Shown here piece after piece: positions 1 through 64,000 of a stretch of 64,000 nucleotides of DNA. The stretch comes from an uncultured Chloroflexia bacterium (GTDB lineage Bacteria; Chloroflexota; Limnocylindria; Limnocylindrales; CSP1-4). Below the pieces are notes generated by a model, which was not told where the DNA came from, did not search any database, and worked only from the letters and a program-made list of their open reading frames with translations. The stretch spans positions 1 to 64,000 of the forward strand of contig CAVVYR010000008.1 of NCBI GenBank assembly GCA_963752475.1, given 5' to 3'. The stretch's first letter is position 1, and each line of letters begins with the position of its first letter. A program made the position numbers and the translations under genes.

Positions 1-2
1 AC

Positions 3-861
3 GCCCCCATCTGTACCCCCTTCGCGGCCGATGAGGCGGTCGATCTCGGTGCGCTGCGCGCCAACATGGAGCGCTACGCCGGATCGGGTATCCATGGCTA
101 CCTGGCCATCGGCAGCAACGGAGAGAACCGCGCGCTCACAGAGGATGAGCGACGCGAGGTGCTGGGCACCGTCGTGCGACACAAGGGCGAGGGCCAGGTG
201 GTCATGGCCGGGGCCACCTACGACGCCCAGCGGGACACCGAGCGCTTCCTCGCCGACGCGGCCGGTCTCGGCGCCGACTACGGCCTGGTCCTCGCACCGG
301 GCTACTACAAGAAGCAGATGACCGGCGAGATCCTGTACCGCTACTACGCCACGCTCGCGGATGCCGCGCCACTGCCGCTGATCATCTACAACGCACCCGG
401 CATCAGCGGGGTCACGATGGCGCCGGAGCTCATCGAACGGCTCGCGGACCATCCCAACATCGCGGGCATGAAGTACACCGCCACCGCGGACGTGGAAACC
501 TACGTCGGCCTGCAGCGTCCGGGCTTCGACGTCCTCGCCGGCAGCGCCAGCATCCTGCTCGAAGCCATGTCGCAGGGCTCGCCCGGCGGCACGGTCTCAC
601 TGGCCAACTCCTTCCCCGCCGTGGCCCTCCGGCTGTACGAGCTGTGCCGCTCCGGCGACCGCGCAGGAGGCCCAGAGCTACTCGGAGTTCGTCACCCGCG
701 TGAACTCAGGGATCAGCGGCAAGCACGGCGTGGCCGGCGTCAAGGCCGCCATGCAGCTGGCCGGCTTCCAGGCCGGCATCCCCCGCCGCCCGCTCCTGCC
801 GCTCGACGATTCCGCGGTGGCGGAGTTGCGCGCGACGCTCGAGGCCGAGGGCGTCCTCTGA
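3..861 (+). CDS. Dihydrodipicolinate synthase (DapA/HOGA-like) family class I aldolase; 5' end outside the window, apparent frameshift near 661
   Basis: The frame from base 3 reads APICTPF...GSNGE...IIYNAP...GMKYT (family motifs). After a +1 shift near 661 it continues GVAGVKAAMQLAGFQAGIPRRPLLPL to TGA at 859-861. Confidence 0.85.
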
Positions 862-874
862 TGACGGGCGGTTG

Positions 875-2239
875 ATGGGCCGGGACATCCTCGCGTTCGA
901 CGTGGGCACGAGCGGGCTCAAGGCCGGCGTGTACACCAGCGAGCTGGTCGAGCGTGTGGTCGTCAGCCGCGCGTACGACATCAGAATCGAAGGAGCGCGG
1001 GCGGAGGGAGTGCCCGATGACTGGTGGTCTGCCATCGTCGACGCCTGCGCCGAGATCCGGCCGCACCTGGCGGACGTGGGGGTCGTGGCCATGGGTGTGA
1101 CCACCCCCGGCCTGACGCCGATGGCAGCAGACGGCCGCGCCCTGGGCCCGGCGATCCTGATGATGGACGGGCGGGCTCACGGCCAAGCGGCTGCCATCCG
1201 CGCGGCCTATGGCGAAGAGCGGTTCCTCGAGGAGGCCTGCAATCTGCCGGTGTCGGGCGGTTCGTCGCTCGCGAGCATCCTCTGGATCCGCGACGAGCAG
1301 CCCGGACTGTGGGCGGAGACCGCGGTCTTCGGCCACGCCAACACGTACGTCGTCAAGCGCCTGACCGGCGAGTGGGCCATCGATCCCTCGACCACATCGA
1401 TCACCGGCCTGTACGCCACTGCACGCAACGACCTGACCTGGAACGAGGGCGTGCTCGAGGCGGCAGGCATCGAACCGGACCGCTTGCCGCGCCTGATGCA
1501 GTCGTTCGACCCGGCCGGGCAGATCCTGCCGGCGGTGGCGGACGAGCTCGGGCTGCCGCGGGACGTGGTCGTGCTCTGCGGTGGCAACGACGCTTCGCTC
1601 GCGGCCTGGTCGGGCGGATCGTCGGACCCCGGCGACGCCAACATCATCAGCGGCACGACCGACATCGCCAACGTCTGTACCGAGCGGCCCATCGCGTCAC
1701 CGGACTTCAACGTCCGCTGCCACGTGATCCCGGGCCGCTGGCTGACGTTCTTCGTGCTCAACACCGGGGGCGTGGCCTACGACTGGTTCTGGCGCACGTT
1801 CTGTCGGGAGCTGAGTGCCGATGACTTCTACGGCGCCTACCTGCCAGACGTGCTGGCGACCTTCCTCGAGGCAGACGACGTCGACGCCCGTGAGGCCGCG
1901 TTGCCCACATACGTGCCCTACCTCTCAGGCAGCCGCTACTCGACCGAGCCGCTCACCGCGTCGCTCTCGGGCGTCCGCCTTGGGACCACGCGCGAAGAGC
2001 TGCTGCTCGCGATGGTCCGCGGCAACCTCAGCTACGTCGGTGGGCACTTCGCAGATGTCGCAGCCAGCGTCAAGGTCGACCGGACCGTCGGCATCTCCGG
2101 TGGCGCCGCACGCATCAAGGGCATGCTGGACGCACGCCGGCGCTGGACCGGCGACTTCGACTATCGGTTCCAGGACCAGTCATCCCTGCTCGGCGCGGCC
2201 ATGCTGGGGCAGGTCTACCAACGCGGCGACGTGACATGA
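875..2239 (+). CDS. FGGY-family carbohydrate kinase (xylulokinase-like)
   Basis: N-terminal AFDVGTSGLKA, GGND, PYLSGSR and SGGAA motifs; 455 aa ORF. Confidence 0.88.
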   Translation: MGRDILAFDVGTSGLKAGVYTSELVERVVVSRAYDIRIEGARAEGVPDDWWSAIVDACAEIRPHLADVGVVAMGVTTPGLTPMAADGRALGPAILMMDGRAHGQAAAIRAAYGEERFLEEACNLPVSGGSSLASILWIRDEQPGLWAETAVFGHANTYVVKRLTGEWAIDPSTTSITGLYATARNDLTWNEGVLEAAGIEPDRLPRLMQSFDPAGQILPAVADELGLPRDVVVLCGGNDASLAAWSGGSSDPGDANIISGTTDIANVCTERPIASPDFNVRCHVIPGRWLTFFVLNTGGVAYDWFWRTFCRELSADDFYGAYLPDVLATFLEADDVDAREAALPTYVPYLSGSRYSTEPLTASLSGVRLGTTREELLLAMVRGNLSYVGGHFADVAASVKVDRTVGISGGAARIKGMLDARRRWTGDFDYRFQDQSSLLGAAMLGQVYQRGDVT

Positions 2240-2258
2240 ACGGAGGGAGGGCCGGACG

Positions 2259-3110
2259 ATGCCGGTGACATCGACGAAGCGACTCGTGACCGAGGCCATG
2301 GCGGGTGGCTATGCCGTCCCCGCCATCAACGTCGTCAACCAGCTCACGCTGGAGGCGGTGCTGGCCGCGGCCCAGGAGCTGCGCAGCCCGATGATCGTGC
2401 AGACCTCGGTCAAGACCGTGCGCTCGATCGGCCTCGAGGTGCTCAAGGCCATGTGGGACACCACCGCCGCACGCGTCGACGTCCCCGTCGCGCTGCACCT
2501 TGACCACTGCCCCGACCGACAGGTCATCAGCGACTGCCTCGCCGCAGGCTGGAACTCGGTGCTCTTCGATGCGCACGAGCTCAGCGTCGAGGAGAACGAG
2601 CGGCAGTGCCTCGAGGTCGTGTCCGAGGCCCGTGCGGTCGGTGCTCACGTGGAGGGTGAGATCGAGGGTATCGCGGGCGTCGAGGACGGCATCGGCTCCG
2701 ACGAGCAGGGACCGGTCCAGACGCTCGAGGTCGCGATCGGCTTCGTCGAGCGCACGGGCGTGGACATCTTCGCGCCGGCCATCGGCAATGCCCACGGCAT
2801 GTACAAGGCGCAGCCGGTGCTGGACCACCAGCGCATCACCGACCTCGTCGAGGCCACGGGCATCCCGATGGCGCTCCACGGCGGTACCGGCCTCACCGTG
2901 GAGCAGTTCAGCGACCTCATCGCCCGTGGCTGCGCCAAGGTCAACGTCTCGACCGCGCTCAAGATCGCCTACACCGACGCCAACCGGGCCTACCTCACCG
3001 AGAACCCCACGGCGGCCGATCCGCCCAAGCTCTTCGCCCACGTGCGCGAGGCGGTCATGGAGATGACCCGCAAGCACATCCGCATGTTCGGGTCGGAGGG
3101 TCGGGCGTGA
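2259..3110 (+). CDS. fba: Class II fructose/tagatose-bisphosphate aldolase
   Basis: LHLDH, VEGEIE, IGNAHGMY, LHGGTG and KVNVST motifs; GGAGG RBS upstream. Confidence 0.9.
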   Translation: MPVTSTKRLVTEAMAGGYAVPAINVVNQLTLEAVLAAAQELRSPMIVQTSVKTVRSIGLEVLKAMWDTTAARVDVPVALHLDHCPDRQVISDCLAAGWNSVLFDAHELSVEENERQCLEVVSEARAVGAHVEGEIEGIAGVEDGIGSDEQGPVQTLEVAIGFVERTGVDIFAPAIGNAHGMYKAQPVLDHQRITDLVEATGIPMALHGGTGLTVEQFSDLIARGCAKVNVSTALKIAYTDANRAYLTENPTAADPPKLFAHVREAVMEMTRKHIRMFGSEGRA

Positions 3111-3874
3111 GCGCGCTCATCTTCGACTGCGACGGGGTCCTTGCCGACACCGAGCGCTACGGGCACCTGCCCGCGTTCAACCGCACCTTCGAGGCGTTCG
3201 GCCTGCCGGCGCACTGGACCGAAGAGGAGTACGGCGAGGCGCTGCACATCGGCGGGGGCAAGGAGCGGATGCGCTCGCTGCTGACGCCCGCGTTCGTGGC
3301 CCAGGCCGGCCTCCCGACCGACCCCGAGGCGCAGGCCGCCGAGATCGCCAAGTGGCACAAGCACAAGACCGCGCTGTACGTGGAGATGGTGCGGGCCGGT
3401 GAGCTGCCGCCGCGGCCGGGCATCGCCCGCATCGTGGATGAGGCCCGCGACGCCGGCTGGCAGCTGGCCGTGTGCTCGACGTCGGCGGAGCCTTCCGTAC
3501 GCGCCATCCTCGAGAACGCCGTCGGTGGGGACGTGGCGGCCGACTTCCTCGTCCTCGCCGGCGACGTGGTGGCGGCCAAGAAGCCGGCCCCGGACATCTA
3601 CCTGCTGGCGCTCGAGCGGCTGGGTATCGAACCGTCGGAGGGCATCGTGGTCGAGGACTCGCGCAACGGCCTGCTGGCCTCGGCCGCGGCCGGCCTGGCC
3701 ACGATCGTGACCGTGAACGGCTACACCCGTGAGCAGGACTTCGGCGAGGCCGCGCTTGTGGTCTCCTCACTGGGCGACCCGGACGAGCCGCCCATCGAGA
3801 TCCTGGCGAACCGGACCGAGGCCCGACCCGCCGACTGGGTTCGCCTGGCCGACCTTGAGGCCTGCCTCGGCTAG
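3107..3874 (+). CDS. HAD-IA hydrolase, CbbY-like sugar-phosphate phosphatase
   Basis: [15 protein letters not shown]...[18 protein letters not shown] and VVEDS motifs; GTGA overlap with the aldolase. Confidence 0.85.
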
Positions 3875-4839
3875 ACCGGATCCGGCAGCGGCTTCCCGCT
3901 CAGCCCCGCGATGAGGTTCGCCGCCGCCTTCTCCGCCATGCGGTCACGCGTGCGTTCGGAGGCCGACGCGATGTGCGGCACCACCAGGCAGTTGGGCAGC
4001 GACAGCAGCGGGTCGTCCGCGCGCATGGGCTCGGGATCGGTGACGTCGAGGCCGGCGCCGAAGAGGTGGCCCGAGCGCAAGGCATCGGCCAGCGCTGCCT
4101 GGTCGACCACGGGGCCCCGGCTGCTGTTGACGAGGATGGCGCCCGGCTTCATGCGAGCCAGCGCTCCGGCATCGATGAGGTGCCGGGTCTCATCGGTCAG
4201 CGTGGTGTGCAGGCTGACGAAGTCGGCCTCGGCCAACAGATCGTCCAGCCGCGTGAAGGTCGCATCCAGCTCGGCCTCGACCTCCGCCGGTGCCTGGACA
4301 CGGTCGTAGTAGAGGGTCCGCATCCCAAAGCCCTTGGCACGGCGCGCCATCTCCCGCCCGATGCGTCCGAAGCCGATGATGCCCAGCGTGGCGCCGTGGA
4401 TGTCCTTCCCCAGCAGCAGCAGAGGTCCCCACGTCTGCCAGCGATCGTCTCGTACGAAGTCGTAGCTCTCGGGCAGCCGACGGGCCACGGCCATGAGCAG
4501 CGCGAAGGCCAGGTCGGCGGTGGTCTCGGTGAGGACGCCGGGCGTGTTGCCCACGGCCACGCCCCGCTCGCGACAGGCGTCGACATCGATGTTGTCGTAG
4601 CCGACGGCGTAGTTGCTCACGACCTTCAGGCTCGGGCCTGCGCTTTCGAGGAGCTCACCGTCCACGCGATCGGTGAGCAGGGAGAGCAGCCCATCCACAC
4701 CCCGGACGCGCTCGAGCAGCACATCGCGCGGTGGCGGCAGCTCGTCATCCCAGAGGTCGACGTCGGCAGCGGCGCGCACCGCCTCGAGGCCGGCCTCGGG
4801 GATGCGGCGCGTGACGAGGACGCGAGGTCGCTCGGGCAT
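3871..4839 (-). CDS. gyaR: D-glycerate dehydrogenase / glyoxylate reductase (D-2-hydroxyacid dehydrogenase)
   Basis: [43 protein letters not shown] and PHIAS motifs; start set at MPERPR, after AGGAG. Confidence 0.88.
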
Positions 4840-4920
4840 GATCGACTCCTGGAGATGCGGGTGCGGCGAGGTGCTCGAATGGCTGCAGGCTAGCACCCGC
4901 GAGCGGCTACCCTGTCCACG

Positions 4921-6030
4921 ATGCCGACATACGCCGATCCCGAAGACGGACGCCTGGTGCCCAGCGAAGGACTACGCGCCTGGATCATCGCGGTGCTCGA
5001 GCGTTTCGATACGCCACCCGAGATCGCCAGGGACGTGGCCGAAGTCCTCGTCGCGGCCGACCGACGCGCCATCGCCTCCCACGGCACGGCCCGTCTGCCC
5101 CAGTACCTGGCCCTCATCGAGGCCGGCGTCATGGACCCTATGGCTCGTCCCGAGCGCGTCCGCTCGAAGACCGCCATCGGGCTCTTCCACGCCCACAACG
5201 GTTGGGGCCACCATGCCTCGCGCGTGGCCATGGATGCGGCCATCGAGGGGGCCTCGGACTTCGGCAGCTACACCGCCGTCGTGCGCAACTCCAACCACTT
5301 CGGCATCGCCGGCTGGTACGCGCTGCGCGCGGCCGACGCAGGGCTCATCGGCATCAGCATGACCAACGCGTCTCCACTGGTCGTGGCCACCCGCGGGATC
5401 GACCCGGTGCTGGGCACGAACCCCCTGGCGGTTGCCGCACCGGCCGGGAAGCGCGGTCATTTCTGCCTGGACATGGCGACCTCGACCATCACCCGCGGCA
5501 AGGTCGAGGTGGCATCTCGCCGCCACGAGACGCTCCGGCCCGGCTGGGCCGTCGACGCCGAGGGACAGCCCACGACAGAGCCCGCTGCCGCTTTCGAGGG
5601 CGCCCTGCTGCCGCTGGGCGGCGTGGAAGAGAGCGGCGGCCACAAGGGCTACGGGCTGACGCTGCTCGTCGACATCCTGACCGGCGTGCTCGGTGGCTCC
5701 ACGGCTGCACCACTGATCGCGCCACTCTTCTCGACCGAGGGCGGCGAGTCCGACCTGGGCCAGATCTTCATGGCCATCGATCCCGATGCCATCGATGAGC
5801 CCGGCGCCTTCGAGGCTCGCTTGGAGGCAGAACTCGAGATGCTCACTTCGAGCCGCACAGCGCAAGGCGCTCCAGGCCGGATCCTCATCCCGGGCGAGCC
5901 CGAGGCCGAGGCTGAACGACGCTCCCATGAGCGCGGCGTGGTCATGGATGCCGAACATCACGCCGATCTCCTTGATATCGGCTCACGCTCCGGCGTGCCC
6001 TTCCCTGACACCACACCCATCGGAGGCTGA
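4921..6030 (+). CDS. Ldh_2 family (malate/L-lactate/ureidoglycolate-type) oxidoreductase
   Basis: SHG, NSNHFG, GTNPLA, DMATS, GHKGYGL and IPGE motifs. Confidence 0.88.
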
Positions 6031-6032
6031 CC

Positions 6033-7022
6033 ATGACCGCCAGCAACGAACGCTTCCTTGTGACCGGCGCCCTCGGCTGCGTGGGGGCCTGGGTCGTGAA
6101 GCTGCTCGTGGACGAGGGCGCCACGGTCGTGACCTTCGACAAGGGCGATGACACCAAGCGCCTGCGGCTGGTGATGGGCGAGGACGGGCCGTCCCGGGTG
6201 ACGATGCTCAACAGTGACATCACCGATGCCGGCGCTATCGGCCGGGCGCTCGACGACCACGACATCACGCACGTCATCCACCTCGCGGCGCTGCAGCTGC
6301 CATTCGCCAAGGCCAACCCTCCGCTCGGCGCCCTGGTCAACGTCGTCGGCACGGTCAACCTCTTCGAGGCCGTGAAGGAGCGGAAGGAGCGCATCGGGCC
6401 CATCGTCTACGCCGGCTCGGTGGCGATGTATAGCTCGGGAGACGCGCTCGACGGCCGCCTGGCAGAGGACGCCGTGCCTCACCCGGGCAGCCACTACGGC
6501 GTCTACAAGCTGGCCAACGAGGGCACCGCCAGGATCTACGCTGCTGACGATGGCGTCGCCAGCGTGGGCCTGCGCCCACTGGCCATCTACGGTCCCGGGC
6601 GCGACCAGGGACTGACCAGCGACCCCTCGCGCTCGATCCTCAGTGCGCTGCTGGGCCGGCCCTTCGAGATCGGCTTCGGCGGCCGCACCACGCTGCAGTT
6701 CGCGCCTGACGTGGCGCAGACGTTCATCACGGCGGCACGCTCATCGGTGGGTGGCGCGAAGGTCTACAACCTCGCGGGCTCGCTGGTCTCGATCGACGCC
6801 TTCATCGAGACCATCGACCGCGTGGTGCCCGGCGCGGCCGAGCTGGTGACCCACAAGCCTCTGGCGCTCGACTTCCCCTCCGACATCGAGTCGATCTCGC
6901 TGACCGAGCTGGGCGAGATCCACGTCACGTCGCTGGAGGACGCCATCACCGCCAGCGTGGCTCTCTATCGCGAACGCCTCGACCAGGGCCAGCTGGACCC
7001 CGCGGAGCACGGACTGACCTAG
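6033..7022 (+). CDS. NAD-dependent epimerase/dehydratase (extended SDR)
   Basis: VTGALGCVG, HLAA, YGVYK (YxxxK) and IYGPGR motifs. Confidence 0.85.
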   Translation: MTASNERFLVTGALGCVGAWVVKLLVDEGATVVTFDKGDDTKRLRLVMGEDGPSRVTMLNSDITDAGAIGRALDDHDITHVIHLAALQLPFAKANPPLGALVNVVGTVNLFEAVKERKERIGPIVYAGSVAMYSSGDALDGRLAEDAVPHPGSHYGVYKLANEGTARIYAADDGVASVGLRPLAIYGPGRDQGLTSDPSRSILSALLGRPFEIGFGGRTTLQFAPDVAQTFITAARSSVGGAKVYNLAGSLVSIDAFIETIDRVVPGAAELVTHKPLALDFPSDIESISLTELGEIHVTSLEDAITASVALYRERLDQGQLDPAEHGLT

Positions 7023-7603
7023 CCCTGCGGCTCAGCTTCGGCTGGGTCATCACTCGTCGCTTCCTGCCAGATCTCCATCCAGTCAGGCGGCAGCTCGGGC
7101 ATCTCATCGGGCAGGATCACGCCGATGAACGTCTCCGTAGCGTGGTCGATGATGACGTAGGCGGTCAGGCCCTCGTACGCGCCCGCACCGTCGAGGAACA
7201 ACTGTTCGGGAACGTTGATCGGATCGTCGTCAGCCATCGAGGCAGCCTGCCTGCTTGAGCCGGTCCAGGTGTCGCCGCCATCGCCCACGACCCACTGGCT
7301 CTCGGAGATGACGACCAGGGCGGGAGGCCACCAGCCGTCCCAGCTGCCGATGACTTCTGTCACGCCGCCGAAACGCGGATCGTCCGACGTGACGGTGAAC
7401 CTGGACCGGGCACCATCCATGCTGGCCATGAGTTCGCCGACCATGTCGACGTCGCCCTCGGTCAGGAGCTCCTGGTGGACCCACTCGCCGCTGATGCGGG
7501 CAGGCGTCATGGGGCCGAAGAGCGGCTCTTCGTCGCTCGCGACCACGACGCCAGGCAGGGTGACCAGCGCGGCCGAGATGAGCAGCAGCGGAAGCTCGCG
7601 CAT
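7019..7603 (-). CDS. Hypothetical secreted protein
   Basis: Signal-peptide-like N-terminus MRELPLLLISAALVTLPGVVVA, then an acidic beta-rich body; no recognisable family. Confidence 0.6.
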   Translation of the reverse strand: MRELPLLLISAALVTLPGVVVASDEEPLFGPMTPARISGEWVHQELLTEGDVDMVGELMASMDGARSRFTVTSDDPRFGGVTEVIGSWDGWWPPALVVISESQWVVGDGGDTWTGSSRQAASMADDDPINVPEQLFLDGAGAYEGLTAYVIIDHATETFIGVILPDEMPELPPDWMEIWQEATSDDPAEAEPQG

Positions 7604-7660
7604 GCGCGGTATCTCATCGTCGAGCGGACGCACGGTCAAGAGTCGAACGGCACCTGACCG

Positions 7661-8245
7661 TCAGCGATCGACTGCCAGGAGCATGGCCACAGCAGCATCG
7701 GCTGCCTGCTCCACCTCGAGGCCGCGTTCGAGCACCAGCGACCGCCACGTCCAGAAGTCGACCAGGTGCCGCGCCACGGCTGCTTGCACGGGCCCTCCGG
7801 GACCGTCCGGGGCGGCGATCACACTGGCCATCGCGTCGACCTGTGCCGCCATGGCGGCCTGAGCGGACTCGGGCATGGCCGACTGATCCCGATGGATCGG
7901 GTACAGCTCGCCGTGCCGGGCCTCGTACCAGGCGTAGAGCTCCTCGAACGCTCGATCGGCCCGAGCCCTGAGCGATGGGATCTCGGCCCAGGCCGCCACG
8001 TCAGGACCGGGATTGAGCATGTTCCAGTGGCCCATACAGGCGACGAAGAGGGCATCGAGATCATCGAAGTGTCGATAGACAGTGAGGCGCGTGACGCCGG
8101 CCTCGTCGGCCACGCCCGAGATCGTCGTGTTCGCCGGTCCGGCCGAGGTATGCAGCCGCACCGCCGCCTCCGTGATGCGCTGACGTGTCTCATCGATCTG
8201 CTCGGCGCGACGGCGCATGCGGTACTGGCGTTTCGGTGAACGCAT
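7661..8245 (-). CDS. TetR/AcrR family transcriptional regulator
   Basis: TRQRITEAA...TTISGVADEAGVTRLTVYRHF helix-turn-helix. Confidence 0.9.
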   Translation of the reverse strand: MRSPKRQYRMRRRAEQIDETRQRITEAAVRLHTSAGPANTTISGVADEAGVTRLTVYRHFDDLDALFVACMGHWNMLNPGPDVAAWAEIPSLRARADRAFEELYAWYEARHGELYPIHRDQSAMPESAQAAMAAQVDAMASVIAAPDGPGGPVQAAVARHLVDFWTWRSLVLERGLEVEQAADAAVAMLLAVDR

Positions 8246-8302
8246 ATGTTCTCTGGATGTTGACATGTCGGACATCGTGGTTCAGTATACGCCGCTGTTC
8301 AC
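8236..8302. promoter_or_regulatory. Putative TetR operator pair around a divergent promoter
   Basis: GTGAAC-N6-GTTCTC (8236-8253) and GTATAC-N6-GTTCAC (8285-8302) flank TTGACA (8260-8265) between the divergent tetR and cupin genes. Confidence 0.5.
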
Positions 8303-8324
8303 CGTAATCAGGAGGTTCGCCCCG

Positions 8325-8843
8325 ATGGTCCAGCAGCTCGAAACACCGACCCAGCTCAAGGTCGTCCAGCCCGGCGAGGGCGACACCGGGGTCCTGGCCC
8401 CAGGCGTAGGCGTCCAGTTCAAGATCGATGCGGAGGATGTCGGCGGTCACGTGTCGGTCGTGGAGCACCCGTTCGAGGTGGGCGCGCTCGTGCCACCGCA
8501 CGTGCACCACCGCGAGGACGAGGTCTCGATCGTGCTCGAGGGCGAGATCGGGTTCCGTTCGGAGGATCGCGAAGCCGTGCTCGCAGCCGGCGGCTACATC
8601 GTCAAGCCGCGTGGCGAGGTCCACGCCATGTGGAATGCCGGGAAGGTTCCCGCGCGCATGATCGAGATCATCACCCCAGCCGGCTTCGACAAGTTCTTCC
8701 GGGAGCTGTCGACGGCCAATGCCCAGCGGCCGCTGAGCCCGCCGGAGATCTTCGAACTGGCAGGCCGCTACGATCTGCCGTTCGCGGAGCCCGACTGGAT
8801 GGGCGATGTCATCGAGCGCTACGGCCTGACCCCGCCCTCCTAG
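8325..8843 (+). CDS. Cupin domain protein (quercetinase-like)
   Basis: PPHVHHREDE and PRGEVHAMWN cupin motifs; AGGAGG RBS before ATG 8325. Confidence 0.85.
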   Translation: MVQQLETPTQLKVVQPGEGDTGVLAPGVGVQFKIDAEDVGGHVSVVEHPFEVGALVPPHVHHREDEVSIVLEGEIGFRSEDREAVLAAGGYIVKPRGEVHAMWNAGKVPARMIEIITPAGFDKFFRELSTANAQRPLSPPEIFELAGRYDLPFAEPDWMGDVIERYGLTPPS

Positions 8844-11455
8844 CCGCCAAGTCGGCCCAGCTCCTCGATGGCGCGACCGACCCGCGCTGTGATCTCACGT
8901 CCCGTGGCCTCCGGTCCGAACTGGAGCGGCGCACCGAAACGTACCGTGACGCTGGTGCGGCCACGGTGCCGCGGCAGACACGATCCCTTGGGCAGGATCT
9001 CGTGAGCGCCACGGATGTATGCCGGGATCACCGGTACACGAAGGCCCCGAGCCAGGAGTCCGATGCCCTCTCGCATGGGCAGGGCTTGCCCATCGGCCGA
9101 GCGGGTTCCCTCAGGAAAGATGATGACGCTGAAGCCGTCGTTGACCAAGTCCCCGACCCGCTCGAGCGACGCTCGTACGTCAGTCGAGCGTCCGAACGGG
9201 ATGGCCCCGAAGATCAGCTCGGAGGGCGGGCCGAGCGGGCTGCCGTCGAACCAGACATCGGCCGCGGCGGCGATAGCGCTACGGCCACGGAGCCGTGACG
9301 GCAGGGCCGCGCGCACGACCGGAGCATCGAGGTGGCTGGTGTGGTTGGGGCATACGAGCACGGGACCATCGAGCCCATCGAGATGCCCTCCGCCCTCGAC
9401 CACGGGTCCGGCAACGACACGGATGGCCCAACCCGCGAGGCTCGCGTCCAGGACCCGGCGCACGAGGCGCGCCGGCCGGCTGAAGGCCCAGCGCGACCAG
9501 GGCGGGGACGGAGGCTGCCCCTGGCGTTGCAGCACCAGCTCGTGAAGCTGCCCGATGTCGTGCATCTCGAGGATCTCGTCGTCCGAGAGGGCCGCCTCGA
9601 AGGCTTCGTCGATGCGCAGAGCGAGCGATACAGCCATCAGGGAATCGAGATCCAGCGACTCGATGGTGGTCGAAACGGAGATCTCCGGAGGCCGGCCGCC
9701 GCTCAATTCGGCAAGCACGGCTGCCACGAGCTGCCCAAGGCGGGCCACGCTAGCCTCAGCTCCGGCTGGTCTGGCGCGCTGGCCGATCTCGAGATCGCTC
9801 GCGGCGGGGGCCGTGTCAGCGCCAGGCGCGGCCATCCGGGTGAACCAGTCCCGCACCGGTCCGCGGCGGATCTTGTGGGTGTGGGTACGCGGGAAGTCCT
9901 CGTCAGGCCAGCGCCGCCAGGTCCCGACCCGCTGGTGTGATGCGAGGTTGCCGTTGGCGGCCCGCACGGCCGCCTCGAGGGTATCGTCGTCGGCGTCGCT
10001 CTCGACCGGCACGAGCGCCGCCGCGATCCGTCCAGGTGCCGACTCGAACACGACCGCGGCACGCACCACATCGGTCGCAAGCAGCGCGCTCTCCACGTCC
10101 TCGGGATAGACGTTTAGCCCGCTGGGCAGCGCGATGCGGTCACGGGTGCGTCCCAGGATCACGATCTCACCGGCATCGTCGATGCGCGCAGCGTCGCCGG
10201 TATGCAGCCAGCCATCAGCGTCGAGCACCTCGGCCGTGGCCTCCGGCGCGTCCCAGTAGCCGCTCATGACGCTGGGTCCTCTGACCAGCAGCTCGTTGTC
10301 GCGGGCGATGCGGACCTCCAGTCCGGGCAGTGGCGGGCCCACGGTCCCCGTCGTCCGGCTGTCACGCGTGTGACCCGTGATGGCCGGGCACTCCGTGGTG
10401 CCGTAGCCCTGGACGACGCGCACGCCGAACGTCTCCCAGGCCTCCTGCAGCTCCGGGTCGAGCCTGGCGCTCCCGCTGCCGATGACCGACAGCGCGCCAC
10501 CGAGCGGCTGCAACAGCGAACGGAAGAGCAGCCGACGCAATCGGATGGGCAGCCTGCGCGCGATGAGACGAGTTCGCTGCAGCTGCTTCTCGCGTCCGGT
10601 GCGTCTGGCCTCGGATTCGATGGCCTGGAGCCGCAGGCGGATCAGATGGGGCGTGAGCGTGAGCACCGTGATCCTCTCGCGCAGCATCGTGGCCCTGACG
10701 GCCTTGGGCATGAGGGAGTGCAGGAAGACCAGCGTCGAGCCACCGACGAGGCCCATCAGCAAGAGCAGGGTCTGGGCGTACATGTGCGACAGCGGGACGT
10801 GGCCCAGGGCGCGGTCCGGCTCGCTGCCCATGACGGTCTGCGCGAACATGCGCACGACGTGCACGATCTGGCCGTGGGTCAGCACGACGCCCTTTGGGTC
10901 GGAGGTCGTGCCGCTGGTGCAGATGACCTCGGCCACGTCGCCGGGCCGCACGTCGGGGAACGGCGGCGCCGGCTCCGAGCGGTCCTCGACCGGGTCCAGG
11001 CGCTGCTCGTCGAGGCTGAGGATGGGGACACCCAGGCGTTCCGCGGCATCGAGGTCGACACCATCGCCCGCGAGCAGGAGCCTCGGTTCGGTGCGCGCCC
11101 CGATGCGTACCGCCACGTCGGTCTGCATGTGCATGTCGAGCGGCACGATGGCGGCACCGAGCTTCCAGATCGCGAAGTAGGCCGCCACCAGCCAGGGATC
11201 GTTCTGCGACCAGGTGACGACGCGGTCGCCCGGCTCCACCCCGGCGCGCCGGAGCCGCTGCGCGACGCGGTCGCTCCGCTCGGAGACCTGCTGATAGGTC
11301 CAGCGTTCGTCGATCATGCCGCGCCGGATGACCAGGGCGACCGAGGATGGCGTGCGCCTCGCGGCCAGGTCGAGCAGCTCCACGAGGGTCTCGCCGGTCC
11401 AGGCCTTGACTCGGGGCTCGAGCGGGGGACCGCTTACCGTTGTACGCCTGGACAT
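8840..11455 (-). CDS. Multidomain long-chain acyl-adenylate ligase + acyl carrier domain + lysophospholipid acyltransferase
   Basis: AMP-binding TSGTTSDPKG, GYGTTE, HTGD and PRTHTHK; ACP motif LDLDSL; acyltransferase NHTSHLD and FPEGTRS. Confidence 0.88.
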   Translation of the reverse strand: MSRRTTVSGPPLEPRVKAWTGETLVELLDLAARRTPSSVALVIRRGMIDERWTYQQVSERSDRVAQRLRRAGVEPGDRVVTWSQNDPWLVAAYFAIWKLGAAIVPLDMHMQTDVAVRIGARTEPRLLLAGDGVDLDAAERLGVPILSLDEQRLDPVEDRSEPAPPFPDVRPGDVAEVICTSGTTSDPKGVVLTHGQIVHVVRMFAQTVMGSEPDRALGHVPLSHMYAQTLLLLMGLVGGSTLVFLHSLMPKAVRATMLRERITVLTLTPHLIRLRLQAIESEARRTGREKQLQRTRLIARRLPIRLRRLLFRSLLQPLGGALSVIGSGSARLDPELQEAWETFGVRVVQGYGTTECPAITGHTRDSRTTGTVGPPLPGLEVRIARDNELLVRGPSVMSGYWDAPEATAEVLDADGWLHTGDAARIDDAGEIVILGRTRDRIALPSGLNVYPEDVESALLATDVVRAAVVFESAPGRIAAALVPVESDADDDTLEAAVRAANGNLASHQRVGTWRRWPDEDFPRTHTHKIRRGPVRDWFTRMAAPGADTAPAASDLEIGQRARPAGAEASVARLGQLVAAVLAELSGGRPPEISVSTTIESLDLDSLMAVSLALRIDEAFEAALSDDEILEMHDIGQLHELVLQRQGQPPSPPWSRWAFSRPARLVRRVLDASLAGWAIRVVAGPVVEGGGHLDGLDGPVLVCPNHTSHLDAPVVRAALPSRLRGRSAIAAAADVWFDGSPLGPPSELIFGAIPFGRSTDVRASLERVGDLVNDGFSVIIFPEGTRSADGQALPMREGIGLLARGLRVPVIPAYIRGAHEILPKGSCLPRHRGRTSVTVRFGAPLQFGPEATGREITARVGRAIEELGRLGG

Positions 11456-11474
11456 GGAGTCGCCTCCGATCTGC

Positions 11475-13334
11475 TCATGCGGGCGGGCCCTGGGACCTCG
11501 TGACGCCTGGTCCCGAGACAAGCTGGATCCGGCCTGAGATCCGGAAGCGGATGCACTCGGCAGCCGCCATCGCCAGCCCATCGACATTGGCTGGTTGCGC
11601 TACCGGCTTGCGCCCTGCAGGCGACGGGACCGACCGCACTGTGAGCACACGCACGTCGCGCACGATGGCGGCGTGCTGGTCGGGCGATTCGAGGATGGCG
11701 CCGCTACGTGCCGCTGCCAGCTGTCGCAGCGCCTGCAGTGGCCCTCGGTCGGCCAGCGCGACCACCCGGAAGACGCCGTTTCCGAACTGCGAGCCTCGGC
11801 CCAACGGGAAGGCCTGGCCCAGGTCGCCGCCGACGACGATGACGGCAGCCCACCGCCGGGGAGCCATGATGTCGCCGTCCATGTCGAGGCGTAGCTCCGG
11901 AACACGACCTCGAGCCCGCTGGACGTACCACCAGGCAGTGGCCAGCGAGAGCCCCACGTAGAAGGGGCCGTAATCGCCGAAGAGCGTACCCAGGACCCCC
12001 TTGTACAGCTTCACCCAGCGAGCTTCGGTGAAGATGGGTACAGCGCCGAAGATCCCCAGACCGCCGAAGCCGATGAGGTGACGCACCACTGGCTGCCCAC
12101 TGGGGCCCGATGACTCGACGGCGATGACGTCGGCGGCCACGGACCGGTCGTGCTCCAGTCCATCCACGATGGCCGAAACCGCGGGGCCCAGCTCGTCAGG
12201 GATGCGCAGCATCTTGCCGATGAGGTCAGCCGAGCCCTTGCGCAGGAAGGCCAGGCGCATGCCTTCCGGCAATCCGGCGTCCAGGTGACAGCCCTCGAGG
12301 ACCGCGTTGAAGGTGCCGGCGCCTCCAGCCGAGACGATGGTGCGGGCACCTTGGCCAACGAGGTTCCGGGTCACGTCGCGGGCCTCGCGGTGGCTGTCCA
12401 CGGCATACGAGTTGGTCGGCTGCCGGGTTCGGACCTTGAACGACGGCCCGATGCGGCCGATCTTGCGCTGATCCTTGAGCGACCCCGAGATGGTCGTGGC
12501 CACGACCTCGATCGGGGCACCTGCCGGGTCTCCGACCGATGGAGCGGGCGGTCCCGACAAGGCCGCCAGCGCGATCTCGGCAACGAGCCGCGCGACCTCC
12601 TCCTGGGGCACCCGGTCGGCTGCGATGCGCACGACGCGCACCACTCGTCGCGACTCTAGGAGCGCGCAGATCCGCTCGTAGCCGGCGTCAAGGGCCGTGA
12701 GCGCAGCCTCGGTCTCGTGGCCCTGGAGCGACCGCCCGCGGGCTCGGATGCGCTCCATGGCCGTCGCCCCATCAAGGCTCAGCAGGACCACCAGGTCCGG
12801 GCAGGCGAAGCGCGCCAGGCCAAGCCGGTTGACGAGCACCAGGGGCAGGCTGTGGCGCAGGTAGTAGGACATCCGCCGGCGCGGGATGCGCCTTGCCCCC
12901 GAGAGGTAGTCGATGGTCTCGAGCACGAGGTCGTCGTCTCGGTCGAGCTGGTCGCGGTGGAGTCGCCCCACGGACCAGGCCATCGTGTTGACGAGCGGAT
13001 CGCCGTCGGTCAGGAGCACGCTCGGCATCTCCTCACCGACGACGTGGTCGCGCATGCGCGAGCGCCCGATAAGGTCGAGCGTCTTGAGCTGCCGGTAGGC
13101 CCAGGCCAGACGCGTCCGCTTCGCCGTGCCGGTCACCTGTTGCGTCAGCCGGGCGAACGGCAAGTCGCGTCGCCGATGCAGGGGAACGCCGGGAGCGCCG
13201 GCAACGACCTCGTCACCGATGCCGACCACATCGGACTGCGAGGCAAGCGCCCCCAGCGCGCCCCGCCAAGCCGAACTCTTGCCGCAGCCATCGATGCCAA
13301 CGATGGCCACGACCACCGTGCCGCTGGCGTTCAT
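11475..13334 (-). CDS. Thymidylate-kinase-like domain fused to a diacylglycerol-kinase-like domain
   Basis: N-half: P-loop GIDGCGKSS and PDLVVLL...ERIRARGR. C-half: VSAGGAGTFNAV, LAFLRKGSAD and ANVDG (degenerate DAGK motifs). Confidence 0.7.
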   Translation of the reverse strand: MNASGTVVVAIVGIDGCGKSSAWRGALGALASQSDVVGIGDEVVAGAPGVPLHRRRDLPFARLTQQVTGTAKRTRLAWAYRQLKTLDLIGRSRMRDHVVGEEMPSVLLTDGDPLVNTMAWSVGRLHRDQLDRDDDLVLETIDYLSGARRIPRRRMSYYLRHSLPLVLVNRLGLARFACPDLVVLLSLDGATAMERIRARGRSLQGHETEAALTALDAGYERICALLESRRVVRVVRIAADRVPQEEVARLVAEIALAALSGPPAPSVGDPAGAPIEVVATTISGSLKDQRKIGRIGPSFKVRTRQPTNSYAVDSHREARDVTRNLVGQGARTIVSAGGAGTFNAVLEGCHLDAGLPEGMRLAFLRKGSADLIGKMLRIPDELGPAVSAIVDGLEHDRSVAADVIAVESSGPSGQPVVRHLIGFGGLGIFGAVPIFTEARWVKLYKGVLGTLFGDYGPFYVGLSLATAWWYVQRARGRVPELRLDMDGDIMAPRRWAAVIVVGGDLGQAFPLGRGSQFGNGVFRVVALADRGPLQALRQLAAARSGAILESPDQHAAIVRDVRVLTVRSVPSPAGRKPVAQPANVDGLAMAAAECIRFRISGRIQLVSGPGVTRSQGPPA

Positions 13335-13455
13335 GGCCCCCCTAGCGAGTCGATTCTGCTGGCAGAGCGATGTGCGTCAAGAGCGCATCGGCCCCATCGG
13401 GCACCCGCAGCGTGAACGGCGCTAAGGTGGCTCCAGACCGAGATGAGGAGAGACT

Positions 13456-14109
13456 TTGATCCAGGCGGTGATCTTCGACATGGACGGCCTGCTGGTCGAT
13501 TCCGAGCCGGTATGGGACAAGGCGCGCAAGGCCATGGCCGACGTCGCCGGCAAGCCCTGGGGCACGCTCGACCACGACGCGGTCATGGGAGTCAGCACCG
13601 ACGAGTGGGCTGAATACATGATCGAGCGGCTCGAGCTGACGATGACCCGGCAGGAGGTCGTCGACGAGGTCATCGGGCGTATGACCGAGGTGTATCGCGA
13701 GGGCGTGCCCTACCTGCCCGGAGCCATCGAGCTGATCGACCTGGTCGCAGCCAGGTTCCGCACGGGCCTCGCCTCGGGCGCCCATCCCGCGCTCATCGAC
13801 ATCGTCACCGCCGACTCGCCGATGCAGGGCAAGTTCGAGATCATCGTCGCGGCCGACGAGGTCGGGGTCGGGAAGCCGGCTCCTGACGTCTACCTCGAAG
13901 CCGCCCGACGCCTGGGCGTCGACCCGGTTGACTGCGTCTGTCTGGAGGACTCGGGTAACGGCATCCTCTCGGGTATCGCGGCCGGCATGAAGGTCATCGC
14001 TGTGCCCGACCCCCGCTTCCCGCCGGCGGCCGAGAAGCTCGAGCGGGCCGACCTCGTGGTCGGATCACTGACAGAGCTGACGCCGGAGCACATCTCCGAG
14101 CTCGGCTAG
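13456..14109 (+). CDS. HAD-IA family phosphatase
   Basis: FDMDGLLVDSE, GKPAPDVY and LEDS motifs; TTG start after GAGGAG. Confidence 0.88.
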   Translation: MIQAVIFDMDGLLVDSEPVWDKARKAMADVAGKPWGTLDHDAVMGVSTDEWAEYMIERLELTMTRQEVVDEVIGRMTEVYREGVPYLPGAIELIDLVAARFRTGLASGAHPALIDIVTADSPMQGKFEIIVAADEVGVGKPAPDVYLEAARRLGVDPVDCVCLEDSGNGILSGIAAGMKVIAVPDPRFPPAAEKLERADLVVGSLTELTPEHISELG

Positions 14110-14123
14110 GGACGACGACCGGC

Positions 14124-14951
14124 TCAGTCCTGCATCCAGGGCCGTTCATCGCTGGGCGGGTCCCAGCTATCGACCGGCGCTTGCAGGGGGTCATCGATCC
14201 AGCAGAACAGGCCGTTGGTCTCAGCCCCGGCGTCGGAGGTCAGGCGTAGCACGAGGTCGACAGCCTTCCCCGGCGGATCACCGCCGGTCTCCTCCACCCA
14301 TGCCGCCCACGAGATGTAGTTCTCGCCGGCCGGTCCCGTGTCGGCGACGCGCTCCTTGATGTCCGCCCACATCTCCGTCTTGACATCACCCGGATGGATG
14401 ACGTTGGCGGTGACGCCGGTCCCGGCGATCTCTGCGGCCAGGTGCCGGGTCATCTGGTTGAGTGCGGCCTTGGCGGTGCCGTAGGCGCTGTTCAACGGCC
14501 CGGGCGGGTGGAGCGAGGCGGCCGAGGTGATGTTGACGATCCGTCCCCAGCCGTCATCGAGCATGCCGCTCAGGAACGCCCGGGTCATGAACAACGGAGC
14601 GACCGCATCGACCATGATCGTTCGCTGCCACTCGAGAGGGTCGACATCGCGGATGAGGGCGATGGGCCCGAAGATCCCGGCCGCGTTGACGAGGATCGAC
14701 ACGCGGCCCAGGCGCGCTTCGACATCGGCCGCCATGCGCTCGACGGCCGCAGCATCGGACACGTCGCACCGGATCGCGATGATCTGGCCCTTGGCCGAGG
14801 AGCCGAGCGCGACGGTCTCCTCAAGCTGCTCCTGTCCGCGCGCCACCACCGCGACCCTGGCGCCGGCGCCCGCCAGCCCGAGGGCGATGGCACGGCCCAG
14901 CCCACGGCCACCTCCGGTGACGACCGCGACGCGGCCTTCCTGATCAGCCAT
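14124..14951 (-). CDS. Short-chain dehydrogenase/reductase
   Basis: TGGGRGLG, NAAG, YGTAK and HPG motifs; start MADQEG after GGAGG. Confidence 0.9.
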   Translation of the reverse strand: MADQEGRVAVVTGGGRGLGRAIALGLAGAGARVAVVARGQEQLEETVALGSSAKGQIIAIRCDVSDAAAVERMAADVEARLGRVSILVNAAGIFGPIALIRDVDPLEWQRTIMVDAVAPLFMTRAFLSGMLDDGWGRIVNITSAASLHPPGPLNSAYGTAKAALNQMTRHLAAEIAGTGVTANVIHPGDVKTEMWADIKERVADTGPAGENYISWAAWVEETGGDPPGKAVDLVLRLTSDAGAETNGLFCWIDDPLQAPVDSWDPPSDERPWMQD

Positions 14952-15117
14952 CGCTAGCCTCCGGTGCTTCGACGTTCCTGACCATCCAAGGATGCACCCT
15001 CCGCTCGTCGGGTGGTGCGACGCAGGTGCCGGAGCGGCGTGCCGGTGGCGGGGCCGCTGGTGCACACTGGAGGCCACGTCCCCGGGAGCCTGCTCGCCGG
15101 GACAGAGGAGGTGCGAT

Positions 15118-16380
15118 ATGACCACGACCAACCCAAACGGTGCCTACGAGGCGGTCGGCTTCTCGACCGCTGCCGCCGAGCGAGCCCTCGATGCGGGAGG
15201 TGGGATCGTCCGCCTCGCACCCGCATGGGTGCCGCGCGAATTCTGCACGCCCGGCCGTCGCGTTCGCCTGCACCCTGACGACTACTACCCCTTCGGCAAG
15301 GACCGCGGTGGCGTCGACGAGCGCTGGTTCTCCTCAGCCATCCGTGCCGACAACGGTCCGCTGACCGGACCCTTCGAGGGCCTCAGCCTGGTGGTCGACC
15401 CCGACGGTGGCCCGCTTCTGCCCTTCGATGAGTTCGTGGCCCACCATGGAGCCGGACTGATCGGCGCGCGTCTGTGGGACGAGTTCGGCAAGTGGCCCAT
15501 GTACTCCAAGTTCTTCGACAACCAGCAGGCCCTGCCCTTCCACTTCCACCATCGCGACGAAGACGCAGCCAGGGTCGGCAAGCTGGGCAAGCCAGAGGCG
15601 TACTACTTCTCGCCACACATGAACAACCACCTCGGTGATCAGCCGATCTCGTTCTTCGGCTTCCAGCCCGATGTCACGCGCGAGCAGTTCCGCGAGCGGC
15701 TGGCACGTTTCGCGGAGGGCGGCGACAACCGTGTCACGGACCTCTCGCATGGCTACCGCATCCAGCTCGGGACCGGCTTCGACGTACCCGTGGGCGTGCT
15801 GCACGCTCCCGCGAGCATCTGCACCTACGAGCCGCAGGCGGCGTCAGACGTGTTCGTCATGTGCGAGTCGTGGAGCAACAACCGCGAGGTCCCGGCGGGC
15901 CTCATGTGGAAGGACGTACCCGAGGAGAGCATCGGCGACTTCGACTACATCATCGATCTGCTCGACTGGGACGCCAACGCCGATCCCAGCTTCGGGGTCA
16001 ACCGGTTCATGGCGCCCTACGAGACCCGACGCTCACGCGAAGCCGGCGACGGCATGATCGAGCGCTGGGTCGTCTACAAGTCCGTGGCCGCCAGCGGCAG
16101 CGAACTCACCGTCAGGCCTGGTGCCACGGTGACCGTGACCGATTCCGATGCCTACGGCCTGATCGTGGTCCAGGGCTACGGCTCCATCGGCTCACACGAC
16201 ATCGAGGCAGCCACGTGCATCCGCTTCGGCGAGCTCTCGAACGACGAGTTCTACGTCTCGGCGGAGGCGGCCCGAGCCGGCGTCACGGTCGTGAACCGCA
16301 GCTCGGCGCAGGACCTCGTGGTGCTCAAGCACTACGGCCCCGGCAACGAGGACCTCGCCTCGGACCCGGCGCCGCGGTAG
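15118..16380 (+). CDS. Mannose-6-phosphate isomerase (class I)-like cupin protein
   Basis: KFFD...LPFHFH, GKPEAYYF, VPVGVLHA and YEPQAASD align by eye with ManA-type Zn motifs; AGAGGAGG RBS. Confidence 0.65.
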   Translation: MTTTNPNGAYEAVGFSTAAAERALDAGGGIVRLAPAWVPREFCTPGRRVRLHPDDYYPFGKDRGGVDERWFSSAIRADNGPLTGPFEGLSLVVDPDGGPLLPFDEFVAHHGAGLIGARLWDEFGKWPMYSKFFDNQQALPFHFHHRDEDAARVGKLGKPEAYYFSPHMNNHLGDQPISFFGFQPDVTREQFRERLARFAEGGDNRVTDLSHGYRIQLGTGFDVPVGVLHAPASICTYEPQAASDVFVMCESWSNNREVPAGLMWKDVPEESIGDFDYIIDLLDWDANADPSFGVNRFMAPYETRRSREAGDGMIERWVVYKSVAASGSELTVRPGATVTVTDSDAYGLIVVQGYGSIGSHDIEAATCIRFGELSNDEFYVSAEAARAGVTVVNRSSAQDLVVLKHYGPGNEDLASDPAPR

Positions 16381-16399
16381 GCGCTCGAGGTAGCTGGAC

Positions 16400-16451
16400 C
16401 GGGGCCGTCGGCCATGTGCTCGATGGCCCCGACGTGCTCGATGGCCCCGAT
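16400..16451. repeat. 18-bp tandem duplication that also forms a hairpin
   Basis: GTGCTCGATGGCCCCGA(C/T) at 16416-16433 and 16434-16451; upstream CGGGGCCGTCG can pair with either copy. Confidence 0.7.
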
Positions 16452-16498
16452 GCACCCGATGAGCAGCCGCACATGTGCCGGGCCGTGATCCTCGACCG

Positions 16499-17107
16499 AT
16501 GACGACTGGCAGCCGGGGCTCCGGCCCGCGCCCGCTCGTGGGCATCCTGCTCTTCGACGATGTCGAGGTGCTCGACTTCGCCGGCCCCTACGAGGTCTGC
16601 AGCGGCACGCGCGATCCGGCGGGCAACCCCTACGTGAACGTGGTCACGGTCGGTCCGGCGCCGGAGGTGCATTGCCGCGGCGGGTTGCGGGTGCGGCCGG
16701 ATCACGGCTTCGATGACTGCCCACCGCTCGATGCGCTCGTCGTGCCCGGCGGCCCAGGAGCCGATGACCGGACACCGCTCCAGGATGCCCTCATCCTGCC
16801 CTTCCTCCGTCAGCGAGCCGAGTCCACCGCGACGGTGGCTTCGGTCTGCACGGGGGCCTTCCTCCTCGGTCGGGCGGGCCTGCTCGACGGTCGTCACGCC
16901 ACCACCCACACCGCCGCCCTCGGTGCGCTGCGCCGTGAGTTCCCTGACGTCGAGGTGGTGGCGGAGAAGGTCGTCGACGAGGGCTCCGTCCTGACCGCGG
17001 CCGGGGTCAGCTCAGGCATCGACCTGGCGCTGCACCTATTCGAACGCTGGTTCGGCCCCGAGGCACGGGCACGGGCGGCGACGGGCCTCGACGGGCCCTG
17101 GCGCTAG
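16499..17107 (+). CDS. DJ-1/PfpI family protein
   Basis: EVLDFAGPYEV, VVPGG, SVCTGA, ATTH and TAAGVSSGID motifs. Confidence 0.9.
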   Translation: MTTGSRGSGPRPLVGILLFDDVEVLDFAGPYEVCSGTRDPAGNPYVNVVTVGPAPEVHCRGGLRVRPDHGFDDCPPLDALVVPGGPGADDRTPLQDALILPFLRQRAESTATVASVCTGAFLLGRAGLLDGRHATTHTAALGALRREFPDVEVVAEKVVDEGSVLTAAGVSSGIDLALHLFERWFGPEARARAATGLDGPWR

Positions 17108-17170
17108 GAACGTGGTGGGCGCCGGCGTGGGATGAACGCACCGCGTCGTCTCGGCCGACGCTACAGCCCC

Positions 17171-17510
17171 GTTGTGGACACCCGTCGCCGGGGTCGACGT
17201 TGCGGGGCGTTGTGGACACCCGTCGCCGGGGTCGACGTTGCGGGGCTTTCATAGCCATCACGACCGAGGCATCCATCCGTGCCCACGCTGCGAATCGCCC
17301 TCATCCGTGGTGCGATGGGGTCACTCGTCGCTGGGGGCGACGCAAGTCCAACAAGCAGCAGCAGCCTCTTGGACTACGGTCGACACGGGCGACACATGTC
17401 CACAACGACGGTCGTCCCGAGGCGATACCGTCGCCCCCATCGACACCTGACCACATCGAGACCGGCCCCGCGCGGTAGCGTCGATGGCGGCGACGTATGT
17501 CCACCGGTCC
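17171..17510. repeat. Intergenic REP/BIME-like repeat cluster
   Basis: Perfect 38-bp tandem repeat (17171-17208, 17209-17246) plus degenerate inverted copies near 17374-17407 and 17477-17505. Confidence 0.75.
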
Positions 17511-17641
17511 GCTTCGGAGCCTATGCCGTTCTCACTTTCCCAGCGATCTCAGGACGCCACCGGGGGTGTCTGCGAGCGGACGCGCCGCCCGAGGTGTCGC
17601 CTCACTCGGGGACAGGACAGGGTGGCGCCCGACCGCGGCCG

Positions 17642-18391
17642 TCAGTCGATACGCTCGATGGCCCCGGTGATCAGCCCGGTCACATCCTCGGGCGTGATCT
17701 CGGCGATGGGCTTGTCTGCGACCTTCTCACCGCGCCGCAGCACGGCCACCCGGTCGCTGACACTGAAGACATCCGGCATGCGGTGAGAGATGAGGATGAC
17801 CGCGTGCCCCGAGTCCTTGAGATGGCGGATCATGTCCAGCACCTCGGCCACCTGGCGCACGCTGATGGCAGCGGTGGGCTCATCCATGAGCACGATCTTG
17901 GGATCGGACAGGCGTGTCCGCGCGATGGCTACGGCCTGTCGCTGGCCGCCGGACATCATCTGGACAAGATCGCCGGGGCGCGTCTCCGACTTCAGCTCGC
18001 CGAAGAGCTCGCCGGCGCGACGCTGCATGGCACGACGGTCGAGGATCCTGAACGGACCCCAGCCGCGCGTCAGCTCACGTCCCATGAAGACGTTGAGCGC
18101 CGCGGTCAGGTTGTCGCAAAGCGCCAGATCCTGGTAGACGATCTCGATACCGTGACGCCGAGCGTCCGCCGGCGAGTGGAAGCGCACATCCTCGCCATCA
18201 AGCACGATCGTGCCCGCGGATGGCGGGAAGTTGCCGGCGATGATCTTGACCAGCGTGGACTTGCCAGCGCCGTTGTCACCCATCAATCCCAGGACCTCGC
18301 CGGACGAGAGCGCCAAGTCCACATCATTGAGCGCCACGATGGCGCCGAAGTGCTGCGAGATGCCGCGCAGGTCGAGGATACGGTCGGCCAT
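17642..18391 (-). CDS. Sugar ABC transporter ATP-binding protein (single domain)
   Basis: GDNGAGKST, VYQDLAL, MSGGQRQ, LMDEPT and ISH motifs; start MADRIL. Confidence 0.92.
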   Translation of the reverse strand: MADRILDLRGISQHFGAIVALNDVDLALSSGEVLGLMGDNGAGKSTLVKIIAGNFPPSAGTIVLDGEDVRFHSPADARRHGIEIVYQDLALCDNLTAALNVFMGRELTRGWGPFRILDRRAMQRRAGELFGELKSETRPGDLVQMMSGGQRQAVAIARTRLSDPKIVLMDEPTAAISVRQVAEVLDMIRHLKDSGHAVILISHRMPDVFSVSDRVAVLRRGEKVADKPIAEITPEDVTGLITGAIERID

Positions 18392-18393
18392 GG

Positions 18394-19437
18394 TCAGGCT
18401 CCCTGCCGTCGGCTGCGAGTCGCGAACCGGTCGAAGGCGACCGCGGCGATGAGCACGAAACCGATCACGACCTGCTGCACGAAGGACGACACGTTGAGCA
18501 GGACCAGTCCGTTCTGCAGCACCCCGATGAGCAGGACACCGACGACGGTGCCGAAGATGCCTCCGACCCCGCCGAACAGGCTGGTGCCGCCGATGACCAC
18601 CGCGGCGATGACCGCCAGTTCGAAGCCGATGCCGGCCACTGCCTCCGCCGAACCCAGCCGCGCTGACAGAAGGAAGCCGGCCAGGCCGCACATGAAGCCC
18701 ACGATGACGTAGACCGAGAAGATGATGCGGTCGGTGGGGATGCCGTTGAGCTTGGCTGCCATCGGGTTGCCGCCGGTGGCGTAGACGTGTTGACCGAAGC
18801 GCGTGTAGCGCAGCACCAGCAGGGCGATGACGGCGGCGCCCAGGAAGAGCAGCGCCGGGATGGGGACGTTCTCGACGAAGAGGATGTCCACCCGACCCTG
18901 GCCCCAGAAGGTGTAGTCAGGCTCGAAGCCGGAGATGGGGCCGCCTTCGGAGAGCATCAGGGTCATGCCCCGGAAGATGGTCAGACCCCCAAGCGTCACC
19001 ACGAAGGGAGGCACCTTGAACTTCGAGACCGTGAAGCCCTGCGCCGCACCGCCGAGGACACCGACGATCAGTGCCGCCAGAAGGGCGAGCTGCCAGGGAT
19101 TGCCGGCGTCCACAGCCTCGCCCACCGCGAAACGATCAGCCAGGCCGCCCTTGGCCACGTAGGCACCGACCATGCCGGCCAGCGCGAGCAGCGAGCCGAC
19201 GGAAAGGTCGATGCCCGCGGTCAGGATGACGAACGTCATGCCGATCGCGATCAGCCCCGTGAAGGACACCTGACGCAGGGTGTTGAGCAGGTTGAACGGG
19301 CTCAGGAAGTTTGGTTCCAGCAGCGCGAACACGATGATCAGCAGCAGCAGGAACGCGGGCGCGGCGAGCCTGGATGCGATGTACAGGTAGTCCCGGCTCT
19401 GGGATGTGTCCGTTCCCGGCAGGTGACTCTCGGTCAT
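18394..19437 (-). CDS. Sugar ABC transporter permease (RbsC-like)
   Basis: GIDLSVGS, VPPFVVTLG and IAAVVIGGTSLFGG motifs; multiple TM segments. Confidence 0.92.
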   Translation of the reverse strand: MTESHLPGTDTSQSRDYLYIASRLAAPAFLLLLIIVFALLEPNFLSPFNLLNTLRQVSFTGLIAIGMTFVILTAGIDLSVGSLLALAGMVGAYVAKGGLADRFAVGEAVDAGNPWQLALLAALIVGVLGGAAQGFTVSKFKVPPFVVTLGGLTIFRGMTLMLSEGGPISGFEPDYTFWGQGRVDILFVENVPIPALLFLGAAVIALLVLRYTRFGQHVYATGGNPMAAKLNGIPTDRIIFSVYVIVGFMCGLAGFLLSARLGSAEAVAGIGFELAVIAAVVIGGTSLFGGVGGIFGTVVGVLLIGVLQNGLVLLNVSSFVQQVVIGFVLIAAVAFDRFATRSRRQGA

Positions 19438-19485
19438 GGTCTGGCGAACCGTCCCCTACGCGTCGTTCTGGGCCAGCCTATAGAA

Positions 19486-19512
19486 GCGGCGGGCCGAACA
19501 TCGGCCCGCCGC
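19486..19512 (-). terminator. GC-rich stem-loop between the binding-protein and permease genes (mRNA stabiliser or attenuator)
   Basis: Perfect 12-bp stem GCGGCGGGCCGA-ACA-TCGGCCCGCCGC; no poly-U tail. Confidence 0.55.
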
Positions 19513-19543
19513 GCATCGTCAGATGACGTTGCCTGGTGTCGCT

Positions 19544-20491
19544 CTACTCGAGCTCGCCCAGACGCTCGCCCTGGTCGATGTTGTCCACGGTGATGGCGAT
19601 CGGGCTGAGGAGCGTGACCGGATCCGGCTCGACGCCGTCACGCAGATAGCTCACGAGAGCCTGCGTCGCACCACGGCTCTGGCCACCGGGGAACTGCTCG
19701 ATGGTGGCCAGAAGGCCGCCGTCACGCACGCTGCCGAGAGCCTCGGGCAAGGCATCGAACCCGATGACCGCGATGTCCAGACCCTGCTCATCGACGACCT
19801 GCAGCGCGCCAAGCGCCATGTCGTCGTTGGCAGCCACGATCACGTCGGGAGCCTCGTCGAGTCCGGCGAGGATGGCCTCGGTGACAGCGACGGCCTCGGT
19901 CCGCGAGAAGTTCGCGGTCTGCTCGGCTACGAAGACGTACGTGTCGGACATGTCGTCGAGGACGTTGTGAACGCCCGCGTTACGGTCGATGGCCGGGCTG
20001 GAGCCGGGCTGACCCTGAAGGTTCACGATATCGGCGCCATCGGGGAACGTGTCGACGATGAGCTGACCCTGCGCCTCGCCGCCGATGACGTTGTCCGCGC
20101 CGACGTGGCTGAGGATGCCCTCGACATCGTCCACGCGACGATCGATGGTCACGACCGGGATGCCGGCCGCAACGGCGTCCGCCAGCACCGGCGCCATGGC
20201 CACGGTGTCGATGGGGCTGATGATGATGCCGTCGACGCCCTGGGTGATCGCGGCCTCGACGTCCGCGGTCTGCTTGGGAGCGCTGTTCTCGCCGTCGGTC
20301 TCGAGCAGCGTGATGCCCCCGAGAGCCTCGGCCTCGTCGCGCAACTCCTTCTGCATGTGGACGAAGAAGGGGAACTCCAGCGCGGGCATGGACGAGTGGA
20401 TCGTCAGCTCATCCTGTGCTGCGACCGGAGCTGCTGCCAACGACCCGGCGACTGCCACCGAGACGGCCAAACCAAGGACTTGCTTCTTCAC
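19544..20491 (-). CDS. Sugar ABC transporter substrate-binding protein (RbsB-like)
   Basis: Signal peptide ending VAAQD; PFF, IPVVTIDR, ANDDMALGA and GFDA motifs. Confidence 0.9.
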   Translation of the reverse strand: MKKQVLGLAVSVAVAGSLAAAPVAAQDELTIHSSMPALEFPFFVHMQKELRDEAEALGGITLLETDGENSAPKQTADVEAAITQGVDGIIISPIDTVAMAPVLADAVAAGIPVVTIDRRVDDVEGILSHVGADNVIGGEAQGQLIVDTFPDGADIVNLQGQPGSSPAIDRNAGVHNVLDDMSDTYVFVAEQTANFSRTEAVAVTEAILAGLDEAPDVIVAANDDMALGALQVVDEQGLDIAVIGFDALPEALGSVRDGGLLATIEQFPGGQSRGATQALVSYLRDGVEPDPVTLLSPIAITVDNIDQGERLGELE

Positions 20492-20674
20492 GGTCCGTCC
20501 TCCTCACGTGCGGACCCCGCATCTTGGATCGAAGCGGGTCATCCGCACTCGAAACATACCAGCCCCTGGTTGGGGCCGGATCTCGTTTCTCCGTACAGGC
20601 GGCGCATGGTAGTGCTCACATCCGACCGAGTCAACGAAGCCGGTCCGTCGCTACTCGTCAGGGCGTACCATCGC

Positions 20675-20690
20675 ATGCAAACGATGACAT
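20675..20690. promoter_or_regulatory. Putative LacI-family operator
   Basis: ATGCAAACGATGACAT resembles the TGnAAnCGnTnnCA palindrome and lies between the divergent ABC and rpiB-like genes. Confidence 0.45.
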
Positions 20691-20733
20691 CGGCATGCCC
20701 CGCCGTGACACGCTCACCCGGAAGGACGTTCGC

Positions 20734-21297
20734 ATGAAGACCACCAAGGACAAGCAAGTGGTGATGGCTGCCGACTTCGCCGGCTGGCCGCTGGCTCAGG
20801 CTGTCAAGAAGCACCTCCAGTACAAGGGCTGGACCGTCGAGGACCTCACGCCCGTCCTGGAGGAGACGCCGATGTACCACCGCGCGGGCTTCATGCTCGG
20901 CGCCAAGATCAGCGAGCGTGAGTACGAGAAGGGCCTCGCCTTCTGCGGCACGGGCATGGGTATCCACGTCGCGGCCGGCAAGTGCCCGCACGTCCACGCT
21001 GCCATCTGCGAGAACGTGCCCTCGGCCAAGCGTGCTGCCACCGGCAACAACTGCAACGTACTCGCCATGGGCGCGCTGTGGACGGCCCCGAACCTGGGCA
21101 TGGCCATGGCCGACGCCTTCCTCGAGTCCTCCTTCGGCGAGGGCTACGAGGACTGGGAGGGCTTCGACGAATTCCACGTCGTGGGCTACGAAGAGACCGA
21201 CAGCTTCGACTACGAGGCCTACAAGGCCAACGGCTTCAAGCTCCCCAGCGAAGAGGTGCCGTACCTCGCGCCGTGGCCGAAGGACCGCCCCTTCTGA
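20734..21297 (+). CDS. RpiB/LacA/LacB family sugar(-phosphate) isomerase, divergent
   Basis: AADFAG, FCGTGMG and NNCNVLAMGA motifs. Confidence 0.82.
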   Translation: MKTTKDKQVVMAADFAGWPLAQAVKKHLQYKGWTVEDLTPVLEETPMYHRAGFMLGAKISEREYEKGLAFCGTGMGIHVAAGKCPHVHAAICENVPSAKRAATGNNCNVLAMGALWTAPNLGMAMADAFLESSFGEGYEDWEGFDEFHVVGYEETDSFDYEAYKANGFKLPSEEVPYLAPWPKDRPF

Positions 21298-21370
21298 CCA
21301 TGCTCAAGGCCGTCATGGGCATGGCCACACTGGCGGCTCGCGACCCTCGGTCGAACGTAGGGAGGACGAG

Positions 21371-21562
21371 ATGGCCAAGGACGACAGCGGACGCGAAGGA
21401 CTCTCTGCAGGAGCGATGTCGAAGGAGCTCGGTATCTCGCCGGCGAAGGTGAAGAAGGCCCTGAGCGAGCTCGGCATCGAGCCGGACTTCGTCAAGTCCG
21501 GCTGCAACTACTACTACGCGGAGCGTGCGGCGCAGGTCAAGGAGTCCCTCGCCAAGTCATGA
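21371..21562 (+). CDS. Small (63 aa) basic helix-turn-helix-like protein
   Basis: GGAGGA RBS; LSAGAMSKELGISPAKVKKALSELGIEP; host-like codon usage. Confidence 0.7.
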   Translation: MAKDDSGREGLSAGAMSKELGISPAKVKKALSELGIEPDFVKSGCNYYYAERAAQVKESLAKS

Positions 21563-21629
21563 CCCATCCGAGCCGACCGGCCATGGTCGTCGCCGTACCC
21601 TAGCCTCAGCCACACTTCGAGGAGAGAGG

Positions 21630-22040
21630 ATGCCTACCCGTCGAGAGATCGGATACAGCGAGGCGCGCGGCCTGGTCGAAGCCGTCGCCGACCGGCTGGA
21701 GGAAGAGGGTCGCGGCGCGGCCGTGGCCGTGGTCGATGCGCACGGAGAGCTGGTGGCCTTCCTGCGCACCGATGGCTGCCCCTTCCCCTCGATCAAGATC
21801 GCCACCCAGAAGGCCTTCACCGCGGCCCGCGACCGCCAGGAGTCACGCGCCCTCGGAGACACCGCACGCAAGGAGGATTTCCCACTCACCAACTTCGGTG
21901 AGATCGGCTACGTCGGCTGGGGTGGCGGCGTACCCATCGAGGTCGACGGCGAGGTCATCGGTGCCATCGGCATCAGCGGCCTGCCCGAGACCGAGGACAT
22001 GAAGCTCGCCCGGTGGGCCGTGGAGAGCTTCATCGCGTAG
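21630..22040 (+). CDS. GlcG/HbpS family heme-binding protein
   Basis: AVAVVDAHG, IATQKAFTA, GGGVPI and GAIGISG motifs. Confidence 0.88.
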   Translation: MPTRREIGYSEARGLVEAVADRLEEEGRGAAVAVVDAHGELVAFLRTDGCPFPSIKIATQKAFTAARDRQESRALGDTARKEDFPLTNFGEIGYVGWGGGVPIEVDGEVIGAIGISGLPETEDMKLARWAVESFIA

Positions 22041-22052
22041 GAGGGCGAGCCC

Positions 22053-23069
22053 GTGGACATGGACCAGTTCATCCGGTCGATCCCCAAGGCGGAGCTTCAC
22101 CTGCACATCGAGGGCACGCTCGAACCTGAGCTGAAATTCGAGCTCGCGGCCCGAAACGGCCTCGAGCTGCCGTATGCCTCGGCCGACGCGATGCGGGCGG
22201 CCTACGACTTCGACGATCTCTCCTCATTCCTGGCGCAGTACTACGAGGGCATGTCGGTGCTGGTCACGGAGGACGACTTCTGTGACCTGGCCATGGCCTA
22301 CTTCGAGCGAGTCGCGGCCCAGGGCCTCGTCTACGTCGAGATGTTCTTCGACCCGCAAGCGCACACCAGTCGCGGGGTCGCCTTCGATACGGTCATCTCC
22401 GGCCTGCGACGAGCACAACGAAGTGCCGAGGACCTGGGCATCAGCTCACAGCTGATCATGTGCTTCCTGCGCGACCATTCGGTCGAGTCGGCCTTCGAGA
22501 CGCTCGAGCAGGCAGCGGGGTACCGAGAGTCGATCGTCGGCGTGGGCCTCGACTCGGACGAGCGAGACAACCCGCCGCTCAAGTTCCGCGACGTCTTCGC
22601 GGCGGCTCGTGAGCAAGGCTATCGACTGACCATGCACTGCGACGTCGACCAGCAGGACACGACCGAGCACATCCGTCAATGCCTCGACGACATCCGCGTC
22701 GAGCGCATCGACCACGGCTCGAACGCCATCGAGGACCCTGCGCTCATGGATGAGCTCGTGCGGCGCGGCATCGGGCTCACCAACTGCCCTATCTCCAACT
22801 CGTTCGTCAGCGACGGTACGAAGGCGCAGGAGATCCGTGCGCTGTACGAACGAGGCGTGCTGGTTACGGTCAACTCCGACGATCCGGCCTACTTCCCGGG
22901 CTACGTGGCTGACAACCTCGCGGTGTTGCAGCGGGAGGCTGACCTCGGGCGCGACGAGATCGTCCAGTTGGTGCGCAACAGCTTCACCATCAGCTGGCTC
23001 GATGAGGACGAGCGCGCAGCCTACCTCGACCGGATCGACTCCTGGGTCACCGCCTCCGAGGCTGGATAG
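22053..23069 (+). CDS. add: Adenosine/adenine deaminase family protein
   Basis: PKAELHLHIEG, FFDPQAH, RIDHG, CPISN and NSDDPAYF motifs. Confidence 0.85.
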   Translation: MDMDQFIRSIPKAELHLHIEGTLEPELKFELAARNGLELPYASADAMRAAYDFDDLSSFLAQYYEGMSVLVTEDDFCDLAMAYFERVAAQGLVYVEMFFDPQAHTSRGVAFDTVISGLRRAQRSAEDLGISSQLIMCFLRDHSVESAFETLEQAAGYRESIVGVGLDSDERDNPPLKFRDVFAAAREQGYRLTMHCDVDQQDTTEHIRQCLDDIRVERIDHGSNAIEDPALMDELVRRGIGLTNCPISNSFVSDGTKAQEIRALYERGVLVTVNSDDPAYFPGYVADNLAVLQREADLGRDEIVQLVRNSFTISWLDEDERAAYLDRIDSWVTASEAG

Positions 23070-23087
23070 AGTCTGGCCGCAGCTGGC

Positions 23088-23753
23088 CTAGGCCTCCTTC
23101 ACGGCGGCATACCAGACGCGGTCGGCCACATCCACGAGCGCGTCGGCGATACGCGAGAGGCGTCGGTACAGCTCCCGCCGCCCGATGACCTCGCGCACAT
23201 GGGCCTGCGGTGAACCGTCGGTGAGCTCGAGTTCCAGCAGGCTGCCCATCGCCTGCCGATAGACCTTCTCCATCCGGCGGGCCGACTTGGTTGCGTCGTC
23301 GGCTGCCTGCGTGGCGGTCCGGTGGCTGTCCTCGCCGCCGTGGACCGCGATGGCCCCGAACGCCCGGGACAGGTGGTTCGTACCATCGAGCAGCCGCTCG
23401 GCCATCTCGGCCATGGGCTCGTCAGAGGGCATGGCCATGACTTCCGCCTCGCGGACCACGTCCTTGGCGCCGTTGAGGATCCGGTCGAGCAGCTGGCTCA
23501 GGATGAAGATGTCCTCGGGGCTGATGGGCGTGATGAAGGCGTCGCGCAGGGCGGTGCGCAGCGCACGCCTGGCTTCGTCGGCTTCGTGCTCCCTGGTGCG
23601 CACCGCGTCCGCCGCCGCCTCGTCACCAGCGGCCCAGGCCGCGAACGCCTCCATGCCCGAGACGGTGAGGGCCATCTGCGAGCGCAGCCCCGCGAGCACA
23701 TCCGGCTCGTCGGGCAGGAACCAGTGCACCAAGGGTCGTCGCATCCGGATCAT
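23088..23753 (-). CDS. DUF47 / PhoU-like phosphate transport regulator
   Basis: EHEADE...AFITPISPEDI...LD pattern; directly downstream of the PiT gene. Confidence 0.85.
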   Translation of the reverse strand: MIRMRRPLVHWFLPDEPDVLAGLRSQMALTVSGMEAFAAWAAGDEAAADAVRTREHEADEARRALRTALRDAFITPISPEDIFILSQLLDRILNGAKDVVREAEVMAMPSDEPMAEMAERLLDGTNHLSRAFGAIAVHGGEDSHRTATQAADDATKSARRMEKVYRQAMGSLLELELTDGSPQAHVREVIGRRELYRRLSRIADALVDVADRVWYAAVKEA

Positions 23754-24773
23754 CACACCCCAGCAAGGAGCCGCCACAGTGGCAGCGCCAGCACAGCGAG
23801 GATTGCTGCTGCAGGCATCGTCGTCAACCAGGTCACGCCGATCTCGCGCACCACGCCCCAGCTGATGTGCCGCCATCGCCGCCGGCCCGCACCGATACCC
23901 ACGACCGACGAGGCCACGACCTGGGTGGTCGAGACCGGCAGACCACCGAGCGAGGCCCCGAAGATCACGCCGGCCGAGCTGGCCTGGCTCACCAGCCCGT
24001 CGAGGCTGTGGATGGGATAGATGCGCCGACCGATGGTGGTGACGATGCGCCAGCCACCGAGCGCGGTGCCCACGGTCAGCGCCAGGCTGCAACCAAGGAT
24101 CACGGCGAAACCGGTGTCGCCGACGTCATCGATGTAGCCACCAGCCACGAGCATGGCCGCGATGACCCCGACGGCCTTGGAGGCATCGTTGGCGCCATGG
24201 CTGAAGGCCAGCCATCCCGACGTCACCCACTGGGCGCGGCGCACGGGCCTGCCGGCAGCGGTCGAGGCACGACCGACGTAGCGCAGGACCAGTCGCTCGA
24301 GCACCCAGGACGCACCGAAGCCAAGGATCGTGGCCAGGAAGATGCCGATCAGGATGCCGAAGACCCCGCCGAGTCCCCCTCCGACGATCGGACCCCAGAC
24401 GACCGCGTCGAGTCCCGCGGCGATCACGGCCGCGCCCACCAGGCCGCCCACGAGGGCATGCGAGGCAGAGGACGGGATGCCTCGGTACCAGGTGATGGCG
24501 TTCCAGGCGACCGCGCCGGTCAGCCCGGCGCCGATCACCGCGACCGCGACCTCGGCGTCGACCGAGACCAACGTGGCCACGGTGTTGGCGACAGCCGTGC
24601 CTACGATGCAGCGGACCCAGCAGGTTGGCCACCGAGGCCATGGCGATCGCCGCCAGTGGCCTCGCGGCACGCGTGGCCACCAACGTGGCGATGGCGTTCG
24701 CCGCGTCGTGGAACCCATTCGTGAAGGCGAAGGCCAGGGCCATCGCGATCCCGGCGAAGAGGACAAGGTCCAT
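23753..24773 (-). CDS. pit: Inorganic phosphate transporter (PiT family), frameshift near 24610
   Basis: N-part [14 protein letters not shown]; the second frame has [19 protein letters not shown] and PVSTTQ. Confidence 0.88.
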
Positions 24774-24814
24774 GGCTCAGCCCGGACGGTTCGCGAGGCC
24801 GCCGGGCGCGCGGG

Positions 24815-25868
24815 CTACTCGTCGCTGGCTTCGGTCTCTTCTCCGGCGGCCTCGGCTTCAGCAGCGGCGGCAACGGCTTCCGCCTCGAGAGCGAGGACGT
24901 CGTTCTCCACGACGAGCCAGCTGAAGGGCGTGGCGCGGTTGCGCTTGCTCGAGATGCGGATGGTGAAGGTGTCATCCGCAACGTTGCGCGTGATCCAGAA
25001 GTTCCGGCCGTAGAGGTTGCCCAGCGGCGTCGCCACGATGACCGAGCCCAGGGTGAGATCCACCCCCGGCTCCACCACGATGGAGCGATTGCTGCGCGGC
25101 AGGCGGACGTAGCCGCTGACGCTCTCGACCGACTCGCCGGGCTCACCCTGCTCACCCTGGGGGCCCTGTCGCCTTGCGGGCCCTGTTCGCCTTGCGGGCC
25201 CTGTTCGCCCTGGGGGCCTTGGGCACCTTGCGGGCCCGGCTCGCCGGGCGCACCCTGCTCGCCCTGCGGGGCCCTGCTCGCCCGCGGGCCCTGTTCACCT
25301 TGTGGGCCTTGGGCACCTTGCGGGCCTTGTTCGCCTTGCGGGCCTTGCTCGCCTGCAGGACCTGGCTCGCCCTGTGGGCCCGGGTCACCAGCCGGGCCGG
25401 CGGGCCCTGCGACACCAGCAGGTCCGGGGTCGCCGGCGGGGCCCGGGTCACCCTGGGGGCCGGGCTCGCCTGCGGGACCTGGATCGCCGGCCGGGCCAGG
25501 ATCACCTGGGGTCCGGCTGGGCCGGGGTCACCCGCTGGGCCTGGGTCACCGGCAGGGCCTGGATCGCCGGCAGGGCCCGGGTCACCGGCAGGGCCTGGAT
25601 CGCCCTTGGGGCCCTTCTCACCCGGATCGCCCGTGGGGCCCTGTGGCCCGACCTCGTTCCAGTTGATGAGCGTGTCGGTGGCCGCGCAGTGGCCGGCCGG
25701 TGCCTCACCGATACCGACGTCGATAAGCGACGACTCGGGTGTCAGGCACCCGTAGTACGTCGCATCGTCCTGAGCTGACACTCCAGCGGGCACCATCCCC
25801 GCGATCAAGGCCGCGACCGCCGCAGCAGCAGCGACCCGCCTTCCCGAACCGTTCGTCCTCGACATCAT
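24815..25868 (-). CDS. Secreted collagen-like (Gly-X-Y) protein with several frameshifts in the repeat
   Basis: Signal peptide ending VSAQDD; roughly 55 [12 protein letters not shown] triplets at 25140-25650; the C-terminal domain ends TEASDE at 24815. Confidence 0.8.
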
Positions 25869-25958
25869 GGCTGCCTCCTCCGCAGACGGTATGACGAGGC
25901 CATGCTACCGCCGGGCTCACCCTCCCGACAGACCGAAAGGCCCTGATATGCTCGGTCG

Positions 25959-26429
25959 ATGGCCCAAGCGATCGCCGCTTCCGGCGAAGGACTGCGCGCC
26001 CTCATCGCCCCGCTCGTGAACGAGATCGGGGGACCGGTGACTGCGCTACGCGCTATCCAGCAGCAGCAGGGCTGGATCGACGGTGTGGCTATCGAGACCG
26101 TGGCCGACGCCTTCAACCTCAGCCGTGCTGATGTGCGTGGCCTGGTCGAGTTCTACGCCGACTTCAAGACGATGCCCCCCGCGGCACATACCGTCGCCGT
26201 CTGCCAGGCCGAGGCCTGCCAGGCTGCCGGCTCGCGGGAACTGACCAGGCACCTCGAGGACCGGCTCGGCGCGAAGCTCGGGCGCATGGACGACGACCAC
26301 ACCGTCGAGCTCGAGCCGGTCTACTGCCTGGGCCTCTGCGCACGGGCGCCGGCGCTGATGGTCGACGGCACGCTCGTGGTCGAGGCAGATCAGGTCGTCG
26401 ATGACGTGGTCGGGAAGGTGCGACCGTGA
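25959..26429 (+). CDS. fdsG: NAD-dependent formate dehydrogenase gamma subunit (NuoE-like 2Fe-2S)
   Basis: NLSRADV..FY.DF, CQAEACQA and YCLGLCA motifs. Confidence 0.9.
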   Translation: MAQAIAASGEGLRALIAPLVNEIGGPVTALRAIQQQQGWIDGVAIETVADAFNLSRADVRGLVEFYADFKTMPPAAHTVAVCQAEACQAAGSRELTRHLEDRLGAKLGRMDDDHTVELEPVYCLGLCARAPALMVDGTLVVEADQVVDDVVGKVRP

Positions 26430-27889
26430 CCGACCACGCCTTCGTCCCGCATGAGTCGGTGGCGGTCGCGCTCGGCGCGGCCGAGATCGCAGGCTCCCTC
26501 GCCGAGTCGGGCGCCGAGGTGACGCGCAACGGCTCCCGCGGCCTGCTCTGGGCCGAGCCGATGATCGAGCTGGAGCGCAACGGCACCCGGACGGCCTACG
26601 GCAATGTCAGCCCTGCCGGCGCTACCCGGCTCGAAGAGTACGAGCTCGGCCCGGTCGAGGAGGTCCTCGCCGGCCAGCGGCGCGTGGTCTTCGCCACCTG
26701 TGGCACCTACGAACCCACGGACCTCGAGGCCTATCGCGCCCATGGCGGCTTCGGCTCACTGGAGATGGACCCGCGGGACATCATCGACGCGGTCAACACC
26801 GCCGGCCTGCGTGGCTATGGCGGCGCGGGCTTCCCCGCCGGGCGCAAATGGCAGACCGCAGCGGACACTGAAGCCGACCAGAAGTATGTCGTGGCCAACG
26901 CCGACGAGGGTGATTCGGGCACGTTCAGCGACCGCCTGCTGATGGAGGGCGACCCCTTCCTGCTCATCGAAGGGATGATGCTCACCGGCCGCGCCATCGG
27001 CGCCACTCGCGGTGTCATCTACCTGCGCTCCGAGTACCCCGTGGCCGCCGACGTGTTGTCCCGCGCCATCGACACCGCACGCGAGGCGGACATCCTGGGC
27101 GAGGCCTTCGATGTCGAGCTCTTCATCGGCGCCGGCGCCTACATCTGTGGCGAGGCCACCTCGCTGCTCGAGTCACTCGAGGGCCGGCGCGGCGAGATCC
27201 GTGTCAAGCCGCCGCCCATGGCCATCCGCGGCCTCTACGGCAAGCCCACCGTGGTCAACAACATCGTCACGCTCTGCGCGGTGCCCTGGATCATCCGCAA
27301 CGGCGGTGAAGCCTACGCCGCCATGGGTGTGGGCAGGTCGACCGGCACCATGCCCTTCCAGCTCGCCGGCAACGTCAAGCGCGGCGGCCTCTACGAGCTG
27401 GAGTTCGGCGTGACGCTCGGTGAGCTCGTCAACGAGTGGGGCGGCGGCACCAGGTCCGGCCGTCCGGTCAAGGCCGTCCAGGTGGGCGGGCCGCTCGGCG
27501 CGTACCTCACCCCGGAGCACTTCGACGTGCCCATGACGTATGAGCACCTGCGCGAGATCGGGGCCGAGATCGGCCACGGCGGCGTGGTCGTCTTCGATGA
27601 CACCGTGGACATGGCGGAGCAAGCTCGCTACGCCTTCGCCTTCTGCGCCCACGAGTCCTGCGGCAAGTGCACGCCCTGCCGCATCGGCGCCGTGCGCGGC
27701 GTGGAGTTGATGGACCAGATCATCGATGAGGGCAGCCTCGACCGACGGCTGCCGTTGCTGGAAGACCTGTGCGAGGTGATGGAGGACTCGAGCATGTGTG
27801 CCATGGGCAGCATGACGCCCAAGCCGGTGCGCAGCGCGCTCGAACACTTCGGGGGCGACTTCGACAAGACGGGGGCGGAGGGCCGCTGA
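26426..27889 (+). CDS. fdsB: NAD-dependent formate dehydrogenase beta subunit (NuoF-like)
   Basis: GGAGFP, NADEGDSGTFSDR, GAGAYICGE and ESCGKCTPCRIG motifs. Confidence 0.92.
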   Translation: MTDHAFVPHESVAVALGAAEIAGSLAESGAEVTRNGSRGLLWAEPMIELERNGTRTAYGNVSPAGATRLEEYELGPVEEVLAGQRRVVFATCGTYEPTDLEAYRAHGGFGSLEMDPRDIIDAVNTAGLRGYGGAGFPAGRKWQTAADTEADQKYVVANADEGDSGTFSDRLLMEGDPFLLIEGMMLTGRAIGATRGVIYLRSEYPVAADVLSRAIDTAREADILGEAFDVELFIGAGAYICGEATSLLESLEGRRGEIRVKPPPMAIRGLYGKPTVVNNIVTLCAVPWIIRNGGEAYAAMGVGRSTGTMPFQLAGNVKRGGLYELEFGVTLGELVNEWGGGTRSGRPVKAVQVGGPLGAYLTPEHFDVPMTYEHLREIGAEIGHGGVVVFDDTVDMAEQARYAFAFCAHESCGKCTPCRIGAVRGVELMDQIIDEGSLDRRLPLLEDLCEVMEDSSMCAMGSMTPKPVRSALEHFGGDFDKTGAEGR

Positions 27890-27890
27890 G

Positions 27891-30725
27891 ATGCGATTGA
27901 TCGAACCCGACTTCGGAACGCCCGCACCCAGCACGGAGCGCACCGCCTGGCTGCGGCTGGAGATCGACGGCGTGCCTGTCACGGTACCGTCCGGCACGTC
28001 CATCCTGCGTGCGGCCATCGAGGCCGGCATCCAGATCCCGCGCCTCTGCGCGACCGACAGCCTCAAGGCCTACGGCTCGTGCCGCCTGTGCATGGTCGAG
28101 ATCGAAGGCCGCCCCGGCTTCAAGTCCTCATGCACGGAGCCCGTGCGCCAAGGCATGGTCGTGCGGACCCAGACGCCTGAGATCGCCAAGCTGCGCAAGG
28201 GCGTCATGGAGTTGTATATCTCCGATCACCCGCTCGATTGCCTGACCTGCTCGGCCAACGGCGACTGCGAGCTGCAGGACATGGCCGGCGCCGTGGGCTT
28301 GCGCGAGGTCCGATACGAACAGCCATCGCAGCATCTCGATGCGCCGATGGACACCTCCAATCCGTACTTCGCCTTCGATCCGTCCAAGTGCATCGTCTGC
28401 TCACGCTGCGTGCGCGCCTGCAACGAGGTCCAGGGCACCTTCGCACTGACCGTGCTCGGGCGTGGCTTCGACGCCAAGATCGCGACCGGCGCCGACGACT
28501 TCATGGCCTCGGACTGCGTCAGCTGCGGCGCTTGCGTGGCAGCCTGCCCCACGGCCACGCTGATGGAGAAGTCGGTCATCGACCACGGCGTACCCGATCG
28601 CACGGTCGTCACCACCTGCGCCTACTGCGGCGTCGGCTGTTCGCTCAAGGCAGAGCTCAAGGGCGACCAGGTCGTGCGCATGGTCCCGTACAAGGACGGC
28701 AAGGCCAACCACGGCCACGCCTGCGTCAAGGGTCGCTTCGCGTGGGGCTACGCCAACCACCAGGACCGCATCACCAGGCCGATGGTCCGCGACTCGATCG
28801 ACGAGCCCTGGCGTGAGGTCTCATGGGATGAGGCCATCGAGTTCGCCGCCGGTCGATTCAAGGCCATCGAGGCCGAGCACGGCAAGTTCGCCCTCGGCGG
28901 CATCACCTCGTCGCGCTGCACCAACGAGGAGGTGTGGCTGGTGATGAAGCTCATCCGCGCGGCCTTCGGCAACAACAACGTCGACACCTGCGCGCGTGTG
29001 TGCCACTCCCCTACCGGCTACGGCCTGAAGCAGACGTACGGCACCTCGGCCGGCACGCAGCACTTCGACTCGGTCGCCGGGGCCGATGTGATCATGGTCA
29101 TCGGCGCCAACCCCACCGACGCCCACCCCGTCTTCGCCTCACAGATGAAGAAGCGGCTGCGCGAGGGCGCCAAGCTCATCGTGGTCGACCCGCGCAAGAC
29201 GGACCTCGTGCGCTCCCCGCATACCGAGGCGGACGTGCACCTGCCGCTGCGACCGGGCACCAACGTGGTGCTGATGAACGCCATCGCCCACGTCATCGTC
29301 ACCGAGGGCCTGCTCGACGACGACTTCATCGAGTCGCGCTGCGACATCGTCTCGTTCCGTGAGTGGACCGAGTTCGCCTCCCGCGAAGAGCACGCTCCGG
29401 AGGTCGTGGCCGACGAGATCGGCGTCGATGCCGACACCATCCGCAGCGCCGCCCGTCTGTACGCCACCGGCGGCAACGCGGCCATCTACTACGGCCTCGG
29501 CGTGACCGAGCACAGCCAGGGTTCGACCATGGTCATGGCCATGGCCAACATCGCCATGGCCACCGGCAACATCGGCCGCTTCGGCGTCGGCGTGAACCCG
29601 CTGCGCGGCCAGAACAACGTGCAGGGCTCGTGCGACATGGGCTCGTTCCCGCACGAGCTGCCGGGCTACCGCTCGGTGACTGACGACGCCGTGCGCGCCA
29701 CCTTCGACGAGGCTTGGGGCGTGACGCTCCACGATGAGCCGGGCTGGCGCATCCCCAACATGCTCGACCGCGCGGTCGGAGGCGAGTTCAAGGGCATCTA
29801 CATCCAGGGCGAGGACATCGCCCAGTCGGACCCCAACACCAAGCACGTGGAAGCGGCGCTCGCGAACATGGAGTGCGTCGTCGTACAGGACCTCTTCCTC
29901 AACGAGACGGCCAAGTTCGCCCACGTATTCCTGCCGGGCACGAGCTTCCTCGAGAAGGACGGCACCTTCATCAACGCCGAGCGACGCATCAATCGCGTGC
30001 GGCCGGTGAGCAAGCCGCTGACAGGCATGCCCGAGTGGCAGGTCACGCAGGCCCTGGCCAACGCCCTCGGCTATCCCATGGACTACGCGGGCGAGTCCCA
30101 GATCATGGACGAGATCGCGGCCCTGACACCGACCTTCGCGGGCGTCTCCTTCGACTACCTCGACGAGCACGGCAGCGTGCAGTGGCCATGCAACGACGAC
30201 GCGCCCGAAGGCACGCCGATCATGCACATCGACGAGTTCGTGCGCGGCAAGGGCCAGTTCATCCTGACCGACTACCAGCCCACCGAGGAACGGGCCAACC
30301 GCAAGTTCCCGCTGCTGCTGACGACCGGCCGCATCCTGAGCCAGTACAACGTCGGCGCCCAGACGCGCCGCACCGACAACATCGAGTGGCTCAGACAGGA
30401 CGTGCTGCAGATCCACGCGTCCGACGCCGAGCTGCGCGGGGTCCGCGACGGCGACCTCGTGGCCGTCCAGAGCCGCATCGGCGAGATCACGCTGCCGGCG
30501 GAGATCTCCGAGCGAGTGGCGCCGGGCGTGGTCTACACCACGTTCCACCATCCCGACACCGGCACCAACGTGATCACGACCGAGCTCTCGGACTGGGCCA
30601 CGAACTGTCCCGAATACAAGGTGACCGCGGTCGAGGTCCGACCGGCCAACCACCGGTCCGAGTGGCAAGAGGGGTTCCACGAGCGCGCGGCACGACAGTC
30701 GCGTCTGCTGCCCGTCTTGTCCTGA
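27891..30725 (+). CDS. fdsA: Formate dehydrogenase alpha subunit (Mo-bisPGD, Cys-containing)
   Basis: N-terminal 2Fe-2S/4Fe-4S motifs, CAYCGVGC, CARVCH active site, LRGQNNVQG and PEYK. Confidence 0.95.
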   Translation: MRLIEPDFGTPAPSTERTAWLRLEIDGVPVTVPSGTSILRAAIEAGIQIPRLCATDSLKAYGSCRLCMVEIEGRPGFKSSCTEPVRQGMVVRTQTPEIAKLRKGVMELYISDHPLDCLTCSANGDCELQDMAGAVGLREVRYEQPSQHLDAPMDTSNPYFAFDPSKCIVCSRCVRACNEVQGTFALTVLGRGFDAKIATGADDFMASDCVSCGACVAACPTATLMEKSVIDHGVPDRTVVTTCAYCGVGCSLKAELKGDQVVRMVPYKDGKANHGHACVKGRFAWGYANHQDRITRPMVRDSIDEPWREVSWDEAIEFAAGRFKAIEAEHGKFALGGITSSRCTNEEVWLVMKLIRAAFGNNNVDTCARVCHSPTGYGLKQTYGTSAGTQHFDSVAGADVIMVIGANPTDAHPVFASQMKKRLREGAKLIVVDPRKTDLVRSPHTEADVHLPLRPGTNVVLMNAIAHVIVTEGLLDDDFIESRCDIVSFREWTEFASREEHAPEVVADEIGVDADTIRSAARLYATGGNAAIYYGLGVTEHSQGSTMVMAMANIAMATGNIGRFGVGVNPLRGQNNVQGSCDMGSFPHELPGYRSVTDDAVRATFDEAWGVTLHDEPGWRIPNMLDRAVGGEFKGIYIQGEDIAQSDPNTKHVEAALANMECVVVQDLFLNETAKFAHVFLPGTSFLEKDGTFINAERRINRVRPVSKPLTGMPEWQVTQALANALGYPMDYAGESQIMDEIAALTPTFAGVSFDYLDEHGSVQWPCNDDAPEGTPIMHIDEFVRGKGQFILTDYQPTEERANRKFPLLLTTGRILSQYNVGAQTRRTDNIEWLRQDVLQIHASDAELRGVRDGDLVAVQSRIGEITLPAEISERVAPGVVYTTFHHPDTGTNVITTELSDWATNCPEYKVTAVEVRPANHRSEWQEGFHERAARQSRLLPVLS

Positions 30726-30727
30726 CC

Positions 30728-31579
30728 GTGAGGCTGGTCCGTCCCGTCGCGGACGGCCCCGACGGGATCGCTGCCGTCGAGGTCGATGTCGTGACCTCCG
30801 CCCAGACCGCCCGTCGGACGGATGTGGTCACGGTCGAGGAACCGCTGCAGATCCGGCTGCGGCACGGCGCACCCGATGCACGCACGGAGACGGACGTCGC
30901 GGTCACCATGCGCACCCCCGGCGAAGATACGGCTCTGGCCTTGGGATTCCTGCACACCGAGGGCATCCTCGATTCGATGGCCCAGGTGGCTTCGCTCGAG
31001 GAAGCGGAGAACGTGGTCACGGTCGCCCTCGAGCCGACGGTCCACTTCGAGCCCGAGGCGCTCAGGCGCAACACCTACGCGACCTCGAGCTGCGGCATCT
31101 GCGGCAAGGCCTCGATCGAGGCGGTCCACGTGCGTATCCCCGACCGGGCCGGCGATGACCAATTCGCCGTCGCCGGCTCCACGCTCGACGGCCTGCCCGC
31201 CGCGCTCCATGCCCGTCAGGAGGCGTTCGAGCAGACCGGTGGCATCCATGCCACGGCCTCGTTCCACGCGGATGGACGCATCGACCGGGTGGCCGAGGAC
31301 GTCGGCCGGCACAACGCCCTCGACAAGCTCATCGGTGGCTACTTCGCCGATGATGTGCTGCCGCTGACCGGGTTCGGCCTGCTCTTCAGCGGACGTGCCT
31401 CGTTCGAGCTGGTGCAGAAGGCCGCCGTCGCCGGCTGTCCGTTCGTCGCCGCCATCGGCCCACCCTCGAGCCTCGCGGTCGAGCTGGCCGCCGAGCAGCG
31501 GATGACCCTCGTGGGCTTCCTGCGGGACGGCCGCTTCAACGTCTACACGCTGCCCCATCGCGTCGGACCCGGAGGCTGA
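30728..31579 (+). CDS. fdhD: Formate dehydrogenase accessory sulfurtransferase
   Basis: EEPL, TMRTPG, SSCGICG, TGGIHA and EDVGRHNALDK motifs; GTG start 30728. Confidence 0.92.
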   Translation: MRLVRPVADGPDGIAAVEVDVVTSAQTARRTDVVTVEEPLQIRLRHGAPDARTETDVAVTMRTPGEDTALALGFLHTEGILDSMAQVASLEEAENVVTVALEPTVHFEPEALRRNTYATSSCGICGKASIEAVHVRIPDRAGDDQFAVAGSTLDGLPAALHARQEAFEQTGGIHATASFHADGRIDRVAEDVGRHNALDKLIGGYFADDVLPLTGFGLLFSGRASFELVQKAAVAGCPFVAAIGPPSSLAVELAAEQRMTLVGFLRDGRFNVYTLPHRVGPGG

Positions 31580-31581
31580 GC

Positions 31582-32169
31582 ATGCGGCTCGAGGATGTCA
31601 CCGCCATCGTCCTCTGCGGCGGAGCCGGTTCCCGACTGGGCGCACCCGACAAGACGCTGGTTCCGGTCCGCGGGCGTCCGCTCGTGAGCTACACCCTCGA
31701 TGCCCTGGCCCCGCAGGTCGGCCAGGTGATGCTCAGCTGTGGTCGCGACCCCGAGCCATACGCCGAGCTCGGCTACGCCGTCATCGCCGATACCAAGCCT
31801 GGCGAGGGACCCTTGGGCGGCATCGCCAGCGTCCTGCCGGCCGTGGAGAGCGACTGGATCCTGGTACACCCGGGTGACACGCCCTTCCCCGACCACGGCC
31901 TCGTCGCCCGCCTGGGGCCCACGGCCGACTCGCGCGGCGTAGCTGTGCCCCGTACCGGCGAGCAGCGCCAGCACCTGGTGCTACTCCTCTCGCGGGCCAT
32001 GGCCGACGAGCTGGCGGCGCACTACGAGTCCGGCGGCCGAGCGATGCGTACCTGGCTGGACGAGTACGAGGTGGAGGCTGTCGACATGAGCGACGTCGCC
32101 GACTCATTCTTCAACGTCAACACGCCAGCCGATCTGGCCGAGGCCGAGGAGCGCATCGCGAAGCGATGA
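31582..32169 (+). CDS. mobA: Molybdenum cofactor guanylyltransferase
   Basis: VLCGGAGSRLG..DK, GPLGGI, DTPF and FFNVNTP motifs. Confidence 0.9.
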   Translation: MRLEDVTAIVLCGGAGSRLGAPDKTLVPVRGRPLVSYTLDALAPQVGQVMLSCGRDPEPYAELGYAVIADTKPGEGPLGGIASVLPAVESDWILVHPGDTPFPDHGLVARLGPTADSRGVAVPRTGEQRQHLVLLLSRAMADELAAHYESGGRAMRTWLDEYEVEAVDMSDVADSFFNVNTPADLAEAEERIAKR

Positions 32170-32234
32170 CGTCCGGCACTTGGATCGGACCGTGCCGGCG
32201 GCTAGCCTCGAGACTCGGCAAGGGGGTGCTCTCG

Positions 32235-34081
32235 ATGCGCACGATGCATGATCACGCCACCCGGTCGGCCTTGGCCGCCGTGGTGCTCACGCTGGCGGTC
32301 ACGACCACGACCGCGGCGAATCAGACGGAGGAGCCGTTCCCACCAGCCACGCCGGAGAGCGTCGGGCTGTCGGGCGAGGCCCTTGGGGCGCTGGCCGACG
32401 AGGTCGAAAGCTATGTCGATCGGGACATGGTCGTGGGCGCGGAACTACTGGTGATCAAGGATCGCCAGACGGTGCTGCACGAAGCCTTCGGCTGGCGGGA
32501 CCGAGAGGCCGAGGTGCCGATGGAGCGTGACACGCTCTTCAACATCCGCTCCATGACCAAGCCGATCACCGGCGCCGCAGCGCAGACGCTCATCGACGAT
32601 GGACTCCTCGCGCTGGACGATCGCGTCGCCGACTACTTGCGCGGCTTCGACAACGAGGCCTCCGGGGAGATCACCGTGGAGCAGCTGCTCACGCACACGA
32701 GCGGCCTGCCACTCACGACAGTGCAGTCGACCGACCAGTACGACAGCCTCGGCGCCATGGCCGATGCCACCGGCGAGGGCGGACCCGAGTTCGAGCCCGG
32801 CAGCAAGTTCTGGTACAGCGACGCCGGCACCGACGTGCTCGGCGCGGTGGTCGAGGTGGCCTCGGGCATGCCCCTCGCCGACTACGTGGGTGAACGCTTG
32901 CTGGACCCACTCGGGATGCACGAGAGCTACTACCCGGGCGACCCTGACGACCCGCGGCTCGACCGTACGGCCAGCCTGTACGCCGGCCGGGTCGGCGAGT
33001 GGACACGGTTCTGGGGTCCGGAGGCGGAACCGTTCTACCCCTATGCCTGGGGCTCGCAGAGCCTCTACGCCACACCGCGGGACTATGCCCGCTTCCTGGC
33101 CATGTGGCTCGATGAGGGCCAGGCGGGCGGACTGGAGGTGCTCTCGCCGGAGGCGGTGGTACGAACGCTGACGCCGGTGACCGCCATGGGCTCGCTGGGC
33201 TCGGACGCAGCCCTATCCCACGCAGTTCCCGGACCTGCAGGTCTACCACGGGCAGATGGCACTGATGCACGTCGACGGTGAGCCGGTCGACGGTGAGCCG
33301 CCGGAGGGTGCTGCGCCCGAGATCGTCGGCTACAGCGGCTCGGACGGCACCATCGCCTGGGCCTGGCCCGAGCGCGACCTGATGATCCTCTACTTCACCC
33401 AGTCCCGCGGAGGTTCGAGCCCCATCCGGCTGGAGGCCGAGATCCAACGCCTCCTGCTCGAACCGTCGAGCGGGCCCGTGGCCGAGATACCGGTCGGCTA
33501 CGGCGAACTCCTGGGCATCTACACCGCGAACTTCGGGCCCTTCCGCGACGAGCCCTTCGAGATCCTCTGGCGCGACGATGAGCTGGCCTTGGACATCCCC
33601 AGCCAGTTCATCTTCCCGCTCGACCGCATCGGCGATGACGAACGCTGGGCCCTGCGTGGCGCGCCGGGCGCGGAGCTGGACTTCGCCCGCGACGAAGCGG
33701 GCGCGATCAGCGGGCTGCGGATCCATCCAGGCCGGCAGCATCTTCGACGTGCCCAAGGGCGTTCCTGAGCCAGAACCGGAGGTTGCGCTCCAGCTCGAGG
33801 ACGTCGAGCCGTACCTCGGCTGGTTCCGCGAGGAGGACAGCGGTCGCGAGGTCGAGGTGCTGTTGCATGAGGGCCGCCTGGCGGTGCGCATCCCGGAGAC
33901 GCCCGAGCCGCTGGACCTCTTCCCGCCTGACGACGAGGGCATCTGGCGCCTGCGCATGAGCCAGGCCGTGGGCTTCGAGTTCATCGAAGAGGGTGGAGAG
34001 GTCCTGTCCTACGTGGCCCGAGGGCCCGGGGGTGAGTCCACCTTCCACCGCTTCGACCCGGCCGAAACAAGCGAGGGTTGA
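32235..34081 (+). CDS. Secreted serine hydrolase (beta-lactamase/PBP fold) with C-terminal accessory domains; frameshifts near 33215 and 33725
   Basis: Signal peptide, RSMTK (SxxK), LLTHTSGL, PG..FWYSD and PLGM; the homology continues through ORFs 33256-33768 and 33578-34081. Confidence 0.8.
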
Positions 34082-34170
34082 TGGGCGACGGCTTCGTCCA
34101 GTGGAGGCCGCTCGACCCGTAGGCCCGGTCACGGCCGCGATTCGGCCGCTCGCGGTACGCTGCGCGTCCG

Positions 34171-35286
34171 ATGATCGAGACCCCAGGCTTCGATCCGTAC
34201 GAGGTCCTCGACGTAGGCCCCGACGCGGACGAGATCGTCATCCAGCTCGCGTACAAGGCGCGCATCCGTGAAGCGCACCCTGACATCGCCGGTGAGGCCG
34301 GGCTGGAGCGCACCAAGCAGCTCAACATCGCGCGCGACTGGCTGCTCGATGCCGAGCGCCGGGCGATGCTGCACGTCCCGCGCCCAACGACGCCCAGCAC
34401 CCCGGAGCCGGAACCCGTGCGGCGACGGGGGCCGCGCGTGCCGCGAGTCGATCTCAACGATCTCGGGCACCACACCGGCGAGATCCACGCCTTCCTGCAT
34501 TCGATCGCCGCCCTCACCCCGGACGAGCGTGCGCGCGTCAACTACAGCCTCGGCGACTCGCCTCCACCAGACCTCGAGCCCTATCGCGAGTACCTCGGCC
34601 CGGGTCTGTGGGCCCGATCACAGGCATTGCGCGACGAGGTCGAACGGGTGTGGGAGCGCGTGGTCGATGAGCCGGCGCCGAACCTGCCGCGGCTCGGCCG
34701 GCTGCTGCCGACGGGTTTGCTGGTGGCCAACAGCTACGCGCAGTGGATCCTGCTCGAGGACTTCTTCCGTGATGCGCTGGCGGGGCTGATGGTGCGTGGC
34801 GTTCGGGTGGCCGACACGCTGGCGGTCCGCTGCACCACTCCGTGGGTCGGCTCGGTGGGACACCCCCGATACGGCCCGCGCCAGAGCGAGGTCATGGATT
34901 TCTTCCTCGCCGCCGGCGACCTTGACACTGCCGCCGCTGAGCGCTTGGCGCACTCGTGGCGCGAGCACCTGGGCCGCGACGGCCGCGGGCACCCATCGGA
35001 GCACATCGGTCCCGGGGCCTGGCTGCCATCGCCACCGAACGTGCCCGACGTCTACAAGATCAGCGGCTACCTCGCGGCCGTGGATGCCTCGCGCATCTCG
35101 CCACCGCCCAGGCTCGACGAGTGGCTGCGCCCGGCATTCCACTACGGTCTTCGTCTCACCGCCTATGTGTCAGCGACCGGGCTCCTGGGGGAACCCGGTC
35201 GCGACTACGTACAGCCATGGCGAGATGCGGTCATGCCCAGCTCGGACCCCTCGGGTCGGCCGGTTCCCGGACGTCTCGCCGGGTAG
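34171..35286 (+). CDS. J-domain (DnaJ class III) protein with an unknown C-terminal region
   Basis: DPYEVL...AYKARIREAHPD...QLNIARDWL.D..RR; intact HPD. Confidence 0.82.
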   Translation: MIETPGFDPYEVLDVGPDADEIVIQLAYKARIREAHPDIAGEAGLERTKQLNIARDWLLDAERRAMLHVPRPTTPSTPEPEPVRRRGPRVPRVDLNDLGHHTGEIHAFLHSIAALTPDERARVNYSLGDSPPPDLEPYREYLGPGLWARSQALRDEVERVWERVVDEPAPNLPRLGRLLPTGLLVANSYAQWILLEDFFRDALAGLMVRGVRVADTLAVRCTTPWVGSVGHPRYGPRQSEVMDFFLAAGDLDTAAAERLAHSWREHLGRDGRGHPSEHIGPGAWLPSPPNVPDVYKISGYLAAVDASRISPPPRLDEWLRPAFHYGLRLTAYVSATGLLGEPGRDYVQPWRDAVMPSSDPSGRPVPGRLAG

Positions 35287-35292
35287 GTTCGG

Positions 35293-35862
35293 CTAGGCGA
35301 CAGCTGCCATCTCAGCCGGCCGGTCGGCGGTCACAGCCACCTCGTCGGCGGCGACGTCGATAGCCAGCTTCACGTCCTTGCTCACGAGCCAGCCACCGCT
35401 CTCGAGCGCCATGTTCCAGGTCAGGTCCCAGGCCTCACGGTCGATCGAGGCGCTCAGCTCGAATCCCGCACGACGGCCGCCCTCCATGCCAGGCACGGTG
35501 CCGTAGTAGCGGCCCTCGAACGTGACCGGCTTGGTGATGTCGCGAATGGTGACATCAGCATGCACCTTCCAGCCGTCGCCTTCGGGCTCGATGCCGGTGA
35601 GTCTGGCCACGATCTGGGGGTACTTCTCGGCCGCGAAGAAGTCGGGCGACTTGAGGTGCTGATCGCGCTGTTCGGAGCCGGTCGAGACGCTGGCCGTACC
35701 CAAGCGGATCTCGCCGCTGGCGGTAGCGGGATCGTTGGCGTCGAGGTCGAGCTCCAGCTCACCGCTGACGTCGTCGAAGGCGCCACGGACGGTCGAGATC
35801 ATCATGTGCTTGACCGCGAAGGTCACGTCGGTGTGGGATGGATCGATCTTCCAGGTGCTCAT
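35293..35862 (-). CDS. yceI: YceI family lipid/polyisoprenoid-binding protein
   Basis: WKIDPSHT...F.VKHMMISTVRG, RDQHLKSPDFF and TIRDITKPV motifs. Confidence 0.92.
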   Translation of the reverse strand: MSTWKIDPSHTDVTFAVKHMMISTVRGAFDDVSGELELDLDANDPATASGEIRLGTASVSTGSEQRDQHLKSPDFFAAEKYPQIVARLTGIEPEGDGWKVHADVTIRDITKPVTFEGRYYGTVPGMEGGRRAGFELSASIDREAWDLTWNMALESGGWLVSKDVKLAIDVAADEVAVTADRPAEMAAVA

Positions 35863-35911
35863 CAGGGGCTCCTCTCTTCTCTTCTGGCGGTCCCGGTCTC
35901 GTTCCCGCTTA

Positions 35912-35974
35912 TAGTTGCGTGGTCAACCAAGTGGTTGCATGAGCAACCATATCAGATGATTGACGGGGCAACAA
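35912..35974. promoter_or_regulatory. Three putative MarR operators (consensus GTTG-N6-CAAC)
   Basis: TAGTTGCGTGGTCAACCA (35912-35929), TGGTTGCATGAGCAACCA (35932-35949) and TGATTGACGGGGCAACAA (35957-35974) lie between the divergent yceI and marR genes. Confidence 0.7.
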
Positions 35975-36003
35975 CCCCTGAGGATTTCGCTATCCTGTGG
36001 GAC

Positions 36004-36516
36004 ATGGCCGAGATCGACTCCACTACCACTGCCACCGCCACCGCCAGTGCCGAGCGCTCGCGGGGCGATGTCTCACCGCGGGACCCACGCCTCGCGGGCT
36101 GGCGCAGCTTCCTGACCGCCTACAGCGTCATCACCCGCCAGCTCGACGACGAGCTGCGCGACGAGACCGGCCTCTCGCTCTTCGAGTACTCCGCGCTGCT
36201 GCACCTCGCCGAGGCCGACGACCGGCGGCTGCGGATGAGCGACCTCGCCCAGGGCATCGTCCTCACGCGCAGTGGCGTGACACGGCTAGTCGACCGACTG
36301 GTGCGGGACGGACTGGTCGAGCGCGGCCGGTGCGCAGATGACGGCCGTGGTTCGGAGGCCCGCCTCACCGAAACGGGCCTGGAGCGACTGCGTGAGGCCA
36401 GCAAGGTCCACCTCCGTGGCATCGACGACTACTACTTCGCAGCGGTCTCGGCAGAGGACCAGGCGGTCGTGGAGCGTGCGATGGAGAGCGTGATCGAAGG
36501 CCTGCGCAAGCCCTAG
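36004..36516 (+). CDS. MarR family transcriptional regulator
   Basis: LRMSDLA...LTRSGVTRLVDRL...GLVER..C..DGRG...LT winged-HTH pattern. Confidence 0.9.
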   Translation: MAEIDSTTTATATASAERSRGDVSPRDPRLAGWRSFLTAYSVITRQLDDELRDETGLSLFEYSALLHLAEADDRRLRMSDLAQGIVLTRSGVTRLVDRLVRDGLVERGRCADDGRGSEARLTETGLERLREASKVHLRGIDDYYFAAVSAEDQAVVERAMESVIEGLRKP

Positions 36517-37106
36517 TCCAGGCGCAACCCCATGGTCACGCCGCCGATCCCGTCCTCGAGGAGGGCGAAGCCCAGGTGACGGTAGAACCCGATGGCGTTG
36601 CCGTTGCGCTTGTCCACGCCCATGTGGACGCCGCACACACGACGGTCCCGTAGCTCAGCGAACAGCCGCTCGAGGAGCGTCCGCCCCAGGCCCGATCCGC
36701 GAGTGCGTTCGAGCAGGTTGATGTGGAAGTGCGCCGGGTAGGCAGCCACGATCTCCGCCGACGCCCGGTCAGGCTCGTGGATGAGGCGGACGATGCGCCC
36801 CGCTGGCGTGTCGTCGTCGGTCCTGGGATAGCGCTGGCGCAACGGCGGCCACCAGCGCTCCTCGGCCCAGGCCGAGAAGGCTGACGTGTCGTCGGTCGAG
36901 ACGACGCACCCGGCGATGCCCCGCTCGTCCACGACCACGAGCTGGGTGCCGGTGCCCCGCGCGAGGTACGGTCCGGCATAGACGTGTCCTGGCAGGTCCG
37001 GGTCCGGGTAGAGCGCGGTGGCGTCGGCCCCAGCGTCGCCGGTCAGGATGAAGACGCGGTAGATGCCGGCCATGTCGGCGAGGCCGGCAGGCTCGACGCG
37101 GAACAC
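36513..37106 (-). CDS. GNAT family N-acetyltransferase
   Basis: YPAHFHINLL..RGSGLG, GVHMGV..RN.NAIGFY..LGF. Confidence 0.85.
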   Translation of the reverse strand: MFRVEPAGLADMAGIYRVFILTGDAGADATALYPDPDLPGHVYAGPYLARGTGTQLVVVDERGIAGCVVSTDDTSAFSAWAEERWWPPLRQRYPRTDDDTPAGRIVRLIHEPDRASAEIVAAYPAHFHINLLERTRGSGLGRTLLERLFAELRDRRVCGVHMGVDKRNGNAIGFYRHLGFALLEDGIGGVTMGLRLD

Positions 37107-37107
37107 C

Positions 37108-37290
37108 TCAGGACATCTCCAGGAACATGTACAGGCCCGCGATCGCGACGACCACGACGACGAGGGCCACGGCCAGCCAGACGGGCGCTCCGAACTGGAT
37201 CGCCAGCCAGCCCACACCGATGGCCAGGATGACGATCACGATGGCCGTGATGATGAGGATCGAAAGCGCTCGCTTCTGGTCGGACGTCAT
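37108..37290 (-). CDS. Small two-TM membrane protein
   Basis: MTSDQKRALS followed by two hydrophobic helices; abuts the GNAT gene start. Confidence 0.65.
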   Translation of the reverse strand: MTSDQKRALSILIITAIVIVILAIGVGWLAIQFGAPVWLAVALVVVVVAIAGLYMFLEMS

Positions 37291-37350
37291 GGGACGTCGG
37301 GGCACGATGCACCTCCTTCTGCCCTGAGGGTACCGATAGACTCGGGAGCC

Positions 37351-38094
37351 GTGGGCTTCGAACGCGAGACAGACCTGTACGCGCCGGTCAAGGCATTCCT
37401 CGAGCAGCAGGGCTACGAGGTCAAGTCAGAGGTCATCGGCTGCGATCTTGTTGCCCGCCGCGGGGACGAACCGCCCGTGGTGGTCGAGCTCAAGATGAGC
37501 TTCACTCTCCCGCTCGTGCTCCAGGGCGTCGACCGGCTCTCGCTCTCGGACGATGTCTACCTGGCGGTGGGCGTGCCGGCCAAGCCTGCGGCCGGTTCGA
37601 TCTGGCGCCGCGAGCGTCGGACCATCCTCAAGCTATGCCGTCGCTTGGGGCTGGGTCTGCTGGCCGTGCACGAGCCGACCGCGCGCAGGCCGGCACTGGT
37701 GGAGCCGATGCTCGACCCCGTGCCCTACAAGCCGCGACCGGACCGGCGGCGGCAGGGGCTGCTGCTCAAGGAGTTCGCTCACCGCGTTGGTGACCCCAAC
37801 ACCGGCGGCACGACCAAGCGGCCCATCGTCACGGCCTACCGCCAGGATGCCCTCCGCTGCGCGACGGTGCTCGATGCGCAGGGCCCGACCAAGGCATCCC
37901 AGGTAGCAACGGCAGCCGGCGTGCCCCAGGCTGCGGGCTTGATGTATCGGGACGTCTACGGCTGGTTCCAACGGATCGATCGCGGCGTCTACGAGCTCTC
38001 GCCCAAGGGCCTGGTAGCACTCGAGACCTATGCCGACGTGGTCGAGGCCCTGGGATCGGACGCACCCGATGAAGGCACCCATCCCGGCGCTTGA
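37351..38094 (+). CDS. DUF2161 family putative PD-(D/E)XK phosphodiesterase
   Basis: ETDLYAPVKAFLEQQGYEVKSEV..CD, VELK, GDPN.GG, TAYRQDAL and YGWF.R..RGVY motifs. Confidence 0.85.
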   Translation: MGFERETDLYAPVKAFLEQQGYEVKSEVIGCDLVARRGDEPPVVVELKMSFTLPLVLQGVDRLSLSDDVYLAVGVPAKPAAGSIWRRERRTILKLCRRLGLGLLAVHEPTARRPALVEPMLDPVPYKPRPDRRRQGLLLKEFAHRVGDPNTGGTTKRPIVTAYRQDALRCATVLDAQGPTKASQVATAAGVPQAAGLMYRDVYGWFQRIDRGVYELSPKGLVALETYADVVEALGSDAPDEGTHPGA

Positions 38095-38193
38095 TCCTCG
38101 CTTTCGGACGGTGGCTCGGGCTCGTGGAGCGACACGACCCGCCGGCGCCCACGTATCCTTCTTGGCCACTGCACCGATCCACGGAGATTTCAA

Positions 38194-39111
38194 ATGCCTA
38201 GCCGACTCCTGCGCACCACCGTCCTCGCCTGTACCTCGCTGCTCGTGGCCGTTCCGGTCGTGGCCCTCGACTCGGAGACCGGGGTCGACGTGACCGACCC
38301 TGGAGAGGAGCCTCGATCCGAGCTTCGCTACGACTGGAGCGCGGGGCTCACGGGCACGACCATCACAAGGACCGACGGCAGCATCACGACGACGCTCAAC
38401 AGCGTCCCGGCGTCTGATGAAGAGGCCTCCCTCGAGATGAGCGTCAGCCGGACCGTGACCGAGGTCGACGAGGAGGGCAATGCGCGCGTCGAGTTCAGCG
38501 TGCAGGCACCAGAGCGCGACGGCCCGAGGGTGGAGATCCCCGCTGCCGAGATGCTTCCCGGTGACGTTGCCGACACGCTCTGGTCCGAGCTGGCCGGGCT
38601 CAGCGAGTACAGCGGCTGGATGCTGCTGGACTCCCGCGGCGTGCTGCTCGACTACGGCGTCGACGGGCTCGGCGAGGCCACGGCTGAGTTCCTGGTGCAG
38701 ACGCGCGGCCTCGCCGGCGAGGTCACGGTCCTGCCCGAAGAGCCGGTCGGCGTCGGCGCCACGTGGGAGACATACACCGAGATCTACGATGCCAGCCTGA
38801 CCTTCGAGTCCGAGGCTGTCACGACCCTCGTCGCGATCGACGGCGCGACGCTCACGCTCGAGGAGGAGACGAGCGTGCTGCAGGAACCCGATCTGTCGGC
38901 GCTGGAGCAGTTGGCCACGACGGCCGGCGCGATCTACGCCAGCCAGCAGGCCGATAGCTCGTGGACCACCGAGCTCGCCCTCGACGGCCTCGGACAGACC
39001 GGCACGGGTGAGGCCGCGCTGACGTTCATCGCTGGCGCCGCGGTCTCGTCCACGGGCGAGGAGGTCGAGACGGACCTGCGGCTGGAGCTCGTCGCTACCG
39101 CCGGCGAGTAG
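38194..39111 (+). CDS. Hypothetical secreted beta-rich protein (DUF6263-like)
   Basis: Signal peptide; PGEEPRSELRY and LPEEPVGVGATW motifs recalled from this family. Confidence 0.55.
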   Translation: MPSRLLRTTVLACTSLLVAVPVVALDSETGVDVTDPGEEPRSELRYDWSAGLTGTTITRTDGSITTTLNSVPASDEEASLEMSVSRTVTEVDEEGNARVEFSVQAPERDGPRVEIPAAEMLPGDVADTLWSELAGLSEYSGWMLLDSRGVLLDYGVDGLGEATAEFLVQTRGLAGEVTVLPEEPVGVGATWETYTEIYDASLTFESEAVTTLVAIDGATLTLEEETSVLQEPDLSALEQLATTAGAIYASQQADSSWTTELALDGLGQTGTGEAALTFIAGAAVSSTGEEVETDLRLELVATAGE

Positions 39112-39115
39112 TCGG

Positions 39116-40324
39116 TCAGCCTGCTGGAGCCTCCGTCGCCTTGGCTTCCTCGGGCACCTCGCTCGCGGACATTGCGGATGCATCACGGACGATGTCCCGC
39201 ATGGCCGGCCACAGCTGCTGTGCGAAGGTCGCCGTGAGATGGCTCTCGTTGCGCCACATCAGGGTGGACTCGCTGACGACCGGACAGGGGTCGTAGGGGC
39301 AGACGTGCTCGGTCAGGCTGGAGAAGATCGCTCCGTTAGCCTCGGCTGTCTCACGCTCTGCTTCATCATGCTCGCGGAACAGCGCCTGCCCTCGACGGGT
39401 CGTGCAGTCGGAGAGCATGACGTCTGTTTGGGCCAGGCACGACACCGGGTTGCGTCGAAGGTTGGGCGTGTCTGCCAGCACGACGGCCTGCGTCTCGTCG
39501 GGCAGCGCCTGTAGCACTCGCTCCAGGCCTGATTGCCACAGCGGCTCCTTGGCTTCGCCGTAGACGCGCTCCCCCGCCTCGTCGGTGAGCGGATAGCGGC
39601 CGGCGTTGGAGACGATGACGACGTCGTGCGGGTTCTCGACCAGCCACTCGAGGGCCGACTCGCGCCAGCGCGCACACGGTGCGGCGTAATCGTCGTAGGC
39701 GGCCCCCGAGAAGGTCACGTCGACCGACGGACAGGCTGAGCGCGTGAGCGTCGTGATCGCCCAGCCCTCACGGCGGCCGGCCTTGTCCAGCGCGGGCAGC
39801 CACTGCAGCGCGTGCGAGTCGCCGAAGAGTGCGACCCGGGTCTCGGACTTCTTCCTGCCGTAGGTGCAGGGCCGGATGACCGCCGAGTCGACCGTCGTGT
39901 GGCAACCGTTCGAGTAGCTCTCCGGCTGGTCGTAGAAGGCGTCCCGAGGCAGCGGATCGAGCGGCCGCGGTACCGGGCGGGTGTCCTGGTCGGCAGCATT
40001 GGGGATGCCGTTCTCGTTGGAGTCCTCGGCTCCATCGCGCACCCCGTCGCCGTCGCTGTCGGGGTCGGTAGGGTCGGTCTTGAAGCGCTGCTCACCGAGG
40101 TTGCTGAGCCGGTCGCCATCCTCGTCTTCGAGCGAGTCCTTGATGCCGTCGCGGTCGCTGTCCCGCTTCTCGGGATCGGTCGCACCCCAGCGCGACTCGA
40201 AGCGATCCCAGAGCCCGTCGCCATCGGTGTCACCCTGGCCCTGCGCGAACGTCCCGGCAGGCAGGAGCAGTAGCGCGCAGGCGAGGAGGACGGAAAGCGT
40301 GCAGCGTGCACAGTGGGAAGCCAT
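39116..40324 (-). CDS. Secreted SGNH-hydrolase-domain protein with N-terminal DxDxDG Ca-binding repeats
   Basis: Signal peptide; five DxDxDG-type repeats; LFGDSHALQW, SACP, C..CP and NESHL. Confidence 0.78.
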   Translation of the reverse strand: MASHCARCTLSVLLACALLLLPAGTFAQGQGDTDGDGLWDRFESRWGATDPEKRDSDRDGIKDSLEDEDGDRLSNLGEQRFKTDPTDPDSDGDGVRDGAEDSNENGIPNAADQDTRPVPRPLDPLPRDAFYDQPESYSNGCHTTVDSAVIRPCTYGRKKSETRVALFGDSHALQWLPALDKAGRREGWAITTLTRSACPSVDVTFSGAAYDDYAAPCARWRESALEWLVENPHDVVIVSNAGRYPLTDEAGERVYGEAKEPLWQSGLERVLQALPDETQAVVLADTPNLRRNPVSCLAQTDVMLSDCTTRRGQALFREHDEAERETAEANGAIFSSLTEHVCPYDPCPVVSESTLMWRNESHLTATFAQQLWPAMRDIVRDASAMSASEVPEEAKATEAPAG

Positions 40325-40386
40325 GGCGCCGCCATGGTAACGAAGCGGAGTGTGGGCGGCGCACGCGTTGGGCAGAATGGGAGGCG

Positions 40387-40992
40387 ATGACCGACCACCC
40401 GCACCACGACCATCAGCACACCCACGAGGACCAGGCCACGTCAACGGACTACCGCACGTGGGTCAAGTCGCAGCGCCTGAGCAAGGACCAGTACCTCAAG
40501 CGTTCGGCCCGCAGCCCCATCCCGCCCGACGAGCGGGCGAGCTTCGGGGGCCTCCACTACTACGCGGTCGACCCCAGCCTGCGCTTCGAGTACCTCGAGC
40601 TTGGCCCGGTACCCGACGGACTCGAAGAGGAGATCCACGTCCAGACGAGCGACGGCGCCGTACGCCACGGCAGTCGGGTCGGGACCTTCGACTTCGCCAT
40701 CGCGGGCGTGGGCTACCAGCTGGTGGCGCTGCGGCTCGTGGGTTCGCCGGAGGACGAGCTGTTCGTGCCCTTCCGCGACGCCACCAACTCCGACGAGACG
40801 TACGAGGCCGGTCGCTACCTCGACCTGGCGGCCCAGGAGGACGGGACCCACGACCTCGACTTCAACCTTGCCTATGCCCCATTCTGCGCCTACTCTCCGG
40901 CCTACTCCTGCCCGCTGCCGCCGATGGAGAATTGGCTCAACGTCAGGATCGAAGCCGGAGAGCGGAACCCGCTGGGAGGCCGAACGGAGTGA
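40387..40992 (+). CDS. DUF1684 family protein
   Basis: LFVPFRDATN..ETY.AGRYLD and DFNLAY.PFCAYS..YSCPLPP.EN.L...IEAGE. Confidence 0.9.
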   Translation: MTDHPHHDHQHTHEDQATSTDYRTWVKSQRLSKDQYLKRSARSPIPPDERASFGGLHYYAVDPSLRFEYLELGPVPDGLEEEIHVQTSDGAVRHGSRVGTFDFAIAGVGYQLVALRLVGSPEDELFVPFRDATNSDETYEAGRYLDLAAQEDGTHDLDFNLAYAPFCAYSPAYSCPLPPMENWLNVRIEAGERNPLGGRTE

Positions 40993-41411
40993 CGCACGAG
41001 TACGTCATCGCGCTCAACGGCCATGTCGAACCTGATCCCGCCGGGGACTCGGAGGAGACAGCGCTGGCGTGGGCGTCTGACGCTGTCCTGGCCGTAGGTC
41101 CGGACGAGGTCGTGCGCGCCATCTCGCGGGGTGACTCCCACTTCATCGATCTCTGCGGCTGCCTCGTCACGCCGCTGCCGGAGGCTCCTTCAGAGGCCAA
41201 TTCGCTCATCCGCGAGGAGCACGCGAGGGGCGCCGACGTGGCGCGCCTGCTCGTCGAGTCGGGGCTCCTCTCATCGGAGGCGTCGTTGGAGCCCGGCGCA
41301 CCAGCCGACCTCGCCTTCTGGGACGAGTCGGGGTTGGTGGCCATCGTCCGCGCCGGTCACTTCCTTGACGGAGACCAGCACCGAGGTCCGTTCCCTCTGG
41401 CCGACCGATAG
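40989..41411 (+). CDS. Hypothetical protein resembling only the beta-sandwich part of an amidohydrolase
   Basis: ALA...VLAVG..V......IDLCG.LVTP joined by about 35 aa to SLEPG.PADLAFWD; GTGA overlap with DUF1684. Confidence 0.55.
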   Translation: MTHEYVIALNGHVEPDPAGDSEETALAWASDAVLAVGPDEVVRAISRGDSHFIDLCGCLVTPLPEAPSEANSLIREEHARGADVARLLVESGLLSSEASLEPGAPADLAFWDESGLVAIVRAGHFLDGDQHRGPFPLADR

Positions 41412-41509
41412 GCGGAGCTCATCCCGGATGGAGCGACGCCAACGCCCTTCAGCAGTGTGCTCGATGCACGAGTGGCTCTCTGGTATCCATCGCCCCGCCC
41501 AGGCCGGGA

Positions 41510-41734
41510 TCAGAAGGGCTGCTCCTCACCGGCATGGTCGAAGGTGACGCCCTGCGCTAGGTAGGTGCTGGCCAGCGCTTCAGCGCGCCGCTGCAGGTCC
41601 TCCTGCGACATCTGTTCGATCTCAGAGTAGACGGCCTCGTATGGACCGCGGACCTTGCCCTCCACGTCCATGGCCTCGTCCCACGCACGGCCGGGCGCGT
41701 AGTCGAGCCAGGGCGTGATCTCGGGTCTGCTCAT
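41510..41734 (-). pseudogene. N-terminal fragment of a circularly permuted type 2 ATP-grasp protein
   Basis: WDEAM...G.VR..Y...L..R......QGVTF....EQPF then TGA; I saw no continuation in the adjacent frame. Confidence 0.65.
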
Positions 41735-41773
41735 CTGCCGAGGGTAGCGTGCGTGGTCGGGGCTCGGCGTGGG

Positions 41774-43222
41774 TCAGTCGAACAGCGGCAGCGACGACGG
41801 CTGAGCGCACATGGCCTCGACCGCATCGAGTTCCACTGGCGCCAGGGCCGAGAGGTTCTCATGGCCGTCTTCGGTGATGAGCAGGTCGTCTTCGATGCGT
41901 ACGCCGAGGCCCAGGAACTCCGCGGGCACCCGATGCTCGAGCGTGCCCGCCGCGGCATCGCGTCGCTCGACCTCGGCCCTGGCCCCGGCGGCGCCCAGCT
42001 CGAACGAGAGCCGCAACCGCTCGTCAGGGTCGTACTCGGCCTGTGAGAGCGTCACGGTGGCCTTGTCGCGGGCGACGTAGACCCCCGGCTCCACCGTGAA
42101 GGCCATGCCTGGCTCCAACGGTCGTCCCTCGGTGCCGAAACGCGAGCGGCCGGCGTCGTGAACATCGACGCCCAACCAATGCCCCGTCCCGTGGAAGAAG
42201 AACTGGCGGTACCAGCCCTTGGCGATGACCTCGTCGGCCGAGCCGGGCAGCAGGCCCAGCTCCACCAGCCCCTCAGACAGGACCCGCACCGCTCGCTGAT
42301 GCATGGCCGTCCAGGCCAGGCCCGGGCGACACTCGGCGATGACCGCCTGCTCGGCCTGCAGGACCAGCTCGTAGAGGGCCCGCTGAGGTGCGCTGAAGCG
42401 GCCGCTCACGGGGAACGTGCGTGTGATGTCGGCCGTCAGGTGGCGGTACTCGGCACCGGCATCGATGAGCAGCAGTTCGCCGTCGGCCAGAGGCTGGTCA
42501 TTCTCGACGTAGTGCAGGATGCAGGCGTTGTCGCCGCCGGCCACGATCGAGCCGTAGCCCACGCGCTCGGCATCCATCACGCCGAAGACGTACTCGAGCA
42601 CGGCCTGCACCTGGCGTTCGGTCCGGTCAGGACCGGCGAAGCGCATGGCCTCATCGTGGGCCATGGCGCTGATGCGGCAGGCCTCGCGCAGGGCCTCGAT
42701 CTCCGGAACCGACTTGATGACCCGTAGCTCCGCGACGAGCGCGCCCACGTCGACGACCTCGACCGGCGTTTCGACCCCCGAGCGCGAGGCGTAGGCCTTG
42801 ACCGAGCCGATCGCCCGCAGCACCGACGGATCGAGTCGCCCACCGAGGGTATAGCCGAGCGAGCGACGACCTGCCAGCCGGCGGCGCAGACAGCCGTCGA
42901 GATCATCGAGGTCGAACGCAGCATCGGCCCCGAAGCGCGTGATCGCGCCTTCGACCCCGGCTCGAAGCCCGTTCCAGGCCTCCTTCTCCGGGTCGCGCGG
43001 ACGCACGAACAGCGTGAACGGTTCGTCCGAGGTGGCGTCCAACACGGCCACCGCATCGGGCTCGGCGAAGCCGGTGAGGAAGTGGAAGTCGGAGTCCTGC
43101 CGGAAGGGATGGGCGACGTCATCGTTGCGCGTCTGCTCACGTCCTGCCGGGATGATGGCGAGGGTCTCGCCCAGCCGACCGAGCAGCGCTGCCCGTCGTT
43201 CGGCGAATCGGTCGGTACTCAT
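41774..43222 (-). CDS. pepP: Xaa-Pro aminopeptidase (aminopeptidase P)
   Basis: FRQDSDF.FLTGF.EP, LHY, IDAG, ADITRT, HGTGHWLGVDVHD, EPG.Y and GVRIEDD motifs. Confidence 0.93.
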   Translation of the reverse strand: MSTDRFAERRAALLGRLGETLAIIPAGREQTRNDDVAHPFRQDSDFHFLTGFAEPDAVAVLDATSDEPFTLFVRPRDPEKEAWNGLRAGVEGAITRFGADAAFDLDDLDGCLRRRLAGRRSLGYTLGGRLDPSVLRAIGSVKAYASRSGVETPVEVVDVGALVAELRVIKSVPEIEALREACRISAMAHDEAMRFAGPDRTERQVQAVLEYVFGVMDAERVGYGSIVAGGDNACILHYVENDQPLADGELLLIDAGAEYRHLTADITRTFPVSGRFSAPQRALYELVLQAEQAVIAECRPGLAWTAMHQRAVRVLSEGLVELGLLPGSADEVIAKGWYRQFFFHGTGHWLGVDVHDAGRSRFGTEGRPLEPGMAFTVEPGVYVARDKATVTLSQAEYDPDERLRLSFELGAAGARAEVERRDAAAGTLEHRVPAEFLGLGVRIEDDLLITEDGHENLSALAPVELDAVEAMCAQPSSLPLFD

Positions 43223-43278
43223 GCCCCTGAGCGTAGCCCGCACGTCCGCTCATCGTCTGATCGGGCGTCATCACGTCG

Positions 43279-43490
43279 CGTTCCCGCTTGGCGGCTAGGT
43301 TCGACGTGGAGAGGCCTCGCTACCGCATCCGTTCCCGCTGGGCGGGAGGTTCGACGTGGCTCGCCGGCGGGCGGGCCAGCCACCCGCCTGTCGGGACTCC
43401 AAGCCGCTCGACGGGGTCGCGGGCACATCGAAGTGCCGGACTGGCCCGTCAAGCGGGAGCGAGCGGCGCGACACCAGTGTCCACGGTTGC
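43279..43490. repeat. Intergenic repeat cluster (two direct copies plus a partial inverted copy)
   Basis: CGTTCCCGCT(T/G)GGCGG..AGGTTCGACGTGG at 43279-43309 and 43330-43359; inverted partial copy at 43445-43461. Confidence 0.65.
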
Positions 43491-43526
43491 CAGGTCCGGC
43501 TTCATCCTGCCGTCCCTCGAGTGCGC

Positions 43527-43778
43527 CTACCCGGTACGCTCGATGTCGCCCTCGACCTGTCGCGCCTTGCCCTTGAGCTCGGTCTCGGTATCGCCGGTGA
43601 CGTCGCCGACCTTCTCCTCGACGGTCCCTGCAGCCTGGTCGAGCGTGCCTTCGGCCTCGCGCTTGAGGCGCGCTTCCTCGGTCTGCGCCGCTCCGTCGCG
43701 CTCCATCTCCTCATTGCCCGTGAGCGAGCCCACGCCCTTCTTGATCTGGCCCTGTAGCTCGTCGATGCGGTTGCCCAT
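43527..43778 (-). CDS. csbD: CsbD family general stress protein (two repeats)
   Basis: G.IKKGVG.LTGNE..E.DG and G.VEEKVGDVTGD...E.KG; AAGGAG RBS. Confidence 0.85.
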   Translation of the reverse strand: MGNRIDELQGQIKKGVGSLTGNEEMERDGAAQTEEARLKREAEGTLDQAAGTVEEKVGDVTGDTETELKGKARQVEGDIERTG

Positions 43779-43955
43779 CTTGCGTCTCCTTTGCTATCGA
43801 TACATGGTCGGGGTACGCCGCCGACCACCAAGCAAGGGATGAGATCCCAGCGTCCGGCGGCGTACCATCCATAGACTGACGAGCGGACGATCACAGCCGC
43901 GACTGCACCGGGCCGCTTGGGCATCACAAGAGCATTGCGACCGCCGCGTCGCGTG

Positions 43956-45179
43956 CTAGCGATCCTCCTCGAGCGCCTCCGGGAGCCGAAGCGTGAAGAC
44001 ACACCCGGGGTCCGCATTGGCCGCATCGAGGCTGCCACCGACGTGCTCGGTGAGGCGCTGCGCGATGTATAGCCCCAAGCCCAGCCCGGAACGGCCATCC
44101 GAGCCGTGGTCACCGCGGTAGCTGCGCTGGAAGATGCGCCGCAGGTCGGCTTCGGGCAGCCCGCCGCAGGCGTCCGCGACCGCGACCTCGGCCCCGTCCG
44201 CATCGCCGGTGATGGTGACCCGTACGGGCGTGTCGCTGGCGGTGTACTTCACAGCGTTGTCGATGAGCGCCGTGACGACACGCGCGACGACGTTCTCGTC
44301 GGTGATGACCTCGGTCGGCTGATCACCAGGCTCGATCCGGATCCGACCACCCGGGTAGTGCTCCGCGACGATCGGGACAACGCTCTCGACCACGTCCACC
44401 AGGTCGATCGAGCGGGCGTCGAGCTGCGGTCGATGTCGGTCGACGTCGCCCAGCGAGAGGAACAGATCCACCGCGTGTCGGAGTCGCAGCGACTCGCTAT
44501 GTAGCGTCTCCAGCTCCTCGCGACGGTCCGCGCTGATGGCACCGCGCGCGTCGAGCTCACGGAGCAGACGTGTGGCGTGGCCGATGATGAGCGTCAGCGG
44601 CGTGCGCAGCTCGTGTGCTGCGATGGAGGCGAAGTGATCGCTGGCCTGCTCACGGTCGTGGCGCGCCACAGCCCCGGCGAGGACGTCGGCGAAGGCCTGG
44701 ACGACTTCCACATCGTCCTCGCTGAAGGCGCGCGTCGAACGGCTGTCGGCCTGGAGCACGCCGAAGGCGTCGGGCTCGCCCGCGACGATGACACTGAGGC
44801 CACTACGGACGCCGTGCTCCAGCAACAAGGGTGCTGTCGCGAAGCGTGTCTCGGTGGCCACGTCGTCGACCAGTACCGGCCGGCCTGACCGCAGGGTGAA
44901 GCCACCCTGCGAGTCCGCTCCGTCGGGAACCTCGCGCTGGCCCACGACCTCGGTCGGCCAACCCGCGCTACCTCGTACCAGCAAGCTTCCGGCACCGGCA
45001 CGAGCATCGAGGACCTTGGTGAAGTCACATTCGAGCGCGTCACGGAGATAGGAGGCGGCAAGCCGAGTCACGCGGTCCAGGCTCTGCTCATGGGCCGCGA
45101 CGAGGCTGAGCTGGACGAGCAACGCCAACCGGTGCTCTCGCGCCGTGGTCGTATGTGCAAGGAGGTCCGGGAAGCCCAT
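43956..45179 (-). CDS. Cytoplasmic GAF-domain sensor histidine kinase
   Basis: GAF region, AHELRTPL (H-box), LIDNAVKY and GLGLGLYI. Confidence 0.9.
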   Translation of the reverse strand: MGFPDLLAHTTTAREHRLALLVQLSLVAAHEQSLDRVTRLAASYLRDALECDFTKVLDARAGAGSLLVRGSAGWPTEVVGQREVPDGADSQGGFTLRSGRPVLVDDVATETRFATAPLLLEHGVRSGLSVIVAGEPDAFGVLQADSRSTRAFSEDDVEVVQAFADVLAGAVARHDREQASDHFASIAAHELRTPLTLIIGHATRLLRELDARGAISADRREELETLHSESLRLRHAVDLFLSLGDVDRHRPQLDARSIDLVDVVESVVPIVAEHYPGGRIRIEPGDQPTEVITDENVVARVVTALIDNAVKYTASDTPVRVTITGDADGAEVAVADACGGLPEADLRRIFQRSYRGDHGSDGRSGLGLGLYIAQRLTEHVGGSLDAANADPGCVFTLRLPEALEEDR

Positions 45180-45300
45180 GCCGCCGGTGCGGATCCTGTC
45201 GCGTGCCACGATCCCGATGATACGTGGCCTCCGCTGAGCAGCCGACTCGTGCAGGGTCGAGCGGTTGGTTCTAGGCTGCATGGGATGACTCGGCGAACGG

Positions 45301-46068
45301 ATGTCCACTGAACCGCTGGTGCTCGTCGCGGACGACGAGACTCGCATCACCAAGCTCGTGGAGCTGGCGCTCGCTGACGAGGGCTTCCGTGTGGTCACCG
45401 CGGAAGGCGGGCGTGAGGCCCTGGAGAAGGCCGAGGAATACCGACCGGATGTCGTCCTGCTCGACATCATGATGCCGGACCTCGATGGCATCGAGGTCAT
45501 GCGCGAACTCCGTGGACGACGCCCCGTTCCGGTCATCCTGCTGAGCGCGAAGGACTCCACCTCGGACAAGGCGATCGGCCTCGACCTGGGAGCGGACGAC
45601 TACCTGGCCAAGCCGTTCCACCCTGATGAGTTGGCCGCACGGATCCGGGCCGTGCTCCGCCGCACCGATGGCTCCACGTCGGGTGCCGAAGCCACGTCGG
45701 TCCTGGCCTTCGACGATGTGGAGATCGACCTCGAGCGAAGGATGGTCACGCGCGATGGCGAGCTCGTTCGCTTGAGCCGGACCGAATGGCTGCTGCTGCA
45801 GCATCTGGCGGCCAACGCGGGCAAGGTCGTGATCCATTCCGAACTCCTGACCAAGGTGTGGGGACCGGAGTATCGAGATGACCTGCAGTACCTGCGCGTG
45901 TGGATCAGCCGCGTTCGGCGGAAGCTCGGCGCCGAACCCGGCGAGCCGGGCCGCATCAAGACGCTGCCGGGAATCGGGTATCTCCTCGACGTAGAGCCAG
46001 GTGACGACGGGTCGGCCAGGCCAGAAGGAGCGGAGGAGCTCGATGGCTCCTCCACCCTCATCGGCTGA
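45301..46068 (+). CDS. OmpR/KdpE-like response regulator
   Basis: VADDE, LLDIMMP, GADDYLAKPF, LL.KVWG.EY and YLRVWISR.R.KL motifs. Confidence 0.92.
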   Translation: MSTEPLVLVADDETRITKLVELALADEGFRVVTAEGGREALEKAEEYRPDVVLLDIMMPDLDGIEVMRELRGRRPVPVILLSAKDSTSDKAIGLDLGADDYLAKPFHPDELAARIRAVLRRTDGSTSGAEATSVLAFDDVEIDLERRMVTRDGELVRLSRTEWLLLQHLAANAGKVVIHSELLTKVWGPEYRDDLQYLRVWISRVRRKLGAEPGEPGRIKTLPGIGYLLDVEPGDDGSARPEGAEELDGSSTLIG

Positions 46069-46088
46069 AGCGGACTCCTGCGAGCGCC

Positions 46089-46250
46089 TCAGGCGTCCTG
46101 TTTCAGCAATCGTCGCACCGTCCGCCGGAGCCGCTCGTAGAACCCTGCCCTGGGCTCGTCATGGCCGTGCATCAACGTGACCGTGGAGCGAGGCCGGACG
46201 CGGTAGGGCGGCGGGATCGAGCGGAGGAACCGGGGCGTGAGTTGGTACAT
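46089..46250 (-). CDS. Possible 53-aa basic peptide translationally coupled to dps
   Basis: Its ATG overlaps the dps stop (TGATG); reads MYQLTPRFLRSIPPPYRV...RRLLKQDA; below the ORF-track cutoff. Confidence 0.35.
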   Translation of the reverse strand: MYQLTPRFLRSIPPPYRVRPRSTVTLMHGHDEPRAGFYERLRRTVRRLLKQDA

Positions 46251-46729
46251 CAGCTGTGCTCAGTCGTCGAGCGCAGCATCCACAGCACCTTCTGGTGCGC
46301 CTCGATGCGCTCGGTCGCGAGATCGGCCGTAGCTACGTCGCCTTGCTCCTCGGATACCACGACGACAGCCCGTGCGGCCCGGCTCGTCATCTCGTGGGCC
46401 TCGATGAGTTCAAGCACCATGTCCATGGCAGGGGGTACGCCGCTGTCAGCGCGGATGGCCGTGAGCGAATCCATGGGCGTACCGAAGGGCGGCGTGTCTG
46501 CGCCCAACTGGCGGATGCGCTCGGCGATGACGTCCATCGCCTCATGCAGTTCGATGTACTGCTCCTCGAACATCTTGTGCAAGCTGTAGAAGTGCGGACC
46601 ACGCACGTTCCAGTGGTAATGCAGCGTCTTGTTGTACGTCGCGTTGCTGTCGGCCAGCAGGCGGGACAGCTCGGTAGCGATGCTGCCTTCGCGTGCGGTG
46701 TCCGTCATGGGACGGGTCTCGATGACCAT
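46250..46729 (-). CDS. dps: DNA starvation/stationary phase protection protein (Dps)
   Basis: HWNVRGPHFYSLHKMFEEQY, D.IAERIRQLG and HQK..WML motifs. Confidence 0.93.
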   Translation of the reverse strand: MVIETRPMTDTAREGSIATELSRLLADSNATYNKTLHYHWNVRGPHFYSLHKMFEEQYIELHEAMDVIAERIRQLGADTPPFGTPMDSLTAIRADSGVPPAMDMVLELIEAHEMTSRAARAVVVVSEEQGDVATADLATERIEAHQKVLWMLRSTTEHS

Positions 46730-46879
46730 GGTGGCTCCTTTCGAAGTGGGATCATTCGGCTTCGGGGCCCGAGTGACCCGGGGGCCTCATCGGACGCTGC
46801 CAGCGTGGCCAGACCGTCGGTACGGACGCACAACAAGCCCAGCCTTGCTGGCTTGCGAATCCGTTGCAGCGTCTCGCTC

Positions 46880-48121
46880 CTAGCGAGCAGCCTCGGTCGT
46901 GGGGTCGGCCTCGAGTTCGGTCTTCGCACGCCGCAGCACCGGCTGTCGGGGCGCTACCGCATCACGCAGGAGCGAGTCGATCATCGCCAGCAGATGCCGG
47001 CGGACCTGCGGCATCGGCCGGGAGGCGAGCCCGAGCTCCGCGGTCGCGAGCATGACGTAGGCCTCCCAGTCGGGCGTCGGCACGGACACGCCTGTACCCG
47101 CTTCCGTCCGCAGGATCAGGGGCGATGGGATCTCCCGGTCCATCAGCGATGACAGCAGCTCGTGCAGGCGGTCGATGGCCAGGATGGCGGTGGACGGGTC
47201 GTTGAGGCTGGGCGACAGGGCCCGCAGGGCGACGTCGACGAGCAGCCGGAATCCGAACTCCGGGTCCTCCGACATCGTGCGCTCCGGGCCCAACCGCACG
47301 ACTCGGGTCAGGCCGATGTCGGAGGCAGCGATCGTGCTGCCGGACTTGTGCACCGAGAGCAGCGGTCGGCCGTGGACGAGGAAGTCGCCGCTACCGACCT
47401 GGAGCTCGATGTCAGCACCTTCTCGGTCCGCATAGGCCAGCAGCTGCTCTCGATCGAAGGACTGGATGTAGCCGGCAGGCGACGACCACGTCACGACGAA
47501 GCTCTCGGATTCCTTGTCCGTCGTCCGCCGTGCCACCGCTTCAGAGGTCGTGTCGTCGGTCTCGGGCACCTCAGCGCCATCGGGGTAGATCTCCCCGATG
47601 ACCGCGAGGGCCTCCACAGCGATGGACTCGGTGACGCTCGAGGGGCGGATGTCGTGCGCCATATGGTCGATGTAGGACACGAACGCGAGCACGGACACCA
47701 GCACAAGGCCGACCGCGACGGCCACGCTCAGACGAGGTACATCGCCGTCGCCGACGGAGGCCAACACCAGCAAGGAGAAGACGAAGGTGGCCACGAAGAG
47801 ACCGAGCACCACCTGGTTGTAGCGGTCCCGAAGGAAGGTGCGCACGACACGCGGCGAAAGCTGTGAACTGGCCGATTGGAGCACAAGCATGGTGATGCTG
47901 AAGACCAGCGCGGTGAAGCTGATCATGGCTCCGGAGATCGTCGAGAGTACTGCCCGTGCGCTATGCGGGTCGATGTCCAGCGGCAGACCGAGGGACGCGA
48001 TGGCCTGATCCAGTGAGACCAGCAGCAGGGCTGCCAGCCCAGCCAGCAGCGCCGCCAACGAGGGGATCACCCAGAGGCGAGCACGGAGCACCTCGAGCAG
48101 GACGGAGTGGGTCGGACGCAT
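46880..48121 (-). CDS. DUF2254 family membrane protein
   Basis: LQ.ASSQLSPR, LG.FVATF.FSL and DVALRALSPSLNDPSTA motifs. Confidence 0.85.
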   Translation of the reverse strand: MRPTHSVLLEVLRARLWVIPSLAALLAGLAALLLVSLDQAIASLGLPLDIDPHSARAVLSTISGAMISFTALVFSITMLVLQSASSQLSPRVVRTFLRDRYNQVVLGLFVATFVFSLLVLASVGDGDVPRLSVAVAVGLVLVSVLAFVSYIDHMAHDIRPSSVTESIAVEALAVIGEIYPDGAEVPETDDTTSEAVARRTTDKESESFVVTWSSPAGYIQSFDREQLLAYADREGADIELQVGSGDFLVHGRPLLSVHKSGSTIAASDIGLTRVVRLGPERTMSEDPEFGFRLLVDVALRALSPSLNDPSTAILAIDRLHELLSSLMDREIPSPLILRTEAGTGVSVPTPDWEAYVMLATAELGLASRPMPQVRRHLLAMIDSLLRDAVAPRQPVLRRAKTELEADPTTEAAR

Positions 48122-48216
48122 CGGCGCAAGCATATTCGCGGTCTGCAACGCGGATGCAACGTCCCGGCGACATCCGACCGGTGCGTTCGCAGCCCGCTGG
48201 TGGCTAACGTTGGGAC

Positions 48217-48633
48217 ATGCAAGACCGATTCGAACACCATCCCAAGCCCCCCGCGCACAATGCCTGGCACGGCGAAGTCGCCGCGGCCGAGACCGGCGAC
48301 GTCCAGAGGCTGCACCTGATCAGCGGCGTCGATGCCGAGAACTGGCGGATCTGCGGCGTCGATATCCGCTTCTCGTACGGCGAACCGGCGGGGGCGGGCG
48401 TCTTCGCCATCGAGCGCGAGCGCCTTGAGGCAGCGGGACATGACTGGGCCCGCCTGGCGGCCCACCACGACGATGTGGTGCCGGTCACCGAGTTCGCCTT
48501 GCCCGCCACGAGGGCGCGCGAGATCCTGGAGCTCTTCCCCGACCTCTCGCTGGTGGCGGCACGCGCTCCCGCCGTGGAGGGTGAGGGCCTCGCGATGCGG
48601 GTCGCTGAACGGGTGATGCCTGTAGCGACCTGA
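48217..48633 (+). CDS. Hypothetical protein
   Basis: 138-aa ORF with host-like codon usage; TAACGT 6 nt before ATG suggests a leaderless start. Confidence 0.55.
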   Translation: MQDRFEHHPKPPAHNAWHGEVAAAETGDVQRLHLISGVDAENWRICGVDIRFSYGEPAGAGVFAIERERLEAAGHDWARLAAHHDDVVPVTEFALPATRAREILELFPDLSLVAARAPAVEGEGLAMRVAERVMPVAT

Positions 48634-48825
48634 GTGTCAAGGCTGGTCACCGACCCGGGCCGGGCGGGTGAGCGCTGCTCCAGCCAGGATCGTTGAGTCC
48701 GAGGTCGTGGCACGAGAGGAGGCTCTCACCCGATGTGGACGGTAGCGCCGCGTGTCTACCGCACAGCGGGTGGTAGGTGACCCACGTCGGCGTGGGTTGA
48801 CTTCAGGGTACCGCTATGGGATGCT

Positions 48826-48856
48826 GCACAACGGTACTTATCATGAACAATCGTGC
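48826..48856. promoter_or_regulatory. Tandem operator-like site 1 (GnAC-N4-GTnC twice)
   Basis: GCACAACGGTAC (48826-48837) and GAACAATCGTGC (48845-48856), just downstream of TTGACT-N17-GATGCT. Confidence 0.65.
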
Positions 48857-49787
48857 AGCACAAGCATCCCCTGTCCTGAGCCGCGTAGCGCGACTCTACT
48901 ACGAGCACGGGCTAACGCACGCGGACATCGCCAAGATCCTGGGCGTCTCGCGGGTGAAGGTCACGCGCATGCTCAACGAGGCGCGGCGGCTGGGCATCGT
49001 CGAGATCAAGGTCCACGGCGACACGTCCACGTTCTCCGAGCTCGAGTCCAGTCTGGTCACGCGCCTGGGCCTGCGCGATGCCTGGGTCGTGCCCGCCTCC
49101 TCGTCGGACGAGCGGCTGCGCGCCTCGCTCGGGACCGGGGGCGCCCATGCCTTGCGGGCCCTGCTGGCCCCGGGGATGGTCGTGGGCGTGAACCAGAGTC
49201 GGACCGTCTCTGCCATCCCCTTGGCGCTCGGCAGCGAGGAGCCGGTCGACGCACAGTTCGTGCCCGTGGCCGGCAGCGCCGGCGGCTACGGCCGGAGCAA
49301 GGCTCACGAGACCAGCGAAGCCCTCGCCCGTGCATTCGGTGGAAGCGCCTATCACCTGCCGGCGCCGACGCTGGCCTCGTCCGCCCGCGCGGCGGAGGTG
49401 CTCCTTGCGGAGAAGGAGATCGCTGACACGCTGTCGCTGGCCGCAAACGCCGACCTGCTGCTGGCGGGCATCGGAACGCTCGAGGATAACTACCTCATGC
49501 GCGGTGGTGAGATGCCTTCCGGGTCACACCGGTCACTCCGCTCCAGGGGGGCCGTCGGCGACATGTCGTTGCGCTTCTTCGACGTGGAAGGCAAGCCGGT
49601 CGATTCACCGATGGACGATCGCGTCATCTCGCTCACGCTCGAACAACACGTGCACATCCCGCTGCGGATGGCCATCGCCGGTGGCGATGCCAAGCGGGAG
49701 GCGCTGGTCGCAGCGGCGCACGGTGACCTGTACAACATCCTCGTCACCGACTTGGAGACAGCCACCTGGCTGATCGACAACACCTAG
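48843..49787 (+). CDS. SorC/DeoR/LsrR-family sugar-binding transcriptional regulator
   Basis: VARLYYEHGLTHADIAKILGVSRVKVTRML.EARRLGIVEI HTH; GAVGD...RFFD..G and LVTD. Confidence 0.92.
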   Translation: MNNRAAQASPVLSRVARLYYEHGLTHADIAKILGVSRVKVTRMLNEARRLGIVEIKVHGDTSTFSELESSLVTRLGLRDAWVVPASSSDERLRASLGTGGAHALRALLAPGMVVGVNQSRTVSAIPLALGSEEPVDAQFVPVAGSAGGYGRSKAHETSEALARAFGGSAYHLPAPTLASSARAAEVLLAEKEIADTLSLAANADLLLAGIGTLEDNYLMRGGEMPSGSHRSLRSRGAVGDMSLRFFDVEGKPVDSPMDDRVISLTLEQHVHIPLRMAIAGGDAKREALVAAAHGDLYNILVTDLETATWLIDNT

Positions 49788-49792
49788 CATCA

Positions 49793-50437
49793 ATGGGGGA
49801 AGGCCACCACATGGAAGAGTACCGGGAGCTCATCGAGCAGCTGGCTGAGGCCGGCCGCGACGCGGTCGCGCGCGGGCTGACGCTCGCCTCAGGCGGCAAC
49901 CTCTCAGCGCGGATGCCGGGCTCGGACCGCTTCATCGTCACCGGCACCGGCACCTACCTCGACCGCCTCGACGACGATGACTTCAGCATCATGGACCTCG
50001 ACGGCAACGTACTCGGCGGGAGCGTGCCGCCATCGAGCGAGTGGAAGTTGCACCAGCGTACGTACCGCGTGCGCGAGGACGTCAACTCGATCATCCACCT
50101 GCACCCACAGTACTCGGTGCTGCTCGACGCGATGGGCCACGAGATCCGGCTCATCACCCTCGACCACGCCTACTACCTGCGCAACATCGAGCGCTGCGAC
50201 TACTACCCCAACGGTACCGACGAGCTGGGCGACACCGCGGCCGAGGCTGCCCGCGAGTGCAACGCCATCATCCTCGCCTACCACGGCTGCTCGACCCTGG
50301 GCGATACCGTGGCCATGGCCTATCGGCGGGCGATGAACCTCGAAGAGGCGGCCATGACCACGTATCGCTGCCTGACCCTGGGTAACACCGACCTCACCTT
50401 CCCCAAGGAGGAGTGGGCGCGGATCCACCACGCCTGA
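49793..50437 (+). CDS. Class II aldolase/adducin family protein (FucA-like)
   Basis: GGNLSAR, PSSEWKLH, IHLHP and LAYHG Zn-ligand motifs. Confidence 0.88.
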   Translation: MGEGHHMEEYRELIEQLAEAGRDAVARGLTLASGGNLSARMPGSDRFIVTGTGTYLDRLDDDDFSIMDLDGNVLGGSVPPSSEWKLHQRTYRVREDVNSIIHLHPQYSVLLDAMGHEIRLITLDHAYYLRNIERCDYYPNGTDELGDTAAEAARECNAIILAYHGCSTLGDTVAMAYRRAMNLEEAAMTTYRCLTLGNTDLTFPKEEWARIHHA

Positions 50438-50447
50438 GGATCTGCCG

Positions 50448-52700
50448 GTGACCGACGAACGCATCGTCCGCGTCGGCTGCCCGGCTCACAATTGCGGCGG
50501 GCGTTGCCTGCTGGTGGCCCACGTCGCGGACGGCGTCATCACCCGCCTTGACGCCGACGATCGCCCCGATGACCTGGCCTCACCCCAGCTGCGCGCGTGT
50601 GTGCGCGGCCGAGCCTACCTGCGCCGGCAGTACCACCCCGACCGCCTGCTCCATCCCCTTCGTCGGGTCGGCACCCGCGGCGACGCACACTTCGAGCGGA
50701 TCGGCTGGGACGAGGCCCTGGACCTCGTGGCGTGTGAGATCCAGCGGGTGCGCGAGACCTACGGCAGCGAAGCGCTCTTCGTGCCCTACGGCACCGGCAG
50801 CTACAACCAGCTCAACGGTTCGCACCAGGCGCGGCGACTGATGAACCTCTCGGGCGGCTGTCTGGGCTTCTACAACGACTACTCCATGGCCGCGATCAAG
50901 GCGGCCACGCCCACGGTCTACGGCACCAACGTCACCGGCAACGAGCGACAGGACTGGCTCAACGCGCACTACATCCTGATGTGGGGCTGGAACCCCGCCG
51001 AGATGCGCGACGAGACCAACAGCGACTACTTCTTGCGCCTGGCGCGCGACCGCGGCGCCCGCGTCGTGTGCGTCGATCCACGCATGAGCTTGTCAGCCTC
51101 CCTGGCCGACGAGTGGGTACCGATCCGACCGGGCACCGACGCGGCCATGATGTCGGCCATGGCCTTCGTCATGATCGACGAGGAGCTCTACGACGCCGAG
51201 TTCGTGGGCACGCACTGCCTGGGTTTCGATGCCTCACAGATGCCAGCGGGGTTGGGAGGCGAGGAGAGCTACTCCGACTACATCCTGGGCACGCGCGACG
51301 ACACGCCCAAGAGCCCGCGCTGGGCCGAGGCCATCACCGGCGTGCCGGCCGTGACCATCGCCCGCATCGCCCGCGAGTACGCCACCACCAAACCGGGCGT
51401 GCTGTACCAGGGCTACGGCATGCAGCGCCGTGCCTACGGCGAGCAGGTCGTGCGGGCCGGCTGCGTGCTGGCAGCGATCACCGGCAACGTCGGCGTCAGC
51501 GGTGGCTGGGCCAGCGGCACCGCCAAGCCTGCTCCCCACGGTGGCTGCAAGGGCACGTACTTCCCGCGCGGTGACAACCCCGTGCAGGCGCAGATCCCCA
51601 CATTCCTCTGGACCGACGCCGTGACCCGAGGGATCGAGATGGGCCCGCAGGACGGACTGCGCGGTGCCGACCGACTAGCGACGAACATCAAGCTGCTCTA
51701 CTCGGTGGCCTCCAACGTCATGGGTGGCCAACACAGCGACCTCAATCGCACCGCCGAGATCCTGCGCGACGAGTCGCTGGTCGAGTTCATCGTGGTCCAG
51801 GACAACTTCCTGACCACGACCGCGTCCTTCGCCGACGTCGTGCTGCCTGCCTGCACCCAGTTCGAGACGTGGGGCTTCGAGGACGGCTGGAAGTTCACCG
51901 ACGACGTCATCCTCCAGCCCAAGCTGGTCGAACCCGCGGGCGAGTCTCGCAGTGACTTCGCCATCTGCGCCGGGATCGCGCAGCGCCTGGGCATCGGCGA
52001 GGCCTTCACCGAGGGACGCGATGAGCGCGAGTGGACCGAGTGGCTGCTCGATCGAGTGCGCGAGACCCGCTTCCCGGATCTGCCCGCGTTCGACGAGCTG
52101 CTCGAGCGGAACACGGGCACGTGGCCCCGGCCGATCCATGAGCCTGCCATCGCCTTCGCCGACTTCCGGGCCGACCCAGACGCCCATCCACTCGACACGC
52201 CGTCGGGCCGGATCGAGATCTTCTCCCGGCAGTTGCACGACCTCGGCCAGCCGCACGAAGTGCCGGCGCTGCCCAAGTACGTGCAGGAGTGGGAGAGCCC
52301 ACTGGGTCCCGAAGCCGAACGCTATCCACTCGCGGTCATCGGCCACCACTCGCTGCAGCGCGTCCACTCCACGCATGACAACAACGACTGGCTGGAGGAG
52401 GCCTTCCCCCAGCGAGCGGCCATCAACCGCATGGATGCCGAAGCACGCGGTATCGCCGACGGCGACAGCGTGCGCATCTGGAACGACCGTGGCGAGATCC
52501 GCCTCCCCTGCCGACTCACCGACCGGCTCATGCCCGGTGTCATCGACGTGCCCCAGGGCGCCTGGTGGAAGCCCGACGCCGATGGCATCGACGGTCGTGG
52601 CAACGTCAACGTCCTGTCCTCGCTGCGACCCACGCCGCTGGCCTTCGGCAATGCCCAGCACACGATCATGGCCGAGGTCGCCCCCATCGACCCCAGGCCA
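50448..52700 (+). CDS. dmsA: DmsA/YnfE-like Mo-bisPGD oxidoreductase catalytic subunit, no Tat signal; probably fused to the DmsB domain across a frameshift (end approximate)
   Basis: CPAHNCGGRC...CVRG Fe-S motif, DYS (Ser ligand), PIRPGTD, TPSGRIE, RVHSTH and QGAWW. Confidence 0.85.
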
Positions 52701-53397
52701 CAGGACCGCAGCCGGAAGCACTCGCGGCTCGTTCTCGCCGCGGCCGTTCGAGGCCCCGGCGGAGCCCGTCTCGGCCGAGCCGCTGCTGTTCCACTTCGAC
52801 GCCTCGGCCTGCACCGGCTGCAAGGCCTGCCAGGTCGCATGCAAGGATCGCAACGGCCTGCCCGAGGGCCTCCTCTGGCGGCGCGTCTACGAGGTCACCG
52901 GCGGTTCGTGGCAGCGGCAGGGAGCGGCGTGGGAGCACGACGTCGGGGCGTACCACCTGTCGCTCTCGTGCAACCACTGCGAGAAGCCGGTGTGTGCCGA
53001 GGTCTGCCCAGCGGCGGCCATCGGCCGGCGACCAGACGGAGTCGTGCTCATCGATCCCGAGCGCTGCACCGGCTGCCGCTACTGCGCCTGGGCCTGCCCC
53101 TATGGCGCACTCCAGTTCGATGCGCTCGCGGGCGCGATGACGAAGTGCACGTTCTGCGTCGAGGACCTGGACGACGGTCGCCAGTCCGCCTGTGTCGCGG
53201 CCTGCCCCATGCGCGCGCTGGACGTGGGCACACGCGAGGAGCTGCTGGCCCGGCACCCCCAGAGCACGCCGGAGGCACTGGGCCTCCATCCCCTACCCGA
53301 CCCGGCCCTGACCGAACCGGGGTTGCTCATCACACCCCACCGCGAGGCCGCCCGTGTAGCCGATGTGGCGGTCGTGGCCAACTACGAGGAGACGTGA
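52701..53397 (+). CDS. dmsB: DmsB-like 4x[4Fe-4S] electron-transfer subunit/domain (start approximate; no own start codon)
   Basis: CTGCKACQVACKD, SCNHCEKPVCAEVCP, CTGCRYCAWACPY and KCTFC...CVAACPMRAL. Confidence 0.88.
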
Positions 53398-54302
53398 TGG
53401 GCGAACGCTCGCTGGTGCTCTTCACGCTCCTGACCCAGGCCGCCTGTGGGGCGCTCGTCGCGCTCGCGGGCATGCAGGTGCTCGGCGATGCCGATGTGCT
53501 CGGCATCGTGCCCTTCGTGGTCGTGGGCCTGCTGCTGCTCGTGGCCGCTATCACCTCCACGCTCCACCTGGGCTCGCCGGCCCACGCGCCCTATGCCATC
53601 AGCAACCTCCGAGCCTCGTGGCTCAGCCGCGAGATCCTGGGCCTGGGCCTGACCGGCGGCTTCGTCGCCCTCGGAGGGCTCCTGGCGCTCATCTCCGGCG
53701 GTGCCGACAGTGAGACCGCGCGCACGATCGTGACCGTGCTGGCGGCCGCGGCTGGCACCTTCCTGGTGCTGGCCATGGTGCGGCTCTACTCGGTACGCAC
53801 CATCCCCGAGTGGCACCCGACCCGGGTCGCGCTCGAGTTCACGGGAAGCACGCTGCGACTGGGCGCCCCTCTGGGGGTGGCGCTGGCTACGGTCGGAGTC
53901 TTGCCCGATGGCTCGATCGGTGTCGCGGCGGTCTGGCCGCTGCTGCTGCTCGCGGCCGGAATGATCCTGTGGTTCGCCGGCCGGAACTCGCGGCTGATCG
54001 GTGACGAGGCCACCCGCCGAGCCGGCGCGCTGCTGGTGCGCGGAGCACCAGAGGCGACCGTGATCGATCACGGTCGCATTCCGCTCTGGCTCGCAGTCGG
54101 CGTGCTCGTGGCCATGACCGGCACAGGCCTCCTGGGCGTGGGGCCGGCTTCGCTGGCCGGCCTGCTGGCACTCGCTGGCCTGCTGGCATGCGTCCCGCAC
54201 GAAGTCGCCGCCCGTGGCCACTTCTACGAGGCCGCGCCCGATCGTGGTCGCGACGCCAGGCGGCCTGCAGGCGCATCGCCTCGCCCAGCGGAAGGGCGCT
54301 GA
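53397..54302 (+). CDS. dmsC: DmsC/YnfH-like membrane anchor subunit
   Basis: ERSLVLFTLL.Q, STLHLGSP, SWLSREI and M.RLY...TIP.W; its ATG overlaps the dmsB TGA. Confidence 0.85.
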   Translation: MGERSLVLFTLLTQAACGALVALAGMQVLGDADVLGIVPFVVVGLLLLVAAITSTLHLGSPAHAPYAISNLRASWLSREILGLGLTGGFVALGGLLALISGGADSETARTIVTVLAAAAGTFLVLAMVRLYSVRTIPEWHPTRVALEFTGSTLRLGAPLGVALATVGVLPDGSIGVAAVWPLLLLAAGMILWFAGRNSRLIGDEATRRAGALLVRGAPEATVIDHGRIPLWLAVGVLVAMTGTGLLGVGPASLAGLLALAGLLACVPHEVAARGHFYEAAPDRGRDARRPAGASPRPAEGR

Positions 54303-54303
54303 C

Positions 54304-55318
54304 CTACAGGCCCAGGCGTTCACGCGCAGCTGGGATGGCATCGGGGTTGACGACGTTGACGACGGCACCTCCGATGAAGGCTTCCAGCGCCTCCCAGGCG
54401 ATACGCGCCTGGTGGTCGCCGACCTCGTGGGTGGCGCCCCCGAGATGGGGAATGGCCACGACGTTCGGCAGCTCCAGCAAAGGGTCATCGACCGGCAGTG
54501 GCTCCTGCATGTAGACGTCCAGGGCGGCCCCGGCGATACGACGCTCGCGCAGCGTCTCGACCAGCGCGTCGGGATCGACGAGCCGGGCGCGGGCGCTGTT
54601 GACGAGGAAGGCCGTGGGCTTCATCAGGCCCAGTTCGCGGGCGCCGATCATGCCCGTGGTGGCCGGTGTGACGGGGACGTGCAGCGAGACGATGTCCGAG
54701 TCGCGCAGCACGTCGTCAAGCGCCAGGAGCGTGGCATCCACGCCCTCGGCGACCGCGACCTCCACGAAGGGGTCGTGGGCGACCAGGCGCGCGCCGAAGC
54801 CGGCCAGGCGTTGCGCGGTGGCCAGACCGGTGGCACCAAGGCCCACGAGTCCGATCGTCTTCTCGCGCAGCTCAAAGCCCTGGTTGGCGAGGTAGCTGGG
54901 CAGCAGCCCGCGCTCGACCCAGAGCCCGTCGCGCACCGAGGTCAGCGCCGGCCAGGCGTTGCGCATGACCATGACCATCATCATCACGGTCAAGTCGCCG
55001 ACAGCGTCGGCGTTGCGCCCCGGCGTGTTGATGACGACGACGCCGTGCTCGGTGGCCGCGTCCACATCGACGTTGGCTGGAGCAGCTCGCGTGGCGATGA
55101 TGACCCCCAGCTCGGGCGACCGCTCGATGACCGAGCGCGTGACCTCGTCAGCCTCCGTGATGAGCACCTGCTGACCCGCGATGCGAGCCACCAACTCATC
55201 CTCCGAGGCCAGCGGCTGGGATCTCGTCCCACTCGACGTGGGTGAACTCGTAGGCCTCGGTAAGCCGCTGGATCCATCGTTCAGGCAGGCGTCCCGAGGC
55301 CAGGACGCGCGGCGGCAT
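54304..55318 (-). CDS. D-2-hydroxyacid dehydrogenase (SerA-like), frameshift near 55220
   Basis: NTPGRNA, GLVGLGATG, NSARA, LDVY.QEP and PHLGGAT; the N-terminus MPPRVLAS starts at 55318, overlapping the upstream stop. Confidence 0.85.
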
Positions 55319-55973
55319 CAGTGCGGGTCCTGTCCGTAGTTCTTGTGGTACCAGCCGAAGGCCCGGTCGAGCTCTTCCTGCGGCAGCTCGGTGACCTCGT
55401 GACCCATGGACTTGGCGTAGTAGATCGTGCGCGCGGCCTCTTCCATGTAGGTCGCGACCTTGACCGAGTCACTCGCCGTGGCGCCGAAGGTGAAGGGTCC
55501 GTGGCGGTTGACGAGGACGGCAAGACCGTCACCGCCGACGCGCACGATGGCCTCGCCGGTCTCGTCGTGGGCCGGCTTGACGTACTCCGTGCAGGGGATG
55601 GCGCGACCGACGATGTGGCTGAACGGCGTCAGCGCCGCGGGCAGGGCCTCCCCCATGAGGGCGAAGGCCGTGGAGTACGGCGAGTGGGTGTGGGTGATGC
55701 CGCCGATGTCGTCGCGGTGCTTGTAGATGTAGTTGTGGATGCCCAGGTCCACGGAGGGCTTGAGGTCGCCCTCGACCACGTGCCCTCGAGGTCGGTCACG
55801 ACCATGTTCTCAGGCGTGAGATCGCGGAAGCGCAGCCCGCTGGGCTTGATGATGACGTGGCCTTCCTCGCGCACGATGGCGCTGACGTTGCCGCCGGTCC
55901 ACACCACGAGCCCCTGGTCCGGGAGCTCCTTGTTCATGGCGCAGACTTCCTTGCGTAGCTCTGGGTACAGCAT
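55318..55973 (-). CDS. Class II aldolase/epimerase (L-ribulose-5-phosphate 4-epimerase-like), frameshift near 55783
   Basis: LVVWTGGNVS, IKPSG, then PSVD..IH, THTHS and RHG in the second frame. Confidence 0.85.
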
Positions 55974-56003
55974 GGTCCCGGGTCTCCCCTTCCTGGATTT
56001 CTG

Positions 56004-57053
56004 TCAGTCCTTGGCTGGATCCGCCGCGGTCAGCGACGGGATGATCACGCTCTTGATGGACTCACCGGCCTTGACGATGAGGTCGATGCCCTCCATCGCG
56101 CCATCGAACCCGAAGCGGTGCGTGATGAGCGCCTTGGCATCGACGCGACCGTTGGCGATGTACTGAAGCACGGCGTTGGTCTCGGCCTTGGTCGAGGAGT
56201 AGCCGTTGTTGATGGTGATGCCGGAGAAGTAGAGGTGGTTGGGGTCCACCGTCGCTCGCTCGTCGGGGTGCGGCGGAGCGTTCACGTGGAGCGTGCCGCC
56301 CTTGCCCACCAGAGCCAGTGCGGCCTCCCAGGCCCTAGCTGACGGCGCGGTCGAGACGACTGCGTCGGCGAGGCGCCCGTCGTTGACGGCCTTGAGCGCT
56401 TCGGCGGCCTCCACGCGCTCGGGGTTGATGGCGTGCGTGGCGCCCATCTCCAGGGCACGTTCCAGACGCCAGTCGCTGAAGTCGAGGGCTACGATGCTGG
56501 CGTATGGGAAGAGCCGGGCCAGCTGCACGAAGGAGAGGCCCATGAAGCCCACGCCCTGGACGGCGATGGTGTCGCCGCTGATCGACGTCGATCCTCTGCA
56601 GACCATAGAGGCAGTCCGACATCGGCTCGATGATGCAAGCCTCCTCGAAGGAGACGTGATCGGGCAGCTTCAGCATGACCGGCACGTTCTCAGTCGGCAC
56701 TCGGAAGTAATCGGCGAACCCGCCGGGATGGATGTTCGTCTTGGAGTAGGAGCCACAGTACGTGGCCGCACCGCGCTGGCAGTCTCGGCAGTCGCCGCAC
56801 TGCACGTGGTGGTGCACGAAGACGCGATCACCGACCGCCAGCCGCTGACGTCGTCGCCAACCTCCACGATCGTGCCCGCTGGTTCGTGGCCCAGGATCTT
56901 GGGCGCGCGGGGCTTGAGATACCACTCCATGGCCTCACCGCCGCAGAGCCCGCAGGCTTCGGTCTTGACGAGCACCTCACCAGGACCGATGGAGGGGACC
57001 GGCCGCTCCTCGACTCGGATGTCCGTGTTGCTGTAGTAGACGGCGCAACGCAT
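56004..57053 (-). CDS. Zn-dependent medium-chain (polyol-type) dehydrogenase, frameshifts near 56845 and 56585
   Basis: CGLCG, LGHE, CGDCRDC...C, IIEP, GVGFMG and LITHRF spread over three frames. Confidence 0.85.
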
Positions 57054-57106
57054 GGTCGGCCCTGCGCGTGTCAGCCCTCCATCGATCGGGGCCACGCCGA
57101 CCCGCA

Positions 57107-58114
57107 TCAGAGGGCCTCGGCCTTGGCCGCGCTGTGGACGGCCTCGATGCGGACGACGGCGAGGTCGTCCTCCTCGATACCCAGCTGCGAGTCGGTCAGT
57201 CGCTCGACGCCGCGCACCAGCGAGAGCGCGTCGAGGTCGTTCTCCTTCATGAGCGTGTGGCGGGTGGCGCCGTGCGAGTAGCGATCCTGGATGCCGATGC
57301 GCAACAGCCGCTTGCCGGTGCCGCTCTCGGCCATCAGTTCCGCCACGGCGGAGCCAAGGCCGCCCACGATGGTGTGGTTCTCCATCGTGATGACGCCCCG
57401 CTTGGCCTCCGCGATGGCCTCGGTCACCTGGGGATCGTCGAAGGGCTTGAGCGTGGAAACGTGGAGGTGGTTGATGGACACGCCCCGGTCACGCAGGACG
57501 CTGGTGGCGCGCATGGCCTCCTCGGTGCAGATGCCCGAGGAGAGGATGGTCAGGTCGGTGCCGTGCGAGAGTTGGCGAGCCTGGTTCAACTTGAAGGGTT
57601 CCGACTTGTCGAACAGGCGCGGCACCTCGCCCCGGAGCATGCGTACGTAGACCGGGCCGTTGACGGCCTGGATCTCGTCAAGACAGGTCTCGACGTCGGT
57701 GGCGTCGCCCATGTCGACCACGGTCATGTTGGGCGTGGCGCGCATGATGGCCACGTCCTCGATGGCCTGGTGTGAGGCACCGCCCGGCGAGATGATGCCG
57801 GGAAGGAAGCCGATGAGCCGCACGGGCAGGTTGGGATAGGCGATCGACATGGCCAATTGGTCGTAGGGCCGCCGATAGAGGAAGACCGCGAAGGTGTGCA
57901 GGTAGGGGAAGAACCCGCGCCGGGCCATGCCTGCGGCCCAGGCCATCATGTTCTGCTCGGCCAGGCCGAACGAGAAGAAGCGATCGGGGTAGGTCTGGCT
58001 CCAGACGCCGACCTCGCAGGAGTTGGTCAGGTCGGCCGAGAAGACGACGACCTTGGGCTTGTCCTCGGACCAGGCGAGGAAATTGCTGGCGTGCGGGCCG
58101 GTTACGACTTCCAC
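57107..58114 (-). CDS. Transketolase C-terminal subunit (split transketolase)
   Basis: SADL, GLAEQNM, TFAVF..RR.YDQ, GGASHQAIED, GPVYVR and ENH...GGLGSAVAE motifs. Confidence 0.92.
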   Translation of the reverse strand: MEVVTGPHASNFLAWSEDKPKVVVFSADLTNSCEVGVWSQTYPDRFFSFGLAEQNMMAWAAGMARRGFFPYLHTFAVFLYRRPYDQLAMSIAYPNLPVRLIGFLPGIISPGGASHQAIEDVAIMRATPNMTVVDMGDATDVETCLDEIQAVNGPVYVRMLRGEVPRLFDKSEPFKLNQARQLSHGTDLTILSSGICTEEAMRATSVLRDRGVSINHLHVSTLKPFDDPQVTEAIAEAKRGVITMENHTIVGGLGSAVAELMAESGTGKRLLRIGIQDRYSHGATRHTLMKENDLDALSLVRGVERLTDSQLGIEEDDLAVVRIEAVHSAAKAEAL

Positions 58115-59040
58115 TCGATCGTTCCCTTCAGTGATTCGTAGGCTTCCTCGTACTGGGCCTTCTCGTCTTCCGACTTGAAGCGCAGGTAGTGCAGCTTGGG
58201 CCGGCGCAGCTCGAGCAAGTTGATACAGCGGGTCGGGTCGGTCTTGGCCAGGACCACGAGCGGCTTGCCGTCGTCGGCAGGAGCACCGGCGGCCGCGAGG
58301 GCTTCGACATCGTGGCCGTCGACAGCGATCGCCCGCGCGCCGAACGACTCCAGCTTCTTCTCCAGCGCACCGAGTTCCATGGTCTCCTCGATGGGACCGT
58401 CACACTGCTGCTCGTTGACGTCGACGTAGATGCCTATGTTGTCGAGCTTGTAGAAGGCCATGGCCTCGAGGGCTTCCCAGACCTCCCCTTCCTGGAACTC
58501 GCCGTCACTCATGATCAGCCACACGCGGCCGCCCTCACCCAGCAGCTTGCGTGCCATGGCGAAGCCACCGGCCTGGCTGATGCCCTGGGCCAGCGAGCCG
58601 GTGGTGGTATCGACGCCGGGCGAGTGTTCATGGCCGATCATCTCTACGGAGCTGCCGTCGACGTTGAACTCCTGGAGCGCGTCGGGCGCGAGGCGGCCGA
58701 CCTCGATGAGCGTGGTGTAAAGCACCAGCGCGTAGTGCGCCGGCGAGAAGATGAGCTGATCCTTGTCCGGCCGGATGCCGCCGTTGTAGGCGCCACCGCG
58801 GAAGTAGTCGGGGTTGTCCGGCCCCGGTACGCCGTCGTACTTGGGCGGCTGCATGGGGGCAGTGCTAGGCCCGAGGTCCATGACGCGCATGTACATCGTG
58901 GCGAACATCTCGGCCGAGGAGCAGGCCTGGCTCAGGTAGCCGCCGTTGTTGCGGAGGACGTGCTCCAGGACGCGGAGGCGGATCCGTTGCGCCGTGTCCT
59001 TGACCTCATCGACCCACGTGTCCTGTTCAGCGATGGTCAT
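58102..59040 (-). CDS. Transketolase N-terminal (ThDP-binding) subunit, divergent
   Basis: GGYLSQACS, SPAHY, TTGSLAQG and SDGEFQEG...N motifs; start at MTIAEQ is uncertain. Confidence 0.88.
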   Translation of the reverse strand: MTIAEQDTWVDEVKDTAQRIRLRVLEHVLRNNGGYLSQACSSAEMFATMYMRVMDLGPSTAPMQPPKYDGVPGPDNPDYFRGGAYNGGIRPDKDQLIFSPAHYALVLYTTLIEVGRLAPDALQEFNVDGSSVEMIGHEHSPGVDTTTGSLAQGISQAGGFAMARKLLGEGGRVWLIMSDGEFQEGEVWEALEAMAFYKLDNIGIYVDVNEQQCDGPIEETMELGALEKKLESFGARAIAVDGHDVEALAAAGAPADDGKPLVVLAKTDPTRCINLLELRRPKLHYLRFKSEDEKAQYEEAYESLKGTIEWKS

Positions 59041-59117
59041 CTCGGGATCTTGTGCCTCCTCATCGGGCTCCATCTGGACGGTCGTCTTCGGGGCGTGGCG
59101 AACCACGCGTCACTAGC

Positions 59118-59148
59118 GTACATCAGTTCGTCAAGTGCACGATTGTTC
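59118..59148. promoter_or_regulatory. Tandem operator-like site 2 (GnAC-N4-GTnC twice)
   Basis: GTACATCAGTTC (59118-59129) and GCACGATTGTTC (59137-59148); 59136-59149 is the exact reverse complement of 48844-48857. Confidence 0.7.
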
Positions 59149-59221
59149 ACCCAACATCCAGCGTTGACGTGTGCCTTCGGAGCCGTGCATCGTGAAGGGC
59201 AACGGTAGCCAGAGGAGACCC

Positions 59222-61534
59222 GTGGAGCGAGAGCCGTCCGAGCACCCCCATTCGTCGCACTGGGGTGCCTTCCTGGCTCGCGTGGAGGATGGACGGGTCC
59301 GGGTCCGTCCCCATCCGGCCGATCCCGATCCCTCACCCCTGCTGGCCAATCTCGAGTCCGCCGCCGACAGCGAATCACGCGTGGCCAGGCCGGCCTTCCG
59401 GCGAGGATGGCTGGAGGACGGGCCGGGCGCCGACCGCCGCCGTGGCGCTGACGAGTTCGTGGAGCTGCCCTGGGACGAGGCGCTCGAGGTCACCGCCGCC
59501 GAACTCGAGCGGGTGTACGGAGAGCATGGCCCCGAAGCGGTCTATGGCGGTTCCTACGGCTGGAGCAGCGCCGGCCGGATGCACCATGCGCAAAGCCAGG
59601 TGCACCGCTTCCTCAACGTGCTCGGCGGCTACGTCCGCTCGGTCAATACCTACAGCGCGGGCGCCGCCGAGGTCATCCTCCCGCGCGTGCTCGCCTCGTA
59701 CCAGGACCTCGTCACCGATGGCGTGACCTGGGAGAGCGTGATCGATCACGGTCGCCTCGTCGTGGCCTTCGGCGGCATGCCCGAGCGAACGCGCTACGTG
59801 CACTCGGGCGGACCGTCGCGGCACCGCGGGGACTCGGCCCTGCGCGCGGCGCGTGAGCATGGCGTGGAGTTCGTGCTGCTGAGCCCACTGCACGACGATC
59901 TGCCAGGCCACCTCGAGCCCGACTGGATCGCGCCGCGTCCGGCCACCGACGTGGCGCTCATGCTCGGCCTGGCCCACACCCTCGCCAACGAGGGCATGCA
60001 CGACCGTGACTTCCTCGAGCGTTGGTGCGTGGGCTATCCCGTGTTCGAGCGCTACCTGTTCGGACTCGACGACGGGCAGCCCAAGAACGCCGCCTGGGCC
60101 GCGGGGATCTGCGACGTGTCGGCGGACGAGATCACCGGCCTCGCTCGGCGGATGGCAGCTGGGCCTACGCTCATCACCGTGGCCCACGGCCTGCAGCGAG
60201 CCGAGCATGGCGAGCAGCCAGTGTGGATGGCCATCGCGCTCGCGGCCATGCTCGGCGGTATCGGATCACCGGGAGCGGGCTTCGCCTACGCCCTCGGGAT
60301 CTTCGCCAACACCGGCCAGGCACAGGCAGCCGTGAAGATTCCGTCCTTCCCGCAAGGTCGGAACCCGATCGACCGGTTCATCCCGGTCGCCCGCATCGCG
60401 GACATGCTGCTCCGCCCGGGCGACGCCTTCGAGTACGACGGGCGCTCACTGACGTACCCCGACATCAAGCTCGTCTACTGGGCCGGCGGCAACCCCTTCC
60501 ACCACCACCAGGACCTCGGTCGGCTGCGACGTGCCTTCCGCCGGCCGGACACGGTGATCGTGCACGAGCCCTACTGGACGGCAACGGCCCGGCATGCGGA
60601 CATCGTGCTGCCGAGCACCGTCACACTCGAGCGAGAAGACATCGGCTCCTCGCGCAACGATCCCGGCGTCATGGCCATGCACCGGGTGCTCGAACCGTTC
60701 GGACAGGCCCGTGACGACTTCGCCATCTTCGGCGACCTCGCGCAGCGGCTCGGGTTCGGCCCGGCGTTCACCGAGGGTCGAGACGCGGAGGGCTGGCTGC
60801 GTCACATCTACGCCGGCCTGGCCGACGAGCTCGAGCGCGCCGGGGCGGAGGCCCCGTCCTTCGAGACCTTCTGGGAGCAGGGTCAGCTGGAGCTACCCAT
60901 GCGTGCGGAGACGGGCGCCTGGCTGCGCCGCTTCGGCGAGGACCCCGAGGCCCATCCCCTGGCCACGCCCAGTGGACGCATCGAGATCCACTCGGAGACC
61001 ATCGCGGGGTTCGGCTACGACGACTGCCCCGGCCATCCGATGTGGCTGCCGCCCGACGAGTGGCTCGGCGGCGAGCGTGCCGCGAGCCATCCCCTGCAAC
61101 TCATCGCCAACCAGCCCGCGGGCCGGCTCCACAGCCAGCTCGACTTCGGTCCCGCCAGCGCTAGGCACAAGCAGGACGGTCGCGAGATGGTTCGGCTGCA
61201 CCCGCATGACGCTCACGCGCGTCGGGTCGGCTCGGGCGACACGGTACGTCTAAGGAACGATCGCGGGGCCTGCCTGGCGGTCGCCGAACTGGACGAGGCG
61301 ATCTCGCGCGGCTGCATACGGCTACCGACTGGCGCCTGGTTCGATCCACTCGATGACTCCGATCGGCCGACCTGTCTCGCGGGCAATCCCAACGCCGTCA
61401 CGCGCGACTTGGGCACGTCCCGCTTGGCCCAGGGGTGCTCCGGGCAACTGAGCCTGGTCGAGGTCGAGCGCGTCGAGCAAGCACCTCCTCCTCGGGGCCA
61501 CGCCCCTCCCCCCCTGGAGCGCTACCGGGAATGA
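59222..61534 (+). CDS. BisC/TorA/DorA-family Mo-bisPGD S/N-oxide reductase, cytoplasmic (no Tat signal, no Fe-S)
   Basis: HSSHWG, GGSYGWSSAG, NTYS (Ser ligand), QRAEHGEQ, WAGGNPFHHHQD and RLHSQLD motifs. Confidence 0.9.
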   Translation: MEREPSEHPHSSHWGAFLARVEDGRVRVRPHPADPDPSPLLANLESAADSESRVARPAFRRGWLEDGPGADRRRGADEFVELPWDEALEVTAAELERVYGEHGPEAVYGGSYGWSSAGRMHHAQSQVHRFLNVLGGYVRSVNTYSAGAAEVILPRVLASYQDLVTDGVTWESVIDHGRLVVAFGGMPERTRYVHSGGPSRHRGDSALRAAREHGVEFVLLSPLHDDLPGHLEPDWIAPRPATDVALMLGLAHTLANEGMHDRDFLERWCVGYPVFERYLFGLDDGQPKNAAWAAGICDVSADEITGLARRMAAGPTLITVAHGLQRAEHGEQPVWMAIALAAMLGGIGSPGAGFAYALGIFANTGQAQAAVKIPSFPQGRNPIDRFIPVARIADMLLRPGDAFEYDGRSLTYPDIKLVYWAGGNPFHHHQDLGRLRRAFRRPDTVIVHEPYWTATARHADIVLPSTVTLEREDIGSSRNDPGVMAMHRVLEPFGQARDDFAIFGDLAQRLGFGPAFTEGRDAEGWLRHIYAGLADELERAGAEAPSFETFWEQGQLELPMRAETGAWLRRFGEDPEAHPLATPSGRIEIHSETIAGFGYDDCPGHPMWLPPDEWLGGERAASHPLQLIANQPAGRLHSQLDFGPASARHKQDGREMVRLHPHDAHARRVGSGDTVRLRNDRGACLAVAELDEAISRGCIRLPTGAWFDPLDDSDRPTCLAGNPNAVTRDLGTSRLAQGCSGQLSLVEVERVEQAPPPRGHAPPPLERYRE

Positions 61535-61580
61535 GGCAACGGCTTGCACAGGGACGCTCGAGGAGACTGGCTCAAGGGGC

Positions 61581-61652
61581 TTGACACGACCCCTGTGGTG
61601 GGGGCACACTGCGCCGGAGTTGGACATCGGTACGTTTGCTGAACATATGTAC
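61581..61652 (+). promoter_or_regulatory. Promoter-like TTGACA-N18-CACACT followed by tandem operator-like site 3
   Basis: TTGACA 61581-61586; GGACATCGGTAC (61622-61633) and GAACATATGTAC (61641-61652). Confidence 0.65.
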
Positions 61653-61815
61653 CCGAGAACCCGACGACACTGGCCAAGCGCTGCGGACCGCCGCTTGGAC
61701 TACGGGAGGAATCGAATCGCCGAGGGAAGCGGCGAAGAGGAGGAGCGACTGGGACGAGCGCTGAACCACCGAACGGATCGACTCGATCACCGCATCGCCT
61801 AGAGGAGAACCCACC

Positions 61816-62823
61816 ATGAACTTCCGACGCGGAATCACCGCCGTCGCGTCGCTGGCCATCGTCGCCAGCCTGGCCGCCACGCCGGCCCTCGCGCAGGACG
61901 ACACAGAGCAGGTCGGCGAGGTCGACACCGAAGGCCTGAGCCTCGACGGCACGACCATCGGCGTCGCCGTCATCGGGACCGACCACTACTGGGATCGCGC
62001 CGCCTTCAACGGCCTGACCGGCAAGCTCGAGGAGCTCGGTGCAGAGGTCGTATCCGTGGACGCCGGCCGTGACGATCAGAAGCACGTCGCCGGTCTCGAG
62101 AACCTGCTCGCGCAGGAGCCCGACGCCATCGTCAACATCCTCGGCACTGCCACCGTCATCGAGCCGGTGTTCGAGAAGATCGCCGAAGCGGGCATCCCGC
62201 TCCTCGCGGTGGACACGGCCTCCGAGTTCGCCATCAACAACACCACCTCCGACAACACCGCCCTCGGCACCGAGCTGGCCGATCAGCTGGTCGCCGACAT
62301 CGGCGAGGCCGGCAACGTGGCCGTCTTCAACGGCTTCTACGGCATCAACGTCTGCGCCCTGCGCTACGACGCGCTGGCCGCCGTACTCGACCAGTACCCC
62401 GATGTGGAGATCCTCCAGCCGGAGCTCCAGGACGTCATCCCCAACACCCAGGAGGACGCCCGCAAGAAGATCCAGGACCTGCTGCAGAAGTATCCCGAGG
62501 GTGAGATGAGCGCCGTCTGGGCCTGCTGGGACATCCCCGGCCTGGGCGCCAACCTCGCCATCGTCGACGCCGGCCGCCAGGGCGACGTCGGCTTCTACGG
62601 CGTCGACGGCGACCCCACGGTCCTCGAGGTCATGGCCCAGGAAGGCCAGGCCATCAGGGCCATCGCCAGCCAGCAGCCGGGCCTGATCGGTGAGATCAGT
62701 GCCATGAACGTGGCCAAGTACCTAGGTGGCGAGGAGCTCGCCAAGACGACCCTCGTGCCCGCCTTCCTGACCCTGCCTGACAACGTGGAAGAGGTCCGCG
62801 TGCAGCTCGGCCAGGTCGAGTAG
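61816..62823 (+). CDS. Sugar ABC transporter substrate-binding protein
   Basis: Signal peptide ending ALAQDD; periplasmic binding protein type I pattern (GIPLLAVD, SDN, YGVDG, QQP); AGAGGAG RBS. Confidence 0.88.
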   Translation: MNFRRGITAVASLAIVASLAATPALAQDDTEQVGEVDTEGLSLDGTTIGVAVIGTDHYWDRAAFNGLTGKLEELGAEVVSVDAGRDDQKHVAGLENLLAQEPDAIVNILGTATVIEPVFEKIAEAGIPLLAVDTASEFAINNTTSDNTALGTELADQLVADIGEAGNVAVFNGFYGINVCALRYDALAAVLDQYPDVEILQPELQDVIPNTQEDARKKIQDLLQKYPEGEMSAVWACWDIPGLGANLAIVDAGRQGDVGFYGVDGDPTVLEVMAQEGQAIRAIASQQPGLIGEISAMNVAKYLGGEELAKTTLVPAFLTLPDNVEEVRVQLGQVE

Positions 62824-62838
62824 CGACAAGTCCCAGGA

Positions 62839-62880
62839 GCCGTGCCGGTGGTCCTCCTCCTGCGTTCCGGCCGGCACGGC
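62839..62880 (+). terminator. Stem-loop after the binding-protein gene
   Basis: GCCGTGCCGG (62839-62848) pairs with CCGGCACGGC (62871-62880). Confidence 0.45.
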
Positions 62881-62902
62881 CCCACTATCACGAAGGTCTG
62901 AG

Positions 62903-64000
62903 ATGTCGACCGCTCCCGACGCACTCACGCTGCGCGGTATCAGCAAGTCGTTCCCGGGCGTACGCGCCCTCGATGATGTCGACTTCTCGGTCGCTGCAGG
63001 CGAGGTCCACGGTCTCGTCGGTGAGAACGGCGCGGGCAAGTCGACGCTCATCAAGATCATCGCCGGTGTGTACCAGCGCGATGCCGGCGAGATGCTGGTC
63101 CGCGGCAAGGCCTGCGGGAACCTCACTCCTCACCAGGTCGAGGAGCTGGGCATCCAGTTCATCCACCAGGAGCAGAACCTGGTTTCCGAGTTCACCGTGG
63201 CCCAGGCCGTGTTCATGGGCCAGGAGAAGAAGCTGGGCAAGTGGGTCCCGCTGGTCGACAACCGGCGCATGGAGCAGGAAGCCAGCGCCCTGATCAGCGA
63301 GATGCTAGGTGTCGACCTGCCGGGCAATCGCCTCGTGCGCGACCTCTCGGTGGCCGAGCGCCAGCTGGTTCAGATCGCGAAGGCCCTCCTGACCAAGCCC
63401 AGCGTGGTCGCCTTCGACGAGCCCACCGCTCCCCTCGCCCGTCGCGAGGTCGAGGCGCTCTTCCGCATGATCGACAAGCTGAGAGAGCAGGGCCTGGCCA
63501 TCATCTATATCTCGCACTACCTCCAGGAGATCACGCAGATATGTGATCGCGTGACGGTCTTGCGCAACGGCAAGCTGGCCGGGACGCTGCCGCTACCCGA
63601 GACCTCCATCGAGGACATCGTGACAACCATGGTCGGTCGCGAGATCGACGAGATGTACCCGCCGCGCAAGGTCGAGGTCGGCGCTCCCCGCCTCCATGTC
63701 GAGAACCTCACGCTCCACGGCGCCTTCGAGGACATCTCCATCGACGTCGGCCGAGGTGAGGTCATCGGCGTGACCGGCCTGCTTGGCTCGGGCATCCATC
63801 CCCTGGCCGAGACGCTCTACGGCCTGCGTCGGCCGGATTCGGGAACCATTCGGCTCGACGGGACCGAGCTGGGAGCGCTCACTGCCTCCAAGGCGGCCGA
63901 GCTTGGCTTTGGCATGGTGCCCAAGGATCGTCGCTGGGAAGGCGTGGTCGTATCCATGTCGGTAGCGGACAACGTCAACCTCTCGAGCCTTGAGAAGTCG
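62903..64000 (+). CDS. Sugar ABC transporter ATP-binding protein (RbsA-like, two domains); runs off the window end
   Basis: Read directly from ATG 62903: ISKSFPGVRALDDV, GENGAGKSTL, IHQE, LSVAERQLVQIAKAL, FDEPT, YISH and GLLGSG; absent from the ORF track, presumably because it has no stop in the window. Confidence 0.92.
   Translation, partial: MSTAPDALTLRGISKSFPGVRALDDVDFSVAAGEVHGLVGENGAGKSTLIKIIAGVYQRDAGEMLVRGKACGNLTPHQVEELGIQFIHQEQNLVSEFTVAQAVFMGQEKKLGKWVPLVDNRRMEQEASALISEMLGVDLPGNRLVRDLSVAERQLVQIAKALLTKPSVVAFDEPTAPLARREVEALFRMIDKLREQGLAIIYISHYLQEITQICDRVTVLRNGKLAGTLPLPETSIEDIVTTMVGREIDEMYPPRKVEVGAPRLHVENLTLHGAFEDISIDVGRGEVIGVTGLLGSGIHPLAETLYGLRRPDSGTIRLDGTELGALTASKAAELGFGMVPKDRRWEGVVVSMSVADNVNLSSLEKS

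What the first reader, a model, noticed from the sequence alone, without database searches (positions are those of the whole stretch)
48797..64000. Candidate undescribed pathway: a SorC-type sugar regulon that includes two cytoplasmic molybdoenzyme S/N-oxide reductases
Seen: the regulator, class II aldolase and dmsA/B/C follow each other with gaps of 10 bp or less. An opposite-strand operon encodes a split transketolase, Zn-dehydrogenase, second class II aldolase/epimerase and 2-hydroxyacid dehydrogenase. A BisC/TorA-like gene diverges from it and a sugar ABC transporter follows. All three promoter regions carry the same tandem motif. Known: SorC/DeoR regulators sense sugars or sugar-phosphates; split transketolases serve rare-sugar routes (apiose, sulfoquinovose); DmsA and BisC families reduce sulfoxides and N-oxides. 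Inference: uptake and catabolism of an S- or N-oxidised sugar or nucleoside (a methylthio-sugar sulfoxide is one guess), or rare-sugar oxidation coupled to S/N-oxide reduction. No sugar kinase is visible in this part; it may lie beyond 64000.
Basis: partly seen in the sequence, partly recalled or inferred. Interest (0 to 1): 0.82.

Follow-up and report, generated by a model that had tools for sequence, protein, structure and literature searches.

The report
Sugar regulon carrying two molybdenum reductases
A sugar-alcohol utilisation gene cluster in an uncultured Chloroflexota bacterium, switched by a single repressor, has two ordinary sulfoxide/N-oxide reductases attached to it in this lineage only, so the proposed new pathway is possible but unproven.

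Summary
The gene content, the tight spacing and the shared promoter motif are real. A tandem operator (TGnACAAcgGTaC-N6-tGAACAnatGTaC) sits at exactly three loci in the 64-kb window: before sorC, between the transketolase operon and the bisC-like gene, and before the sugar-binding protein. It is conserved at the same places in three related Chloroflexota MAGs. This is a SorC-type regulon for a polyol or rare sugar; its binding protein aligns at E 9e-87 with an allitol-bound protein. dmsABC lies directly behind sorC-aldolase and is probably co-transcribed.

Both Mo enzymes lack Tat leaders and keep the Ser Mo ligand. They are ordinary relatives of DmsA/YnfE and BisC. DmsA and DmsB are fused in this clade.

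The sugar link has a single origin. 77 of 80 related dmsABC loci carry no sugar-cluster genes. One of the three relatives lacks sorC-aldolase and any operator upstream of dmsAB. Four proteobacterial plasmid clusters with the nearest transketolase or binding-protein homologues hold no Mo enzyme. Nothing points to an S/N-oxidised sugar.

Best reading: lineage-specific coupling of polyol catabolism to an S/N-oxide electron sink, or mere adjacency. Five frameshifts break genes here and are probably assembly indels.

The parts
48825..48857 (+). Operator O1: tandem quasi-palindromic SorC-type site overlapping the putative -10 region and the sorC start codon
   Evidence: conserved in L001 and L003
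48843..49787 (+). sorC: SorC/DeoR-family sugar-binding transcription regulator (alternative start 48816)
   Evidence: PF04198 at 194 bits plus an HTH. Best NCBIfam matches are DeoR and LsrR, both below cut-off. 70% identical to the L003 orthologue from 48849 on.
49793..50437 (+). ald1: FucA-like class II aldolase
   Evidence: PF00596 at 147 bits. Nearest solved relative is DrdA, 6BTD, at E 1.9e-24.
50448..52700 (+). DmsA part of a fused dmsAB gene; no Tat leader; Ser146 is the putative Mo ligand
   Evidence: TIGR02166 at 831.3 bits against a cut-off of 777.7, matched from profile position 41. Ser aligns with the DorA Mo ligand.
52683..52703 (+). Frameshift (one extra base) inside the variable DmsA-DmsB linker
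   Evidence: tblastn with the intact fused orthologues of L002 (990 aa) and L003 (1001 aa) changes frame here; DNA alignment A4
52702..53397 (+). Linker and DmsB (four-cluster ferredoxin) part of dmsAB, read in another frame
   Evidence: TIGR02951 at 208.8 bits and Fer4_11; no start codon of its own
53397..54302 (+). dmsC membrane anchor; its start overlaps the dmsB stop
   Evidence: PF04976 at 64.5 bits
54304..55318 (-). D-isomer 2-hydroxyacid dehydrogenase, with a frameshift at about 55222; convergent with dmsC, 1 bp apart
55318..55973 (-). AraD-like class II epimerase/aldolase, with a frameshift at about 55790 (one base missing)
   Evidence: Two pieces match NF005123 profile positions 10-79 and 70-222. 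Intact relatives are 218 aa.
56004..57053 (-). Zn-dependent alcohol/polyol dehydrogenase, with two frameshifts (about 56583 and 56840-56915)
   Evidence: Three pieces in three ORFs match ADH_N and ADH_zinc_N; frames -3, -2, -3 against the L003 orthologue
57107..58114 (-). Transketolase C-terminal subunit
   Evidence: PF02779 and PF02780; 88-95% identical in L001-L003
58102..59042 (-). Transketolase N-terminal (TPP-binding) subunit
   Evidence: PF00456; start set by the conserved ATG and the L003 match
59117..59149 (.). Operator O2 in the divergent transketolase/bisC intergenic region, about 75 nt from either start codon
   Evidence: invariant block in 4 of 4 genomes
59222..61534 (+). bisC-like MGD S/N-oxide reductase; no Fe-S domain and no Tat leader; Ser145, Tyr112 and Trp114 conserved
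   Evidence: TIGR00509 at 897.8 bits; 1EU1 alignment at 644 bits; homologues
61621..61653 (+). Operator O3, downstream of a conserved TTGACA-type -35 box and upstream of the binding-protein gene
61816..62823 (+). CUT2-family sugar/polyol-binding lipoprotein
   Evidence: PF13407; 3L49 at E 6e-90 and allitol-bound 4WT7 at E 9e-87
62903..64000 (+). Sugar ABC transporter ATPase, cut by the window end

Best explanation
This is a catabolic regulon for a polyol or rare sugar, controlled by a SorC-family repressor.

Shown:
- One tandem operator sits at three promoters. These serve the autoregulated sorC-ald1-dmsAB-dmsC unit, the divergent transketolase-operon/bisC region, and the binding-protein/ABC-transporter operon.
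- The operator is kept at these places in related genomes.

Inferred:
- The repressor binds the operators until a sugar-phosphate intermediate releases it.
- The transporter imports a sugar alcohol, and the Zn-dehydrogenase oxidises it.
- A kinase phosphorylates the product. It is expected beyond position 64000, after the permeases, as in the Sulfitobacter cluster.
- The AraD-like epimerase, the split transketolase and the class II aldolase feed the product into central metabolism.
- The two Tat-less Mo enzymes are ordinary S/N-oxide reductases: a fused, membrane-anchored DmsAB-C that faces the cytoplasm, and a soluble BisC-like enzyme.
- In this one Chloroflexota lineage they became attached to the regulon. 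They are co-expressed so that reducing equivalents from an over-reduced substrate can be passed to DMSO-, TMAO- or sulfoxide-type acceptors.
- They do not act on the sugar itself.
For: - Operator: 3 sites in 64 kb, with 0 of 100 shuffles reaching 3. Ten sites at orthologous places in 4 genomes, plus an eleventh in L001 with one extra spacer base. No match in the other 77 loci.
- Operon structure: gaps of 5 and 10 bp in the window and of about 82 and 43 bp in L003. In L001 the unit is tightly packed, with two extra E1 genes.
- Polyol: the SBP aligns with allitol-bound 4WT7 at E 9e-87. A Zn-ADH is present.
- Mo enzymes: DmsA scores above the TIGR02166 cut-off. Ser ligands align with DorA Ser147, and the BisC-like enzyme also keeps the equivalents of Tyr114 and Trp116.
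- No Tat leader.
- The block dmsABC / transketolase operon / bisC / SBP is kept in 4 of 4 genomes of the clade, although the left flank differs in each.
- From general knowledge (recalled, not tested here): polyols are more reduced than sugars, and their anaerobic use often needs an external acceptor. An example is E. coli growing on glycerol with DMSO, TMAO or fumarate.
Against: - The association goes back to one event. The window and L001-L003 form a single clade in the DmsA tree (SH-like support 100).
- 77 of 80 related loci have dmsABC without any homologue of the regulator, transketolase, epimerase, ADH or SBP. Of these, 41 have at least 2 kb upstream and at least 8 kb downstream.
- In L002, sorC-ald1 and the operator are missing upstream of dmsAB.
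- Four plasmid clusters with transketolase (52-58% identical) or SBP (about 51% identical) homologues hold no Mo enzyme.
- No transcript data exist, and a consensus promoter/terminator scan found nothing useful.
- Five frameshifts lie within 4.2 kb of the cluster, against two found in the remaining 59.8 kb. This could mean decay in this genome.
- The electron-sink role is inference only.
Confidence: 0.42

Rival explanations
1. Historical adjacency without metabolic coupling. The regulon covers only the sugar genes. dmsAB-C and bisC sit next to it by chance in a carbohydrate-gene-rich region of one lineage. At most they are read through from the sorC promoter, with no selected function.
For: - The association has a single origin.
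- 77 of 80 dmsABC loci lack sugar-cluster genes.
- L002 lacks sorC-ald1 and the operator in front of dmsAB.
- Both Mo enzymes belong to large, highly conserved families found in many contexts: 5519 DmsA and 8000 BisC homologues scored.
- The window holds several other sugar clusters.
- Operator O2 lies upstream of the putative bisC -35 box and need not control bisC.
Against: - Gaps of 5-10 bp leave no room for a separate dmsA promoter in the window.
- The block is kept in 4 of 4 clade genomes while the left flank is rearranged.
- In L002, dmsAB again lies behind co-oriented sugar genes: ADH, FGGY kinase, 2-HADH and GH42.
- A more distant fused DmsAB (P0044, 69% identical) and an AraD-like protein (P0247, 69% identical) come from the same source collection and share the same longest-contig length, 23476. 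This hints at a fifth, older co-occurrence, but it could not be verified.
Confidence: 0.35
2. The cluster catabolises an S- or N-oxidised sugar or nucleoside, for example a methylthio-sugar sulfoxide. The Mo enzymes reduce the oxidised group of the substrate or of an intermediate in the cytoplasm.
For: - Both reductases face or lie in the cytoplasm (no Tat leader), where a phosphorylated intermediate would be.
- The nearest solved relative of the first aldolase is DrdA, the 5-deoxyribulose-1-phosphate aldolase, but only at E 1.9e-24.
- The nearest plasmid homologues of the transketolase lie beside genes annotated mtnK and mtnA in Rhizobium.
- The DmsA clade has a rather long stem branch of 0.25.
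Against: - The cluster and its three relatives hold no MtnK/MtnA-type kinase or isomerase, nucleosidase or phosphorylase.
- The SBP resembles an allitol binder. It is not orthologous to the SBP of the Rhizobium mtnK cluster, to which it is only 27% identical.
- The Mo enzymes are 60-73% identical to homologues in unrelated contexts and keep the standard active-site residues.
- The class II aldolase match to DrdA is no better than its matches to ordinary FucA enzymes.
Confidence: 0.05
3. The cluster is decaying in this genome. The frameshifts in dmsAB, 2-HADH, the epimerase and the ADH are real mutations, so the pathway is no longer functional here.
For: - Five frameshifts lie in 52.7-56.9 kb, against two found in the other 59.8 kb of the window: DHDPS at about 650 and PHO4 at about 24600.
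- My binomial estimate for such clustering is about 2e-5. Detection was, however, more thorough inside the cluster.
- No identical intact copy of the epimerase was found (best hit 88% identical).
Against: - The broken genes are as similar to their orthologues (83-100% identity to L001) as the intact ones, and they keep GC3 of 0.8-0.9.
- Frameshifts also hit unrelated genes elsewhere in the window.
- Relatives L001 and L002 show frameshifts at other positions: Ald1, DmsB and a garbled BisC in L001, and BisC in L002. L003, whose contig title reads like a SPAdes short-read node, shows none.
- The indels are single bases, both insertions and deletions, partly in short homopolymers.
Confidence: 0.15

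Closest known systems
E. coli DmsABC / YnfEFGH (DmsA/YnfE subfamily, TIGR02166; DmsB TIGR02951; DmsC PF04976)
   Same: - Three-part architecture: a Mo-bisMGD catalytic part, a four-cluster ferredoxin and a membrane anchor.
- DmsA scores above the subfamily cut-off.
- An N-terminal Cys motif for FS0 and the Ser Mo ligand are present.
   Different: - There is no twin-arginine leader, so the catalytic part should face the cytoplasm.
- DmsA and DmsB are one polypeptide of about 990-1000 aa in this clade.
- The genes lie behind a sugar regulator and an aldolase, not in a stand-alone respiratory operon as recalled for E. coli.
BisC (biotin/methionine sulfoxide reductase) and DorA/TorA type III DMSO-reductase-family enzymes (TIGR00509; PDB 1EU1)
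   Same: - Single-subunit enzyme without an Fe-S domain.
- 644 bits to R. sphaeroides DorA.
- The equivalents of Ser147, Tyr114 and Trp116 are conserved.
- No signal peptide, as in cytoplasmic BisC.
- About 60% identical to proteins that sources name S/N-oxide or biotin sulfoxide reductase.
   Different: - The score (897.8) is below the TIGR00509 cut-off of 1017.55.
- The gene is divergently transcribed from a transketolase operon, with a SorC-type operator in between.
SorC/DeoR/CggR/LsrR/EryD-type sugar-phosphate-sensing repressors with repeated operators (the examples are recalled, not tested here)
   Same: - An HTH plus a PF04198 sugar-binding domain.
- Autoregulatory position.
- A tandem operator repeated at several promoters of one catabolic cluster.
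   Different: - No equivalog-level match: DeoR 154.7 bits against a cut-off of 420, and LsrR 147.9 against 486.
- The effector is unknown.
- The unit it heads carries respiratory-type Mo enzyme genes.
Split-transketolase rare-sugar clusters, such as the Rhizobium rosettiformans plasmid p1 and Vibrio nigripulchritudo plasmid clusters; also the apiose and sulfoquinovose transketolase routes (recalled)
   Same: - Two-gene transketolase, 52-58% (C subunit) and 48-51% (N subunit) identical.
- Neighbours include a SorC- or DeoR-type regulator, a class II aldolase fusion and a sugar ABC transporter.
   Different: - Those clusters carry genes annotated mtnK and mtnA, a RuBisCO-like protein or FGGY kinases, and no Mo enzyme.
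- Their SBP is not orthologous: 27% identical.
Agrobacterium vitis Avi_5165 (PDB 4WT7, allitol-bound) and Rhodobacter 3L49 CUT2 binding proteins
   Same: Alignable over nearly the whole mature protein, at 294 and 305 bits. The allitol ligand of 4WT7 was confirmed from passages of PMC10318746.
   Different: - The ligand of the window's protein is untested.
- SBP-homologue clusters on a Sulfitobacter and a Rhizobium plasmid hold no Mo enzyme. The Sulfitobacter one has a class II aldolase, SDRs and a sugar kinase after the permeases.

Membership tests
SorC/DeoR-type sugar-binding regulators | N-terminal HTH plus C-terminal PF04198 sugar-binding domain | tested here: met
   PF04198 at 194.1 bits (cut-off 27), with HTH models over residues 23-63
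SorC/DeoR-type sugar-binding regulators | Equivalog-level match to a characterised member (DeoR, LsrR) | tested here: not met
   DeoR 154.7 bits against 420; LsrR 147.9 against 486
SorC/DeoR-type sugar-binding regulators | Binds repeated operators in the promoters it controls, released by a sugar phosphate | not testable with these tools
   Only the conserved tandem motif at three promoters is shown
DmsABC (DmsA/YnfE subfamily) | Catalytic subunit scores above the TIGR02166 cut-off | tested here: met
   831.3 bits against 777.7
DmsABC (DmsA/YnfE subfamily) | Twin-arginine leader for export of DmsAB | tested here: not met
   The profile match starts at position 41. At most 24 in-frame codons lie upstream, and they overlap ald1. 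Judged by eye, 2 of 78 assessable relatives (L044, L045) have an RR leader.
DmsABC (DmsA/YnfE subfamily) | Ser ligand to Mo and an N-terminal Cys group (FS0) | tested here: met
   Ser146 aligns with the Mo-ligand Ser of DorA. A Cys motif at residues 11-20 and PF04879 at 23.4 bits against 22.7.
DmsABC (DmsA/YnfE subfamily) | Separate DmsB ferredoxin subunit | tested here: not met
   DmsB is fused to DmsA: ORFs of 990 aa (L002) and 1001 aa (L003), and hits of 960-1009 aa. In the window the fusion is interrupted by a frameshift. The DmsB part scores 208.8 bits against a cut-off of 214.1.
DmsABC (DmsA/YnfE subfamily) | DmsC-type membrane anchor | tested here: met
   PF04976 at 64.5 bits against 22.3
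DmsABC (DmsA/YnfE subfamily) | Quinol-dependent reduction of DMSO or other S/N-oxides | not testable with these tools
   No assay possible
BisC/DorA/TorA type III S/N-oxide reductases | Score above the TIGR00509 subfamily cut-off | tested here: not met
   897.8 bits against 1017.55; it is nevertheless the best-scoring family
BisC/DorA/TorA type III S/N-oxide reductases | No Fe-S domain; Ser Mo ligand; Tyr/Trp of the S-oxide pocket | tested here: met
   PF18364, PF00384 and PF01568 only. Ser145, Tyr112 and Trp114 align with DorA Ser147, Tyr114 and Trp116 (the roles of these residues are recalled).
Split transketolase | TPP-binding N-terminal domain and pyrimidine-binding plus C-terminal domains on two adjacent genes | tested here: met
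   PF00456 on 58102-59042; PF02779 and PF02780 on 57107-58114
L-ribulose-5-phosphate 4-epimerase subfamily (NF005123) | Score above the subfamily cut-off (251) | tested here: inconclusive
   The gene is split by a frameshift. The pieces score 76.6 and 152.7 bits, covering profile positions 10-79 and 70-222.
Methylthioribose / 5-deoxyribose (DHAP-shunt type) salvage clusters | MtnK/DrdK kinase and MtnA/DrdI isomerase next to the class II aldolase | tested here: not met
   No such gene lies in 48.8-64 kb or in L001-L003

The most novel reading that the evidence does not exclude
The fused, Tat-less DmsAB-C and the BisC-like enzyme are dedicated parts of a polyol or rare-sugar pathway. A sugar-phosphate-sensing SorC repressor then directly switches on cytoplasm-facing S/N-oxide reduction. 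The reduction would serve either as the obligatory quinol sink for an over-reduced substrate or act on an S/N-oxide-bearing sugar-derived intermediate. The DmsA-DmsB fusion clade would mark this specialised role.
Probability: 0.2. Interest if true: 0.7.

Novelty: new variant of a known kind. Interest (0 to 1): 0.42.

Why it matters
If the coupling is functional, it would be a case in which a carbohydrate-sensing repressor, not an oxygen, nitrate or molybdate regulator, governs DMSO-family reductases. It would also give a physiological role to a very large, uncharacterised group of Tat-less, cytoplasm-facing DmsABC complexes. These are common in Chloroflexota and present in Acidobacteriota, Gemmatimonadota and other phyla.

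The operator-defined regulon is directly testable, using EMSA, a reporter and binding-protein ligand screens.

If the adjacency is accidental, the finding reduces to an ordinary SorC-regulated polyol cluster next to two ordinary reductases.

Tried and rejected
- **L001 bisC replacement.** I considered that the bisC-like gene of L001 (52% identical) was a non-orthologous replacement at the same position, which would have argued for selection. This was rejected. Its N-terminus is nearly identical to the window's, its best hits are the same clade, and the sequence is garbled by indels.
- **Search for an intact epimerase.** I looked for an identical intact copy of the frameshifted epimerase to decide between error and mutation. 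None was found (best hit 88% identical), so the test is inconclusive.
- **Shared contig of P0044 and P0247.** I tried to confirm that the fused DmsAB P0044 and the AraD-like P0247 share a contig. 
- **Promoter/terminator scan.** The consensus scan found no promoter-like site and one uninformative terminator-like site.
- **Neighbour clustering.** Clustering the neighbours of the 80 dmsA loci gave no conserved partner apart from dmsB and dmsC. An ABC-F ATPase occurs in 18 loci, and PadR, kinase and other genes in 8 or fewer.
- **Rhizobium and Vibrio transketolase clusters.** They proved to be different pathways: only the transketolase is related, and the SBP is 27% identical.
- **Paper searches without a relevant hit:**
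  - RuBisCO-like protein + transketolase + mtnK: 0 papers.
  - Transketolase/apiose/apulose: nothing on this cluster.
  - dmsA/Chloroflexi/twin-arginine/cytoplasmic: nothing on Tat-less DmsA.
  - SorC + dmsA: 8 papers, none relevant by title or abstract.
  - DMSO reductase/polyol/electron sink/transketolase: 4 papers, none relevant.
- **Technical failures.** The first maximum-likelihood tree run did not finish, so FastTree was used.
- **Not checked.** DNA beyond position 64000 was not available. The relatives' loci end inside the SBP gene.

Full report
**What is there.** The window has about 68% G+C, and its closest relatives are Chloroflexota MAGs.

On the plus strand:
- a SorC/DeoR-type regulator (PF04198, 194 bits)
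- a FucA-like class II aldolase
- DmsA (TIGR02166, 831.3 bits against a cut-off of 777.7), DmsB and DmsC

On the minus strand:
- a D-2-hydroxyacid dehydrogenase
- an AraD-like class II epimerase
- a Zn-dependent dehydrogenase
- the C- and N-terminal transketolase subunits

On the plus strand again:
- a BisC-like enzyme (TIGR00509, 897.8 bits, below the cut-off of 1017.55 but the best family)
- a CUT2 binding protein
- an ABC ATPase cut by the window end

The gaps are 5 bp (sorC to aldolase) and 10 bp (aldolase to dmsA). The dmsB stop overlaps the dmsC start. The dmsC and 2-HADH stop codons are 1 bp apart, convergent. No kinase lies in 48.8-64 kb.

**Corrections to the observation.** The dmsA frame has no stop codon until 54302, and dmsB has no start codon. 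The closest homologues are single proteins of 960-1009 aa that carry both the molybdopterin and the ferredoxin domains. L002 and L003 hold uninterrupted ORFs of 990 and 1001 aa. DmsA and DmsB are therefore fused in this clade through a variable linker of about 35 residues, and the window carries one extra base in that linker.

Four more frameshifts break the 2-HADH (about 55222), the epimerase (about 55790, one base missing) and the ADH (about 56583 and 56840-56915). Frameshifts also split a DHDPS-family gene (about 650) and a PHO4 transporter gene (about 24600) elsewhere in the window. L001 and L002 show frameshifts at other positions. L003, whose contig title reads like a SPAdes short-read node, shows none. 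The broken genes are as conserved as the intact ones.

I therefore read the frameshifts as assembly indels. Their concentration, five in 4.2 kb, is unexplained, and real decay is not excluded. A search for an identical intact epimerase found none (best hit 88% identical).

**The operator.** An exact 14-mer is shared by the sorC and the transketolase/bisC regions. The degenerate tandem pattern GNAC-N4-GTNC-N7-GNAC-N4-GTNC, with up to 1 mismatch, hits exactly three places in 64 kb. The expected number is 0.26, and 0 of 100 shuffles reach three. A stricter pattern with up to 3 mismatches adds only one weak site, at 17371.

Alignments of the three intergenic regions with L001-L003 show that sequence conservation is concentrated on the motif and on TTGAC-type boxes, in otherwise diverged DNA. 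Ten sites in four genomes give the consensus TGnACAAcgGTaC-N6-tGAACAnatGTaC. L001's binding-protein site has one extra spacer base. None of the other 77 loci has a match.

- O1 overlaps the putative -10 region and the sorC start codon.
- O3 lies downstream of a conserved TTGACA box.
- O2 lies about 75 nt from both the transketolase and the bisC start codons.

These promoter readings are inference from the sequence alone; the consensus scan found nothing.

**What the sugar part looks like.** The binding protein aligns over nearly its full mature length with PDB 3L49 (E 6e-90) and 4WT7 (E 9e-87). 4WT7 is the Agrobacterium vitis protein Avi_5165 with bound allitol (passages of PMC10318746). Together with the Zn-dehydrogenase, this points to a sugar alcohol or a related rare sugar.

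A Sulfitobacter plasmid cluster with a 51.6% identical binding protein carries a class II aldolase, SDRs, two permeases and then a sugar kinase.

The nearest plasmid homologues of the transketolase (52-58% identical) sit in Rhizobium and Vibrio clusters. Those clusters hold SorC- or DeoR-type regulators, genes annotated mtnK and mtnA, RuBisCO-like proteins or FGGY kinases. Only the transketolase is related; the binding protein there is 27% identical. The substrate therefore cannot be named from sequence.

**What the Mo enzymes look like.** Neither has a twin-arginine leader.
- The DmsA profile match starts at position 41, and at most 24 in-frame codons lie upstream.
- The BisC-like protein starts at 59222 with the family's N-terminal domain.

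Judged by eye, only 2 of 78 assessable DmsA relatives (L044 Bacteroidales and L045 Aminicenantales) carry an RR leader; L042 and L046 could not be assessed. Ser146 of DmsA and Ser145 of the BisC-like protein align with the Mo-ligand Ser147 of DorA. The BisC-like protein also keeps the equivalents of Tyr114 and Trp116 (the roles of these residues are recalled).

Both proteins belong to huge, well-conserved families.
- DmsA: 5519 homologues among 8000 candidates scored, at 62-73% identity across Chloroflexota, Acidobacteriota, Gemmatimonadota, Myxococcota, Planctomycetota and Bacteroidota.
- BisC-like: 8000 homologues among 8000 candidates scored, about 60% identical to proteins that sources name S/N-oxide or biotin/methionine sulfoxide reductase.

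They are thus ordinary S/N-oxide reductases by sequence. DmsAB-C is presumably anchored to the membrane and faces the cytoplasm.

**Is the link between sugar genes and Mo enzymes more than local history?** A scan of 185,579 species genomes with DmsA kept the 80 best loci. Only L001, L002 and L003 (82-88% identical DmsA) share the transketolase operon, the bisC-like gene and the binding protein. The other 77 have dmsABC but no homologue (E < 1e-8) of the regulator, transketolase, epimerase, ADH or binding protein. Of those 77, 61 have at least 2 kb upstream, 47 have at least 8 kb downstream, and 41 have both. Their neighbours are not conserved.

In a FastTree, the window and L001-L003 form one clade (support 100, stem 0.25). 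With the fused homologues added, 12 of the 13 fused DmsA-DmsB database forms, together with the window, L001, L002 and L003, form one clade of 18 rows (support 99). The thirteenth (P0045) is a different kind of fusion, and L033 is fused independently.

Within the small clade:
- L003 has sorC-ald1-dmsAB with gaps of about 82 and 43 bp.
- L001 has two extra TPP-dependent E1 genes between ald1 and dmsA.
- L002 has no sorC, no ald1 and no operator within 10 kb upstream of dmsAB. Instead it has co-oriented ADH, FGGY kinase, 2-HADH and GH42 genes.

The left flank of the cluster is different in the window, L002 and L003. The block is thus retained through rearrangements, but all the evidence goes back to one ancestral event.

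There is one hint of an older association. The fused DmsAB P0044 (69% identical) and the AraD-like P0247 (69% identical) come from the same source collection and have the same longest-contig length, 23476. This could not be verified.

**Reading.** The regulon is well supported. That dmsAB-C is transcribed from the sorC promoter is likely in the window, L001 and L003, but it is not universal. I favour lineage-specific recruitment of two standard reductases as an electron outlet for an over-reduced substrate (confidence about 0.4), closely followed by neutral adjacency (about 0.35).

The S/N-oxidised-sugar idea has no positive support beyond the cytoplasmic location (about 0.05). Two searches found no paper describing a SorC-controlled DMSO-family reductase, and one found nothing on Tat-less DmsA in Chloroflexi. 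For those three searches I saw only listings and abstracts, plus the outline and abstract of PMC13524816 and passages of PMC3903129.

**Limits.** No transcript, protein or ligand data exist. The relatives' loci stop inside the binding-protein gene. Metagenome contigs were closed, so the neighbourhoods of the wider fused DmsAB clade and of the transketolase homologues in Chloroflexota remain unchecked.

Noticed in passing
window 50448-53397; L002 9971-12943; L003 4858-7863: DmsA and DmsB are fused into one protein of about 990-1000 aa through a variable linker. In a FastTree, 12 of 13 fused database forms plus the window's clade form a single clade of 18 rows (support 99). L033 is fused independently, and 69 of 72 assessable loci have separate genes. 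I did not search the literature for this fusion.
   Followed up: partly
80 loci L001-L080, N-termini of dmsA: The whole DmsA subfamily found here is almost entirely Tat-less. Only L044 and L045 show RR leaders (judged by eye), although a DmsC anchor is usually present. This implies a widespread cytoplasm-facing DmsABC type of unknown physiological role.
   Followed up: partly
window 52683-56915, and also about 650 and about 24600: Frameshifts are strongly clustered: five in 4.2 kb (dmsA/B, 2-HADH, epimerase, ADH twice) against two detected in the other 59.8 kb (DHDPS-family gene, PHO4 transporter). The cause of the clustering (local assembly quality or real decay) is not settled.
   Followed up: partly
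window 25953-32166: An NAD-linked formate dehydrogenase-type operon: a NuoE-like 2Fe-2S protein, a NuoF-like protein, and a 952-aa Mo subunit with NuoG-like Fe-S domains. It is followed by FdhD and a MobA-like guanylyltransferase. The latter is the cofactor-maturation step that all three Mo enzymes of the window would need.
   Followed up: no
window 3-7019: A second carbohydrate cluster: a DHDPS-family lyase (frameshifted), an FGGY kinase, a class II FBP/tagatose-type aldolase, a HAD phosphatase, a 2-HADH, an Ldh_2-family dehydrogenase and an NAD epimerase. None of them is orthologous to the sugar genes upstream of dmsAB in L002.
   Followed up: partly
window 17645-21294: Another CUT2 sugar ABC transporter (ATPase, permease, binding protein, minus strand), next to an RpiB/LacAB-type isomerase. 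A weak operator-like site with 3 mismatches lies at 17371-17402 and is probably chance.
   Followed up: no
L001 1910-3923: In relative L001, two TPP-dependent E1 dehydrogenase genes (alpha and beta) are inserted between the class II aldolase and dmsA, inside the sorC-headed unit.
   Followed up: partly
upstream of dmsA in many Anaerolineae loci (e.g. L011, L015, L023-L027, L031, L077): The in-frame translation upstream of the dmsA start repeatedly reads like 'PPSLP...(L/S)YTG.M'. This reflects a conserved DNA element just before the start codon, perhaps a promoter of a leaderless or short-leader transcript.
   Followed up: no
window 48780-48797: A perfect 7-bp inverted repeat (ACCCACG/CGTGGGT, 4-nt loop) lies just upstream of the putative sorC -35 box. 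It may be the terminator of the upstream gene (48208-48630, no family match).
   Followed up: no
window 8843-11599 (minus strand): A 919-aa AMP-binding / carrier-protein / acyltransferase fusion protein lies next to a DAG-kinase-like gene. It is unrelated to the finding.
   Followed up: no
window 59222-61534: The protein collection holds a 780-aa protein (P0121) that is 99.7-100% identical to the window's BisC-like enzyme, from a separate 3-kb contig. The same or a nearly identical organism has therefore been sequenced elsewhere. Its origin was not traced.
   Followed up: no
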